Assembly: GCA_019828565.1 (NCBI GenBank)
Contig: JAHDYR010000005.1
Location: 781,342 to 845,341, forward strand
Reading direction: 5' to 3'
Length of the DNA stretch: 64,000 bases
Source: Carpediemonas membranifera BICM
Taxonomy: Eukaryota; Protista; Fornicata
Positions within the stretch are counted from its first letter, which is position 1. Every line of letters starts with the position of its first letter. Of the stretch, positions 1 through 64,000 are shown one piece after another. Under the pieces are notes generated by a model. It ran no database searches. It was given only the letters and a program-made list of their open reading frames with translations, and had not been told where the DNA came from. The translations under genes and the position numbers were made by a program.

Positions 1-2036
1 CGTCCTGTATTATATTCCTAACGGTCATGCCCAGGCGATCACTGCCTCTCGACGCCGAGGTTACGCTGCTCAACGAGTGCTTCCTGCTCATCACCGAGTT
101 TGTCAGGGGCTATGGGCTGATTAGGGTCAAGACAGTCGGGCACACCCTGATGCTGTTCACTGACACTATCATCCCGTCAGACCTGAGTCATTTACTTATC
201 TCTATGTACGACCCAATCTCATTTATCGCGACTCCCGTCGCACTCAAGGCAGGCGTGGCTGTCGGCCCCGTCTCCGGTGGGGTCATCGGCAAGCTCCGGT
301 TCCAGTTCGACGTCTGGGGCACGGTGGTCAATGCCGCAGCCCGCATGGAGAGTCTGGCGCGGGCTGGGAGCGTCGTGTTGACAGAGGCAGCTTTCAAGGT
401 CATCCTCAGCGACCCGGGCGAGGCGTTGCAGATGGCGCCCGTGGCCGTGAAGGGCCTAGGGACAATGCAGCCGTGGGTGATGCCGCTTCTGACAAACGAG
501 GTCTCCGATGACGAGTCGATCGAGGAGCTCACGCTGTCCCCGGCCTCGGGTCTGTCCTCCGCGGTGTCCACCCCCCGGGGGCTCCACTCGCGGTCCCACA
601 GCAGGTTCGACCTGACGCTCGGGACGCCGAGGTCCAGCAACAACACGCCCAGGGCGTCCACCCGCGAGATGACAGACCTGCCGAGCGTCCTTGCCGACCT
701 TACCCACGTCGCCAAGAAGTTCGAGTTCTCATACATCCGGGAGGGCTTCGTCGACGGTTCTGTGCAGCGAGAGTTCCGGGCCTTCGCCTGCGCCCGCTCC
801 ACATCCCGTTTGAGCCCGCTCGTCCTGGTGCTGGCGGCCATGACAGTGTTGATCCATGATATTGACTTCATCTTTTTCTTTGATAACAAGGCCACCGCGA
901 CGTTTACGTGGGCCGGTGTGGCCGTGGCATTAGCCACTTTCTGTGCCTCCTGTGTCTGCGCAGGGGTCCTCGCCGCGATCATCGGGAAGCCACACCCGAT
1001 TTCCGCCGCTGTCGCGTTGTATTGCGACCTTGCTATCTTTTTTATCCACAATACCTTATTCTGCGCGGCGATACGGTACGCATCGGCAGACTATGCCATC
1101 GAGATCGATGCCTATCTGTCCCTCGTCACTGCGTCGATATTCCTGCGGGCCTGCATGGCGACTTTCTTTGACTTCGTCGCCGAGCCTTTTAATGTGATTG
1201 CTTTCGGTTCCATGTATTTATGTAATGCCCTCGTCTTCGGCCTGGCAAGCGGCTGGGCCCTTCACGCCGGGGTCGGCGGTGCAGCATCGCACGTCATCAA
1301 CTTGGTGATAATCGCGGTGTTCGGCATGAAAATCCGCATGACGCGGTGCGGGCTCATCTTCAGGACCCAGTCCATCGCTGAGGAGACCAGCCAGCGCGTC
1401 CACGTGCTCGAGAACAGGAAGGTCGCGCTGCTCGAACTCATCTACCCCAAGAGAGTCTGCGACTGTGTGCTGGCCGGCCGGCAGTACGGCCCCGAGTTTT
1501 TCCAGGGCGTCGGTGTCCTGGTGTTCGACGTCGTTGACTTCACCCACTGGTCAAGCACGCACGGCTCGGTCGAGACGATCGAGATGCTCAACTGGCTCTA
1601 CCATCTCTGCGACATGGAGGTCGTGCGCATGGCCGGAAAGGGCGTCAACAAGATCAAGACTTGTGGCGACGCGTACATCATCGCATGCGGCGCTCCAGAG
1701 CCGTGCGACCTACCTGTGGACACGCTCGTCAAGCTCGCCTTCCTCCTCGCTGCGAGAATGGAGGCCGAGAACGAGAACTGGCCCGATATCCGCTGCAGAT
1801 TTGGTATCTCGTACGGCGATGCCATGGGCGCTGTCATGGGTTGTGCTCAGACGTCCATTTTCGATCTTTTCGGCCCAACAGTGACCGAGGCCGAGCGCAT
1901 GCAGGCTGCTGGCGAGCCTGGCAAGGTCATGCTGAGCGCTCGAGCTGAGAGGCATTGGACCGAGGGAGCTCTCAGGGCATACCACATCGTCCAGCCTGTG
2001 GCGGGCGGGTATCTCGTCACGAGAGCCGGCGAGTGA
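1..2036 (+). CDS. Membrane class III nucleotide (adenylyl-type) cyclase, 5'-partial: cyclase domain, ~6 TM, second cyclase domain
   Basis: Motifs VKTVGH...QFDVWGTVVNAAARME and VFDVVDFT...KIKTCGDAY...FDLFGPTVTEAERM flank a hydrophobic TM block; the frame is open back to nt 3, so the gene starts upstream of the window. Confidence 0.9.
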   Translation, partial: SCIIFLTVMPRRSLPLDAEVTLLNECFLLITEFVRGYGLIRVKTVGHTLMLFTDTIIPSDLSHLLISMYDPISFIATPVALKAGVAVGPVSGGVIGKLRFQFDVWGTVVNAAARMESLARAGSVVLTEAAFKVILSDPGEALQMAPVAVKGLGTMQPWVMPLLTNEVSDDESIEELTLSPASGLSSAVSTPRGLHSRSHSRFDLTLGTPRSSNNTPRASTREMTDLPSVLADLTHVAKKFEFSYIREGFVDGSVQREFRAFACARSTSRLSPLVLVLAAMTVLIHDIDFIFFFDNKATATFTWAGVAVALATFCASCVCAGVLAAIIGKPHPISAAVALYCDLAIFFIHNTLFCAAIRYASADYAIEIDAYLSLVTASIFLRACMATFFDFVAEPFNVIAFGSMYLCNALVFGLASGWALHAGVGGAASHVINLVIIAVFGMKIRMTRCGLIFRTQSIAEETSQRVHVLENRKVALLELIYPKRVCDCVLAGRQYGPEFFQGVGVLVFDVVDFTHWSSTHGSVETIEMLNWLYHLCDMEVVRMAGKGVNKIKTCGDAYIIACGAPEPCDLPVDTLVKLAFLLAARMEAENENWPDIRCRFGISYGDAMGAVMGCAQTSIFDLFGPTVTEAERMQAAGEPGKVMLSARAERHWTEGALRAYHIVQPVAGGYLVTRAGE

Positions 2037-2222
2037 ACATTATGCGATGCGCTGATGGTGTAGTTGTACTGTACTTTAGCATGTATGTACTTTTCGATCC
2101 GTGTAGACGCGCAAGGATCCGATAAAGGTTAGTCGACTTTGTCCACTCGCTCGATCAATATGTGGAAAAGATTTGATAAATACGATTTTACTCCTGGCAG
2201 ATCTTTCAAGGATCCACCATAT

Positions 2223-5200
2223 CTACATTATTCTCGGTATCCAGCGGCTACCACCAAGCGCAATAAGCCAGCACACGCCGAGTAACGCGGCGACGGTCCA
2301 CACCATGAGAATGCGGTCCATCGTCCGGTCCCGGGATGGTGCTCGACGAGGGGGCTCCACGGGCTGGGCGCGGGCGGTCTCGAGGGCCTGCATGCGTCTG
2401 GCTGAGTTATCCCTCTCGTTCTTAGCCTCGCGTTGAGCGTCTGCGAGTTTGATCTTGAGGTCTTCCAACTCTCTCCGAAGAGCGTCGACCTCGACCATGC
2501 TGTGCGTGGCCTCCTTCAGCAGCACCTCGTGTCTGCCACTTCCATCCTCCGCCGCGAATGCGTTGTACAGCGCCCTGATGTGATCGAGGTAGCCGCGGGT
2601 CACCTCAGGCAGCGTAGTGGCGGAGGCGGCGGCCCTCTCGAGCATGGAGGGCGATAGAGACTGGACGAAGGCGCGGTACTCGCGGGCGGGCTTGGACTGG
2701 CGGGTCTCGAGAGCAGCCTTCTCCTCAGCGACGGAAGCGACCTGGGTCTCGAGAGCGGCCTTCTCCTCGCGGATCTCGGCAAGCTTCTGCTCGAGCTCGG
2801 TCTGGGTAGACTCGCGGTCCTTGGCAGACTCCTCGAGGCGGGTCTCGAGAGCAGCCTTCTCCTCGCGGATCTCGGCGAGCTTCTGCTCGAGCTCGGTCTG
2901 GGTAGACTCGCGGTCCTTGGCAGACTCCTCGAGGCGGGTCTCGAGAGCAGCCTTCTCCTCAGCGACGGAAGCGACCTGGGTCTCGAGAGCGGCCTTCTCC
3001 TCGCGGATCTCGGCAAGCTTCTGCTCGAGCTCGGTCTGGGTAGACTCGCGGTCCTTGGCAGACTCCTCGAGGCGGGTCTCGAGAGAAGCCTTCTCCTCAG
3101 CGACGGAAGCGACCTGGGTCTCGAGAGCAGCCTTCTCCTCGCGGATCTCGGCAAGCTTCTGCTCGAGCTCGGTCTGGGTAGACTCGCGGTCCTTGGCAGA
3201 CTCCTCGAGGCGGGTCTCGAGAGCAGCCTTCTCCTCAGCGACGGAAGCGACCTGGGTCTCGAGAGCGGCCTTCTCCTCGCGGATCTCGGCAAGCTTCTGC
3301 TCGAGCTCGGTCTGGGTAGACTCGCGGTCCTTGGCAGACTCCTCGAGGCGGGTCTCGAGAGCAGCCTTCTCCTCGCGGATCTCGGCGAGCTTCTGCTCGA
3401 GCTCGGTCTGGGTAGACTCGCGGTCCTTGGCAGACTCCTCGAGGCGGGTCTCGAGAGCGGCCTTCTCCTCGCGGATCTCGGCAAGCTTCTGCTCGAGCTC
3501 GGTCTGGGTAGACTCGCGGTCCTTGGCGGACTCCTCGAGGCGGGTCTCGAGAGAAGCCTTCTCCTCAGCGACGGAAGCGACCTGGGTCTCGAGAGCGGCC
3601 TTCTCCTCGCGGATCTCGGCGAGCTTCTGCTCGAGCTCGGTCTGGGTAGACTCGCGGTCCTTGGCAGACTCCTCGAGGCGGGTCTCGAGAGAAGCCTTCT
3701 CCTCGCGGATCTCGGCAAGCTTCTGCTCGAGCTCGGTCTGGGTAGACTCGCGGTCCTTGGCAGACTCCTCGAGGCGGGTCTCGAGAGCAGCCTTCTCCTC
3801 AGCGACGGAAGCGACCTGGGTCTCGAGAGCAGCCTTCTCCTCGCGGATCTCGGCAAGCTTCTGCTCGAGCTCGGTCTGGGTAGACTCGCGGTCCTTGGCA
3901 GACTCCTCGAGGCGGGTCTCGAGAGCGGCCTTCTCCTCGCGGATCTCGGCAAGCTTCTGCTCGAGCTCGGTCTGGGTAGACTCGCGGTCCTTGGCAGACT
4001 CCTCGAGGCGGGTCTCGAGAGCAGCCTTCTCCTCGCGGATCTCGGCAAGCTTCTGCTCGAGCTCGGTCTGGGTAGACTCGCGGTCCTTGGCGGACTCCTC
4101 GAGGCGGGTCTCGAGAGCAGCCTTCTCCTCAGCGACGGAAGCGACCTGGGTCTCGAGAGCAGCCTTCTCCTCGCGGATCTCGGCAAGCTTCTGCTCGAGC
4201 TCGGTCTGGGTAGACTCGCGGTCCTTGGCAGACTCCTCGAGGCGGGTCTCGAGAGCGGCCTTCTCCTCGCGGATCTCGGCGAGCTTCTGCTCGAGCTCGG
4301 TCTGGGTAGAGTCGCGGTCCTTGGCAGACTCCTCGAGGCGGGTCTCGAGAGAAGCCTTCTCCTCAGCGACGGAAGCGACCTGGGTCTCGAGAGCGGCCTT
4401 CTCCTCAGCGACGGAAGCGACCTGGGTCTCGAGAGCAGCCTTCTCCTCGCGGATCTCGGCGAGCTTCTGCTCGAGCTCGGTCTGGGTAGACTCGCGGTCC
4501 TTGGCAGACTCCTCGAGGCGGGTCTCGAGAGCAGCCTTCTCCTCGCGGATCTCGGCAAGCTTCTGCTCGAGCTCGGTCTGGGTAGACTCGCGGTCCTTGG
4601 CAGACTCCTCGAGGCGGGTCTCGAGAGCAGCCTTCTCCTCAGCGACGGAAGCGACCTGGGTCTCGAGAGCAGCCTTCTCCTCGCGGATCTCGGCGAGCTT
4701 CTGCTCGAGCTCGGTCTGGGTAGACTCGCGGTCCTTGGCAGACTCCTCGAGGCGGGTTTCGAGAGCGGCCTTCTCCTCGCGGATCTCGGCAAGCTTCTGC
4801 TCGAGCTCGGTCTGGGTAGACTCGCGGTCCTTGGCAGACTCCTCGAGGCGGGTCTCGAGAGCGGCCTTCTCCTCGCGGATCTCGGCAAGCTTCTGCTCGA
4901 GCTCGGTCTGGGTAGACTCGCGGTCCTTGGCGGACTCCTCGAGGCGGGTCTCGAGAGCAGCCTTCTCCTCAGCGACGGAAGCGACCTGGGTCTCGAGAGC
5001 AGCCTTCTCCTCGCGGATCTCGGCGAGCTTCTGCTCGAGCTCGGTCTGGGTAGACTCGCGGTCCTTGGCAGACTCCTCGAGGCGGGTCTCGAGAGCAGCC
5101 TTCTCCCTCAGCGACGGAAGCGACCTGGGTCTCGAGAGCGGCCTTCTCCTCGCGGATCTCGGCGAGCTTCTGCTCGAGCTCGGTCTGGGTAGACTCGCGG

Positions 5201-8154
5201 TCCTTGGCAGACTCCTCGAGGCGGGTCTCGAGAGCGGCCTTCTCCTCGCGGATCTCGGCGAGCTTCTGCTCGAGCTCGGTCTGGGTAGACTCGCGGTCCT
5301 TGGCAGACTCCTCGAGGCGGGTCTCGAGAGCAGCCTTCTCCTCAGCGACGGAAGCGACCTGGGTCTCGAGAGCAGCCTTCTCCTCGCGGATCTCGGCAAG
5401 CTTCTGCTCGAGCTCGGTCTGGGTAGACTCGCGGTCCTTGGCAGACTCCTCGAGGCGGGTCTCGAGAGAAGCCTTCTCCTCAGCGACGGAAGCGACCTGG
5501 GTCTCGAGAGCGGCCTTCTCCTCGCGGATCTCGGCAAGCTTCTGCTCGAGCTCGGTCTGGGTAGACTCGCGGTCCTTGGCGGACTCCTCGAGGCGGGTCT
5601 CGAGAGCAGCCTTCTCCTCAGCGACGGAAGCGACCTGGGTCTCGAGAGCAGCCTTCTCCTCAGCGACGGAAGCGACCTGGGTCTCGAGAGCAGCCTTCTC
5701 CTCGCGGATCTCGGCAAGCTTCTGCTCGAGCTCGGTCTGGGTAGACTCGCGGTCCTTGGCGGACTCCTCGAGGCGGGTCTCGAGAGCAGCCTTCTCCTCA
5801 GCGACGGACGCGACCTGGGTCTCGAGAGCGGCCTTCTCCTCGCGGATCTCGGCAAGCTTCTGCTCGAGCTCGGTCTGGGTAGACTCGCGGTCCTTGGCAG
5901 ACTCCTCGAGGCGGGTCTCGAGAGAAGCCTTCTCCTCGCGGATCTCGGCAAGCTTCTGCTCGAGCTCGGTCTGGGTAGACTCGCGGTCCTTGGCAGACTC
6001 CTCGAGGCGGGTCTCGAGAGCGGCCTTCTCCTCGCGGATCTCGGCAAGCTTCTGCTCGAGCTCGGTCTGGGTAGACTCGCGGTCCTTGGCAGACTCCTCG
6101 AGGCGGGTTTCGAGAGAAGCCTTCTCCTCGCGGATCTCGGCAAGCTTCTGCTCGAGCTCGGTCTGGGTAGACTCGCGGTCCTTGGCAGACTCCTCGAGGC
6201 GGGTCTCGAGAGCAGCCTTCTCCTCAGCGACGGAAGCGACCTGGGTCTCGAGAGCGGCCTTCTCCTCGCGGATCTCGGCGAGCTTCTGCTCGAGCTCGGT
6301 CTGGGTAGACTCGCGGTCCTTGGCAGACTCCTCGAGGCGGGTCTCGAGAGCAGCCTTCTCCTCAGCGACGGAAGCGACCTGGGTCTCGAGAGCAGCCTTC
6401 TCCTCGCGGATCTCGGCGAGCTTCTGCTCGAGCTCGGTCTGGGTAGACTCGCGGTCCTTGGCAGACTCCTCGAGGCGGGTCTCGAGAGAAGCCTTCTCCT
6501 CAGCGACGGAAGCGACCTGGGTCTCGAGAGCGGCCTTCTCCTCGCGGATCTCGGCAAGCTTCTGCTCGAGCTCGGTCTGGGTAGACTCGCGGTCCTTGGC
6601 AGACTCCTCGAGGCGGGTTTCGAGAGCAGCCTTCTCCTCGCGGATCTCGGCAAGCTTCTGCTCGAGCTCGGTCTGGGTAGACTCGCGGTCCTTGGCAGAC
6701 TCCTCGAGGCGGGTCTCGAGAGCAGCCTTCTCCTCGCGGATCTCGGCAAGCTTCTGCTCGAGCTCGGTCTGGGTAGACTCGCGGTCCTTGGCAGACTCCT
6801 CGAGGCGGGTTTCGAGAGAAGCCTTCTCCTCGCGGATCTCGGCAAGCTTCTGCTCGAGCTCGGTCTGGGTAGACTCGCGGTCCTTGGCAGACTCCTCGAG
6901 GCGGGTCTCGAGAGCGGCCTTCTCCTCGCGGATCTCGGCAAGCTTCTGCTCGAGCTCGGTCTGGGTAGACTCGCGGTCCTTGGCAGACTCCTCGAGGCGG
7001 GTTTCGAGAGCAGCCTTCTCCTCGCGGATCTCGGCAAGCTTCTGCTCGAGCTCGGTCTGGGTAGACTCGCGGTCCTTGGCAGACTCCTCGAGGCGGGTCT
7101 CGAGAGAAGCCTTCTCCTCAGCGACGGAAGCGACCTGGGTCTCGAGAGCAGCCTTCTCCTCGCGGATCTCGGCAAGCTTCTGCTCGAGCTCGGTCTGGGT
7201 AGACTCGCGGTCCTTGGCAGACTCCTCGAGGCGGGTCTCGAGAGCAGCCTTCTCCTCAGCGACGGAAGCGACCTGGGTCTCGAGAGCAGCCTTCTCCTCG
7301 CGGATCTCGGCAAGCTTCTGCTCCAGGGCGGCCTTCTGCCCACTGGCCGCGTCAGCCACGAGCGTCAAGTTCCCACCCTTCTCGAGCGCCTCCTTCAGCT
7401 CGCTGTTCTCAGCCTCCAGCCGGCTGACCCTATCCGCGGCCTCCTGGGAGACGGTGAGGGCCGCCTCCATCGCTTGGTTCATCCCGTCAAGCTCCTCCTC
7501 CGCTCCGGTCAGCTGGGTCCGGAGGGAGTCGTTGGCGTCCTCCAGCTTGCGGGCTTGCCTGGACTTGGACTCGGCTTGCTCCATGCTGGCGCGAGCGGCG
7601 TCGTTAGCGGCAGCAAGACGCTTCTCCAGGCTTGAGCGTTCGGCCGCAAGGCGCTTGGCCGCTGTGGATACCTCCTCGTGCTTCCGCTTGAGCTCGTCCT
7701 GTTTCTCCTTCTGCTCGCCGATGAATGCCACAAGTTTGTGCTGTGACTCCCGCAGCTCGTTGACGATGGCCATGGCCTGCTCTTGGGTCAGGCCGCCCGT
7801 TTCACTCGAGTGCTTGGGCCCTATAGAGGCCTCTAGCTGTGCCAGAGTGTTCTCAAGGCGCCCCGAGACGGCCTTGAACGCCCTGGTGTCCGGGGAGAAT
7901 GTGCGAGCGCTTCTCGGGGGCTTAGGCGTGCGACCTGACGCCAGATCATCGATCATATTCCTGCTCATGGTGTTCAGAAGTTGCCTTTGTCTTGGAGATG
8001 TTCCAGCGTGCCCAGCCTTGCCTTCAGCAGCAAGTTCTTTCAATGCATGCGTAGCAATCAGTTTCTGCGGGCTTGAAGAGGAGGATTCGTGCCTTAGCGA
8101 GCTACGCCGCTTCGGCGTTGATTGCACTGGCGTTTTCGGCCCGTGCGCGCTCAT
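2223..8154 (-). CDS. Giant tandem-repeat coiled-coil protein with C-terminal TM anchor (~1976 aa once a 1-nt insertion at 5105-5107 is removed)
   Basis: ATG at 8154 (MSAHGPKTP). The E/K/A/L-rich repeat frame runs in ORF 4969..8265 down to ~5107 and in ORF 2223..7343 from there to the stop. Ends ILMVWTVAALLGVCWLIALGGSRWIPRIM*. Confidence 0.8.
2701..7323. repeat. Coding tandem array of 38 x 96-nt units (32 aa) and 22 x 42-nt units (14 aa) in irregular order, plus a partial unit
   Basis: Counted directly: 38x96 + 22x42 + 1 extra C = 4573 nt (2701-7273). Units differ at only a few positions. Confidence 0.97.
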
Positions 8155-8415
8155 CCTGTCTGTCCCGCTTTTCAGAAATCCCCTGATTTTTCCGTGTGCC
8201 ACGGGGCTGATCAGGGGATGCTGCCGCACACCGCACAGGCAGTGAGGTACTATAGGAGCCACCACACGTGGCGTTTACTTCTTTCGGTGCTGTCGACCTC
8301 TCTCTGCCCTCATTGAGTCCACACGTCAGACAACGGTGCTTGCGGCGTCACCCTCGAAGTGTCGACATCCATCCCATGTCTGTCTCTGTCTGCACAACAG
8401 GTCGACCCACCTTGC

Positions 8416-8883
8416 CTAGTCCCCACTGGACTGCCCGGCCCCCTCCCCACGGCCCGCCTCCTCCTTCTCCCGCTCCTCCCAGGTCACCTCCTCGGGGAAC
8501 ACGGGGGGTCTGCACGGCCGGACATGGTCCCGGGCGGTGATCAGAACGCCCCGCATGGAGAGCACGGTGGATGGGAGAAGCACGGCCACGGTGAGGCGGT
8601 AGAGGGCCACGACGGCGGTGTCTGCAGCGAAGAGGTACAGGAGGAATAGGAAGAAGGCGACGTCCAGAATGAGCACGAAGACGAGCGTGGAGTAGCGCTG
8701 GACAAGAAACGGGAGGCTACATAGCTTCAGTGTGTATAGAATGCCACACAGTGGCCAGAATATGGCGAATTCAATCTCGAGGGCCCTGTACTTGTCAAAA
8801 GCGTATGATAGAGCGCTGATGTTGAAGATATGGATGAAAATGATACCAATATACAGCTGACGCAATTCGCTATTCGAAAGCAT
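8416..8883 (-). CDS. Small multi-pass membrane protein, unknown function
   Basis: 155-aa ORF from ATG 8883 with ~4 hydrophobic segments and an acidic tail. Confidence 0.7.
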   Translation of the reverse strand: MLSNSELRQLYIGIIFIHIFNISALSYAFDKYRALEIEFAIFWPLCGILYTLKLCSLPFLVQRYSTLVFVLILDVAFFLFLLYLFAADTAVVALYRLTVAVLLPSTVLSMRGVLITARDHVRPCRPPVFPEEVTWEEREKEEAGRGEGAGQSSGD

Positions 8884-9066
8884 CACTTGCTTCGCGCTCA
8901 GTGACGCAGGATTTCGTTTGCCGGCCGAAAAATGACCCGTTCAAAATAGATATCAGGCTCTTGGTCCTCCCTGCAGTTGGCCAGGGCGAGAACTTACTGT
9001 CCAGCGACCCCGAATGGTGATTTAGCTTGTCCGCAGTTTATTCGTGACATTCGATTGCAACGAGCA

Positions 9067-10332
9067 ATGGTGTACGTTGTCTTCGACAAGCACGATTCTC
9101 AGGACGTAGAGCCGAATGAGCAGTTTCAAGAGATTATTGAACGCCACTTGCGCGTCATCCCCACTCCTTCTACCCTTATCGAAGCCTCGCTTCATCTCCA
9201 CGCCTCCAGGCTTATTCCCGACGGCCCTTTGAAACACAAGCTGCACGAGATGGTCCTAGACTGCGCCCGTCGCAACGAAGCGTCCAAGATCGTCCACAAC
9301 CTCCCGTGGCCCCGGGAACTGACCGAGTCCCACCGCACACAGTGGGCTGATGCTCAGTCCAAGGCCAACCTCGAGCGGGTAGAGGCCATGCGGGCCAAGC
9401 TCCGCGAGCATGTGATCAACGGTATTCCCGGTCCCATTGTCGCGCAGTATCGAGAGATCATTGCCACGAACGAACGACTGGGTTGGTTCAACGAGATGAT
9501 GCAGCACTGTCGCGAGGTCATGCAGCACCTCACACTGCAGGAGCGGGAGGCCGAGCAGGCGATGGTGTCGTTCCGCTCGCTGATGTTCGGGTCCCTCAGG
9601 GACCTTGCTTTCATCAGCCACAGCCCGACGCAACCCGACCAAGAGGTGCGGTTCCTGTACGCCCTTGCCACACACAACACAGCTGAGGCCTTCGAGGTAC
9701 TCGAACCCCTGCTAAACAGGGACCCGCTGCTGCTGCAGGGGGCACTGCACCCGTCGGCCATGGCCATCATCGCGACGATGCTCACTGTAGCTCACGGCAC
9801 AAGGGAGCAGATCCGCGAGCTCCCACACGCCCTGACCCTGCAGGACGGCTTCGACTCGTGCCCCGCTGCCCTAAAACTGCTCGACTGCTGCATGTCGATC
9901 AACACGCGGGGCTCGCTCTCCGCCCTGGCCCAGCTGCGGACTGAGCTGGCCGTGTCCCCCTTCGTGTGCGTGTACAAGGCCTCCGCCGCCCCGGTCGACG
10001 CGGTCCGCTTCCGTCTGATGGAGTGGCACCTTTCAGCGAAGCGCAGAGTCCGCACTGACTGCTTCATGGAGCTGTTCGCGGTGCAGGACCTCGACTACAC
10101 CCTCAGGGGGCTCCCGATGTTCCAGTTCAGGGTCAACCTCGCAGCCAAGACGATGACGGTGGAGCACGCCAAGGACGCAGTTGGCCGGGACGCGATACGG
10201 GTCATGGACTCACTCATAGCGGCCCAGCTGGCGACACAGCAGCACGTGGTGTTCGACACGCTGCGGCTGGACGACTCACGGGTCGCCCGGTTGAGGCAGC
10301 GGGAGGCCGACGACCTCAGCGCCCTGATGTGA
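9067..10332 (+). CDS. PCI-domain protein, COP9 signalosome subunit 1 (GPS1)/Rpn7-like, divergent
   Basis: WADAQSKANLERVEAMRAKLREHVINGIPGPI resembles the CSN1 helix region; C-terminal PCI-like FRVNLAAKTM; first ATG at 9067. Confidence 0.6.
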   Translation: MVYVVFDKHDSQDVEPNEQFQEIIERHLRVIPTPSTLIEASLHLHASRLIPDGPLKHKLHEMVLDCARRNEASKIVHNLPWPRELTESHRTQWADAQSKANLERVEAMRAKLREHVINGIPGPIVAQYREIIATNERLGWFNEMMQHCREVMQHLTLQEREAEQAMVSFRSLMFGSLRDLAFISHSPTQPDQEVRFLYALATHNTAEAFEVLEPLLNRDPLLLQGALHPSAMAIIATMLTVAHGTREQIRELPHALTLQDGFDSCPAALKLLDCCMSINTRGSLSALAQLRTELAVSPFVCVYKASAAPVDAVRFRLMEWHLSAKRRVRTDCFMELFAVQDLDYTLRGLPMFQFRVNLAAKTMTVEHAKDAVGRDAIRVMDSLIAAQLATQQHVVFDTLRLDDSRVARLRQREADDLSALM

Positions 10333-10566
10333 GTGGGAGGGAGTAGGTTTGAGTATCTGGTTAGTTTGTAAATGGTGGTGGCGCGGTTTGATGCTGACTG
10401 GCTTGTTGTGTTGTTCAACCCCAGACATCCGCTCATCGTTTGCAGTATTTATCCAGTTATACGCACGCATGCATGGCTATGTACTCTACCTGTCCCAGCG
10501 TTGTCCCAGCGTCATCCCGGCCGACGACACTTATCCTGCTCATCGCGATCGTCGAATCATCACACA

Positions 10567-13041
10567 ATGGCGCCATGGCATCGTGGCGCTTTCACCGCTA
10601 TAATCACATTTTTGCTCTCTATACTCTCCATTATCTCATCTGTTACCTCTGCTGAGGTCCATACCGGCCTGAACGACTCCACCGTTGTCTTTTTCGGCGG
10701 AAACATCCGCGCGGAGCTTGGAACTGACTCTGCTATTGCGCCACCAGCTATTCCAGACTACCTCCCTCTCAAAAACCCAGTCGCCATCTCCCTCTCCAAG
10801 GAGCTGCACGCCTTCTCTATCCTCCTTGCCAACGACTCGACGATCTTCACGGCTGGGGACAACAACCTGTGCCAGCTCGGCCGGGAGACCGCGAACTACC
10901 AGTTCTTACCGATGCTGACCCCGACCGTCCCCGTGTACGCTGTCACCAAGGTGTACGCCGGCTCACAGCATGCCTTCCTACTCTCGGAGACTGGTGAGGC
11001 GTACGGCTGGGGCCGTGCCGACAGCGGCCAGCTAGCTATGGGTCCTGTCGGCGGTGTGGACCACGAGTGCATTCCCGTCGGCATCCCCCTCCTCGGAGCC
11101 GTGACGGACGTCGCCATTGGGGCAGCGAGGACGCTCTTTATCGTTGATAATGCTCTTGTCGGCGCTGGTTCTAATGCGTACAGCTCCCTTGGCCTGGGCG
11201 ATGACGTCGTCGAGGTGGTCTACCCCACATACATCCCCCTCCCGGACGGCGTGGTCCCCGCGAAGATCAGGACCAGCAACGCCATGGCCTCGGTCCTCAT
11301 CAGTGCGGACGGCGACCTCTACGTCACCGGCATGTTCAATGGGATAAGGTTCCACGGGTTCACCAAGGTTCCCACCCCGGAGCCCATGCGGGAGCTCGAG
11401 ATCTATGAGTCAATCCTCGCTGTCTCGGTCACAGGCAGACTGTACGGCATGGGCCCGAACAACGCCTATGAGCTCTTCCTCGGGGACAACATCCCCAGAC
11501 ACGCCCTGGCCTTCACGGGGCTGACCAACGTTTCGTCCGTCGGCATGGGAGCACACTACAGCTTCGCCGTCATAGCAGACGAGGCGGGCGACCTCCAGCT
11601 GTGGGGCGTTGGCCTGGCCATAAGCGACCGGTTGGGGTCCTTCCGCCCCTCGAACGACCCCGCCCTGCTCTACCAGCGCACGCCCCTCCGCGTGGACACA
11701 CCGGGCGGGCCCATCGGCCGCTACTACGAGTTCGCCACCGGCCAGACCTCGACTGCGCTGATCCACTCGCCCCAGCCCCTGCAGATCCCCGCGGGCCGGC
11801 AGAGCTGTGGTCCGGGGTTCTACGTCTACGTCAACCGGTGCGTCCGGGTCCCCCCAGGCTTCGTCCAGCCCAAGGACGGCAACATTCCGTGGGAGCAGGT
11901 CAAGTGGTGCGGCGTTGGCCTCTACCAGCCCTTCGTCGGGGCGACCCGCTGCCTCGAGGCGTCCCCGGATGACTGCGGGCCTGGTTCACTGTTCCTGCCC
12001 TTTGATGATAGACCACACGCCGCGGAGTGTCTCCAGCTGACGTTCTCAGATCTGGACTTTAGCTGCCCCATATCTTTTGGAGCCCCGTTTTATCTCAGTA
12101 GGTTTGAATCTGTCACGTTCAACCAAGGGCAGACGATCGTCGACTTTATAGATGGCGCAGCCATCATTGTGATGGTCTTGGACAGTCCGATCGCCCAGGC
12201 CGGGACGTACGAGCTCCAGTTCCACCGCAGATCCGACCCGGACCGGCACCAGCCGTTCCAGGTGGAGCTCGACACGGCGGTGTGGTTCAGTAACATCACC
12301 GTGTTCTCTATCAATGGGCCCAACGTCGAGGCATACGTCCCTGCCAAGATGTGCCCGAGGACGATGGTCGGCTTCTTCGGCAGCACGGTCACCATCTTCG
12401 ACAGCCTGACCACCGTGCCGTCAATGCCCTACGAGGTGGCCTGCCAATACGAGGCAGAGCCCATCACGGCGGCCCACGTCGCCCAGCTCGACCTGACGCT
12501 CACGGGCCTGCCCCCAACCCTTTCCCCGGCCGACAGCATGAGCACCCTCACCCTGTGCATCGAGTCGGGGCTGCTGGACTTCGAGCAGGGCCTGCACGTG
12601 TACCTCGAGTCGCCCTGGGCCGTACTCATCCAGTCGGGGGCCGCCCAGTACAAGGCCCCGGTCGACCTTGTTAACGGTGGCCTGTGCGCCAACATCACGC
12701 TGTTCTTTACGAACCTTGCCGGTGCAGACCCCACTGACTCGTCGGCCGTGGGCCCTAATCTCTTCGTGCTCGACGGGGACTCGGTCACCTTCACTGCGGT
12801 GTTCGACACGATCCCCTGCTACACTGTCACACTGTCTGTCGGGCCTACACACGACAGAGGCGCCGCATCTGCTGTGCTCGAGGCCATGGAGGGCGCGGCG
12901 GCTGTCGTGTTCGCCTTGTCGCCGCTGCTGGTCATCCAGGCCGTGCTGCTCGCTGGGCTGGCCGGGATGGGCGTCACGGTGTACGGCATCCGTATGCAGA
13001 AACTGAAGGAGCAGGCCAGAAGGAATCTGATCCTTATTTAG
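10567..13041 (+). CDS. Type I membrane protein: signal peptide, RCC1/BLIP-II repeats, Cys-rich segment, C-terminal TM
   Basis: MAPWHRGAFTAIITFLLSILSIISSVTSA leader; RCC1 motifs (AGDNNLCQLG, YGWGRADSGQLA, GAGSNAYSSLG); CGPGFY...C repeats; TM followed by a basic tail. Confidence 0.8.
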   Translation: MAPWHRGAFTAIITFLLSILSIISSVTSAEVHTGLNDSTVVFFGGNIRAELGTDSAIAPPAIPDYLPLKNPVAISLSKELHAFSILLANDSTIFTAGDNNLCQLGRETANYQFLPMLTPTVPVYAVTKVYAGSQHAFLLSETGEAYGWGRADSGQLAMGPVGGVDHECIPVGIPLLGAVTDVAIGAARTLFIVDNALVGAGSNAYSSLGLGDDVVEVVYPTYIPLPDGVVPAKIRTSNAMASVLISADGDLYVTGMFNGIRFHGFTKVPTPEPMRELEIYESILAVSVTGRLYGMGPNNAYELFLGDNIPRHALAFTGLTNVSSVGMGAHYSFAVIADEAGDLQLWGVGLAISDRLGSFRPSNDPALLYQRTPLRVDTPGGPIGRYYEFATGQTSTALIHSPQPLQIPAGRQSCGPGFYVYVNRCVRVPPGFVQPKDGNIPWEQVKWCGVGLYQPFVGATRCLEASPDDCGPGSLFLPFDDRPHAAECLQLTFSDLDFSCPISFGAPFYLSRFESVTFNQGQTIVDFIDGAAIIVMVLDSPIAQAGTYELQFHRRSDPDRHQPFQVELDTAVWFSNITVFSINGPNVEAYVPAKMCPRTMVGFFGSTVTIFDSLTTVPSMPYEVACQYEAEPITAAHVAQLDLTLTGLPPTLSPADSMSTLTLCIESGLLDFEQGLHVYLESPWAVLIQSGAAQYKAPVDLVNGGLCANITLFFTNLAGADPTDSSAVGPNLFVLDGDSVTFTAVFDTIPCYTVTLSVGPTHDRGAASAVLEAMEGAAAVVFALSPLLVIQAVLLAGLAGMGVTVYGIRMQKLKEQARRNLILI

Positions 13042-13186
13042 TGAATTTAGACCCGTAAAATTGCCGGGAGAGTTTTGTGCCTCAGGCATGCGACCATCAT
13101 GGTTCAGCCCTGGTGTTGGACGGGATCCCATGCCGCTGCCCCGGTGCGGCTGGTCGTTGCCCGGGTCGGGCAGTCTAGCCTGACAC

Positions 13187-13957
13187 ATGGCCAATCACCG
13201 CCCGATGGTTAAGGAGCAGCGTCCTGCTCTCAGAACGCCCGATAAGTATCTTTTGAACCTCAATGGCGCAGTTCCCCTTCTCATCGTCGCCATCTCCGTT
13301 TTCATGAGCCTCTGCGGCACCATCGTCAACTACCTGCTCTCCCCTGTCGCTAGGAACTACCTTCCCACCATATCCGAGGCTGCGCTTCAGAGCAAGCCCG
13401 TCTATGGCGTTACCATGTGTGTCGCTGGTCTCACGCTCCCCCTCGGCGCGTTCATCATCACTCGCCGTATTGCCCCGCGCCATCCCGCCGCCACCGTGCC
13501 CGTCCTCGCTCTCGCCCTGGTCGCCAGTGCCGGTGTGATGTACCAGGGCATCATTCCCCTTGACATGACGCTGTCGATGGACACGCACCGGGCTGCGGCT
13601 GGCGTGTTCTTCGCCGCGGCGTTCGTCCTTTGCTGCTTCCTCGTTGTTCTCGAGTTCACATGCCGCCGTGTGACGCTTGCTGCAGTCGCCCGTGTCCTCC
13701 TCATCGCCACTATCGTCGGCACCGGTGTCGCCGTGCCCCTGGTCGTCGGTGACGCCCTCAACAACGTCAACTTCTCTCGGGTTGAAGAGATGAACGAGAC
13801 CGAGCTGCCGGCCAACGCCCTGACCAAGGCAGCTATTGTTCAGTGGACGCTTGTGTCGACACTCATCGCGTTCGCGGCATCGTACCTCCCCGACGCCAGG
13901 AAGATGAGGCTGTCGGTGGTTGCAGCCGGGACCCGGGTTGGAGAGAAGGACGAGTAG
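13187..13957 (+). CDS. Frag1/DRAM/Sfk1 (TMEM150-like) family membrane protein
   Basis: ~6 TM segments; YLPTISEAA...PVYG after TM1, a His before TM4 and a terminal QW-containing helix fit the family pattern. Confidence 0.7.
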   Translation: MANHRPMVKEQRPALRTPDKYLLNLNGAVPLLIVAISVFMSLCGTIVNYLLSPVARNYLPTISEAALQSKPVYGVTMCVAGLTLPLGAFIITRRIAPRHPAATVPVLALALVASAGVMYQGIIPLDMTLSMDTHRAAAGVFFAAAFVLCCFLVVLEFTCRRVTLAAVARVLLIATIVGTGVAVPLVVGDALNNVNFSRVEEMNETELPANALTKAAIVQWTLVSTLIAFAASYLPDARKMRLSVVAAGTRVGEKDE

Positions 13958-14903
13958 TTTAAACGATTTGCACATGGCTGTTCGAGTTGGGTCGACGGTC
14001 GCAGTCAAGCCAAGCGTTGGTGTGACGAAGTGTATCCTCAAAAGATCAACACGCCCGACCCCCATTTGTCAATGGGAGGCTTGCCCCACCTCGGGCTCAG
14101 TGGTGTTGTCATTATCTGTCTGATTGCTCGGAAAGTGACACAAGTCCGGGCCTGCTCAAGGCAGAAATCACATGTATAGGGTAAAGGCATTGCCAAGTAT
14201 TGGGTCGACAGCAACGGATTTGTAGTTGTCATCTGGTTGTGTTTGCCTCGCATATCAATCACTTCAGCTCGGGGTGAGGGGTTTCCTGTTCAAAGATCGA
14301 ACTGAAACACTCGATCAAACAGCTCTAAGTGATTCAGGCCCAACGGTTGACTCAATCTCGATTATTCGCTCAGTCAACCACTATCTCACATTGATTGCAG
14401 GGGGTGCCCATGCCAATCATCCGAAGACTACTATTGCTTGCCGGGCGTGTGTCAGAAGTACGATCGTTGGGCCGACTCGGAGCCTCCAGGTGCAGCTTTA
14501 AGACTTCACCAAGGCCCACCTCTGATCACACAACAAGAGTGACAGTCTCAGTCGCGTTCAGGAAGTTTATGTCTGAGGAGCTGGGGCGACGGTGTCGGGA
14601 ATGGCTATCCACTGGGTGTATTTCATTCTTCTGCTCACCTGCTAGGCGATCCGAGCCTCGTCATCTCAACTCGACCGGCCGATGCGATCGTGAACATGTG
14701 GTTGGCGTCCATGACAGCGATCGAGTCCCCTCCAAACACAAGAGCAGGCCTGCGTCGTAAAGCTGGCTATAAGTAATGGTCACATTGTAGCCCTATGTGT
14801 TGCGAACCCCAGGTGCTCCGTAGTCGTTTTCGTCGCGTCTCGTTGCGAGCTGCCAATGCGAACTCCGTGACGAAGAAACGACGACATCAATAGAAGCAAG
14901 CAA

Positions 14904-15029
14904 ATGGGAACGCAGGTGAACATTTCTCACGGAGAACCAGTGTATGAGGACACAGCACGCAATAGGAAGCTGGGCCGCGTCGGACAGCCCCGTCGGAACT
15001 CTTACCACAGGCACGCGGATGTGAAGTAA
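14904..15029 (+). CDS. Putative 41-aa micro-ORF (MGTQVNISHG...)
   Basis: A-rich leader before the ATG, MG start, AGTAAA overlapping the stop, inside an otherwise unexplained 1.2-kb gap. Confidence 0.3.
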   Translation: MGTQVNISHGEPVYEDTARNRKLGRVGQPRRNSYHRHADVK

Positions 15030-15185
15030 AGAAACGCGTTTGTAATGAGGTAGTTTGGGAAGATTGGAGCTCTATTGGCCACGCATCCCAGGATTTCAGC
15101 ACTGGGCCTTCATTTGCTGTGTGCAGATTATGTGCCAGCTCTACCGCCCATTTTATAGCATGCTAGTCTATATATACACGCTTCC

Positions 15186-18100
15186 TCAGGACAGAAGGAC
15201 CTCAACCCGCCCGATGACCGACCGGATCTGCTCCACAGCCACGTTGCATTGCCGGGCGATCGTCGCCAGCTCACTCCTCGGCAGGCACAGCAGCCGAGCT
15301 ACAAGGTCCCCGTCGATCGCGTGCTTCCCGGGCGAGTACACGTTCGTCGGCAGCTCGGCGAGCCCGTACTTCCTCCTCGAGGCGTAGAGCCGCGCCGCAG
15401 TCGACAACTGGGACAGAATGGCGTACTGGGAGGCCGGCACAGTTGTCACGAGACCCATGGCCCCCGTCGAGGTCGCAGTCAGACACACGTCCGCCGGGGC
15501 CCGTGCCAGCGCCCCGTCCAGTAGCCTGGGCCTGGGACAGAAGACGCCCCGCAGCAGACGTGTGACGTGCACCCTGAAGGGCATCTCGTTTGTCACCACC
15601 AGCCGCTCCGTGGCCCTGGCCTGGGCCCGGGGGCTGATGCCGCCGTCTGATTCAGAATCCGAGTCGCACAGGTCGCGGGGCGGGGACTTGGCCGGGAGCA
15701 GCGTCGTGCGGCCCTCCCGCTGCATGGCGAGGAGCCTGCTGTCGTCTGTCACGCAGAGGACAGTGTCGTCTGTCACCGCCACGGCGTCGAACACGGGCCG
15801 GGCCGGGCCCTGCTCGTCCACGGCGAGGATGGTGCCGTCATGGCTGATTATCGACACAGCGCCGGCCCACTCCACGGCCAGCACGCCGCCTGCGATGGGG
15901 GAGAGCTGCACCACGGTCGAGCCGAGGAATGACTTCACAGTCCCGATCGGCTTGGCCACCACCAGGGTCTCGGCGGGCGGAGGGGCGATGGGCTGGGGCT
16001 CGGTGTGGGTCAGGCCCGGGTACGGCTCCTGCAGGGGCAGCAGGTCGAAGGACCCGATATCTGGCAGCTCCGTCGTGCGCTTCAGGGCGACGGGGGCACG
16101 GCGGAGGAGTAGGTCGGTGGTGACTGTCTCGAGTCGGAGTGTCTGGACGAGGGTGTTCTCGGCAATGGCGATAAAGTCGTCGTTGACGGTGATTGCGGTC
16201 GGTGTATCTATTAAGGGTATCTGGGTGATCTCGGCGATCTTCATTTCGTTGCTCTCGTCCACCTCGAGCTGATAAACGACCACACGCGGCATGGTAGCCT
16301 TGCCGTGGACCATGGTCACCTGCCCCAGTAGGATCAGCGGCCTGCCGCTTGACTCGAACGGCTTGATCGCCGTCACCCGTGTGTCTTCGGGCAGCGGGCA
16401 GACCAGCACAGGGTCGAGCGTTTCCCCGTCGACCACGTGGATCACGGGACCGTCGGCCACGATGACAGCGACGCGGTGGAAGTGGCTGTATGCGATGAGC
16501 CTGGGGGCGGTGGGCAGGTGTCGACTTGTCCACGAGATGCCGAGACAGAGTCGGGCCTGTGTGAGCTTCATCGAGCAGACACCCCTGGCTGGGTCATCGA
16601 CGACTGTCAGCAGGGGCGCGAGGGTCAGGAACTGCGGCACAGACGGGCTCGTCAGCTCGGACCCCGTCATAAACATCGAGCAGGGGTCAAACGACGACGC
16701 CAGCGAGGTGATTCGGCGCTTGTGCACGAGCGAGGGGGTCATGAGAGTCGGCGGGGGCGGGGTCAGCAGCGGGGCCGCGGAGACGACGTTGCCCAGCGGC
16801 ACGAGGGGCACGACACGCACTCGGCGGTCGGACACGAAGACCACAGCGGACCGGGTCGACGTGGCGATGAAGGAGGTGCTGTTGGTGCCGCTCGCAGGGT
16901 GCAGACGGACGTCGGTGTCGCCGACTTGGTGCAGAGTCGGATCGGTGGGACCCCGCGGGGAGATGAACGACGAGAGCAGCTTGCCGTCAGACAGACCGGC
17001 GAGGAGCAGGCTGGTGTTGGTGCCAGTGGACACGAGCTGGGCGCTTCTCGGGACCGCGGGGACGTCGGCGATCTCCCAGAGCCTGTTCCCGAGCTGACCG
17101 GTGAGGCTGTAGCACGCGATAGAGTTGCTGACCCAGCGACCGACGACGAGGCCCGCGTCTGTGATCTTGAGCACAGAAGGCTCCGCCCCGACATCGATCG
17201 AGGCGACCTGAACGAGGGCGTCCGACGCGTGGATGTTGATGGCGTAGACCCCCACCCTCGTCCCGGCCCCCACGCACAGCAGCCACTTGCCCCCACATGG
17301 GCCCACGGCGGCGGTGCCGAAGGGGGCGTCGGGGCATGGGACAGACGCCCGGCACGCGGCATGGCCCAGGGCGCCGGGACCGAGAATCAGACGGGCCTCT
17401 GCGGCGGTGACCTGGACAACGAGCTCGTCGGAGTCGTCGGGGCAGGCCTGGGCGACCAGGAGGGAGCGGTCGGGCAGCAGATGGGCGCCTAAAGCTGCGG
17501 AGTTGTGGAAGGCGAGGGCGCCGCTGTCAGTGCCCATTTCCACGGAGAAAAGACGCGTGCGGTTGTGCGTGACGAATGAGAGCGCGGCAAACAGCTGCGG
17601 CGTCTCTTTTCCCAGTGTGAACGTGAAGAGGTCCGGGTAGCCCTCGATGTCGGGCCCAGCAGCGAGTAAATCATCGCAGAGGAAGCCCAGTGCACCAGAG
17701 GACACCCTGCTATCCGGTCCCTCGCCCGTCACGGCCAGGACGACGTCGTGGTCGCGGTCCGACGGGTCGACGCACACCGCGTCCGTCAGGGACCCGGGGT
17801 TTTCGCAGAAGACGTGGTCGTGCACCACCGCCTCGAGGTCGTCCGTCGCATCAGACGCGTCCAGTCTCATCAGCATGGCGGGGCCGGTGGTCGACCCGGC
17901 GTACAGCCACGACGCCCGAGACGTGTGGTAGGCCGACATCGCAGTAACCCGGGGCAGGGTGGCCATCGTCCGCAGTCGTCTCGCCGTGAACTGCCGATCG
18001 ATGCTGACCGCCGGCTGGGTGGCCGTGTGGGCCTCGGCATACCTCAGACGGACCAGCCCGGCCGTCGAGGCCAGGATGACGCTGGAGACGGCGGGGCAGA

Positions 18101-19007
18101 TCGTGTAGGATAGGAATGGGCCCAGGACGGGCAGGGCGAGAGATGAGGTCTGGCCGTCAAACGCGGAGAGGCGCAGCTCGGTCGGGCCTGCCACAGCGAC
18201 GCCGAAGACCGCGTTGGGGAGCGGGATCAGGAGGGTACTATCCGGACTGAGCCCCCGGACACTGTACGGCCCCTGCTCGAGTCTTATCGTACCGTTGTCA
18301 CCGCGCCTGACTTCACACAGGGTCAGCACGGACGATTCGAGGCCCCTCGCCAGGACGGCCAGCACGGGCGGCCCGGTGAACGGTACCGGGGCGGGGTAGA
18401 GGAAGTCCATGCCGACCACGGTGCCTCTGGCCTTGGCTGGCGTCTGGCCGCCGAGTGGCGTTGGGAGTGGCTGGGCGGTGTGCTCGACAGCCACGGCGAG
18501 GTGGGGAGTGTCGAGCCGACCCGCCACGGTAACGTCGAGGAGATGCGCGGTGTACACTTCCTCTGCCCCCCCGGGGAGCATGGCGGCGATGATGCGGGAC
18601 TGCCCGTCAGACACGGCGGTGAGGTGAACTCTGTCGTGGGGGCCGGCGGCGTAAGGGAGTGGCGCATGGTGCACGTCGTCCATGAGAACACCCTCGGTGC
18701 TGCCTACAAACTCAACGAGACACCAGTGGCCAGCGGTGGCGAAGCATAGGAGGTCGGGACGGTCGCCGAAGCCAGGAACAGTGCACGCGGCCTCAATCGT
18801 TGCGTAAGATGTGAATGTGTTGATCAGATGAAGCTGCTTGTCGTCGACGCACTTGCTTGGATCGGCCCAGAGCTCGACTGAGTTGTGTTTCACGATTAGC
18901 AGAAGCTCAAGGCCGCTGATGAAGTTGCCGGTGAGGGAACAGACGACGCCAGCGCTTTCTACGATTGTTCGACAGTAATACTTCGAATCCGGCGCGTTTG
19001 GCTCCAT
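15186..19007 (-). CDS. DDB1/CPSF160/SF3B3-family triple beta-propeller protein, most DDB1-like
   Basis: N-terminal YYCRTIVESAGVVCSLTGNF..LELLLIVKHNSVEL; ENPGSLTD; C-terminal AIDGDLVARLL. Confidence 0.75.
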   Translation of the reverse strand: MEPNAPDSKYYCRTIVESAGVVCSLTGNFISGLELLLIVKHNSVELWADPSKCVDDKQLHLINTFTSYATIEAACTVPGFGDRPDLLCFATAGHWCLVEFVGSTEGVLMDDVHHAPLPYAAGPHDRVHLTAVSDGQSRIIAAMLPGGAEEVYTAHLLDVTVAGRLDTPHLAVAVEHTAQPLPTPLGGQTPAKARGTVVGMDFLYPAPVPFTGPPVLAVLARGLESSVLTLCEVRRGDNGTIRLEQGPYSVRGLSPDSTLLIPLPNAVFGVAVAGPTELRLSAFDGQTSSLALPVLGPFLSYTICPAVSSVILASTAGLVRLRYAEAHTATQPAVSIDRQFTARRLRTMATLPRVTAMSAYHTSRASWLYAGSTTGPAMLMRLDASDATDDLEAVVHDHVFCENPGSLTDAVCVDPSDRDHDVVLAVTGEGPDSRVSSGALGFLCDDLLAAGPDIEGYPDLFTFTLGKETPQLFAALSFVTHNRTRLFSVEMGTDSGALAFHNSAALGAHLLPDRSLLVAQACPDDSDELVVQVTAAEARLILGPGALGHAACRASVPCPDAPFGTAAVGPCGGKWLLCVGAGTRVGVYAINIHASDALVQVASIDVGAEPSVLKITDAGLVVGRWVSNSIACYSLTGQLGNRLWEIADVPAVPRSAQLVSTGTNTSLLLAGLSDGKLLSSFISPRGPTDPTLHQVGDTDVRLHPASGTNSTSFIATSTRSAVVFVSDRRVRVVPLVPLGNVVSAAPLLTPPPPTLMTPSLVHKRRITSLASSFDPCSMFMTGSELTSPSVPQFLTLAPLLTVVDDPARGVCSMKLTQARLCLGISWTSRHLPTAPRLIAYSHFHRVAVIVADGPVIHVVDGETLDPVLVCPLPEDTRVTAIKPFESSGRPLILLGQVTMVHGKATMPRVVVYQLEVDESNEMKIAEITQIPLIDTPTAITVNDDFIAIAENTLVQTLRLETVTTDLLLRRAPVALKRTTELPDIGSFDLLPLQEPYPGLTHTEPQPIAPPPAETLVVAKPIGTVKSFLGSTVVQLSPIAGGVLAVEWAGAVSIISHDGTILAVDEQGPARPVFDAVAVTDDTVLCVTDDSRLLAMQREGRTTLLPAKSPPRDLCDSDSESDGGISPRAQARATERLVVTNEMPFRVHVTRLLRGVFCPRPRLLDGALARAPADVCLTATSTGAMGLVTTVPASQYAILSQLSTAARLYASRRKYGLAELPTNVYSPGKHAIDGDLVARLLCLPRSELATIARQCNVAVEQIRSVIGRVEVLLS

Positions 19008-19303
19008 CTGCTCGTCAATGGATTGTCTATGTGATTGCGCTTGAGCTCGATTGCGATTTTCGGGTTGACCAGGCTCGCAGATGCCGTGTGAATGGGCCCG
19101 ATTATGCATGGTTGGGATGGCTGACCCATCAATATCGGAAGTTCAGGTCAAATCCATCAATGCTTGTGAAAATGAGCTTAGAGAAGAGCTGAAGAAGAAT
19201 GGGCATGACCGGACAGGTTAGGCTGAGGTGGGCGTCCACTATAGCAGCTCAACGGGCTTTCAAATATGCGAGCAGATTATGCGCTAATCATTGAAACGAC
19301 CTG

Positions 19304-19573
19304 ATGGTTACCGAGGTTCAGGCACCCACAGAGGCAATTCAAGAGATTCTTAAGGCACAGCACAAGCGTGTATTGTCATTTACAGACTCCGTTTCTCGCG
19401 AGAACCTTGAGAAGGCCGAAGAAATCGAAATGAAGAAGAAGAGCACGAAGAAGAACCTTGTTGCGGCAGCCGATGGTAGCAAAATCGCCGCCAAGGCCAA
19501 AGAAACTTACGCCAAGAGACTGAAGAAGCAGCACCGCTCCAAGAAGGCCCCGAAGAAGGCGACCATGACCTGA
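19304..19573 (+). CDS. Small lysine-rich protein, unknown function
   Basis: 89-aa ATG ORF with coding-like codon usage, filling the gap between DDB1-like and TmcB-like genes. Confidence 0.6.
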   Translation: MVTEVQAPTEAIQEILKAQHKRVLSFTDSVSRENLEKAEEIEMKKKSTKKNLVAAADGSKIAAKAKETYAKRLKKQHRSKKAPKKATMT

Positions 19574-20117
19574 GGCCCCCAGAGCCGGCCCGGCCACAGA
19601 AGCACCGAACCATCCTAAATTTATCGCGGTTCTCTGTCTCTTGAGTGGCCTCATCGGGAATGACTCCGGTCCCCCGGTTTCCGATGACGGAGAGGTGCCG
19701 GGAGATATCATCACATGAATGGGGCTCATCGTGGGCCAGATGCGGAACGAAAGCCATGCACTAGGTCAATCTTGCAGCCTCATATAGATTTGGTTTTCGA
19801 TACCCGATTCGGGCCAGACCAAAATTGACCGACTGGCGGAAAATTGTTTCCCGCACGCCAGACGACTCTGTGGCTTTTTCCATCCAGTAGTGGCCTTCTT
19901 AAACTGGTCAGGGACCGGTGCCGTTGGCTGTCAGGACCGCAACTTGTCACCCGAAAAGTTAGGGCCCTCTCTACCGGTCAAAAACGGGCCATCATTATCG
20001 AGCATGGTTCGTATCGCACCACAATGCGGCCAAATTAGACACTAAGGTCGCCGATTACGTCAGATTTTTTAAGACGATTTTTCTACATCTGCACTTTCGA
20101 GATCTAGTCGCATTTCA

Positions 20118-23100
20118 ATGTCGTCGTCGGACGGTGGTTCCTTGCATGAAACCACGGGATCATGTGGTTCGCGATCATCAGGAGCATCCTCCGGAGCCTC
20201 AACGACAGCGGGTCTCGGGAAGGCGATGCAATTCACCCAGACAGTGTTCCAGCTCAACCACCTGACCACCACGCCCAACAAGCTATTCACGATGCTCACT
20301 ATATGCTTACTGGTGCTAGACTGGCTCCAGATCGCCTCCTTTGCGACCGATCAGAGCCTCCTCCAGTCAACGATCATCGGCGTCGATATCTCCCTTGTCC
20401 AGAGCGGACTGGCCCACACCCGTGTCGGCTGGCTGATGGACCTCATCGGATCAAACGGCCTACTCGTGCTTGGCACAGTCATCCTGCTGTTCTTCGCCAT
20501 CTTCTTCACGGTCTGTTTCTTCACGTCAAGAGCGATCCAACGCAACCAGCCCCCCAACATCACGCTCGTACGCTTCATCCGGGTGACCCTCATCCTCACC
20601 AACACTGCCGGCTTCATCCCCATCTTCTCCGTCATTGTGCAGCTTATCATCACGTACGCCAGCCAGGTGATTGACAACGGGTTCGACATCCTCAGCCTCA
20701 TCGTCGTCATCGTGTTCACCACACTTGCCGTGACGATCGCTACCCAGGTCGTGTTCTCGACGCTGATCTCCTTCCCAAACACGCTGACGAGCAAGAATCC
20801 GCTCGCCCGGATGCACTCCCGGGTCGACATCGTCTACTTGATCGCCAAGATCATCACTGTCACGATGTACCAGATCAGCTTCTTCACGGACCGCCCGACC
20901 GTCCTGGCGGTCTGGATGGGTGTCTTTGTCACGGTGACCATGCTCGCATACACCGTCTTCCTGCCGTACTACAACATCCTCACCACCGTCGTGCGGGTGA
21001 CCGCCCTCTACCTCATCCTCGTCCTCATCAGCCTCTCATTCTCATGGACTGCTGCCATTATCCTGCTCGCCATGACTCCACTGACTCTGGCCCTGCCGGT
21101 TGCTTCATTCTACGCCACCGAGGGCCCCATGATCTTTTTTAGGAACAGGATGCGCCAGATCGTCGGGGACGACATCTATGAATCCGAGACCGTCGATGAT
21201 CTGATGCATACCGTGACGCGTGTGCCACTCATCTTCCCGTATCAGGCTGAGATTGCGGTCAGGTATCATGTCTGGAAGATTCAGTATATCCAGCGCCGAA
21301 TCAAGAAGATCGAGAGCGAGGCCCCGATCTCTCTGCTCGAATTCAATGGTGCGGTCGAGAACGACGGCGAGTTCAATTTCCGTGCCATGCCCCAAGACGT
21401 CAGGACCCGCTACACCCAGCTCGTCGAGGAGGCCAACCGCGAGGTAGCCTTTGTCATCCGTCTCTACCAGGCCATGCTCAGTCGGTGGCGGACGCGCCCC
21501 TTCCCCCGGATGGCGTTCATCCACTTCGTCGCCTGTTTCAGACCCAATTCGCTGCCAAATGCTATCAACGGAGCCCACCAGATCTGGGCGAAGACCCTCT
21601 CGATAGATAACCAGTATTTCGCGTTCGTCTGCAACAAGTACTCGACCAGCCTTCAGGGAAGCTCGTCCATAATGGATCGCCTAGAGGCCCAGCGGAACCT
21701 CAACATTATCAACAAGTGCCAGAAGCAGCTGGCGGACCAGCTCTCCCGCTTCTGGGTGCTCGTTGCCCAGCAGCGGACCCACGCGATGACCCTCCCCCGC
21801 CTGAACACGTTCGTCAAGACCATCAACGACATACAGGCCAAGATGGTCAGTACGGAGAAGCTGTACGCCAAGATGCTCCGTGATCCAACCCCCCGGCTGC
21901 TGCGGGCGTACAGCAACTTCGTCGCCCTGTTCTATCGACAGGAAGTGTGTGGCGAGTACCTCAAGGAGCTTGAGAGCACGGCGGACGAGATCGAGGTCGT
22001 TCACATGAATTCGAACGGCGACATCGTCCGTAAGAAACGCATTGGCCGGGTGACCATGTTCGAGGCCAAGACCAAGACGGCCTCCTTCGTCTCGCTCCAC
22101 ATCCGCGCTTTCCTCTCCATCGTCCTCATCGCCGCCCTGTTCGCCGTCTCCATCCTCGTCACGGTCGTCTCCCTCAAAATGTGCTCGTTCGTCACTTGGC
22201 AGCTCATCACGGCCTCCGGGGTCGGTTCATGCCTCCACCTCATCAGCATGGCGCTGTCAACCCTCCGCGGCACCGGCAGCCCGGTCTACCTCGTCTCTGC
22301 AATCCAGTGCACCGGCCCGCTGTGGCAGGCGATCGCCCAGGAGGTCACCGAGCTCTACGTACAGGCGACGCTCAAGCCGTACTACGGCGTCAGCATCCCC
22401 ATCTACCTGTCTAACAGCCTGGAGGGTGCGTCAGAGGACCCGTACGCCATTTTTGACACGGTCGACGAGGGCTTCTACTCGAAGGTCTCCCACGAGTCCA
22501 TCAAGTACATGTCCCAGGTCTTCTATCACATCACGGACTTCTTCAACGCCGAGACGATCGCCGTGATGGACTTCGAGGGCGGGGTGACCAACGGGACGCA
22601 CACGGACTCCCTGTACAACTTTATCACGAACGCCATCAGCATCGCAGATAACGTGGGCACCTGTTTTGTCAGATCTGACGCAGCCGACATCATCGCCGAC
22701 TGCACTGACGGCATTACAGACGATCTCTACTCGATCGAGTACACGATCACCGAGTACGCCATGGACGGCCTGTTCAACGTGATCGACCAGGTCTACACGA
22801 TCACACAAATGTTCCTCACCATCGAGTTGCTCGTCTTCATCATCGTCTTCGTGCTCTTCGTCAGCCTCTTCCTCTTTGTGGCGACAACCCTGTACGTCCT
22901 ACCGCTGACCCAAGGCCTTGACTTCACCGTCACCCTCATCCAGCTCTTCACCAAGATCCCCAGCGTCACAGTCGACGAGATCATCGCGGACTTCCACAAG
23001 AAGAAGGTCCAGCGGCGCCAGCTGGCGATGGACACCCACCGCGAGTCGTTCACGGACCTCAACGCCATGAGCGAGCGTCAGAGTATCGTCGATGACACGT

Positions 23101-24506
23101 TTGAACTCATCAACGACAACAGCCAGCTCCAGCCGGTCCCAGTACCCAAGGCGGAGTCGCCCCAGAGCGATGGAGCGCTCAGCAGCGACAGCCAGAAGCA
23201 CAGCGTGAACTTTAACCTCAAGACGCAGCTCCTCTCCACCGGCGGCGAGTTCGCCAAGCGTGTCGCTGCGAACCAGGAGGCCATGCCTCAAGCTCTGCCC
23301 CCTCAGGCGCCCGAGGACATCGAGGCCGAGTCCGTCGACTCCATGTACAGTTACGACACGGACGACAACAACAGCGAGGCCAGGGCCATCAGGGACATCA
23401 TCAGCGAGGCAGAGTCGAACGAAGTTTCGATTGACGAGGACGAGGTCGCCCAGCTCGAGCTCCAGGACGTCACCGGCCCGACGCCCGCCGAGTCGACCGA
23501 CAGCGACAGCGACGCCTCCCATGCGAGTGAGAAGAGCGGTGTCCGGCAGAACCTGGCGACCCGCATCAACCGGAAGACGATCCAGGCGACCGCGGCCATC
23601 CGGGAGATCCCGTTCCTATTCATCTGGCTCGTCCTGTTCGCCGCGGTTTTCCTGGGCATGACCATGTACGCGGTCTACAACACGGGGGACGTCACCCAGA
23701 CCGCCCATTCCATGTTCGTCCACTACCGCGGCCTGTCAACCCTCGCCCGGGCAAACCAGTTCATCGCATCGTCAGCATGGGAAGACCTCAGCCCTGCCGT
23801 CATGAACACCACCGTCGCTACCGACTCCTTGTCGGGCCGTGTGATGGACGTCCTCGACTCTGTCAGCCCCTTCCTCAGCGGGTCGAAGGATGGCCAGGTC
23901 AAGGCGATCACTGACAGGGCGTGGGAGCTCTCCAACTATCCTGGCGTTGTCAAGATTCTCACTGAGGGCATCCTTGACATCCTGGCGGGCGACCACTGGG
24001 CAGAGGGACTGTACAGCGACGCCATCGACTTCACACTACATGGTGACAGCTGTCTCCGCCTTAACCCCGACTCTTGCGAGCTCGAACGACCTTCAGAGTC
24101 GTTCAACGGCCTCCAGGCATTTCTCCCTGTGTACATAGCACACGTGGATGTCTCGATCACCGAGCTGAAGTCGGGCCTGCTCATGGGCCCAAGCCAGACC
24201 TTCATCAACGAGACCCAACCCCTCGACATGCTCGGTGGCAGCTTCTCTCTCCAGCTGAGCCTCCGCAGCCGCTTCATCGACCTGATCGACCAGACGCAGA
24301 CGAACGTCCTCGTCTTCTTCGGCGTCTTTGTCGTGTTGTTGGCCGTTTTCTACTTCTTCTACCTCTACAAGGCCATCGTGAACCTCTCCAAGGTGCGGCA
24401 GCAGTTCGCCCTGACCTTCCACAGCCTGCCCCGAGCTGGGATACCGACGGAGGTCGTTGAGGCGTTCCTTGAGCTATTCCCGGACGATGAGGTGCTGGAT
24501 GCTTGA
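20118..24506 (+). CDS. TmcB/TmcC (tiny macrocysts)-like multi-pass membrane protein
   Basis: N-terminal multi-TM block (LDWLQIASF), helical region with SRFW...PRLLRAYSNF, then two paired-TM extracellular loops. Confidence 0.7.
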   Translation: MSSSDGGSLHETTGSCGSRSSGASSGASTTAGLGKAMQFTQTVFQLNHLTTTPNKLFTMLTICLLVLDWLQIASFATDQSLLQSTIIGVDISLVQSGLAHTRVGWLMDLIGSNGLLVLGTVILLFFAIFFTVCFFTSRAIQRNQPPNITLVRFIRVTLILTNTAGFIPIFSVIVQLIITYASQVIDNGFDILSLIVVIVFTTLAVTIATQVVFSTLISFPNTLTSKNPLARMHSRVDIVYLIAKIITVTMYQISFFTDRPTVLAVWMGVFVTVTMLAYTVFLPYYNILTTVVRVTALYLILVLISLSFSWTAAIILLAMTPLTLALPVASFYATEGPMIFFRNRMRQIVGDDIYESETVDDLMHTVTRVPLIFPYQAEIAVRYHVWKIQYIQRRIKKIESEAPISLLEFNGAVENDGEFNFRAMPQDVRTRYTQLVEEANREVAFVIRLYQAMLSRWRTRPFPRMAFIHFVACFRPNSLPNAINGAHQIWAKTLSIDNQYFAFVCNKYSTSLQGSSSIMDRLEAQRNLNIINKCQKQLADQLSRFWVLVAQQRTHAMTLPRLNTFVKTINDIQAKMVSTEKLYAKMLRDPTPRLLRAYSNFVALFYRQEVCGEYLKELESTADEIEVVHMNSNGDIVRKKRIGRVTMFEAKTKTASFVSLHIRAFLSIVLIAALFAVSILVTVVSLKMCSFVTWQLITASGVGSCLHLISMALSTLRGTGSPVYLVSAIQCTGPLWQAIAQEVTELYVQATLKPYYGVSIPIYLSNSLEGASEDPYAIFDTVDEGFYSKVSHESIKYMSQVFYHITDFFNAETIAVMDFEGGVTNGTHTDSLYNFITNAISIADNVGTCFVRSDAADIIADCTDGITDDLYSIEYTITEYAMDGLFNVIDQVYTITQMFLTIELLVFIIVFVLFVSLFLFVATTLYVLPLTQGLDFTVTLIQLFTKIPSVTVDEIIADFHKKKVQRRQLAMDTHRESFTDLNAMSERQSIVDDTFELINDNSQLQPVPVPKAESPQSDGALSSDSQKHSVNFNLKTQLLSTGGEFAKRVAANQEAMPQALPPQAPEDIEAESVDSMYSYDTDDNNSEARAIRDIISEAESNEVSIDEDEVAQLELQDVTGPTPAESTDSDSDASHASEKSGVRQNLATRINRKTIQATAAIREIPFLFIWLVLFAAVFLGMTMYAVYNTGDVTQTAHSMFVHYRGLSTLARANQFIASSAWEDLSPAVMNTTVATDSLSGRVMDVLDSVSPFLSGSKDGQVKAITDRAWELSNYPGVVKILTEGILDILAGDHWAEGLYSDAIDFTLHGDSCLRLNPDSCELERPSESFNGLQAFLPVYIAHVDVSITELKSGLLMGPSQTFINETQPLDMLGGSFSLQLSLRSRFIDLIDQTQTNVLVFFGVFVVLLAVFYFFYLYKAIVNLSKVRQQFALTFHSLPRAGIPTEVVEAFLELFPDDEVLDA

Positions 24507-24588
24507 TATAACGATAGTAAAATGTTTATGGGTCAAATACCGTGCATGCTGTGCAATCTGAGACAAAGATACGAACAAACAGCGCAGC

Positions 24589-27579
24589 TTACACCACATG
24601 CATGCTGCTGATGAGAAGGCCGCGGCCGGCGGGCCCAGCGATCTCCCATGAGACCCGCGCGGCAACGGGGAACTGCAAGCGGTGGAGGACCACGCCGAAG
24701 TCGACCATGACAGAGGGCCACAAGTCGGTGTTCTTCACGTCAACGCCGAAGGATGAGGCCAGACGGAGAACGATGCCTGCGGCGATCGTGTAGCCCTGCT
24801 GGTAGAGATCCTTGGCAAGGCCAAGCCAGCAGGCCGACCCCAAGGAGGAGGGGTCGAATGATGTGATCAAATGCTCCACCACGGGGTGGCCTAGCCACCC
24901 ACTAAGCTGCCCCAGCGTGTGCAGGCACCCAGCGAGCGTCTCTGCCTCCTCCCACCGGGCGGCATCGATGGTCGTGGTCCAGAGTTGCCCGTCGGGCGAC
25001 AGGGCGGTGAGGTCGGCCCCGAGCATGCTGGCGAGGGTGACCGCCTCAACCGAGATGATGTCCGTCTGTTCGGGCACCTGCATGGCGGCCAACGACCCCG
25101 ACAGCCTCGCCAGGCTGCTCCTCTCGTCCTTATACTGCCTTGGCGACAGCGTTGTGTGGACCAGCGGCACGGGGTTGGCCAGCACGACCCCGGTCACGGT
25201 GACCGCGTCCTCGGTCTCCTGCGGTATCAGCATGAGTCGCGATGAGAGCAGGATAAGACACTTGGAGCGGTCGGGCAGGGCCAGGAAGGCTGGGGTAGCG
25301 ATCGTGGCGTGGCTTTGAAGCACGGACGAGACGGGGTAGGGGGAGATGGGCCCGTTGGACAGCTCGAGGTGCAGGTCGAAGAGCTTGACCGTACCGTTGC
25401 TCATGAGCGTCACCGGCAGACCGTCGTGCCAGCTGATCCAGCGCACGGCGAAGCCGGTCCGCTTGACAACGTCGGGGATGCTGGTCACTGTGAATGTGAT
25501 CGGGCGCTCTGGGGTGGGTAGCTTTGGGGCATAGGGGCTCGAGACCGCACGCCGACTGAGTGAAGTCAGGTGACTGCTGACCGACGAGAAGGACGACGAG
25601 CGGGACCTGCCCGGCGACCCGATGGTTTCCGTCTGGGCCTGCAGGGCTAGCAGCGTGGCGTCACCACCTTTACGGACCACAGCGATGCGGTGCCCGCGGA
25701 GACGGTTGGGTCCTTGCGCCGGGAACGCTTGGATCGACAGCACAGCCCCCCCGCCGCGGCAGATCTGGGCGAGGGTCAACAGGTTGAGGTCCGCCGCGAA
25801 GATCGAGCCGGCGTCATTGGCGAAGACGGCGAGAGTGCCGAGCCAGACGAGGCCAGTCGCCCCCGAGTCTATGATGGGCGGATGAATCCCTCCGAACGAG
25901 ACGCCGACGCCGCCGGTGACGCTGGCCATCTGAAGACAGGAGTTGGCGTACATGAGCAGGAACACAGGGGGGTGGGGTGTGTGGAAGCGGTGTGTCTCCC
26001 CCACCGTCGACAGCACGAAGTCCATGCCCCGCGACGTGGCCATACCCCAGGAGACGTCGACAATGGGTCGGGGCGAGGTCGCGGTGACGGGGGCGGAGGA
26101 GAGCTTGCCGTTGAGCCAGACCAGCAGCGTGCGGGTGTAGTAGAGCAGCAAGTGGCCGCCGGGGGACGAGCGGATGTGGGGAGTATCGGATACGATATCG
26201 GACCAAATCTCGGAATATTTGCCTGTGAATGGGTCGATCTCCAGAAGCCTGCAGTCAAGCTGGTTCGTCTGCTTCTTGACCGTCTCACATGACAGCACGA
26301 CGACGCTAGTGCCGACCCACCGGGCCGCAGTGACTGTGCAGGGCAGCATGTGGTGCTTTGCAACACGCGATGCACGCTTCATGACCGTTACCAGCAGGAG
26401 TTCCTTGCCAACCACGTACGCGATACCCCCAGTGTCGCCACACAGTATGATTGAGCTCGGGGGAGCTGGGATGATCTCCGTCGAGGCTGCAGCGAACAGC
26501 GACAGGTCCCCTGCGGTGTTGAGCGACCAGGCTGTGACCCGGCCATCACTGCTGGCCGTAACCAGCTCTGACGTACGTCGGCTGAGCACCGTGCAGACGA
26601 TAGGCACAGAGTTGGGGCGGGTGAGCGGGACACGCTGGGCAGCGTCAACCACGGTAAACATCACCGAGCCGGCCGGGCGGCGGGCTAGGTGGAGCACGGG
26701 GCCAACAGCGAATACGACAACCGTCTCTGTGGGTGTGGAGACAGCGTGCACGGCCACGAAGTCGCCCTGGGTCGGGGAGATGAGCTGGGCGCCCAGGGCA
26801 TTCGTTTCAGCGTCCCACTCCGCAATGCAGCCCGCGTGGACGGTGATGACCGAACGAGAGCTGCAGAACACGGCTAGCACCCTTGGGTCGTCGCATGCCG
26901 CTGTGAATGGGATGACACGCCACGCCCTGCCCCCCACCAGCCGCTCTCCCGGGCCCGCGACAGTCTTGGGCTTGCTATCGGGCCTAGGGTTGGTCGCCCA
27001 CACCGCACCCTCTGCGGTTCCCACGAACAAGGGGGTCTCGCCAGGGAGGGTCGTCAGAGCAGTGGGAGTGGCGGGGATGTCGAGCGTGTTGATCGTCTGG
27101 GTCTTCCTGAAGTCGTACAGCATGATGAAGTGCTTGAAAGCACCATGGGAGTCGCGCTGCTGGCATGCGTAAGCGGCCATGTAGAGGCGGCCGTGGCTGT
27201 CGACGACATCGAGGACCACAGTGAGGCTGACAACCTCCCGCCGCTCAACGAAGGAAGAGAGGATCACGCCGTGCTTGATGTCCCACAGTATGATGTTTCC
27301 GTTCGTATCGAGAGTCAGGAGGGCGAGCTCGTCAGGCACGGGGGCGTGCGGAGTTTGCTTCCCGCTGATGGGAACCCACGCTGTTCTTCTAACATGACCA
27401 CGATGGGCAGAGAGACATGTGATGACTGTTCCACCCATCGGATCCACGATTACTACTGATTCACGCACACCGTAGGCTATAAGATCGAAATTGGGCGAAT
27501 AGGAGATGCTGCCGTAGTTATCCTTGCTCATTGGCCCGCATGGGATCGCGAAGCATGAACTTTGCATGTTCATCTCCAT
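24589..27579 (-). CDS. WDR11: WD repeat protein 11-like
   Basis: LIAYGVRESVVIVDP...AHRGHVRRTAW...LLTLDTNGNIILWD matches the WDR11 N-terminus; start codon among ATGs at 27579/27573/27567. Confidence 0.7.
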   Translation of the reverse strand: MEMNMQSSCFAIPCGPMSKDNYGSISYSPNFDLIAYGVRESVVIVDPMGGTVITCLSAHRGHVRRTAWVPISGKQTPHAPVPDELALLTLDTNGNIILWDIKHGVILSSFVERREVVSLTVVLDVVDSHGRLYMAAYACQQRDSHGAFKHFIMLYDFRKTQTINTLDIPATPTALTTLPGETPLFVGTAEGAVWATNPRPDSKPKTVAGPGERLVGGRAWRVIPFTAACDDPRVLAVFCSSRSVITVHAGCIAEWDAETNALGAQLISPTQGDFVAVHAVSTPTETVVVFAVGPVLHLARRPAGSVMFTVVDAAQRVPLTRPNSVPIVCTVLSRRTSELVTASSDGRVTAWSLNTAGDLSLFAAASTEIIPAPPSSIILCGDTGGIAYVVGKELLLVTVMKRASRVAKHHMLPCTVTAARWVGTSVVVLSCETVKKQTNQLDCRLLEIDPFTGKYSEIWSDIVSDTPHIRSSPGGHLLLYYTRTLLVWLNGKLSSAPVTATSPRPIVDVSWGMATSRGMDFVLSTVGETHRFHTPHPPVFLLMYANSCLQMASVTGGVGVSFGGIHPPIIDSGATGLVWLGTLAVFANDAGSIFAADLNLLTLAQICRGGGAVLSIQAFPAQGPNRLRGHRIAVVRKGGDATLLALQAQTETIGSPGRSRSSSFSSVSSHLTSLSRRAVSSPYAPKLPTPERPITFTVTSIPDVVKRTGFAVRWISWHDGLPVTLMSNGTVKLFDLHLELSNGPISPYPVSSVLQSHATIATPAFLALPDRSKCLILLSSRLMLIPQETEDAVTVTGVVLANPVPLVHTTLSPRQYKDERSSLARLSGSLAAMQVPEQTDIISVEAVTLASMLGADLTALSPDGQLWTTTIDAARWEEAETLAGCLHTLGQLSGWLGHPVVEHLITSFDPSSLGSACWLGLAKDLYQQGYTIAAGIVLRLASSFGVDVKNTDLWPSVMVDFGVVLHRLQFPVAARVSWEIAGPAGRGLLISSMHVV

Positions 27580-27774
27580 CAACGCACAAGGCACAGTGAG
27601 AACGTGCCGAGCTGTCGTTTCGGAATGCCGCAGAATAAGGAAGGCCCGACCGACAGCCATGCGACACTCAGACTGCCATGGCAGACCCGACCAGACGGCA
27701 AGTTGACGGTATTTTCCGCGGCTTCTGTCCGACAATTTTCCGCACGAAGCAACAAGAAGCGAAAACGACCGAAA

Positions 27775-30700
27775 ATGCAGGCAACGGTCGGAATGTTCAA
27801 GGTCAAGCCTGCGGAATTGCTTTGGCACAACTACCAATACATTCAGACAGATGGACCGCCGCTAGAATGGCGTGGTACGTTCACCGTCACCAATGTGCGT
27901 CTTTCCCACCGTTCTAACACAGACAGGACGAAGCTGCTCTCGTTTCCGACTAATTCCACCACAAACAGCCGAGTTTATGCTCATGAAGCCCAACGGGGAG
28001 GTAGAAGAGACCGCTGTCGTCCTCGCCCCCGGCCTCTCGCACGTAGTTCACGTCGTGTTCACGCCTCTGAGCAACAGCTACCGCACCGACAGCGTCATCA
28101 TCCAGACCCCCGAGGGCAGCATCGAGCTCCCCCTCAAGGCCCGCAGAGACCCGCCCTGCCTCGCCGGGCTACCCCGTGACCTAAACCTCGGCCCTGTGCT
28201 GCCGTACGAGCGTCTCTCGGGCAGCTACCACATCACCAACACAGGGTCCAACGGCACGGTGAGCATGACGCCCGTTGACGAGGGCGAGAATAGAGAGGGA
28301 CACCTGCTCGTCGGCCCGTTCGACCTGTCGCCGGACGGCTTCAACATAGCGTCTGGGGATAGCATAGACATCGACGTCGCTGTAGACACGTCTGTGTGCG
28401 GCGACTTCACGTGTGAGTACCACATGTGCGACGCTGGCGCCCCGCCCGAGCGGCACACACTCTCCGCGCAGGTTAAGCCAATCCGGACAGCGCTCGTGTC
28501 GCTCGATAAGAAGCCCCTGGCGGTGCCTGTGACCCTGGAGGCGAGAGGCCCCGGCGTCACCGACGTTACCCGGGACGACGCGGAGGAGGAGGCGGCCGAG
28601 CTCATCGTCGACCTCAGGGAGACCATCATAGGCGGGTGCAGGGACGTGGCAGTGGGGATCCGGAACAACACCGACCTCCCCGTGCCCATCGCCACCGCCT
28701 GGGACGCGCCGTCAGCCATTCTTGAGGCGCTGCTCCCGTCGATGCTGTCACCCCACTCGACGACTGAGATCACCATCAGATTCCAGCCAGAGAAGATCAT
28801 CGCGTTTGAGAGGACGCTCAGTGTCTACGTCGGTCTGGCCTGCTGCTGCCACAAGCTCGCAGACCTGCGGGTTGTCGCGACGTCACAGCGCCCCGACCTT
28901 GTAGTCAGCCCCTCGCTCCTCATGCTACCCGGGGACTTCCTCGTCCGGAAGTCGGCCCAGGAATGGGTTACGGTGAAGAACCAGTCGAACACGCCGCTGT
29001 ACATGGTGTGGGCGCCCGAGTTCATATCTCCCAACAACCACACACAGATCGACACGTTTGATGTGATCAAATTCGAGACAATCCATGTCGAGGTCGTCCC
29101 CCGCGAGGTGATACTCCCCCCTGGACAGACGCTGCAGTTCCGCGTGTCGATCAAGGGCGTGAGCTCTGGGCGGGCCAGCGTCACCGTCTCCCTACACGCA
29201 GTCCCCACAGAATCCGACTCCATGACGAGTCGCCGCAGTCGGCCAAACGACCCCCTGTACCGGTTCCGGAGCGCCATCCTCGATGGCCGCGGCTCGGTCC
29301 ACCCGCTGAACGTCAAGTGTAGTGTCGCCGGGCCCGAGGTTTCTGTGACTGGCGGCGGCCTCGAGTTCGGTCCCGTGATGATCCACCGCGACCTGTATCC
29401 GCAGACGTCCCTCACCCTCACCAACGGCAGCGATACATACGCCCCGTTCGTGCTCACGGACTTCTGCTGCCACCTTCCGCCGGCCCAGACGGGCGGCACC
29501 GCCACCAGGCTCGACCTAAGGCCGCCCGCGGACCCCGAGTATCCCTCGGAGGACGAGGACGCCTCCGCCTACGACCGAGAGCCCGAGGACCCTGAGGACC
29601 GATCGATCTTCCGGTTCATGCCCGACAGGGGGTGCCTTGACCCGCTGGAGAAGTCCACAGTCGCAGTCGAGCTAGATGTCCCGAGACTTCTCGAGACGAT
29701 TCGGGGCGAGACGGTAGAGTTTCCCCACACGGTGACGGGGTTCATCGGGCTCCACGTGCAGCACCAGGCCATGCCCATCCTCGTCCAGTGCCGCGCGACC
29801 CTTTGTCGGCCCGTGGTGGGGCTCGACCCTGTTCGCCTCAGCTTCCCCGGGACATTCGTTGACCAGACGGCGACGGAGCCCGTGACGGTGTATAACTTGG
29901 CGCTGACGGACGCCGAGATCGTCTTCCCCGTGGCGACGAATGAGCTCTTCGACCTGTCATTCTCCCCCTCAACGGCGACGGTGCCCGCCGGCGCCCAGCT
30001 GACCGTGACGGCCAGCATGACTCCACGGAAAGTCACGTCGTTCAACCTGGTCGCCGAGTGCAAGGTCGCAGGCGTTGATGAGCCATACGCGCTGCACATC
30101 ACGTGTGTTTCCCGGGGATGCTCGTTGGAGCTGTCGAACAATGACCAGAAGATGGTCCTGACTGCCGCTGCCGTCGAGATCCAGTCGGAGGCCATCCCCG
30201 TCCGAATCGGTGGAGCCCTGCCCCAGCCCGAGCACGCCATGCCCGTCCAGCGGTCCCACATGGACACCGCCGCAGAGACGGGGGAGCCGGGGCAGGCTAA
30301 CCGACTGCTGGCCCGTAAGCGGGAGCGGATGGGGCTCGGGATGTTGACGCATCAAGCCACGGCGTCGGCTGAGATCAACTTCATGCCGGACGACCTCCAG
30401 ACTGAGCGTGTCTTCGTCGAGGGCGGGCTGGAGCTCGAGGTGAGCCGCAACCTGGCCAGCCAAAGGCCCTTCACCATCAACATCGCCGTGAGGAACCTCG
30501 GCGGGGTTCCGACCATGGCCCGGCTCACGTCCCTCAACTTCAGCCCGACCCAGCGGAAGTCGAAACAGGCGAGCCCGCCCCCCGGCGAGACCACACTTGG
30601 CCTGAACAAGACCAGCCGCCGCTTGACCCTCGATGACACCTTCCAGGGCCGGTCGGCCTTCCGGTCAAAGCTGGGCCAGACGTTCGCCGCGCAGAGGCAG

Positions 30701-32392
30701 GCTGACGTCTCTGTCGAGAACGACTCAAAGGTGTACCTGGCCGACGACTGGGGGCTAGCGGTCGTGTGCCCCGAGGAAACCTACATCGCCGGGCACGCCG
30801 AGCTGACCATCCCCGTCGAGGTCTACGCCAACTGCTACGGCACGTACCGGGACACCATCCGCGTCGAGGCGGACGTCTTCAACGAATCCTTCGACATCCC
30901 TCTTGTCGTCCACGTCTCGGGCTGCCCCGTCAGACTATCCTCCTCACACGCCGTCGAGACGGTCAGGTCCGTTGCTAAGATCGACCAGGCCGGGTCGAAG
31001 GGCATCTCCTGGCCCGCCCAGAGCGTTGGCTCGTCTGCCCCCGCCAAGAGGGTCAGGATCCAGAACACCACGCCCTTCTGGCAGATGCTGGAGCTTCGGT
31101 GCATCGACGTGCCCGCGCCCGACTCGCCAGCACGCGTTACAATGTCTGACTCCGGCGAAGTCAAGATCCTCCTCCCGACTGACGGCGACTCGCCCAACTC
31201 AACCTCGTTTACTGCTGTTACACGCTTCTTACGTATCCCTCCCCGGGGCGTTGAGACTGCGATCGTCGAGTACTGCCCCCGCCAGACCGGTCCCGTCCGG
31301 GCCATGCTTGTGTCGACCCCGATCATCACCCACAAGCGCGACTCGTTCAAGCTGGACGAGGGCGTCCACCCATTCGCCGAGGCTAACGGCTGCGAGACCT
31401 TCGCCCTTCCTCTCGACTCCAGTGGAGTCGAACCACGGCTTGAGTGGGGCGACGGCAAGATCCGCATCAAGCACCGGATCTCCTCCGGCCCCGAGACGGA
31501 GGTTGGGCCTTCCCGCACTCGCCAGACAACCCTTACCAACCGCACTGACGCGCCCTTTGCATTCACCCTCCGCGCCCAACCCGAGTGCTACAGTCTGACG
31601 CTGCTCGACAAGAACGGGGCGAAGACCAGGATCAGCGGCCAGTCTCCCCTCATTGAGCTCAAGCCGCAGCATAAGCTAACGGCGGCCGTGACGTACTCGT
31701 CGCCCTTGCTCATGGAGAAGCCCGGCATATTCTTCAGCCCGCCTGATGCTGTGTTGAGCGGCGAGCTCGTCGCCAAGTTCTCGAACGGGCACGAGCAGAC
31801 GCTGCTGCTGTCGACTGTGATCAAGTTCCCCGCGCTGTCGCCCGAGATCACGACAGTCGAGTTCCCCGAGACGACGGTCGGATCACAGAGATCGATGACT
31901 GTGACACTAACGAACGAGACAATTGTCGACGCCCGTTACACCATCAGCTTCATCGACCCACGAGACAGGGAGCGTGCAAAGCGGAACGTACGATCAGCGC
32001 TCGGTCGGCAGCGGACCCGCACACGACACACTGACTCTCTCGAGCAGCTGGAGCCCATCCCCGTGCTCTCAGACACGCGAACGGGCCGGTCCACTGCGGC
32101 GCGGCGGTCAGCCCGCTCTGCCCGGGGCTACACCCGGCTCATGTCGCCCCACCCCCGGGACCTGTCAGGCTCGAGCGTCTACTACTTTAACCCTGCCAGC
32201 GGTGTTATCAAGGGGCACAAGGGCGGACTAGTTCGGTCGCAGGCCGTGACCATTATCTTCCGGCCGACGGACGCTGTCAGGTTCCGGGCGTCCTACTTTG
32301 TCGAGGTGGCTTTCGGTCGGGGGTGCTGGATCGAGATTGTCGGTGAGGGGTCCCGCGATGAGGTTCACTTGGGCGACCCCGTTGTCGACTGA
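27775..32392 (+). CDS. DLEC1: DLEC1/CFAP81 ciliary central-apparatus protein with ASH/PapD-like domains; one intron (27895-27922)
   Basis: Spliced FTVTN|TGRSCSRFRLIPPQT...LAPGL...IELPLKARRDPP matches the DLEC1 pattern; exon 1 (40 codons) joins ORF 27872..32392 in frame. Confidence 0.75.
27895..27922 (+). other. 28-nt spliceosomal intron
   Basis: GTGCGT...CTAAC ACAG; removal restores the frame. Confidence 0.85.
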
Positions 32393-32693
32393 GGCAGTGG
32401 GCGACATGTACGTTATAAATAGAGTCTCGCCAGCTATCAAGATCAGTCTGAAGACATGGCCCCGTCGTGGTTCGTCAATTTGTTTGGAGGGGACTGCGAG
32501 ACGGAGGCCTGGTTCTGCATTTCGGCCGTTTAGCTCACCAATTTCACTCAGCAACTCAGCGGCGAGGCGGTGTGAGTAGCGCGCACTGCAGGCGGAGGTC
32601 CCTTCCCGGGGATGTGCCGTTTACTGGTATACGTTGAACAACCCTCCGACAGGGTCAACCATAAAGATCTTCACCAATTCGACTAGCACGAAA

Positions 32694-32846
32694 ATGGGAG
32701 CAAACTCATCCTGTTTCGATGGTGAGTACACGAGACCTCCTTCCAGTGGCGGAACTGACGGGAAAGCCCGCGTGAGCCCCGGAGCTGGCAACGAACCTGA
32801 CGTTTCTATCGATGGCTTCCGTACGAGGTGCGCTGGCGGGTTCTAA
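32694..32846 (+). CDS. 50-aa putative N-myristoylated micropeptide (GGF-tail family, copy 1)
   Basis: MGANSSC start with AAA-ATG context; C-terminal motif shared with 55551..55694. Confidence 0.6.
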   Translation: MGANSSCFDGEYTRPPSSGGTDGKARVSPGAGNEPDVSIDGFRTRCAGGF

Positions 32847-33137
32847 GGAATCTAACGTAATGGCAATGGTTGAACGATAAATCTACCATCGTCTATCAAC
32901 AATTATCGTGTTCGTGAAGTTTCAATGGCATCATCGTGCCATGTCGGAGAGGTGATCTTCCAAAGGACTCCATAGGACTCCAGATCAAGGGGGAATCACC
33001 CGCAATACGGACACCCAGTGGTGTTTCGCCATTAAATCGGCACAGCGCTCCAACACCGCCATCGGCTGCCCGCAGGTCCAACCCGCCGCACCAGCGACCT
33101 GCGAACCCCCAACCAACACACGAACTACTCATTTACT

Positions 33138-33728
33138 CTACGCCCTGCTGTTCTCGAGCATGCGGCGGAAGCCGTGGCGCCCGATGACAGGGAGGCCGCG
33201 CGCCGCCGCAGCCCAGTCGTCGTCGAACTTGGCGGCGTCGTCGTCGTGCATGCCGATGAGCGTGCGCGTCTCGGTCTGGCCGCCCTTGCCGTCGTCCTCC
33301 CGGATGAGCTCGACAGCGCGGTCGCCGATGGCGCGGCTGTGGACAGACGTCGTCTTGCCGTCGGCGCCGCGGACGGTGCGGGTCGTCTCGGTCACGTCGT
33401 TGACGGTCCTGGTCGTGGACGAGCTGAAGCGGACCACAGGCTCGCGGACAGGTGCGGCGGATGGCTCGCGCTGCTCCTCGGGCGTCGGCTCGGTCCGGCT
33501 CGGCTCGGGGTTGGTCTTGGCCTTCTCCTCCGGCTTCGGCTCAGAGGGCGCGGTCTGTGGAGCGGGCTGCTCCTCGCGGGGCTCCTGCTTTGCGTACTCG
33601 CGTGGGATGCGGACGTAGTAGCCGCCGTCAAGGAAGACGCGGGGCATGGGGGCGAAGAAGTCGTCGAAAACGTTGAACATGGATCTGTGTGAGCGTTTGA
33701 AGCTGTCAGGAACATACCTGCTGAACAT
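33138..33728 (-). CDS. MLF: Myeloid leukemia factor (MLF) family protein; probable in-frame intron 33685-33717
   Basis: FSSSTT...ETTRTVR...SRAIGDRAVELIRE...IGMHDDDAAKFDDDW is the MLF signature. Confidence 0.75.
   Translation of the reverse strand: MFSRYVPDSFKRSHRSMFNVFDDFFAPMPRVFLDGGYYVRIPREYAKQEPREEQPAPQTAPSEPKPEEKAKTNPEPSRTEPTPEEQREPSAAPVREPVVRFSSSTTRTVNDVTETTRTVRGADGKTTSVHSRAIGDRAVELIREDDGKGGQTETRTLIGMHDDDAAKFDDDWAAAARGLPVIGRHGFRRMLENSRA
33685..33717 (-). other. 33-nt in-frame, stop-free intron
   Basis: CAG|GTATGT...CTCAC ACAG|; matches the consensus of the frame-restoring introns in this window. Confidence 0.7.
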
Positions 33729-34153
33729 TGCTGCTTGTGTAGCTTGCTAACCTGTGAAGGTGTTTCTGCTGAAGTGTGGCGTCATAGCATCGATGGAATT
33801 CATCAAATCTCGGATCTGATTGATCTCCGGATGCATCCCAGTCGCGTCAGCTGCGTGGGCAGGGGCTGGAAGCGTGAGAGCTGCATGGCTCCGGTATGGG
33901 TCCAATGAGCGATCAACCCCAGTAACTGTAACTGTAGTGACAGTTCGAAGGCGGCACCGGTCCGGTGCTGGGCCGAGCACAAGCGGCGTGACAAATAATC
34001 AGAGAAAAGAAGACAGCGTGGCTGACTTTACTTAAGGCATTTACAGTTTACCTATTAACGGCATGCAATGATACATAGAATTGCCACGCGTGACAGTGAA
34101 TGAGTGCTGACGATCTTTATAAAAACTGAAGTGACTGATTTTGGTTAGATGTT

Positions 34154-34169
34154 GGTGTCAGATGACACC
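34154..34169 (-). promoter_or_regulatory. Histone-type 3' stem-loop downstream of H4
   Basis: Minus strand CCAAAAAC-GGTGTC-ATCT-GACACC-AACA: 6-bp stem and 4-nt loop, 22 nt after the H4 stop. Confidence 0.7.
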
Positions 34170-34191
34170 GTTTTTGGTTGTTTGATTGCAA

Positions 34192-34497
34192 TTAAGCGAA
34201 GCCATAGAGCATGCGGCCCTGGCGCTTGAGAGCGTAAACGACGTCCATGGAGGTGACGGTCTTGCGGCGGGCGTGCTCAGTGTAAGTGACAGCATCGCGG
34301 ACAACGTTCTCGAGGAAAGACTTGAGAACAGTGCGAGTCTGATCATAGATATCAGCAGAGATACGCTTCACACCACCACGACGAGCGAGACGGCGGATAG
34401 CGGGCTTGGTGATACCCTGGATGTTATCGCGGAAAATACGGTGGCGGCGCTTGGCGCCCTTGCCGAGACCCTTGCCTCCCTTAGCCTTGCCAGACAT
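34192..34497 (-). CDS. H4: Histone H4 (divergent N-tail)
   Basis: [25 protein letters not shown]...[16 protein letters not shown]...YALKRQG. Confidence 0.99.
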
Positions 34498-35182
34498 GAG
34501 AACTAGATTCGATGGTTGAAAATGGGTGATTATTTATGCAATACTTTTCTGCATGACTATGTCAAAATGAAGCTCAGTTTATGGCTTTGAAAATCCGAAA
34601 CAGAAAGTGGGTAGAGGTGGCGAATGGTGGATTGAAATCCTTAGGAATGGCGGATTCACGATGTATATGTAGTTTATGAGTCTTACAGTTTGCTTATTTG
34701 CTTGGTACGCTGTTATTCGGCAACAGAAGCAGCAGTGGATTGGGTTTAGGATTTATTCGTCTCTTCACGCTTGAATATAAGAGAGAAACTTGGTGTTTAC
34801 TACTCATTAGAAGCACACATGTTGAACTGCAACAGCTTCGCGTTTGTTCAGTCCTCTCGCGACGGCGTTGTGGTGGCAAAGTCTGGACAACCAAACGTCC
34901 ACCGCATATAGCTGGCTCTCGCGACTGTCAGCTCAGCCATCCTAATGCACATGGCGTAGTAGCTCCCTCTGAGTTTTTCTAGGCCGGCAACATCAGCCGC
35001 TGATCGTCGCGGCAGTCAGACACACCAGTAAACGGAAAGGAGCGTAGAGCAGGCGCCAGCAACTAAAGCTGAGTCGGCAAAAGCGTCAGGGGTCAGAAAA
35101 TAGATTTGGCTGTGTCAAGATCGCCGTAGATCCGACCACGATCGCGGGCGGTTGAGCGTGAATTTCTTCTGCACCACAACGA

Positions 35183-38100
35183 ATGCAGGCGTTCTTGCAA
35201 TCCCCTCTGCTGAGGATGGATTCTTCTCGTCTTTCACCTCTCCGTTCCACGCTTTTGAGGCATCCGCCGTCCCAAACTCGGCCGATAATGAAATGCATCG
35301 CCGTTGGAGCCCGCTACAGCATCGTTGCAGGAAAGAACACTGTAGTAATCTATAGCAGCGACAACGCTAAGTATGTGAGCAAGCTTGAAGTCGCCAGGGC
35401 CGACCGCATCACCAGCGTCGCCATCGACGACGACTCGACATGCCACTGCGGCACCGCCAAGGGCCGCATCTACACCTTCACCATCCCCACGGGGCGGAAT
35501 ACAGCAATGCCTGCCCCCGAGAGGTTCCGGGAGGGCCACGTCGACGCCGTGCACTTCATCATGTCATTCCGCAACACCACCCGACGCGAGCTGTGGACGG
35601 CCGGGGCCGACAACACCGTGCGGGTTTTCGACGTCGGCGCTGGAACCAAGGCTAAGGCCCGGGTCGTGATCCAGAGGAAGGCCCCCATGACGGCCCTGCT
35701 CCAGGTGCCCTCGGTCCGGGGCAACACCATGATATGGGCGTCATGCCTCGACGGCGCCGTCATTGTGATTGAGCCGAAGTCCCGCAAGGTCAAGCGCGTG
35801 ATCGAGTCGGACGACACCACGATCCCGCTCGACATGGCGTTTGACGGCGTCCACGTCTGGATCGCCACGAGCGAGGGCTCGCTCAAGCTCTACGACCTCA
35901 GCGGCGACCTGATCACTGCCATCCCCCTCCCTGTGCCCGCCAAGTCCAAGGTCGCCCGCGTACTCGCCCGGCCAGTTCTCACTGGGCACCGCGCGCCAGT
36001 GTACGTCGCCATGCAGAGCGGAATCCTCCTCGCAGTGTCATATGACAGTCGGACAGCCTCATACAAGGTATATAAGGCGGCCAAGGCCGTGGGCGGGTTC
36101 GTCGGTACCGAGTCGAACCTCCTCATCGCCTCGGCTCGCGGGCACCTCAGGTCATTCGCACCGATCATGGTCGTCGCGGGCAGGAAGGCGGCCAACGTGG
36201 ACGCGACACATGGATCGACTGTCGACCAGTCTGCGGCCGTCATTGACTCGGCCACGGCCGGCACGATCTTCCAGGAGGTCTCTCCTTCAGCCTTCGACCT
36301 CGGGGACGAAGATGAGGAGCTCACAGCCTCTGACAACATCCCCACGGCGACCCCGAGGCCGAGACACGTCAGGTCGAACAGCATGCTCGCGCCCAGGCCG
36401 CCCAGGACCCCCCTATGCCGTCGGGCGAGCATGCCCGTCATCACGCCCGTCGGCAACGGCCAATCATTTGATGAGAGCGGTGCGTCAGTGCACGCGCTGA
36501 GGGCCGAGCTCAAGGACATCAACGACCGCGCCGCGGCCATGGAGAGGAAGGCCAAACTCGCCCTGTTGCGTGCGTCTGCGAGTAAGAAGTTGAAGACAGA
36601 GCTCCAAGGGACGCTGGCGGCCATAGAAAAGGACAAGAGGGCCCTAGAGGACCAGAAGACGGCACTCGAGGCCCGGCTGCAGCAGGCCGAGTCAGCCCAG
36701 TTCTGCGCCGAGGAGGAGCGCGCCTCGATGAAGGCCAAGGTAGTCTCGGCTACCGAGGAGAACGCACTGCTCGAGGCCCGGGTCACGAATGCCGCCGAGG
36801 ACAAGGCGAACTTGGTCGAGCGGCTGGCCCAGGCTGAGAAGGAGCGCGAGGAAACCCAGACAGACCTCACAGCGACACAGCAGGAGCTCAAGATGCTCCA
36901 CGCCGAGCACACCGCCGCTATGGACCGGCACGCGACCGTTGACGCCAAGGTGAAGCAGCTCAGCCGAGCCAAGGCCTCTGTAGAGACCGAGCTGGAGGAG
37001 TCGAGACAGGAGCTCGAGTTCCTCGAGGCCCGCGTCAGGAGCAGCGCCAAGGCCAAGAGCACCCTCGAGCGGAGGCTCAAGAGCACGCAGGAGGACCTCG
37101 TAGAGGCCGAGAAGCGCGCTGTGATGGCCCGTGACGACCGGCTCAAGATGGAGGTGGCCAGCAGCGCCCTCAGGAAGGAACTCGAGCAGTTTAACGATCG
37201 ACTCACCACAGTCACGGCCCAGGCAGCCAAGGCTGAGCGCCGCGTCCACCTCCTTGCCGAGGACAAGGCCGTGTTGGAGGCTCGGCTTCGTCAGGCAAAC
37301 GGCGAGAAGGCCGAGCTCGAGACTGCTGTGGCGGACCTCAAGTCGCAGCTTGCCTGGGGTCGTGTTCGTGCATCTGAGCTCGAGAGCACCATTGAAGCAA
37401 TCGCCAGCGAAAAGCGCGTGCTGGAGGTGGCGAACGAGGCACTCAAGGGCACGGTTGGCGGCCTTGAGGAGCGCATCGCCGCCATTGGAGTAGAGTACGA
37501 AGCGATGAAGGCCGACCTCGAGCGCCGCATCGCATACCTTGCCAAGGAGAAGGCGCGGCTCGAGAGCAAGGCCGAGGCTCTCTCAGCAGGGGGTGTGAAT
37601 GAGAGGGAGAACCTCGCAGCAAGACTCGGCGACCTTGCTTCCCAGAAAGAGGCGCTCGAGGCCAGGCTTGAGGAGGCCGCGACCGGCAGTGCCGATCAAC
37701 TGAGCGCGGTGCAGGCCGAGCTGGACATACTCCGTCGGGAGAACGCCTCGCTCGAGCTGGAGCTAGAGAACGCACACCTTGACGGGGAACTGCAGAAGAA
37801 TGCCCTCGAGACCAAGCTCTCCGTCCTGACGCGGCAACGGGACGACCTCGAGACCCGCCTGGAGGAGTCACAAGCCGAGCTGCTCCTGTCCCGCCGTGAC
37901 AACACCGCGACACGGGCATCGTTTGAGCAGACCGTGGCCTCGCTGACGAACGAGAGGGACGCCCTCGAGTACCAGCGGGCACAGTCAGAGACGAACCGCC
38001 AGCAAACCCAGACCGAGCTGGAGGACATCCTCGAGACGATCCGTGTCGAGAGAGAGGTGCTACAGAGCCAGATGGGCCGGCGCGCCATCAACGACGGACA

Positions 38101-38527
38101 TGACCCAATGGAGGTCCCCAACGCCAACAAGGAGCGCCCTGCCTCCCCCAATGTGAAACATGTCGCCGCCCAACGTGTCGTTGAGGATGTCCGTGCCGCC
38201 GTGGCCGAGGTCCCCGTAGAGACCAGGTCATACCGCCTGGTCACCTTCGCCATCCACTACCACACGTACTGGGGTCAATCGCTCATGCTCGCCGGGTCGT
38301 CCCCCGAGCTTGGGGCCTGGAAGCTCGACCGTGCCCTCCCCCTCCGCTACATGGGCGACGGCCACTGGGGCGCCACGCTTCCCCTGGCGGCTGGCACGGA
38401 GGTGCAGTATAAGTACGTGGCTGTCAGCCCGTCGTTTGTTCGCTGGGAGAATGATCCTGCCGGGCCGAACCACGTCGTCTCCGTCGTGGAGGACGTCGAG
38501 TGCCAGGACCAGTGGAGTAACCTCTGA
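35183..38527 (+). CDS. WD40 propeller, long coiled coil and C-terminal CBM20 (starch/glycogen-binding) protein
   Basis: GHVDAV...LWTAGADNTVRVFD WD repeats; heptad-rich middle; VTFAIHYHTYWGQSLMLAGSSPELGAW...WGATL...QYKYV...RWE is CBM20. Confidence 0.85.
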   Translation: MQAFLQSPLLRMDSSRLSPLRSTLLRHPPSQTRPIMKCIAVGARYSIVAGKNTVVIYSSDNAKYVSKLEVARADRITSVAIDDDSTCHCGTAKGRIYTFTIPTGRNTAMPAPERFREGHVDAVHFIMSFRNTTRRELWTAGADNTVRVFDVGAGTKAKARVVIQRKAPMTALLQVPSVRGNTMIWASCLDGAVIVIEPKSRKVKRVIESDDTTIPLDMAFDGVHVWIATSEGSLKLYDLSGDLITAIPLPVPAKSKVARVLARPVLTGHRAPVYVAMQSGILLAVSYDSRTASYKVYKAAKAVGGFVGTESNLLIASARGHLRSFAPIMVVAGRKAANVDATHGSTVDQSAAVIDSATAGTIFQEVSPSAFDLGDEDEELTASDNIPTATPRPRHVRSNSMLAPRPPRTPLCRRASMPVITPVGNGQSFDESGASVHALRAELKDINDRAAAMERKAKLALLRASASKKLKTELQGTLAAIEKDKRALEDQKTALEARLQQAESAQFCAEEERASMKAKVVSATEENALLEARVTNAAEDKANLVERLAQAEKEREETQTDLTATQQELKMLHAEHTAAMDRHATVDAKVKQLSRAKASVETELEESRQELEFLEARVRSSAKAKSTLERRLKSTQEDLVEAEKRAVMARDDRLKMEVASSALRKELEQFNDRLTTVTAQAAKAERRVHLLAEDKAVLEARLRQANGEKAELETAVADLKSQLAWGRVRASELESTIEAIASEKRVLEVANEALKGTVGGLEERIAAIGVEYEAMKADLERRIAYLAKEKARLESKAEALSAGGVNERENLAARLGDLASQKEALEARLEEAATGSADQLSAVQAELDILRRENASLELELENAHLDGELQKNALETKLSVLTRQRDDLETRLEESQAELLLSRRDNTATRASFEQTVASLTNERDALEYQRAQSETNRQQTQTELEDILETIRVEREVLQSQMGRRAINDGHDPMEVPNANKERPASPNVKHVAAQRVVEDVRAAVAEVPVETRSYRLVTFAIHYHTYWGQSLMLAGSSPELGAWKLDRALPLRYMGDGHWGATLPLAAGTEVQYKYVAVSPSFVRWENDPAGPNHVVSVVEDVECQDQWSNL

Positions 38528-38585
38528 GCAGAATTGATCGGTCACTATAAATAGCGCATAAAATGCGATTTATGGGATTACTTTG

Positions 38586-40145
38586 TTACATACCAGCCTT
38601 TGCCTTCGCCATCCGGATCTGGCTCTGAAGCAGCGCCCGCTCCTGCTGGAACGTCCCCTGCAACTCATGCAGGGCCGCGGCGTGCTTCAGGATGGCGTCG
38701 CGATGGGTGCCCTCGATGGCCTTGATGCGGGCCTCATACGCCTCCCGCATCGCCGCGAGCTCCCGGGCAAGTACCGCGTCGAAGGAGTCGCCGTCGTCGA
38801 ACACGGGCTCATCTCGCCGCACCGTCTGCGCCTGCTCGAGACGCTCGCTGAGGTCGTCGAGCTGCTGCCGCAGGTCCTCCACCGCAGCCTGCCCGTCCAC
38901 ATGCGCCTGCTCGAGCGCCGTGATCCGCCGTGAACGCCGCTCGAGCTCGTCGTTCTTCCACTTCTGGGCAGCGGTCAACCGATCCACCTCGGCGCGGAGT
39001 CCACTTTCGTTCGCGGTAGTCGAGGCCGCTGTCTTCGTCACTTGGCTCAGCTCGGCCTCTAGGCGGCGGCGCTCGGTGCCCTGCTCTACAGCCTCCGCCC
39101 GAGCCGCCTTCAGTGCTGTCTCAAGGGCCGCGATCTCCTCCCGCAGGTCCTGGGCAGTCCGAGTGGAGTCGGAGTGCAGTTTTAAGCTCTCCTTCAGCCG
39201 ATGCTGTGTGATGTGGAGCTCCTGTCTCAGCTGGCTGATCGCCGACTCCCTTTCGCTGGCTTGCTCAGCCCCCGTGGACTCGAGCGCCCTCGCCTTGGCC
39301 TCCGACTGGGCGATCCGGGCTGTCAGCTCCTGCACCCGCTCCCTCTGCTCCCTCTCGGCCCTCTCAGCGGACAGGACTGCGTTGGACGAGCGTCTGGCGT
39401 CACTCTGGGCGTCTGCGAGCTCTTTCTTGAGGGCCTCGTTGGAGTCCTGGGCCGAGACGAGCTCTCGCCGGACCCGCTCAAGAGCTCGCTGCTCGTTCTT
39501 GAGCTTCTCGACTGCCCCACTGGCCTCCTTGTCCTTGATCTCGGCCTGGACCCCCACGGCGGCCACGGTGGGCGCGGGGGCGGGCGTCGTTTGCACCATG
39601 GCGAAGACCTTGGCCACGGGCACAGTCTGGATGCTCTTGGGCTCCGGGGTTACCGCCCTGGGGGCCGGGGTGAGCTGCATCGGGGCCGTCTGGGTGAACG
39701 TCGAGTGTGGGATGGGCTTCGGGGCGGGAGGGAGCGTGGGCATCCGGACGGGCGGTGCAGAGCCTACTCGTGCGGGTCTCCCCTGAGATACACCATGTTT
39801 TGAACATAGACCATGCTCCGTGCGGATGGGCGTGTTGGGCCCAGAACCGCCACCCCGGGCTGCTTTGATCAGCTCGTTTTCATACAACGCTCGGTATCTG
39901 CTGGTCTCGGCCTTTAGCTGAGATATTTCACTCCTCAGCTGCCTCTCAAGCTGTCTTTCCTCCTTGCTGGTCATATAAAGGCCCGACGGCTCCTCACCAT
40001 GCTTCGCAACATTCAGCATCGTGTTCAACTTCTCATAGCGCTGCACAAACCCAGTTTGATCTGTAGCCACGCGTCTATGAGTGCCAGTTGGCGCTGTTCC
40101 TGGCCTTGAAAAGCTCGCAAGTGATCTTCGAGCTGATAACGCCAT
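38586..40145 (-). CDS. Coiled-coil protein with a Pro-rich linker carrying xQT motifs
   Basis: Long E/A/R/L heptad region; first ATG (MALSARRS) at 40145. Confidence 0.75.
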   Translation of the reverse strand: MALSARRSLASFSRPGTAPTGTHRRVATDQTGFVQRYEKLNTMLNVAKHGEEPSGLYMTSKEERQLERQLRSEISQLKAETSRYRALYENELIKAARGGGSGPNTPIRTEHGLCSKHGVSQGRPARVGSAPPVRMPTLPPAPKPIPHSTFTQTAPMQLTPAPRAVTPEPKSIQTVPVAKVFAMVQTTPAPAPTVAAVGVQAEIKDKEASGAVEKLKNEQRALERVRRELVSAQDSNEALKKELADAQSDARRSSNAVLSAERAEREQRERVQELTARIAQSEAKARALESTGAEQASERESAISQLRQELHITQHRLKESLKLHSDSTRTAQDLREEIAALETALKAARAEAVEQGTERRRLEAELSQVTKTAASTTANESGLRAEVDRLTAAQKWKNDELERRSRRITALEQAHVDGQAAVEDLRQQLDDLSERLEQAQTVRRDEPVFDDGDSFDAVLARELAAMREAYEARIKAIEGTHRDAILKHAAALHELQGTFQQERALLQSQIRMAKAKAGM

Positions 40146-40419
40146 CGCCGTTCGTTCTGCCGACCCGCCCGACTCCCCTATGGTGGCATGACCCAGGTCA
40201 GAGGCTGTGTCGTCCCATAGTGTGCATGAGGTCACGCCTCATGCGTTCGCGGTCTTCGAATATCGACAGTCATCGCTGGGAGGACGAATAAAGCGGGTCG
40301 AGGGGGAGAGGTTTAACAACTGGACAAATGTGAGGTCGGCTTCTTCATAGCTTACTGCATATAGCTCAGCTAGCGTCTACTCTCAGTGGCGGTAGCTCTG
40401 TCGAGGCCATTGCCGGGCC

Positions 40420-40962
40420 TCACAGTCCGCCATCCTGGGCGTGACCGCGGTGATGCCGTGTGAACAGCCGTATCTGCCTCAGATGGCTGTCCTTGCCGCC
40501 CTGGTGGTTTTCTGTGATCAGCATCTGCAGGTAACGCATCCGCACACCGCTCGCGCCGTCCAACTCGGTGTGGCCCTTGAGGTCGATCACATACCAGCCG
40601 TGGGGCTCAGAGACAACCAGCTGGGTGAGATCCGCGAGGAGATATGGGCCCAGTGCGGAGCGTATAGTCATGACCTCGGGCGTGTAATTCGTGTCTTGAG
40701 AGTAGTCGAAGAAAATGCAGATGTGGGAGAGAACGACGGAGGAGGGGAAGGAAATGGTTACCATATGCGGTTGTTCGGCGTCAGATTGCCAGTAGGAGTT
40801 CAGATCGTTGTCTATGAGGTTGTATGCGTTGTGAGGGGGTTTGGAGGATGATGTCAGCCAAACACACTCCTTGCTGATATCTACATACCCCGATTGCTTG
40901 ATCCGGTCAGTAAAACGCTTGAAATCTCCTGGGGAAAACTCTATTGGCTCGAATGACGACAT
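40420..40962 (-). CDS. APC10: Anaphase-promoting complex subunit 10 (DOC domain)
   Basis: WLTSSSKP...NLIDNDLNSYWQSDAEQPH...DTNYTP...EPHGW...ENHQGGKDSHLRQI. Confidence 0.92.
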   Translation of the reverse strand: MSSFEPIEFSPGDFKRFTDRIKQSGYVDISKECVWLTSSSKPPHNAYNLIDNDLNSYWQSDAEQPHMVTISFPSSVVLSHICIFFDYSQDTNYTPEVMTIRSALGPYLLADLTQLVVSEPHGWYVIDLKGHTELDGASGVRMRYLQMLITENHQGGKDSHLRQIRLFTRHHRGHAQDGGL

Positions 40963-41126
40963 CCTACTTGGGTCCCGGAGTCGGCAAAGAAAAAAGGACG
41001 TCGAGAGGGCATGCTGGGTACATTTGGGTAGTCTCATGGGCGTGGTTACCCCGCATAGCGTCTGTTTCTTGATCACGCATTTTATGTCAAAAATCGCAAC
41101 ACACTCGAGAACGCGCGAAACGGCCC

Positions 41127-43088
41127 ATGCAACTAGATAACCCGTTCCTGAAGACAGTACGGGTGAATTTTGGCCTCATCACAGTCGGTCAAACGTACGG
41201 ACGCCGGCTTAACCTTCTCAAGCTGTTCAACCTTCCCGTTCTAGACGACGACGTTCCGACAGGCATTGAATACACAACAACAGTCATTGATGACAGTTCT
41301 GACTACGAGGTTCATCCCCCGAGCGGCATATTCTTCCAGTCCGCCGAGCCGATCACCGTTGGCGAAGTTACCATCGACAACACAATCCTGCTCACCGTCT
41401 CCCCCGTGTCCCACCGCACATCGTCTTTCTCCTTCACCATCGAGTGCGCGCATCCCTCTGTACCACCCGTGCGCGTCTTGGCGTCCGGGCTGGCGCATCC
41501 TACCGTTATCAAGGAGGATCGCAACGACATGGTCCAAATGGCCATCGAGGACAACATAGACAACGAGATTCTCGACCTCAAGGACCTGTATGACGACATC
41601 ATGCTCCAAATGGAGCGGGGGCAGGACCCCACGCTCGATGACCTTGTCCCCTTCATCCCCATGAACGCCAAGGACCCGTACGGCGCCCTCACAGCGCTCA
41701 GGAGGAAGCTCATGAACATGCCGAAGCACGAGGGGCGGCACCGCATGTTGGGGCTCACAGCCAGCTCGGCCGGGTGGTCACTGCCCAGGCGGATGTCGGG
41801 GGGCTCCCTGCCGCCGGCGGAGGCGGGGCCAGAGGCGTTGGAGTTCACACACACGGCACATACGGTGGAGGGCATGATTTTCCTCTCGAACGCCGCCCAG
41901 AACGCCGAGAACCCCGGCGACCTCAGGTACGACGGCATCTCGGGCCTCGGCTGGGCGCCATTCCATGTGACAGCTACGCTGGACGAGATAGACGCCGCTG
42001 AGGAGCAGTACAAGCAAGACATGGCGACGTACGAGGCTGAGATGCACCAGTGGGAGCAGATCCAGGCTGAGGAGGCCGCCGCTCCCAAGAAGGGAAAGGG
42101 GAAGGCCAGCAAGGCGCCCACACCCGCCCCGCAGCCCGTGAAACCCGAGCGGCCAGAGATCATTGACCTGAGAGCTAGTGTGATCGCCGCGAACGCCCGC
42201 AGCCTCGCGGCGAGAGACAGCAACCTCCTCGGGCAAGTGCTCGCGGCAGACTCCAAGCGGGCCCGGGGCGTAACGCAGCGGGCGCCCCTGGACCCAATTA
42301 ACCGGGGCAGGTCGTGTCTGTTCGAGTCGAGGGCTAAGCTGTTCACTAAGCTGCGCGACGAGAATGCCAGCGACCAGAAGGACGTCATCGTGGCGGGTAA
42401 GGTCGGTGTGGGACGGCCAACGGACGAGCCGCCCAGCCCTGACCGGGCCTTCTTCGTCCAGCAGCTGGTCGACCAGTACACGCGCGCCTTTGCCCGCAGC
42501 CGGACAACCATCCTCACCCCGGCCCTGCCCCCCGTCGGCACCGGTGTCATCGAGACGCCGCTGGGGTTCGACGGGCTCTCGGTGTACCGGCCTAGATTCA
42601 AGGAGACGCCCAGAGAGGAGTTCGCCGTCCGCCGCATGGCCGTCGAGCGGTTCCAGCGGGCTGCGTGTAAGATCATCGTGCAGCAGCGGGCTGAGCGGCG
42701 GCTTCGGATGCTTCAGGTGGCTCTCAAGAGGGCTAAGCTGCTGAAGAAGAAGCTGAGTACGAATCTGAAGACGATGACCGTGGAACCCCTCCCGCCGGCC
42801 GTCGACCCCGCCGCCTTCCTGACCGACACGACCATCGTCGTGCCCAAGGAGACCGCCGTCAACGCCGTCCAGGCCATGCTTCGGTGCGACCGACCGTTCG
42901 CCACCCCGACTACGGTCCCGCAGCTGGGGCTCCGGCCTGTGTACGACTCAGCCAGCAGGGAGGCCCGGGGTGTCACGGCCGTCTTCATCCCTGACCCCGT
43001 TGTCGGGCTCGAGCACGACACTCCGGTCGGGTTCGCTGATTGGCTGGTCGAGGGCTTTGCTACTCTCGACACCCTTCCTGCGCTCTGA
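41127..43088 (+). CDS. CFAP221/PCDP1-like flagellar protein (Ig-like N-terminus, IQ-like C-terminal helix)
   Basis: VNFGLITVGQTY..RL ASH-like start; YRPRF...VRRMAVERFQRAACKIIVQQRAERRL recalls CFAP221 (recognised from memory, not searched). Confidence 0.5.
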   Translation: MQLDNPFLKTVRVNFGLITVGQTYGRRLNLLKLFNLPVLDDDVPTGIEYTTTVIDDSSDYEVHPPSGIFFQSAEPITVGEVTIDNTILLTVSPVSHRTSSFSFTIECAHPSVPPVRVLASGLAHPTVIKEDRNDMVQMAIEDNIDNEILDLKDLYDDIMLQMERGQDPTLDDLVPFIPMNAKDPYGALTALRRKLMNMPKHEGRHRMLGLTASSAGWSLPRRMSGGSLPPAEAGPEALEFTHTAHTVEGMIFLSNAAQNAENPGDLRYDGISGLGWAPFHVTATLDEIDAAEEQYKQDMATYEAEMHQWEQIQAEEAAAPKKGKGKASKAPTPAPQPVKPERPEIIDLRASVIAANARSLAARDSNLLGQVLAADSKRARGVTQRAPLDPINRGRSCLFESRAKLFTKLRDENASDQKDVIVAGKVGVGRPTDEPPSPDRAFFVQQLVDQYTRAFARSRTTILTPALPPVGTGVIETPLGFDGLSVYRPRFKETPREEFAVRRMAVERFQRAACKIIVQQRAERRLRMLQVALKRAKLLKKKLSTNLKTMTVEPLPPAVDPAAFLTDTTIVVPKETAVNAVQAMLRCDRPFATPTTVPQLGLRPVYDSASREARGVTAVFIPDPVVGLEHDTPVGFADWLVEGFATLDTLPAL

Positions 43089-43306
43089 TTTTGACTGAAA
43101 TATGATTGATCTTTACGAATTTAATGGGTTAGGGCAAGTAATAAACCACTACCACAGTCAGCCTCCACCAGGGGCGTTAGCAAGTCAACGGAGGCTGCGG
43201 CGTCTGGGGGCCAAGGGGCGCCATGGTCTCGAGCTCGATGATTCGACCACTTTTACGTATTTAATCTGAGTTACTGTTATAAACGAAAGCGCGACGTATC
43301 ACTCCA

Positions 43307-44503
43307 CTACCTGAGGTGGGGTGGCGTGTAGCGGCCGTACCGCGTGCTGTCGCTGATGTCGAAGAGGTGGTCGATCAGAAGGCTCTCCAGCTCTGTCCCG
43401 GCGATCTTGCGGTGGATGTCCTTCACCACAGGCATCACCTGGCCGACGGTGGCGGCGGGGAGGAAGTCGGCGCCGATGACCTTCATGAGCGCGCCCTTGG
43501 TGCAGCTTCCCGCGGCCAGCTCGAGGATGCGGTCCTTAGCGAGCATGACGCGGGCCACGATGACGTATATATTGAGGTGATGGCCGAACTCGAAGAACAT
43601 GTCCCAGAGTTCGAGCACCATCGCCTCGAACTCCGCGATGCCGGCCACACGGGTATTGGACGAGAATGACATCACTGGGGCAAACGCCCAGGTGGTGATG
43701 CCGCCGTAACCTATGGCGAGCCGGTTGACGTCCGCGGCGGGGTCGGCGTCCGGGTCAGGCGGCGTGTAGATGAGCCCGTGCTTGCGGAGGACGTCGCACA
43801 CGGGACCGAACTCAGGCTCGGTCGACATGACGTCGAAGAGGGCGTTGAGGAGGTTGACGCCGATGTGGACGCCCTTGAGATTTGCCAGGACATATGTGGG
43901 GCATACCGAGGCGCACAGGCGGGAGTAGCCGTAGAACGCGGCTACCTCATTGAGCGAGTAGAGCAGGATGGCGGCGTACACGTTCATACCCTGGACGTAG
44001 ACGTCCTTCTCGGCAACGGAGTCGCCACGGATCGTCCTTTCTTGGAGCGCATGTCTGGCGGACGCATTGAGAAGGCGGTTCAGGCGGTCCTCAGGGACTT
44101 TGTCCGTAAATGCGCGATCAAGGCTCTTAAACGTTCTTTTCGCGTCCCCGGCGATTTTTGTTGCAATCTCGAAACACGGACCTTGCGAGACGAGGTTTTT
44201 GTAGTATTCTATCGCGCTGTCGTCAAGGGGTGGGAGATGAAGTCTCTTGTAGATGTGTATCCTCCTGTCTGTGGTTGAGAACATGTTCAGCAAAGCGCGA
44301 GGTTTTTTCTTAATCTGCACGGAAAGAACAAGGTCGCCATCCGTCTCCGTAACACCCCACGCTGTCAGTATGCCTGTGCCAGTTGTCAACTCCGCCATTA
44401 AACCGTGCCAGACCTCCGGCCGTGTCGCCCGACCCGAATTCAATGCTGAGGTGACCAATGATGTCAACAACTCGGCCAAAGTCGCCAAGACGGAGCTCGG
44501 CAT
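43307..44503 (-). CDS. BUB2: Bub2/Cdc16 TBC-domain GAP (MEN/SIN regulator)
   Basis: YYKNLVSQGP...KIAGDAKRTF...KVPEDRLNRLL, YVQGMNVYAAILLY and CPTYV...GVH match Bub2; R and Q fingers intact. Confidence 0.8.
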   Translation of the reverse strand: MPSSVLATLAELLTSLVTSALNSGRATRPEVWHGLMAELTTGTGILTAWGVTETDGDLVLSVQIKKKPRALLNMFSTTDRRIHIYKRLHLPPLDDSAIEYYKNLVSQGPCFEIATKIAGDAKRTFKSLDRAFTDKVPEDRLNRLLNASARHALQERTIRGDSVAEKDVYVQGMNVYAAILLYSLNEVAAFYGYSRLCASVCPTYVLANLKGVHIGVNLLNALFDVMSTEPEFGPVCDVLRKHGLIYTPPDPDADPAADVNRLAIGYGGITTWAFAPVMSFSSNTRVAGIAEFEAMVLELWDMFFEFGHHLNIYVIVARVMLAKDRILELAAGSCTKGALMKVIGADFLPAATVGQVMPVVKDIHRKIAGTELESLLIDHLFDISDSTRYGRYTPPHLR

Positions 44504-44581
44504 GGCTGAACAAGTCAAGCACAGTCACTTACCCGTCTGCTTTACAGGAGAGCTGACCAATACTATGTACACCAAAATTGC

Positions 44582-45244
44582 TCACAGCCGCCGCATCGCA
44601 ATCGCCCGACGCCTCGACTCGTCCGTCCGCCGAGACAAGTACGGCTGGTCTCTACGGGGCGAGGGGCGGTGTCCCGTCCTCATGGCGCTGAGTGATGGCA
44701 CTCTCGGTCTCTGCTGCACGATGGCAGTGAGACTCTGCATCGTCAGGCTGGCGGCGGCGAGCTTTGACCGGATGTCCTCTTTCACAGCCTCCACAGCCAT
44801 GTCCACAGCATGACTGCACTCCCCGAGCATGATGACGCCCTTGGTACCGGGCTCAATCGACTGGCCGGTGGAGGGCGCCAGGAACATATGAGCGGTGGAT
44901 TCCTCGCCGGGCTGGTAAGCGAGGGGCATGGGGTGTGCACCCGCTACATCGAGGAGCGTGTCCGGCCACGGGTGCACTGGAGCGGCAAGCTGGAGGCGGA
45001 GCATTTGACGCTCGAAGGTGGATGCAGGCTTCGTCGGCTGATGGCGGCTTTGTAATTGACTAACCGCGCGGCGGGGCTTGTAACGACTGATATAGTTCTT
45101 GCCGAATTGCGCCTGCCATTCTGTATCGGTCAATCTGAAGTGGATTGGTTCATTCTGCTTCTCGGAGAATGTAACGGTCTTACGAATCAGTGAAACTGAT
45201 CCTAATGGGCTATATGGCTTCAGAGCTGGTTTTAAGGCAACCAT
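44582..45244 (-). CDS. Hypothetical protein
   Basis: 220-aa ATG ORF filling the gap; no recognisable motif. Confidence 0.55.
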   Translation of the reverse strand: MVALKPALKPYSPLGSVSLIRKTVTFSEKQNEPIHFRLTDTEWQAQFGKNYISRYKPRRAVSQLQSRHQPTKPASTFERQMLRLQLAAPVHPWPDTLLDVAGAHPMPLAYQPGEESTAHMFLAPSTGQSIEPGTKGVIMLGECSHAVDMAVEAVKEDIRSKLAAASLTMQSLTAIVQQRPRVPSLSAMRTGHRPSPRRDQPYLSRRTDESRRRAIAMRRL

Positions 45245-45680
45245 CTTCGCTTGTTGCCGAATTTGAGATTCGCGCGCTCACACGATTATCCGCACGACTT
45301 TGCTCGAGTCACTTGCAGTTGGTTCAACAGACCTCCCTTGCTCCTGGGCTCTAAGCCGGGTTATAAGTGTAACGTGCGGTCACTTGGTCATTGTGTGTCA
45401 TGGAGCAGGGTGATTGGCTGTGAGCCTCACGAAGTCAACCGACATTGTGGTTCGATGCAGTGATCAAATGACATTGGCCAGTTAAAACTCGATCTTTATC
45501 TGGACGGAGACTGTCTGGTCGACCCTCGAATAGGGCGCATGCGATCGGCTGTCAGAAACTGGTTAACTTGTTTGATGTTGTTATTGACTACTTTCCGTCC
45601 TCTAGAGACTAGTGTTGGTGTAGCTCGGGGCTACCAGACAAGGATGCTGCATTTAGTTGGATAGAACGATAATATTGAAC

Positions 45681-46460
45681 TTAGTTCTTGGCCTGGCGCT
45701 CACGGCGCTCCTCCATGATGGTCTTGCGGACACCGTTGCCGGCGGGCAGGGTGATCATGGGCCTGGAGCCGGTCCCGATGATGAAGGCATTGTCGGCACG
45801 AGTGGCAATGTGGTTGCCAGCAGCGTCCTTGAGCTGGACGATGTCGTGGGTGCCAATGTGGCGCTCGATGTGGGAAACGACGCCGATACGGCCAGTGTTG
45901 TTGCCACCGGTGATGAAGGCGAGGGCACCAAGCTCGAACCTGGCGAACTCGACGATCTTGCCGGTCTCGAGGTCGATTTTGACGGTGTCTCCAACCTTGA
46001 TGGCGGGGTCGGGGTAACGGACAGTACGGGCGTCCTTGGTGTAGAGGTGGGGGATGCCAGCGTGGCCGACAACGATCTTGGTGACCTTGCAGAGCTTGAA
46101 CTTGGACTCCTCCTCGGAGATGCGGTGGAGGACGAAGCGGCCCTTGGTGTCGAAGAGCATTCTGAAGAGGTCGTTAGACTTTTTGACAGAGAGGACGTCC
46201 ATGAAGCCGATGGGGAAGGTGGGATCGGCGCGAATCTTGCCGTCAACAGCAACAAGCTTGCGCTTGAGGATGAGAGTAACCTCACGCTGGTTAAGAGCGT
46301 ACTTGAGGCGGTTGCGGAGGATCACGAGGAGAGGGATGGACTCGCGAACGGCGTGGGGGCCCTGGGAGGGACGGGGGGCGAAGATGCCACCCATCTTGGA
46401 GAGCATCCAAGACTTGGGGGCGTTGATACGCTTCATGTGCTTAGCAGCGGAACGAGCCAT
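45681..46460 (-). CDS. RPS4: 40S ribosomal protein S4 (eS4)
   Basis: MARSAAKHMKRINAPKSWML...APRPSQGPH...RNRLKYAL; highly biased codon usage. Confidence 0.98.
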   Translation of the reverse strand: MARSAAKHMKRINAPKSWMLSKMGGIFAPRPSQGPHAVRESIPLLVILRNRLKYALNQREVTLILKRKLVAVDGKIRADPTFPIGFMDVLSVKKSNDLFRMLFDTKGRFVLHRISEEESKFKLCKVTKIVVGHAGIPHLYTKDARTVRYPDPAIKVGDTVKIDLETGKIVEFARFELGALAFITGGNNTGRIGVVSHIERHIGTHDIVQLKDAAGNHIATRADNAFIIGTGSRPMITLPAGNGVRKTIMEERRERQAKN

Positions 46461-46570
46461 TGTGTTCTCTGAACTTCGAGCTTCTTGCGCCGAAAAACCT
46501 CATCAAGTCAAAAATGGCCAAAACTGAAAACCTGGGCGATTTGATTTATGTGCATTATTCCGCTGGTATA

Positions 46571-48859
46571 TTAGATGAGGGGGTGGGCATACATGTCGTC
46601 GATGATCCGTTCAAACTGGAGCATGAACTGGCCTCGGACAGTCTTCATCGTCGGCGTCAGGAGCTTGTTCTCGGGAGTCCACTCATACGGGGTGATGTGG
46701 ACGCTCTTGGGGAACTCGAAAGGACGCAGCTTGCCCGCACCGAGCTTCTTAAACTTCTCGAGGAGAGCGCGCCTGAAGGCGGGTTCCTGGACGGCGGCGG
46801 GAGTGGCGTGCTTCGGCAGCAGGCCCTCGATCTTGCACTGGTCGATGTCGACAGTGCAGATTACGACAACGGACGCCTCTGTTCCCTTGGCGAGTGTGAC
46901 GAGGCTGGGGCAGGCGGGGCACTCGAGCACGCTGTCGATCTGGGACAGGTTGACGAACTCACCTTGGCTCAGCTTCATGACATTCTTGAGGCGTCCGACA
47001 AGCTTGAAGCACTCGTGGCCGTCGACTGTGACGATCTCAGCGACGTCGCCAGTGTGGAACCAGCCATCCTCGTCAATGGCGGCGCGGGTGGTCTCCTCGT
47101 CCTTGTAGTAACCCTTGAAGATGGTCGAGCCCTTGAGACACAGCTCGCCCTTGGGGTTGCCCTCGCCAGGCTTGGGGCAGGCGTCGTACTGCCCGGGGAC
47201 CGACACAATCTTGTTGATGAGGCCGGGCGTGTGCACAGCAAGGTGGCCCATACGGAGCTCGAACTTGCTCGAGTCGCCGCCTGTGCATGCTAGGTAAGCT
47301 GTGGTAATAAAAGAACAAACCAGTCTCGGTCATGCCGTATCCCTCGTAGATCTCCTCGAGGCAGAGCGCCTCCTTCAGGAACACAAGGACCTCACCGTCG
47401 ATGGGGGCCGACCCGCACCAGATCTGCCGGATGCTACCACCCAGAGCGGCCCGGAACTTCGAATAGACTAGCCGCATGCCGAGGGGAGACGGCTTGATGT
47501 ACTTGCGAGTGCGGTTCATGGTAATCATCTGCTCGTGACGGAGCCTGAGATAGTGTTTCAGCAGGGAGTGCTTCAGACCCGTCGTGGCGTCGATCTTGGC
47601 CCTCATCGAGTTGTACACCCGAGTAAGGACACGCGGGACAGCAATCATGACCGTCGGCTTGAGTGCTGCGAGGTCACCCATGAGCATCTTGACGTTTCCC
47701 GAATAGTAGCCGATGGCGTCGCCGCGCCAGATGAAGCAATGCTCCACGGCCCGCTGGAACACGTGCGCGAGGGGCAGGAACGACAGCACGATGTCGAACT
47801 GGGGCCCTGTCTTGGACGCGGGGTGCTTGGGCGACCCCTCAAGCATGGCGCTAGCCTGCAAGATGGCGCCAACGAGGGCGGAGCAGTGGAAGATGACACC
47901 CTTGGGCGTACCGGTGGTACCCGACGAGAACAAGATGGAGAACGTATCCTCGGGCTTGAGGGGGTAGTCGGGCTTGCTCTCGGCGGCGTTTCCCCTGGTG
48001 AGGGCGACGTTCCACTCGATGGCAACGGGGCCCTCGGCAGGATAGGGGGTTGTGGCATCGATGATGGACGTAAACTTGTGCATGTCGGGCGGGATGGGGA
48101 CGCTGCCGACCTCGACGGCAGTAAGGATGGAGGGCAACGAGGGGGCCGACGAGAAGATCTGCGAGGCAACGTCGTCCCAGTTGTAGACGGGACTGTCGTC
48201 TTTCGTGCGGAGGTCGATGTTGAGCCGCTCGCAGTATAGGGCGGCCGTGTTCGCCAGCAGGTTGTGGTGGTCGACCGGGTCGAACGAGACGACCAGCTCG
48301 AGCGAGGGGATGACGTCCTTGAGCGAGAGCATGAGGGCAGTGTGGCGCTTGTCGACGAAGGCGGCCTTCGCCTCCGTCAGCGCGCCGATGTGCATGAGGT
48401 TGTCGATGCCCAGGGCGTCGTAGAGGGGCACGGAGACGAGGCCGGCGGCCATGCAGGCAAGGTCGGCCTGGAGCCACTCCTCCCGGTTGCGTCCGTAGAT
48501 GATGACGTTGTCGCCGGGCTTGAGGTTGGTCGTGCGGAGGAAGTCGCGGAGCTGGTCGACCTTGACCGCGACCTCGCGGTACGTGCGCCAGTTGTAGTCG
48601 CGGTAGGAGTCGACGTCAACCTTCTGACGCGTGCCCTGGAAGGGGCGGTCGCCGAACTCGGCTACAGCGTCTCTGAATCCCTTGATCGGGGTGTACTCCT
48701 GTGTAAGCACTAGCGATCATGGTGCCACCATACGTCGAAGTTATAGCTCTTGGTCCGTTCAATGAGGTTAAATTCGCACTTCTCGCCGCTGAGACCAAGG
48801 GGATGAGCCTTGATGTGATATTCAGTTGGTTTAGAGCTGTTCTCGTTGTTTTCTGGCAT
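46571..48859 (-). CDS. Long-chain acyl-CoA synthetase; exons 48859-48734, 48698-47321, 47289-46571
   Basis: FSSGTTGTPKG, SFLPLAHVF, YGMTET, GWFHTGD, LLTPTMK; two introns reconstruct MPENNENSS...NFD|EYTP and YGMTET|ACTGG. Confidence 0.9.
47290..47320 (-). other. 31-nt intron
   Basis: GTTTGT...CTTAC CTAG; removal joins the two ACS ORFs in frame. Confidence 0.85.
48699..48733 (-). other. 35-nt intron
   Basis: GTATGG...CTTAC ACAG; links an upstream 42-codon ATG exon to the ACS ORF. Confidence 0.8.
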
Positions 48860-49156
48860 TATGTACCTTTCTAAGCGTTCCTACAGCGAGGCTAAATTCT
48901 GCCTGCACTCGAAGCAGCTCTGAGATCGAGTGAGATTGAGAAAAAATCCAAACAGAAACGACTCCATCGGCCCTTACATCGGATTGCTGACCGCCAGTCA
49001 CGTTTTCAGCGCTCCCCGACGCGTATACGCATTGTTTCGCGACCCGGTTGTCATGGCAATACTCTCGGTAGAATCCGCAGATCCGCACACAATCTATTTT
49101 CGTACATTGCTAAACTGCCAATAAAAAGTATCTACATTTACTCGTCACACGTGCGT

Positions 49157-50578
49157 CTACATCTTGAGGAGCGCCACCATCTTGTCGAAGTCGGCGTCCG
49201 TGTTCATCTCGGTCACCGCGATCGTGAGCAGGTCGTCGAAGTCACCGCGGGGGCACACCACGGAGCCAGGGACACCGGCCAGGATTCCCATGCTGACAGC
49301 CTCCTCGACGAGGGCCTTGGCGCTCTTGCCGGCGGGGAGGCGGATGGTGAACTCGTTGAAGAACGACTCATTGAGGACCTTGACCGCGGGGCACTCGGCG
49401 TCGATGCGCTCGACCAGGGTGCAGGCCTTGTCGTGGTTGAGCATGGCGAGGTCCTTGAAGCCGGTCTCGCCGAGGAGGGCCATGTGGATGCTGAAGCCAA
49501 GCGACATGATGCCCGCAGACGTGCAGATGTTCGACGTCGCCTTCTCACGGCGGATGTGCTGCTCCCTGGTGGCGAGCGTGATAACGTAGGTCCGGTTGCC
49601 ATCAGCGTCGACGGTCTCGCCGATAAAGCGGCCGGGCATCTGCCGGATGAACTTGTCGCGGCAGGCCATGAAGCCGACGGTGGGGCCGCCGTACGCCATG
49701 GGGCCGGCGAGGGACTGCCCGTCTCCGATAACGATGTCAGCGCCCATGGCGCCCGGGGGCTGCATGACGCCGAGGGAGACGCACTCGGGGACGGAGACGA
49801 CGAGGAGTGTGCCGTTCTCGTGGCACTTCTCGGCAAGGTAGGAGAGGTCGCGGACGTTGCCCCAGGCGTCGGGGTTCTGGACGACGACAGACGAGGTGAT
49901 CCCGTCGAGCTCGGCGATGACGGCCTCGACCCAGTCCTCCTCAGGGCCCACGGCCGGGACAACGTCGACAGCCATGCGGCCGTCGTTGTTGGCGTACGTC
50001 TCGAGGACGGAGATGGAGTTTGCGTGCACGGTGGGGGCGACGACGACCTTCTGCTTGCGGGTGATACGGCGAGCCATCAGAGCGGCCTCGGCGAGGGCGG
50101 TGTGGACGTCGTACATGGAGGCGTTGGCGGTGTCCATGCCGGTGATCATGGCGACCATGGTCTGGAACTCAAAGATCGACTGGAGGGTGCCCTGGGACAC
50201 CTCGGGCTGGTAGGGGGTGTACGCGGTGAGGAACTCGGAGCGCTGGATGAGGTGGTCGACGACGGAGGGGATGAAGTGGTGGTAGATGCCGTTGCCGAGG
50301 AAGAAAGAGGCCTGCTCGGCGGAGATGTTCTTGTTGGACATGTCGGTGAACCAGCGGGTAACATCGAGCTCGCTCATGCTCTCCGGGAGCTCAAGCTTCT
50401 CCTTGAGGCGCAGTTCATCAGGGATAACAGACAGGAGCGTCTCGATGCTGTCCTTCTCGATCGTGGAAAGTGCCTGTTGGCGAGTGGCCTCCGAGTGGGA
50501 GAGATATGGGAGGGCATCGTAGCTGTGGTTCATTAAACGGCCGAAAGAAACAGCCAGAGGCTTCAGAGAGCTCAGCAT
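49157..50578 (-). CDS. gcvPA: Glycine cleavage system P protein subunit 1 (GcvPA type) with short organelle-targeting leader
   Basis: RSEFLTAYTPYQPEVSQGTLQ, ANASMYD, TREQHIRREKATSNICT; ends after ~470 aa; leader MLSSLKPLAVSFGR. Confidence 0.93.
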   Translation of the reverse strand: MLSSLKPLAVSFGRLMNHSYDALPYLSHSEATRQQALSTIEKDSIETLLSVIPDELRLKEKLELPESMSELDVTRWFTDMSNKNISAEQASFFLGNGIYHHFIPSVVDHLIQRSEFLTAYTPYQPEVSQGTLQSIFEFQTMVAMITGMDTANASMYDVHTALAEAALMARRITRKQKVVVAPTVHANSISVLETYANNDGRMAVDVVPAVGPEEDWVEAVIAELDGITSSVVVQNPDAWGNVRDLSYLAEKCHENGTLLVVSVPECVSLGVMQPPGAMGADIVIGDGQSLAGPMAYGGPTVGFMACRDKFIRQMPGRFIGETVDADGNRTYVITLATREQHIRREKATSNICTSAGIMSLGFSIHMALLGETGFKDLAMLNHDKACTLVERIDAECPAVKVLNESFFNEFTIRLPAGKSAKALVEEAVSMGILAGVPGSVVCPRGDFDDLLTIAVTEMNTDADFDKMVALLKM

Positions 50579-50921
50579 TGCGTGATTGTCAAACGTCTCC
50601 AAAGTTCCAGCCGTGCCATCTGATACATAGCTCCATTTATCGAATACATAGAGCATATCCCACCCCGCCCCGGGCTCGGACTTGGTGAATCAAGCCGGGC
50701 GGATCTTGACTCAGGGAAGCTCTGGGATCAAGAGATACGACTGGCCAGTCAGCTATAGGTGCAGCGCATGAGCCCTATTTCCACCAGGCTCTGCCGGCTG
50801 AAGCACCGCTATATTTAGAGCAAGGATGCATGACTCCATCATTAGCACCAGACTGCCCCGGCATGCACCCAGTCATGGACCCCAATCAACTGATTAACAT
50901 GATTTACTCATCTCATGCGCC

Positions 50922-53765
50922 CTACCCCACGACTCCCGCGATCAGAGACCGCAAATCACTCACCCTCTGACCAGGCTCACACGACTCGACGAAGGCTCTC
51001 CTGCTGTCGCACAGCGATGGCCCGATAGCATCCTGAAGCGGGGGCTGGCTGTTCTCCTCGACAACATCACTCAACGTCGCCTGTATCGCATCCCAGAAGG
51101 GCGTCACGTGTGGTGTGAACGTCGGGTTCGCCCGGGCCAGCTGTAGTAGCCTGAGGATGCCCAGGGCGAGTGCCATCCGCTTCGACCTCGACATGGACGT
51201 GTCGAACGCCTCAAGGGACAGTGCGACGATGATCGCCACGGGAGTCGCACTCGGCGCTGGCTGGCCCGCCTTGGTGCCGATGAGGGCCTCGAGGGCGTCT
51301 AGGCGATCGGGCGGGATATTCGTAATCTGCAGAATCTCAAGGACCATCGCGGGGCAGTAGAAGATGACGCGACACACCAGGGTGATACAGGAGGACACCA
51401 CGAGCGGGCGCGACGACATGATCGCGGAATCCACCATCAATTTCAAGATACGACTTAGAATCTTCTGATTCTCGACCTCCGTGCCCTCTGGCATCGCGTG
51501 TATGTGCGATTGGTCGTGTGGCAGCAGGATCCGCGCGAGGCTATCCAGTACACTGATCGCCGCGAGCGCGATCCTGGGTTGACCGTCGTTGACCACCTGA
51601 CCGACGGTGGCCAGGAGCCGGTCGAAGATGACTGGGTCAGTTAGCATCTCGGGGGCCAGGAAGGCGACATGGTCGAGACACACTAGGCATGCCTGGATCA
51701 GTGGTGGGTCGTCGAGGGCGGCGTCGATCGCGTTGAATACCAGGCTGACGAGGGAGGGCATGTCCTGCAGCGGCTGGCGGGTGTTGAGGAATATGGCGTT
51801 GAGCAGGCCGATCGCGCTGTCTGCGAGGTTGACGAAAGCGTCGGATCCCGAGTCGCCCGAGAACGAGACGAGCGGGAGCACTGATGCGATGACCGCGGCG
51901 GGTTCGGACACGGGCGCCATGACCTTGATGACAACTCGACACAAGTCGATGATGTGTGTCTGTAAGTGCGGCGTCGCTTGGGCGGACGTCCACAGGTTGG
52001 GCAGAGCGGCCATGACAGGGCCGAGGTAGCTGCCGACGGAGGCCCCGATCTCCTGAGTGAGCAGGATCACCGCCTTGAGGACGTACGTCGCGACGTCGTC
52101 GGGGCAAGTCTCGATCGTGGCGACGCAATACTGGAGGGTGGTCTCGAGTACGGTGCCCTCGACCTGCTGCAGCCATGCAGTATCCCCGGACATCAGAAGC
52201 ACCAGGGAGTGGAGGGCAGTCACCGAGACGACCTGCACACGGCCGGGCTGGTCCTCGGACGGTGGCTTGAGCATGGAGGCGAGCAGTGTGGCACACTGGG
52301 CCAGCATCTCGGGCTGCAGGGTGAATGCGATCGACCCTATGAGCGAGGCGAGCCGTCTGGTGAGTAGGGCCGACCGGCCCATGGCGACCTCGTGGACCCG
52401 CGTCAGCAAAGAGCTGAAGTCGACCTCGCCTTCTAGGAAGTACACACACGACCCTATCGCCCGCAGCGCCGTGTCGGTGAGCCGCACATCCATGTCCGGC
52501 GCCCCGAGAGTGCCCAGGACAGTCATGGCACGCTTCAGCACGAGGTCATGGAACTTGTCAGACTCGCATAGTCCCATGACAAGCAGGTCCGCGCAACGGC
52601 GCAAGAAGTCGTCGTTGGCGCCGTCCTCAAGGGCGATGTCGTCCGGGTCGGCGTCCCATAGTTCCTCCTCCCGATCGTGCAGGATAAGGAAGCGGTTGAA
52701 GCACTGGGCGATCAGCTCCTCGGCCACGGCCTGGGAGAAGTGGGCCTCCATCAGCGGGGCTGCCTTGATGAGCGTGTCGCCCGGCTTGGTCGTGTACTCT
52801 CCCGTCTCGAGCAGCGTGTACAGCACTTTCAGCGCCCAGCCACACGCGACACGCTCCTTGGTCTCCTGGACGGTGTAGTCGACCCCTGCGTAAAACTGCA
52901 GCGTGTGCAGGCTCAGCGCGATGAAGCGGGGAATCACGGTGACGGCGGGGGCGGAGAAGCGCCGCAGGAGAGTGCACACGAGCTTGTTGGCCCAGCGCAG
53001 CACGCTCCACGCGGCGTCCACGGTGTCTTTCTCGCCGACTGGTGCGATCGCGGTGACGGAGGACATCACGAGGGCGACAACGGGGAGCAGGGCGTCCGCC
53101 ATGGCCGAGGGGACGGGGTCCGTCATCGCCTGGGTCGTGCGGATGAGCTCCTCGAGCACGGCGAGTGTCTCCGGGGTCTGCTGCTGCTGTAGGACGGCCT
53201 GGTACCGATTCCCAATAATCGCGAGCACCTCGGGGGCGATGGCGTTGAAGCTGCCGCGCCTGGTCGCTATCCTACGCTGCGTCAGCCGCTTGATGACTGT
53301 CCTAAGTGTCTTTGCGGCGAGCATGGGGTTGGGGCAGGCCGTGATAAAGCCACGATACTCCTCCCAATGCGCGGGGAAGTCGCGGTGCGCGGCGTTGGCG
53401 ATCGCCTCGGGTATTCCCGCCCGGTAGACGAGGGACTCCTCAATCTGGTTGGGTATGGTGAGTAGCGCGGTCCGTATGACGTCGATCTCAGCCTGTGTGA
53501 TGGTGCTTGTCCGCGATCTGCTCTTCCACTGCGAGCGGACAAAGTTCTGCGTAATGGGCGCGTATGGTGGTTGTATACGTACTTTAAAGCACAGACCGGC
53601 AATCAAGCGGGTCTCTGGGACTCTGGATGTGTCAGCGAAGATCTCGAGTAGCGCAGAGGCGAAGCCGCTCTGTTCCTCGAGTTCTACTAGCTTTGAAAAC
53701 GCTTGTTCGTGTTTCCATTGGTTATTTGTCTCGACTAGGAGCATAGCAATAGACTCTGCGTCCAT
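50922..53765 (-). CDS. IPO11: Importin-11/Kap120 (importin-beta family); probable in-frame intron 53547-53582
   Basis: Spliced RLIAGLCFK|NFVRSQW; AHRDFPAHW; VIKRLTQRRI; FLILHDREEELWDADPD. Confidence 0.75.
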   Translation of the reverse strand: MDAESIAMLLVETNNQWKHEQAFSKLVELEEQSGFASALLEIFADTSRVPETRLIAGLCFKVRIQPPYAPITQNFVRSQWKSRSRTSTITQAEIDVIRTALLTIPNQIEESLVYRAGIPEAIANAAHRDFPAHWEEYRGFITACPNPMLAAKTLRTVIKRLTQRRIATRRGSFNAIAPEVLAIIGNRYQAVLQQQQTPETLAVLEELIRTTQAMTDPVPSAMADALLPVVALVMSSVTAIAPVGEKDTVDAAWSVLRWANKLVCTLLRRFSAPAVTVIPRFIALSLHTLQFYAGVDYTVQETKERVACGWALKVLYTLLETGEYTTKPGDTLIKAAPLMEAHFSQAVAEELIAQCFNRFLILHDREEELWDADPDDIALEDGANDDFLRRCADLLVMGLCESDKFHDLVLKRAMTVLGTLGAPDMDVRLTDTALRAIGSCVYFLEGEVDFSSLLTRVHEVAMGRSALLTRRLASLIGSIAFTLQPEMLAQCATLLASMLKPPSEDQPGRVQVVSVTALHSLVLLMSGDTAWLQQVEGTVLETTLQYCVATIETCPDDVATYVLKAVILLTQEIGASVGSYLGPVMAALPNLWTSAQATPHLQTHIIDLCRVVIKVMAPVSEPAAVIASVLPLVSFSGDSGSDAFVNLADSAIGLLNAIFLNTRQPLQDMPSLVSLVFNAIDAALDDPPLIQACLVCLDHVAFLAPEMLTDPVIFDRLLATVGQVVNDGQPRIALAAISVLDSLARILLPHDQSHIHAMPEGTEVENQKILSRILKLMVDSAIMSSRPLVVSSCITLVCRVIFYCPAMVLEILQITNIPPDRLDALEALIGTKAGQPAPSATPVAIIVALSLEAFDTSMSRSKRMALALGILRLLQLARANPTFTPHVTPFWDAIQATLSDVVEENSQPPLQDAIGPSLCDSRRAFVESCEPGQRVSDLRSLIAGVVG
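53547..53582 (-). other. 36-nt in-frame, stop-free intron
   Basis: AAA|GTACGT...ATTAC GCAG|AAC; removal restores the conserved importin-beta N-terminal KN..W motif. Confidence 0.8.
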
Positions 53766-53936
53766 ACACGCTGTGTCGCCGTTCGTTGGATGACTCCAAC
53801 ACAGTCGCGTCAGCCAGGACGGCAGCGGTGAGGTTACACCGTCCAGTGACGACCTTTCCTACGTGTGCGCACGGTGGTGGGTTCAAGAGAGGTGGCTGTG
53901 GCTCTGCCATGGCCACCGCACTTTAAGACACAAACA

Positions 53937-54924
53937 ATGAGCGTTTCCCTGGAATTGGAGAAGCACAGGCGGTTCATCGTGGGTTTCTCAGGCGTATGTA
54001 TGCCCAATACCCCTCACTCAGTCGTCAGATTCCCTGCAGCACTCTCTCTCGGACTATCTGAGGATCAACGGCATCTACTGGTCCCTGTGCGGGCTGAGCC
54101 TCATGGATCCTGAGTATATACGCTCCGACTTTAACGAAGAGGAGATCATTAGCTTCACACTGGCATGTCGTAATGGCACCGGCGGGTTTGGAGGCTTCCC
54201 CGGCTTCGACGCCAGCCTCGTCTACACACTCTCTGCCATCCAAGTCCTCGCGCTGTATGATGCCCTGGACCGTATAGAAGACGTAGAAAAGACTGTATCC
54301 TGGATAGCTTCTCTGCAGCACGAGAACGGGTCCTTCCAGGGCGACCACCACTTCCCCGACGTCGACACGCGCTTTGTGTACTGCGCTGTCGCCTCACTGT
54401 CGATTCTAGACCGGTTAGACGCGATTGACTGCTCCAAGACGATCTCGTACATAGTCTCTTGCCAGAACTGGGACGGCGGCTTCGGCCTCAAGCCCGGCCG
54501 CGAGTCCCACGCCGCGCAGGCCTTCTGCTGTGTCGGGGCAGTCTCCATTCTCAAGTCGGTCGACTCCATCGATAAGGATAGCTTGGTCTTCTGGCTCTCG
54601 ACACGACAAGACACCAACACCGGCGGGCTCAACGGCCGGCCCGATAAGGACCCAGACGTCTGCTACTCCTGGTGGGTCGTCAGCACCCTCGCTATTCTGG
54701 ACAGCCTCAGCTTCATCGACGTCCCCCGGTTGGTGACTTTTGTCAGGAGGGCACAGGACGTCGTCGACGGCGGCATCGCCGACAGGCCCGAGCACATGGC
54801 CGACATCTACCACACGTTCTTCGGGCTTGCGGGGATCGCCCTGCTTGACGAGACGGGCGGGCTGAAGGCCATCGACCCAACATATGCGCTGCCCGTCGAC
54901 GTCGTGGCCCGGATCTTGGGATGA
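53937..54924 (+). CDS. RABGGTB: Rab geranylgeranyltransferase (type II) beta subunit; intron 53994-54021
   Basis: LEKHRRFI...|SSDSLQHSLSDYLRINGIYW; ESHAAQAFCCVG; GLNGRPDKDPDVCYSWW; DIYHTFFG. Confidence 0.93.
53994..54021 (+). other. 28-nt intron
   Basis: GTATGT...CTCAC TCAG; removal restores the frame and the homology. Confidence 0.88.
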
Positions 54925-54958
54925 GGGTGTTCGTTACAATATGTAAAGAGCAAGTCGG

Positions 54959-55327
54959 TCAAGGGATTCAGAGACGCTGTAGCCGAGTTCGGCGACCGCC
55001 CCTTCCAGGGCACGCGTCAGAAGGTTGACGTCGACTCCTACCGCGACTACAACTGGCGCACGTACCGCGAGGTCGCGGTCAAGGTCGACCAGCTCCGCGA
55101 CTTCCTCCGCACGACCAACCTCAAGCCCGGCGACAACGTCATCATCTACGGACGCAACCGGGAGGAGTGGCTCCAGGCCGACCTTGCCTGCATGGCCGCC
55201 GGCCTCGTCTCCATGCCCCTCTACGACGCCCTGGGCATCGACAACCTCATGCACATCGGCGCGCTGACGGAGGCGAAGGCCGCCTTCGTCGACAAGCGCC
55301 ACACTGCCCTCATGCTCTCGCTCAAGG
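54959..55327 (+). pseudogene. 369-bp inverted duplicate of an internal acyl-CoA synthetase fragment (source 48317-48685)
   Basis: Reverse complement of 48317-48685 with one substitution seen (55213, G>A); lacks the gene's start and 3' end. Confidence 0.92.
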
Positions 55328-55550
55328 TCGGCAGCGTCCCGATGCTTCTTTCCTTCCTGCCATAGTCACCCAAGCAAAAGGGAATGCTGCCCATGGTTTC
55401 TCGTGGCGGTCAAAATATTTGGTACCCCAATCTCAGGCTCGTGTGCAGAGTTGGAAGCGCTTGTTGAGCCCTACCAAGCGAATTTTTGTGTTGCGGTATT
55501 TAGCGAAATTTAGCGCCGCCACAAACAAGACAGAACAAGAAATCAGCAGA

Positions 55551-55694
55551 ATGGGACAGAAATTAACCAACATATCGGTTGACTGTGGCAGAGGCGATGG
55601 AGACAACATTCACCGCCATTGCGGCGTGGATCCTGAGGCAAATCCTGAAGTGACCACGGATAGAACTCGTGTCCGCACCATTGGCGGGTTCTAA
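55551..55694 (+). CDS. 47-aa putative N-myristoylated micropeptide (GGF-tail family, copy 2)
   Basis: MGQKLT start after an A-rich leader; C-terminal PEVTTDRTRVRTIGGF* aligns with 32694..32846. Confidence 0.6.
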   Translation: MGQKLTNISVDCGRGDGDNIHRHCGVDPEANPEVTTDRTRVRTIGGF

Positions 55695-55934
55695 TCAGGA
55701 TAGCGCTAGTCCATGAGGAAGAGGAGCCCTATGGGTTAGTTTACTAAAGGACCAATAGATTCATCTTTTGCCCGGTTTGCGTTAACCCAGTCATGTCAGG
55801 AAGCCAAATGCTCTGAGCGTATCTATGAGGTTCACACCTGCTCAGCTCAAAGCCCTGCGTGGGATAGCTTGACCTTGGCGGTGGCCCAGAGGGAATGAAT
55901 CGCTCTCATTCCCAACCAGCCAGCAATAAACGCT

Positions 55935-58886
55935 TTAAACCAAATACCACTTGCCGCGGGCACGTCTCGACTCCTGCCGCATCGCCCTCCTTGGGTGCGC
56001 GAGTGCTGGCCGCAGCCTGAATGTCACGAGCCTCTTGAGATCATCCTTGGTGTCGCCCATCGCGGCGATGTCCGCGCAGGCGTACAGTAGCCTCATGAGG
56101 GCGACCAAGAGTTGATCATAGCTATCATCGCCACAGGCCGCCGTCGCGACGCTCTCAAGGCTCTCCGTGACAACCGCCTGCACCGTTGTCGCCATCGTGG
56201 CGGCCGACATCGTTGCAATCCGGGCCAGGGCCCGGGCACATTGCTCGGCGACCTCTGGGGCGACCTCGATATCGCCATGGTGCCCGATCCCGCCCAGCAT
56301 GGCGTATACAGCCTCGCCGCCGCGAAGCTTGCACACGACGGGGATGGCGGCGTCCGGGACGGTGGAGAGAAGGCCGGCGAGGGCCACAAGGACGGCCGAC
56401 TGACGCTCAGGTTTGCCGTACACCTGGCCCTCGAGGCCGAGGAGCTGTCCCGCGAGCTCGATGAGGAGTTTGTTGTCCACGCCGTTGCCGACCATGTCGC
56501 GGACCCTACTCGCGATGAGGGAGCCGGCAGAGATGGGGCCGAAGCCAATCATGCGGGTGAGCGTGCCTAGGATGGTGCGGAGCGTCGTCTGGTTGAGGGC
56601 CGAGGCGCGTGACTCGACTAGGGTCACGGCGCACAGGATCAGGCCCGAGAGCGCGTCACTTGGCTCAATCGCCTCCATGGCGTCCGCGAGAGCAAGGCCG
56701 AGCACCTCTGCGAGCCAGTCGGCCCTGTCCGGGGTCAGGAAGGCGCTAAGGGTCCGCGTGGCGAGGCAGACGGTGTCGCCCCCCGCCCCGGTGAGGGCTA
56801 TGCCGTGGATAACCTCGGCCGCACGGTCGGCGAGGGCATGCTCGTCGTGTGCAAGGACGATGAGAGCGGGGACAGCGGCTTGGGCGCTTGAGACAGCGGC
56901 GGGGGCGGGGGTGGGGGCAGTCTCGTCCCGCTGGGCCGCGGAAAGGACGGCAAGGGTGCGGACGTCGGCCTCGTCGATCAGCTTGACAAGCGTGGGCAGT
57001 TCAGGCGACTCGGCGACACGGGGTCTGAGTGTCGAGGCGAGCACGACGGCCCTGTCCTCCGCGAGGAGGGGCATCGCCTTGATGAGGGCCGTCGTGGTCT
57101 CAGAGGGCACTGACCCGTGGATCTTGGACAGCGCGAAGAGCGCCGTCTCGAGCATGAGGCTGTGTGTCAGATCGGGCACGGCGCACCGCACCAGGGCGAG
57201 CAGCTCGTCGTCGGTGCCGCATCGGGCATACACCAGGGCGACATCGGATACGCTAGGGCTCTCAGGCAGGGCCGCGGGGCAGCGGGCAGGGGCCGTGGGA
57301 TGCTGGTGCAGGTGCCTCAGCAGGGCGAGAGCGGGGCCGGTGACGGGGTCCTCGATGAGGGCGGCGAGGGAGGGGAAGGGGCGGGCCTCGACCTGGGCGA
57401 TCAGGTCGCTGATCAGGGCGGGTATGAAGCCCTCCTGGGGTCTATTGAGGCCTGTGGCGACAGTAGAAATGATGTCGTCAGTGACGGCACCCACCCCACC
57501 GACGATGTCGAACCACGTCCGCACCAGACGGACGGCGACAGCGGCAACGTCAGACTCTGACGGCGCAGGCTTGTCCGAGACGACGGCGAGGGTAGCCACG
57601 AGCATGGCCGCGATGGGGTGGATGGCGTCGCACGGCCTGGGGCTCTTTGGCTGCTCGACGTCATCCGTCGCCTGCTGCAGCGCCCGGTCCATGCCGCTGA
57701 CCCTGCCGCTGAGGGCCGCGAGGATCCTGGCGGCGCCGTTGACCCAGATAACATGGTCCTGCCCCTCCTTCGTCTGAGACTGCTCCCACGCCATGAACAG
57801 GCGTCGGAACAGTGCCACGAGCAGCGGGGGAGCGAGGGTCGAGGCCCTGGCCGACTTGGCCGCCACAACGCCGAGGTCGAGGACCCCCGCGGCGGCCTGC
57901 TGGGACCCCGAGTCGAAGCGGTATTCTCTACGGCAGTACTCGGTCAGCTGGTCGCCGGTGACCGGGTCGACGTCGAGGACCTTGCCCAGACACGAGAGGG
58001 CGGCCTTCTTGGTCAGGGCCGACCCGTGGCACGCCTCCTGGACTGTCTCCCACCACAAGTCCCGCGTGAACTGGGCGATCGGAGCCAGGCCGTGGCGTGC
58101 GATGACGTGCTCAACGTCGAGGAAGCACGCGATCTTGTCCTTCTCCTTGGCGAGGGCCATGTGATCGATGATGAAGGGCACCGAAAGCTGTGTGATGTGG
58201 CCAGACCCGAACAACACATTGTTGTACGCGTCGAGCAGCGTCTCGCGGGGCAGTGGATGGGGGTCGTCTGGCACGGGTTCGTATGAGAGGGGATAGTAGA
58301 GGGCGAGGTCATCGAACACGTCCTGGAGGGAGGACATAAGATCGTCCTCGGAAACGCCGTCCTCCATGTCGATCGTCGCCTCGACCACGGCAATCAGGCG
58401 ACTCAAGGTCTGAAAGAAGAGGAGCAGGCTCTGTGGCGCCTTCTCACCCTGGCCCGCGGAGACGCATAAGTCGATCAGCTCGAGAGACTGAGCGCAGGGG
58501 GCCTCGATTGTCGATGCCACACGGGAGATGAGGTGCATGATCGGTGCACGGACAGAGGAGGGCTGGTACTGGATGCGTACGTGCTTGATGACGGTGCGGA
58601 GAAGGACAATGAGTTGCTTAGTCGTGAAGGAGGAAAAGAAGCGCTCGCAGAGGGTGCACGACAGCTTAAGGAGGTTCATCGCAAGAGGGCGTTGGCGGAT
58701 ATACTGATCAATGAAGCTGGTGAAGTGAACAACGTCTGTGAAGGAAATTGCGATCTCCTCGGCCTCATCGACCTTGCTGAGCGCCTCACGGGACAGCTCG
58801 GTCTTCTTCGTGTCATTGGCGTCTTTGAATTCTGTTGTGAGCTCAGCTATGTACTTTCCAAGGTCCATACTGGCCCCAATCGTCAT
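55935..58886 (-). CDS. MMS19: MMS19/MET18 cytosolic Fe-S assembly targeting factor
   Basis: GEKAPQSLL...VFDDLALYYPLSYEPVPDDPHPLPRETL; C-terminal HPRRAMRQESRRARGKWYLV. Confidence 0.88.
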   Translation of the reverse strand: MTIGASMDLGKYIAELTTEFKDANDTKKTELSREALSKVDEAEEIAISFTDVVHFTSFIDQYIRQRPLAMNLLKLSCTLCERFFSSFTTKQLIVLLRTVIKHVRIQYQPSSVRAPIMHLISRVASTIEAPCAQSLELIDLCVSAGQGEKAPQSLLLFFQTLSRLIAVVEATIDMEDGVSEDDLMSSLQDVFDDLALYYPLSYEPVPDDPHPLPRETLLDAYNNVLFGSGHITQLSVPFIIDHMALAKEKDKIACFLDVEHVIARHGLAPIAQFTRDLWWETVQEACHGSALTKKAALSCLGKVLDVDPVTGDQLTEYCRREYRFDSGSQQAAAGVLDLGVVAAKSARASTLAPPLLVALFRRLFMAWEQSQTKEGQDHVIWVNGAARILAALSGRVSGMDRALQQATDDVEQPKSPRPCDAIHPIAAMLVATLAVVSDKPAPSESDVAAVAVRLVRTWFDIVGGVGAVTDDIISTVATGLNRPQEGFIPALISDLIAQVEARPFPSLAALIEDPVTGPALALLRHLHQHPTAPARCPAALPESPSVSDVALVYARCGTDDELLALVRCAVPDLTHSLMLETALFALSKIHGSVPSETTTALIKAMPLLAEDRAVVLASTLRPRVAESPELPTLVKLIDEADVRTLAVLSAAQRDETAPTPAPAAVSSAQAAVPALIVLAHDEHALADRAAEVIHGIALTGAGGDTVCLATRTLSAFLTPDRADWLAEVLGLALADAMEAIEPSDALSGLILCAVTLVESRASALNQTTLRTILGTLTRMIGFGPISAGSLIASRVRDMVGNGVDNKLLIELAGQLLGLEGQVYGKPERQSAVLVALAGLLSTVPDAAIPVVCKLRGGEAVYAMLGGIGHHGDIEVAPEVAEQCARALARIATMSAATMATTVQAVVTESLESVATAACGDDSYDQLLVALMRLLYACADIAAMGDTKDDLKRLVTFRLRPALAHPRRAMRQESRRARGKWYLV

Positions 58887-59054
58887 ATCAACTTTCGTCG
58901 TTGCTTGAATTACTCACCATGCGCCCTTGGGGTGCCTCTGAGTCAGGGCCACTCTTCCGCCTGATGGGGCTGGGCCGGAGCATCATCTCGACGCAGTAAC
59001 CTCTTTTTAAAAACGGCGGTTGCAGTTGCTTGAAATAACATGTAACCGGACTCT

Positions 59055-61793
59055 TTATCTCAAGGTGGCGTCTACCGGCAGTGCGTCGACCACGGCATCC
59101 ACGCTCACAGCCTTAGTGGCGACCTGGATGTTAGCGGGCCACCCCTCCGTCCCCGCCATCATCGAGAGCCGGTGCACCATGTCCTTCGCGACGGCAGTCT
59201 TCTTCGTTTTCCAGAACTTGAGCGGGAACTTCAGCGCCCAGTCGGTCATGGTACTGGCGGGGGCGACGATGGGCACGGCCCCGAGGATGGCGTCCTCTTC
59301 CGTCGGGTTGGCCGTCAGCTGGTCGATCAGCTCGGTCGACGTCTGCGCCAGAGAAGGCGCCTGGCGAGCCTTCTCGCGCTTGGACACGCGCGGCTTGTCG
59401 TGACGTCTGGGGCAGTCCGCGGCGACGTGGTCGATCGCCCCGCAGACGACGCACACGGTCGGGTTCGCTGCCTCCGCGTCCGCCTTCTTCTGGGCCTTCT
59501 CCGCTGCCTTCTTCTCCTTGCCCGTGACAGGCTCCTCGTCGGACAGGCCGTACTCCGTGAGGCGGGCCCGGCGTCGGCGGGATCGGGTGACGGCAGTGTA
59601 GTCAATCTCTGCGTCCGACGGATCTCGCTCACCCTCGGTCTCGGGCGTGTCGGCCGGCTCCTCCGCCTTCTCCTCGACCTTCTTGCCCTCCTTCCGCTCC
59701 TTCTTCTCGCGCTTCTTGCGGTTCTTAGGCTGCTGCGGGGCCCGGAACTCCTCAATCACCTCCTCGTCCACCTTCGTCAGCAGCTCCTTCAGCTCCTTCG
59801 CCATGGCGGCCAGGTCATACTGCCGGGCACGCTCGCCCGCGTGGGACTGGGCCGACGCCTCGTCCACGCGATACAGCACGCCGATGGCCATGTCGTAGGA
59901 CGAGGGCCGGATGTAGCTCTTCGACCCCCGGATCATGAAGGCCCCCGTCCCGATGTACTCCCCAGTCGGTGCAGTTTTAGACACCTGCCGGCCCCAGACC
60001 CAGTAGACGGCGGGGACGACCTTGTGGGCCCAGCTGGACGACCACATGGAGGCAAACATCGCAGCCTCGCGCAGGGTGTCTGGGGGCGGCTGGCTGAGCT
60101 TGGGCGGGAGGGCGAAGACGACGCTGGCGGCGCCCACGGTCTCGGCGTGGAGGTAGATGTCATTCTCGCGGAGATGGCCCTTGACGAGCTGCTCGTTCTG
60201 GTGAGCGTCCCTGCCACCGACGACGAGGATGTTATCCGATGATATGAACCATCTATACCGCTCGAACCAGAACTTGGGCCGCTGGTGCTTGACCTTAACC
60301 TGCGCCTTGGGGGCTGCCCTTGGCTTAACCTGGTCGGCGACCTTCTGCTGCCTCATCTTCTTGGCGACAGTCTCCATAGCTTCGTCGATCTTCGCCATCA
60401 TCTCCTCCTCGACCTTGGCAGCGTAGAAGCAGGCTGCCACGCCCTTGTCGACGCTGGCATGCGGCTCGAACAACACGATCTCCACAGTCCCCTCGCCGTC
60501 CAGGGCGGGCACAGCGATGGTCATGGACTTGTCGTTGAAGTCCCAGTGGGTCATGGAGCAGCCGCCGACAACGGGCACCCAGCGGATCACGTCGGGCATG
60601 GGGACCTTCTTGCTGTTGTAGATCTTCTCCCACATGCACCGGACCTCCTCGGCGGCCTCCCTGCTGGCCTCGAGGGCCGCCCCCTTGGCTCTCCACTCCT
60701 GGGCACGGGCCTGGCACGCCGCCCGTCGCTTGAGCTGGTCGGCCTTAAACCGCTCCTCGCGGGTAAGCTTGGCGCGGTCCTTGCTGGCGTCCTTGACCTC
60801 CTGCTCGGCCTCAGCGGGGGCGCCGTGGACCTCGAGCAGCCAGGCCTCGAGGGAGAAGAATACATCCACCGCCTCATTGAATGAGGACAGGGGAATGAAC
60901 GTGCGGGTGTCCCACGGCAGCTGGAAGGGCACGAACTCCTCAAACCGCTCACAGAGGGCTGTGACAGCGTTGTTGTCTGCGTCGAGGACGGCAGCGCTGT
61001 CCGCTGGGACAATCAGCCCAGCGGGAACAGGCGCCTCATCGGCCAGCACGATGCCTGCAGCTTGTGCGGCGCCCTCCTTGAGTGCGTCGACCTGCATGAG
61101 CATGGTGGAGATGTCGGCGATGACCTCGGGGGTCACCCTTTCCGAGGCGGCCTTCACGCCCATGCCGAGCCCCGCCTGTCGCACGACGGAGGCTGTGATG
61201 GTGGGTCCGTAGTCCATGTTGTTGAGGATGATGTTCCGCACTGTCTCCTTGGCGTGCTCGGGCGCATGAACGAGAGTGTTGATGAATTCAACCGTGGGAG
61301 CAACCGGGGGCCGGATGGCGGAGGTGGAGTACATGTCCCCATTGAACACGCCCTGCTGGTGCCTGAAGAGGGCCTTAATGCGCATATCGTCGCCACAAAG
61401 GATGACGTTGCCCTTTGAATGGAGCTCCACGATCAAATGATGGGTGAACGCACCCTCACCGAAGATGAGGTCGATAATACGGTCATTGGAGAACTGAATT
61501 ACGTTCGTTAGGCGGTGCGACTTGAGGTGCTTCCTGAGCTTCATTGTGAAGGACTTCGGGGCAGGGGGGTTCTGGCGGACGAACTTCGTCATGTGGACGC
61601 GCAAGCCGTTCTCAATCATCACATGGGTGATTGCACCGCTATCAGCACCCGAAGAGGGCACGTAGAACTTCAGAACGAGGGCACGGTCAGAGATGTCATA
61701 GATGTTCGCCAGACGATGTCCAGTGAGAGTATCGCGCATATTCTTGCAAAGAACAGACACATCGATAGATGAGAAACGAGCTTTCTTGCCCAT
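59055..61793 (-). CDS. NEMF: NEMF/Rqc2 ribosome quality-control factor with a CCHC knuckle
   Basis: KARFSSIDV...RLANIYD; FTMKLRKHL; FWFERYRWFISSDNILVVGGRDAHQNE; QVSKTAPTGEYIGTGAFMIRG; CVVCGAIDHVAADC. Confidence 0.95.
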   Translation of the reverse strand: MGKKARFSSIDVSVLCKNMRDTLTGHRLANIYDISDRALVLKFYVPSSGADSGAITHVMIENGLRVHMTKFVRQNPPAPKSFTMKLRKHLKSHRLTNVIQFSNDRIIDLIFGEGAFTHHLIVELHSKGNVILCGDDMRIKALFRHQQGVFNGDMYSTSAIRPPVAPTVEFINTLVHAPEHAKETVRNIILNNMDYGPTITASVVRQAGLGMGVKAASERVTPEVIADISTMLMQVDALKEGAAQAAGIVLADEAPVPAGLIVPADSAAVLDADNNAVTALCERFEEFVPFQLPWDTRTFIPLSSFNEAVDVFFSLEAWLLEVHGAPAEAEQEVKDASKDRAKLTREERFKADQLKRRAACQARAQEWRAKGAALEASREAAEEVRCMWEKIYNSKKVPMPDVIRWVPVVGGCSMTHWDFNDKSMTIAVPALDGEGTVEIVLFEPHASVDKGVAACFYAAKVEEEMMAKIDEAMETVAKKMRQQKVADQVKPRAAPKAQVKVKHQRPKFWFERYRWFISSDNILVVGGRDAHQNEQLVKGHLRENDIYLHAETVGAASVVFALPPKLSQPPPDTLREAAMFASMWSSSWAHKVVPAVYWVWGRQVSKTAPTGEYIGTGAFMIRGSKSYIRPSSYDMAIGVLYRVDEASAQSHAGERARQYDLAAMAKELKELLTKVDEEVIEEFRAPQQPKNRKKREKKERKEGKKVEEKAEEPADTPETEGERDPSDAEIDYTAVTRSRRRRARLTEYGLSDEEPVTGKEKKAAEKAQKKADAEAANPTVCVVCGAIDHVAADCPRRHDKPRVSKREKARQAPSLAQTSTELIDQLTANPTEEDAILGAVPIVAPASTMTDWALKFPLKFWKTKKTAVAKDMVHRLSMMAGTEGWPANIQVATKAVSVDAVVDALPVDATLR

Positions 61794-61998
61794 GATCGAT
61801 TGGGATTCCTTCTTCGCGAGATGTTGTCTGGCGACTCCGGTCTGGGTCGGTCAAACACGGCGCCCCAGGAACCACATACTGACCTACAACACGGCCAGTA
61901 CCCGCTTGCTAACCAATATACCGAGCCAACCCGCCCGATGCCCGATCAATCCGAAGTTTACAATCACTACCCACCCCAAGCGACGCCGCACACGCCCA

Positions 61999-63195
61999 TC
62001 ACTCGGTAACGAACGGCCCGAAGGTCAGCACCACGCCGTCGTCTGACCCGGACACCAGGAACCTCCCGGTGACCTCTGCGGCGTCGTCTACTGACACGGT
62101 GGCAGGGGCTGACACGGCCATGGTGAGAACCATGGAGTCGTGGCCCTGCAGAGTCCGCTCGAGGGCGCCGGTGAGGGAGTTGTACAGCATAAGAGTGCCC
62201 GTCAAGCTAGCGGCGGCCACAATGGGCGATGTTCCGAGGAATGCGAGCCTGGACACACCGTGCTCGCCGAGACTAATGGAGTGGCGCACAGTTAGATTCG
62301 TCATGTTAATCAGGATGAAGTGCCCGTCGTTGTCGCAGGCCGCCACGACAGCATGCTTAGGGCTGGCGGCTATCGCCTCCACCGAGGGGGGGAAGTCCGG
62401 GTTCTCCACAGTGGGAGTCGTCCGCAGTTTAGCCATCGCGCGGGCAGACTGTATGTTGGTGACCACGACGTTGCCCTCGAGGTCTCCGGTAAGCAGTAGC
62501 TGCCCGTTGGGGTGGACCGTGAGGCACGTGACGGGGGTGTCGCCATGAAACTCAGGCCCGCTCAGGACGGCCGTGGCGGCCCCGGTGATGGGGTTCCACA
62601 GGCGGATGGACCCGTCGTGGCCTGCAGAGATGACCCCCTTGCCGTCGATAGTGAAACCGCCGCATGTGACGGCACCACTGTGGCCTGTGAGCGTCGCCAT
62701 GTAGCGCGCATCCTCCTGGCCGGCAGTAGTCTTGATGTGCCACAACCAGCATGTGCCATCGCCGAAACCGCCCATGATTACGTTCCCCTTCGGGTGCCAG
62801 GCGAGCCACTCAGCGCCCTCGCTGGAGCCCTCGCACGTGGCAATGAGCTTGCCCATGGCATTCTCAGTAGTTCTGTACACACGGATGACGCCGTCGAGGC
62901 ATGCGGTGGCCACAAGGCTATTGTCGAAGTTGAAAGCCGTCGCGACGACGGACTCGCCGTGGCCTTCGAGCTCGGCGAGAACACGGCCTTCTTCACCGCG
63001 AACAAGGAATGCACGGTCATCACCGCCTCCGGTACACAACAAAAGAGGGTCTGTGGACGAAGAGCTCGAGGATACGGCGTAAACAGGGCCGTCGTGGCCA
63101 GCAAAGTAGCACACGGCATCGCTGTGCTGCTGGGGAATCTCCCCAGTCATATCTTCGTCCATCTGCTCAGCTGCCATCGCTTGCTCCTCAGACAT
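61999..63195 (-). CDS. SQT1/AAMP WD40 protein (uL16 chaperone)
   Basis: Acidic N-terminus; CTGGGDDRAF; GHGESVVATAFNFD; EWLAWHPKGNVIMGGFGDGTCWLW. Confidence 0.8.
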   Translation of the reverse strand: MSEEQAMAAEQMDEDMTGEIPQQHSDAVCYFAGHDGPVYAVSSSSSSTDPLLLCTGGGDDRAFLVRGEEGRVLAELEGHGESVVATAFNFDNSLVATACLDGVIRVYRTTENAMGKLIATCEGSSEGAEWLAWHPKGNVIMGGFGDGTCWLWHIKTTAGQEDARYMATLTGHSGAVTCGGFTIDGKGVISAGHDGSIRLWNPITGAATAVLSGPEFHGDTPVTCLTVHPNGQLLLTGDLEGNVVVTNIQSARAMAKLRTTPTVENPDFPPSVEAIAASPKHAVVAACDNDGHFILINMTNLTVRHSISLGEHGVSRLAFLGTSPIVAAASLTGTLMLYNSLTGALERTLQGHDSMVLTMAVSAPATVSVDDAAEVTGRFLVSGSDDGVVLTFGPFVTE

Positions 63196-63349
63196 TTGCT
63201 CACACGGCTGCTCACTTCGGGCTCGACCCGAAAACGACTGTGGCTGATGGAAATGGCGGAATGCCAAGACAAAGAGTGATACGTGCGCTGTGAATCAGTG
63301 CCCTACCATGCCAACACTGCCAAGCTTTCTAAATTCGAAAATATACAGT

Positions 63350-64000
63350 TTATTCCGCGATTGAAAGCCATCTGAGGCAGTCGGCGATGGCGTCCTGCAG
63401 CATCAGCGCAGACACCGCCATCTCACTAGTGCGCACCTCTTCGAGAGACCCGAACTGCTTCCGGGCATCCATGAGCGCGCAATTCTGTTTCCGGGCGGTC
63501 TGGACGTAGTGGAGGACGTCGCCGACGGTGTCGTTCACCTTCCGCTCAATGATGTCGTTGCCGATCATAGCAACGTCGGGTGTGGCTGCAAACGAGGTCT
63601 TGGACCTGAGGAGCTGAGCGAGAACCTTCTCCTGCGCATTGGGGCGGATGGTGACGGGGATCTCGCGCTGGATCTCGTCAGCGGGGAGGGTGTTCAGGTT
63701 GCCAGCGTGAATGGCTTCCATGGCCTTCTCGGTAAGCGTGAAGGCCCGGATGGCGAGGCTACCGTATGTGAAGGCGACGGGGTCAACAAAAAGCATGCAC
63801 GCCTGGGGGTTCTCCTTCTGGAGCTTGGCGTGGTAGTTGAGGGACTGGATGCTCTTGGCGCAGGTCTTCTGCACCACACTCCTGAAAACACCGACAAACT
63901 GAGGATCAACGTGGACGTCCTGAAGGCACTTATTCATATCGATCGAGAACTGATCGTTGGTGATCTGAGAGGACTCGACAGTCTCGGAAGGCTCGGGAAC
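63350..64000 (-). CDS. EIF3H: eIF3 subunit h (MPN domain), 5'-partial
   Basis: QFSIDMNKCLQDVHVDPQFVGVFRS...LFVDPVAFTYGSLAIRAFTLT; frame open to the window end. Confidence 0.7.
   Translation of the reverse strand, partial: VPEPSETVESSQITNDQFSIDMNKCLQDVHVDPQFVGVFRSVVQKTCAKSIQSLNYHAKLQKENPQACMLFVDPVAFTYGSLAIRAFTLTEKAMEAIHAGNLNTLPADEIQREIPVTIRPNAQEKVLAQLLRSKTSFAATPDVAMIGNDIIERKVNDTVGDVLHYVQTARKQNCALMDARKQFGSLEEVRTSEMAVSALMLQDAIADCLRWLSIAE

Follow-up and report, generated by a model that had tools for sequence, protein, structure and literature searches.

Two tiny genes of Carpediemonas membranifera, lying in the window that we have analysed (a stretch of 64,000 nucleotides), are real and form part of an unannotated gene family with at least 19 loci, the whole of which appears to be missed by the published annotation of 8,300 proteins. 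An earlier note on this DNA had placed two small open reading frames of the + strand at 32694..32846 and 55551..55694, considering them to be genuine genes of one family. Their translations are exactly as reported, 50 aa for the first microprotein (hereafter A) and 47 aa for the second (B), and both of the broader claims have been borne out, the former at locus B by RNA contigs and the latter by a search of the genome for the start and stop pattern.

Locus B is transcribed into a polyadenylated, stand-alone mRNA. The contigs of runs X2 and X3 span 55521-55757 on the + strand, with poly(A) behind 55757, and this transcript (55521..55757, 237 nt) consists of a 30-nt A-rich leader, the ORF, whose ATG at 55551 is the first in the RNA, and a 63-nt 3' UTR followed by poly(A). 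The read evidence covers locus B (3,001 letters) and derives from one sample (runs X1-X3) of a single study, its status as RNA having been guessed by the tool. Ahead of 55521 there are 22 letters that are absent from the genome and contain a cDNA adapter of published sequence (PMC3212895), so that 55521 is the 5' end of the RNA; on the same grounds we discarded the idea that B carries a spliced leader. Just upstream there is an acyl-CoA synthetase fragment, of which B might have been a downstream exon or one half joined by trans-splicing. This possibility was also rejected, since the RNA of B has a 5' end and a poly(A) of its own; the fragment copies part of 48311-48688 in inverted orientation (99%) and lies outside the B transcript. 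In X1 the contig of B reaches a depth of 5572, compared with 90 and 173 for the genes on either side. Among the genes of the stretch B alone was assembled in the two small runs; since the depth of a contig gauges abundance poorly and all three runs come from one sample, the B mRNA can be called only apparently abundant.

Upstream of B, an initiator-like CCAC (55519..55522, + strand) has its A at the mapped 5' end, and a TAAA (55745..55748, +) begins 12 nt ahead of the mapped poly(A) site. Gene A has an initiator-like YCAY motif, CCAT (32659..32662, +), with its A 33 nt 5' of the ATG, where transcription is predicted to start, as well as a TAAA 3' of the stop (32878..32881, +), which is likely to be its polyadenylation signal; this locus lies where two genes converge, between their predicted 3' ends. 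A, a member by pattern, starts with MGA and ends with RCAGGF-stop, and B starts with MGQ and ends with RTIGGF-stop. The gapless alignment previously claimed for the two peptides holds over their last 16 residues (BLASTP of the pair, E = 3e-4), and it exceeds what chance would give: positions -16 to -4, from which GGF is excluded, beat shuffled sequences (p 1.6e-4) and give the best match among 45 family pairs, the elements RxR and P[DE]V[ST]xD being shared beyond chance. Because of this match without GGF, each of the two probably has the other as its nearest relative. The accompanying argument, that synonymous swaps at conserved residues reveal selection on the protein, is weak when taken alone, since the last 16 codons have a pS of 0.46 vs a pN of 0.40 and the GGF-stop codons are identical in the two genes.

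With A, B or their alignment as queries, protein and HMM searches of the whole genome (24,237,836 bases in 69 contigs) return A and B only, because the middle parts of the peptides do not align, and it is the start/stop pattern alone that brought the family to light. The pattern ATG-GGN...GGN-GGN-TTY-stop retrieves seven further ORFs, which are intergenic, free of stops and 43-48 aa long and without exception start with MGN; near them, tandem neighbours end in GGM, in GGFPSF or without the tail. Relaxing the pattern to MGN...G-x-F-stop yields 19 matches, 17 of them in frame (p 6e-7), vs none with the reversed pattern used as control; together with A and B this amounts to 19 loci, 17 of which are distinct (on C8 a tandem pair occurs twice), encoding peptides of 37-51 aa. 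Approximately seven extra candidates, also in frame, have either a G-x-(M/L/I/V) end or a final F but no Gly before it. Full sequences were read for twelve members; the others, among them ten G-x-F loci and several variants, were covered by their coordinates and first 80 nt (26 codons, open). Of the 12 fully read members, ten have a YCAY 22-43 nt 5' of the ATG (shuffled mean 3.3), and in all 12 a TAAA follows the stop at no more than 56 nt (shuffled mean 3.3), as is also the case for most ordinary genes of the window.

The loci are both scattered and in tandem. Their neighbours are unrelated housekeeping genes, and no transporter, protease, receptor or processing enzyme was found to be a common neighbour of the members. 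Linkage to PocR histidine kinases was considered and discarded, for the 21 PocR-domain genes are no nearer to members than expected by chance: none lies within 5 kb, and three loci (two independent) have one within 25 kb vs one expected.

The evidence for selection at the protein level is stronger in the wider family than in the pair, as the codons GGN GGN TTY TAR vary at third positions only and the reading frame is held in 17 of the 19 pattern matches. Such wobble-only variation, along with the lack of any Rfam match in the window, led us to reject the idea that the loci have in common a 13-nt DNA motif or a noncoding RNA. Codon bias is absent (GC3 is approximately 0.5, vs approximately 0.8 in neighbouring genes). 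The one tandem pair that can be aligned has dN 0.61 and dS 1.1 over 43 codons; on these estimates it evolves fast, which is not evidence of positive selection.

What remains constant in the family is the initial Met-Gly, residue 3, the length, a Gly at position -2 from the end and a hydrophobic last residue, all else being free. The motif RxRxxGGF, which the earlier note had proposed for the family, does not hold beyond A and B; the common tail is instead G-x-hydrophobic-stop, in which x is Gly in 9 of the 19 loci, A and B included, and another residue in the remaining ten. Wherever the tail is kept, the last residue is F or else M, L, I or V, and even at L049:2000-2131, where extra residues follow GGF, a terminal F has been regained. 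Gly, Ser, Thr, Pro, Asp and Glu together account for 55% of the residues in the middles, which are mostly unalignable, and the peptides are neutral to acidic, with no signal peptide and no match in Pfam. AlphaFold gives them no fold and no secondary structure (pLDDT 57.6, pTM 0.12), and the middles are accordingly predicted to be intrinsically disordered.

N-myristoylation had been suggested for A and B from their starts. It is probable and, as we infer from Gly2, residue 3 and the N-myristoyltransferase (NMT) encoded in the genome (PF01233 at C54:1211105-1211563, E 3e-56), well supported for the family members. Gly2 follows the initiator Met in all of them, having been part of the search pattern, and 9 of the 12 fully read members match PROSITE PS00008. 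Residue 3, a position left free in the pattern, is Asn at 17 of the 19 loci, Gln in B and Ala in A, so that one of these three residues is present at every locus, vs no Asn3 among 106 background MG starts. Ser or Thr at position 6 occurs in just 7 of 20 distinct members, compared with around 80% of kinetoplastid predictions (PMC1885993); this scarcity fits the reported capacity of Asn3 or Gln3 to permit myristoylation when Ser/Thr6 is absent (PMC4736023). The idea that myristoylation would be combined with palmitoylation of a nearby Cys could hold for A, which has Cys7, and less so for B, where the Cys is at position 12; A being the sole one of the 12 fully read members with a Cys in its first ten residues, dual acylation is not general among them.

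How, then, can a family with constant ends and free middles be understood? Our preferred explanation, which we hold tentatively, as something short of an even chance, is that of a lineage-specific family of N-myristoylated, disordered ligands tethered to membranes, the free G-x-hydrophobic C-terminus of which may dock in a shared partner. Following the established rules for NMT, the initiator Met would be removed and Gly2 myristoylated, the myristate then attaching the peptide, weakly and exchangeably, to a membrane on its cytosolic side or to a myristoyl-binding carrier. The free carboxylate of the terminal G-x-(Phe/Met/Leu) could enter a pocket of the shared partner, in a way that we liken to PDZ ligands, C-degrons and the SSB tail, even if a Gly at -2 from the C-terminus is unusual among PDZ ligands; that the hydrophobic terminal residue is conserved suggests that the C-terminus itself is recognised, not discarded. 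Each member would thereby display a different disordered segment of 35-45 residues at the membrane, and the family would constitute a repertoire of ligands or adaptors tethered to membranes, with both ends serving as handles for shared machinery and no conjugated tag. Consistent with this are the coincidence of the first ATG of B with the start of its ORF, the retention of the frame, the shared initiator and TAAA, Asn3, the NMT, the hydrophobic end and the absence of a fold, whereas the small number of members with Ser/Thr6 speaks against it. Moreover, a plain tether leaves unexplained why at least 20 unrelated middles have been retained.

This diversity would be better accounted for by the main alternative, namely lipopeptides that leave the cell by export or shedding and act as signals or in defence. 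The myristoyl group and G-x-F would be marks of export or processing, much as CAAX marks fungal pheromones of a-factor type and N-acylation marks Leishmania HASPB, and the variable middle would be the message, an explanation that we judge possible though on the whole unlikely. It would suit a set of many divergent short genes conserved only in their terminal motifs, the tandem clusters indicative of birth and death, the lack of codon bias and the high apparent abundance of B, while sexual reproduction has been inferred for the species (PMC8516963) and export dependent on acylation is known (PMC3491706). Yet the peptides possess neither a signal peptide nor a CAAX, a second acylation site is missing from most members, no transporter, protease or receptor commonly adjoins them, proximity to PocR genes is at chance level, and for defence peptides the neutral to acidic charge differs from that of cationic antimicrobials. 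A fuller form of the same proposal, with 25-40 N-myristoylated peptides whose G-x-hydrophobic end would be read by a dedicated family of exporters, proteases or receptors in lipopeptide signalling or recognition (mating, quorum, self/non-self), is doubtful, and we know of no eukaryote having a lipopeptide signal with the lipid at its N-terminus. The lipopeptide pheromones of fungi (a-factor and those of basidiomycetes) carry a C-terminal farnesyl on a CAAX, and their genes, often missed by annotation, are often clustered with those of receptors. They similarly derive from several short ORFs that align poorly and preserve nothing but terminal modification motifs, but the Carpediemonas family has its lipid site at the N-terminus and unrelated housekeeping genes as neighbours; residue -4 is A, I, T, G or V in the fully read members, never Cys, and CAAX is thus absent. 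Conserved ends around a hypervariable core, encoded by tens of scattered genes, also recall the precursors of MSDIN peptides, cyanobactins (PatE) and orbitides, which have leaders or followers of 10-40 residues and short cores. By analogy, a protease or ligase might read G-x-hydrophobic, cut after the Gly and join it to the Gly-Asn start to form a ring, or otherwise mature the core, in keeping with Asn3 being much better preserved than Ser/Thr6. Such RiPP-like maturation is nevertheless improbable, as there are just three conserved residues per end and no leader, neither a maturase nor any other processing enzyme adjoins any member, and Asn3/Gln3 are already explained by NMT (PMC4736023).

Other explanations carry much less weight. 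The RxRxxG of A and B could mimic the AGC-kinase site RxRxxS/T, making the two peptides pseudosubstrates or docking peptides of kinases; their sharing of RxR and P[DE]V[ST]xD would agree with this, but the other members have no RxR, so that it would be at most the speciality of a subfamily and seems quite improbable even as such. The suggestion of the earlier note that the peptides are tags similar to ubiquitin or Pup, which upon loss of the Phe would expose a di-glycine for E1 activation and ligation to lysines, thereby anchoring the targets to lipid, has not survived the wider comparison and is now very improbable. It could draw on the GGF end of 9 of the 19 loci, A and B among them, and on the nine matches to ThiF/E1-type genes in the genome. 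Pup, too, is short and disordered. However, in the ten loci where x is not Gly the removal of F would expose no C-terminal Gly, so that the idea fails for half of the family; the residue after GG is conserved, and not disposable as are the variable pro-residues of ubiquitin-like proteins; the peptides lack the beta-grasp fold, which takes approximately 70 residues or more; E1-type genes are not obviously expanded in number; and Pup, which goes with a PafA/Dop ligase system, ends in GGE or GGQ, unlike the F, M, L, I or V found here. The least credible alternative is that the RNAs are the functional product, or that the ORFs are incidental: the lack of codon bias, the slightly better folding of B RNA with respect to shuffles (z -1.9) and the absence of the peptides from protein databases may be invoked, but the frame is held between the start and stop motifs, variation falls at wobble positions, Rfam has no match in the window and the polyadenylated RNA has the ordinary layout of an mRNA.

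Neither small acylated proteins nor hypervariable peptide precursors are new as such. Among the former, the HASPs of Leishmania are longer than the Carpediemonas peptides, dually acylated and based on repeats. The resemblance lies in being small, hydrophilic, N-acylated protist proteins that lack a signal peptide and belong to a variable gene family (PMC3491706). The differences are that HASPs have no conserved G-x-F end, that no sequence match was found and that a palmitoylation Cys of HASP or SH4 type, within the first ten or so residues, is present in A alone of 12 members. The best match in the PDB, weak and confined to profile positions 1-28, is to aquareovirus VP5N (5zvt_A, E 0.026), which, like reovirus mu1N, has 42 residues, is myristoylated, starts with MGN and is rich in Ser, Thr and Gly; VP5N is however the autocleavage product of a capsid protein without G-x-F, and as the match comprises only the myristoylation start and composition, we treat the resemblance as convergence. 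The family thus combines the mode of small acylated proteins such as HASPs with the organisation of hypervariable precursors, and does not fit the definition of HASP, a-factor, ubiquitin-like protein or Pup. No homologue outside its own genome emerged from protein homology searches, a scan of 1.84 billion representatives, the ESM Atlas and Pfam, searches which have little power for sequences of such low information, so that this blank does not show that homologues are absent; an exact look-up of 11 members in a collection of 15 billion sequences found none of them. In the literature we found no description of such a family, nor of any whose sole defining features are an NMT start, a short length that is fixed and a carboxyl end in G-x-F.

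Within this unannotated family, B at least seems to be among the abundant mRNAs of the organism. The peptides are short enough to be synthesised, whereby their partner could be fished out directly, and the simple start/stop pattern can be applied to the genomes of Giardia, Spironucleus, Kipferlia and other fornicates. If lipopeptide signalling proved true, it would be the first peptide signal system in metamonads, and the peptides, as signals, would offer the first handle on cell-cell communication and on a hitherto unseen sexual cycle in these organisms.

In transcript-read run X1, the contig of gene B, the 47-aa microprotein ORF at window 55551-55694 (+), is circular, passing from 55681 through one extra G back to 55521; its length of 162 nt is a multiple of three and the ORF frame around it contains no stop. 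Such a contig may reflect a circular RNA, but the same transcript has a linear polyadenylated form in runs X2 and X3, and for this reason the circle is probably an artefact of assembly or ligation, the extra G deriving from the cap. Upstream of gene B lies a young insertion, an inverted and partial copy, at 99% match, of the acyl-CoA synthetase gene (window 54956-55340; source 48311-48688 plus 48097-48111). The 378-nt arm of this copy is followed by 15 more bases whose counterpart in the source gene lies about 200 nt farther along, as if the template had jumped.

A 41-aa intergenic ORF at window 14904-15029 (+), with an MGT start and an A-rich leader and lacking the G-x-F tail, is possibly another microprotein with predicted myristoylation, and was left out of the count of the microprotein family. 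Elsewhere in the genome assembly (G000), a single T in a homopolymer distinguishes two near-identical MGN...F ORFs, C26:404706-404829 and C26:419545-419667. One of the two is out of frame, possibly a family member masked by a nanopore assembly error. Most out-of-frame pattern matches come from several high-copy repeats on many contigs (e.g., stretches L043, L044, and L048). G-x-F-stop also ends cathepsin B-like frames (C2:301299, C7:78739, C63:801679, and C63:803087); this ending agrees with the normal C-terminus of cathepsin B and is probably coincidental. The genome also holds 21 PocR-domain proteins, in two size classes with open frames of ~730-770 and ~2,000-2,160 aa.

Three family members stand in tandem at L049:1501-2679 (from G000 C6:1490146 onwards), sharing the upstream element ATCTTCGCAG while their tails differ, from GGF to GGFPSF to none. 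The trio gives a snapshot of how members arise and decay within the family.
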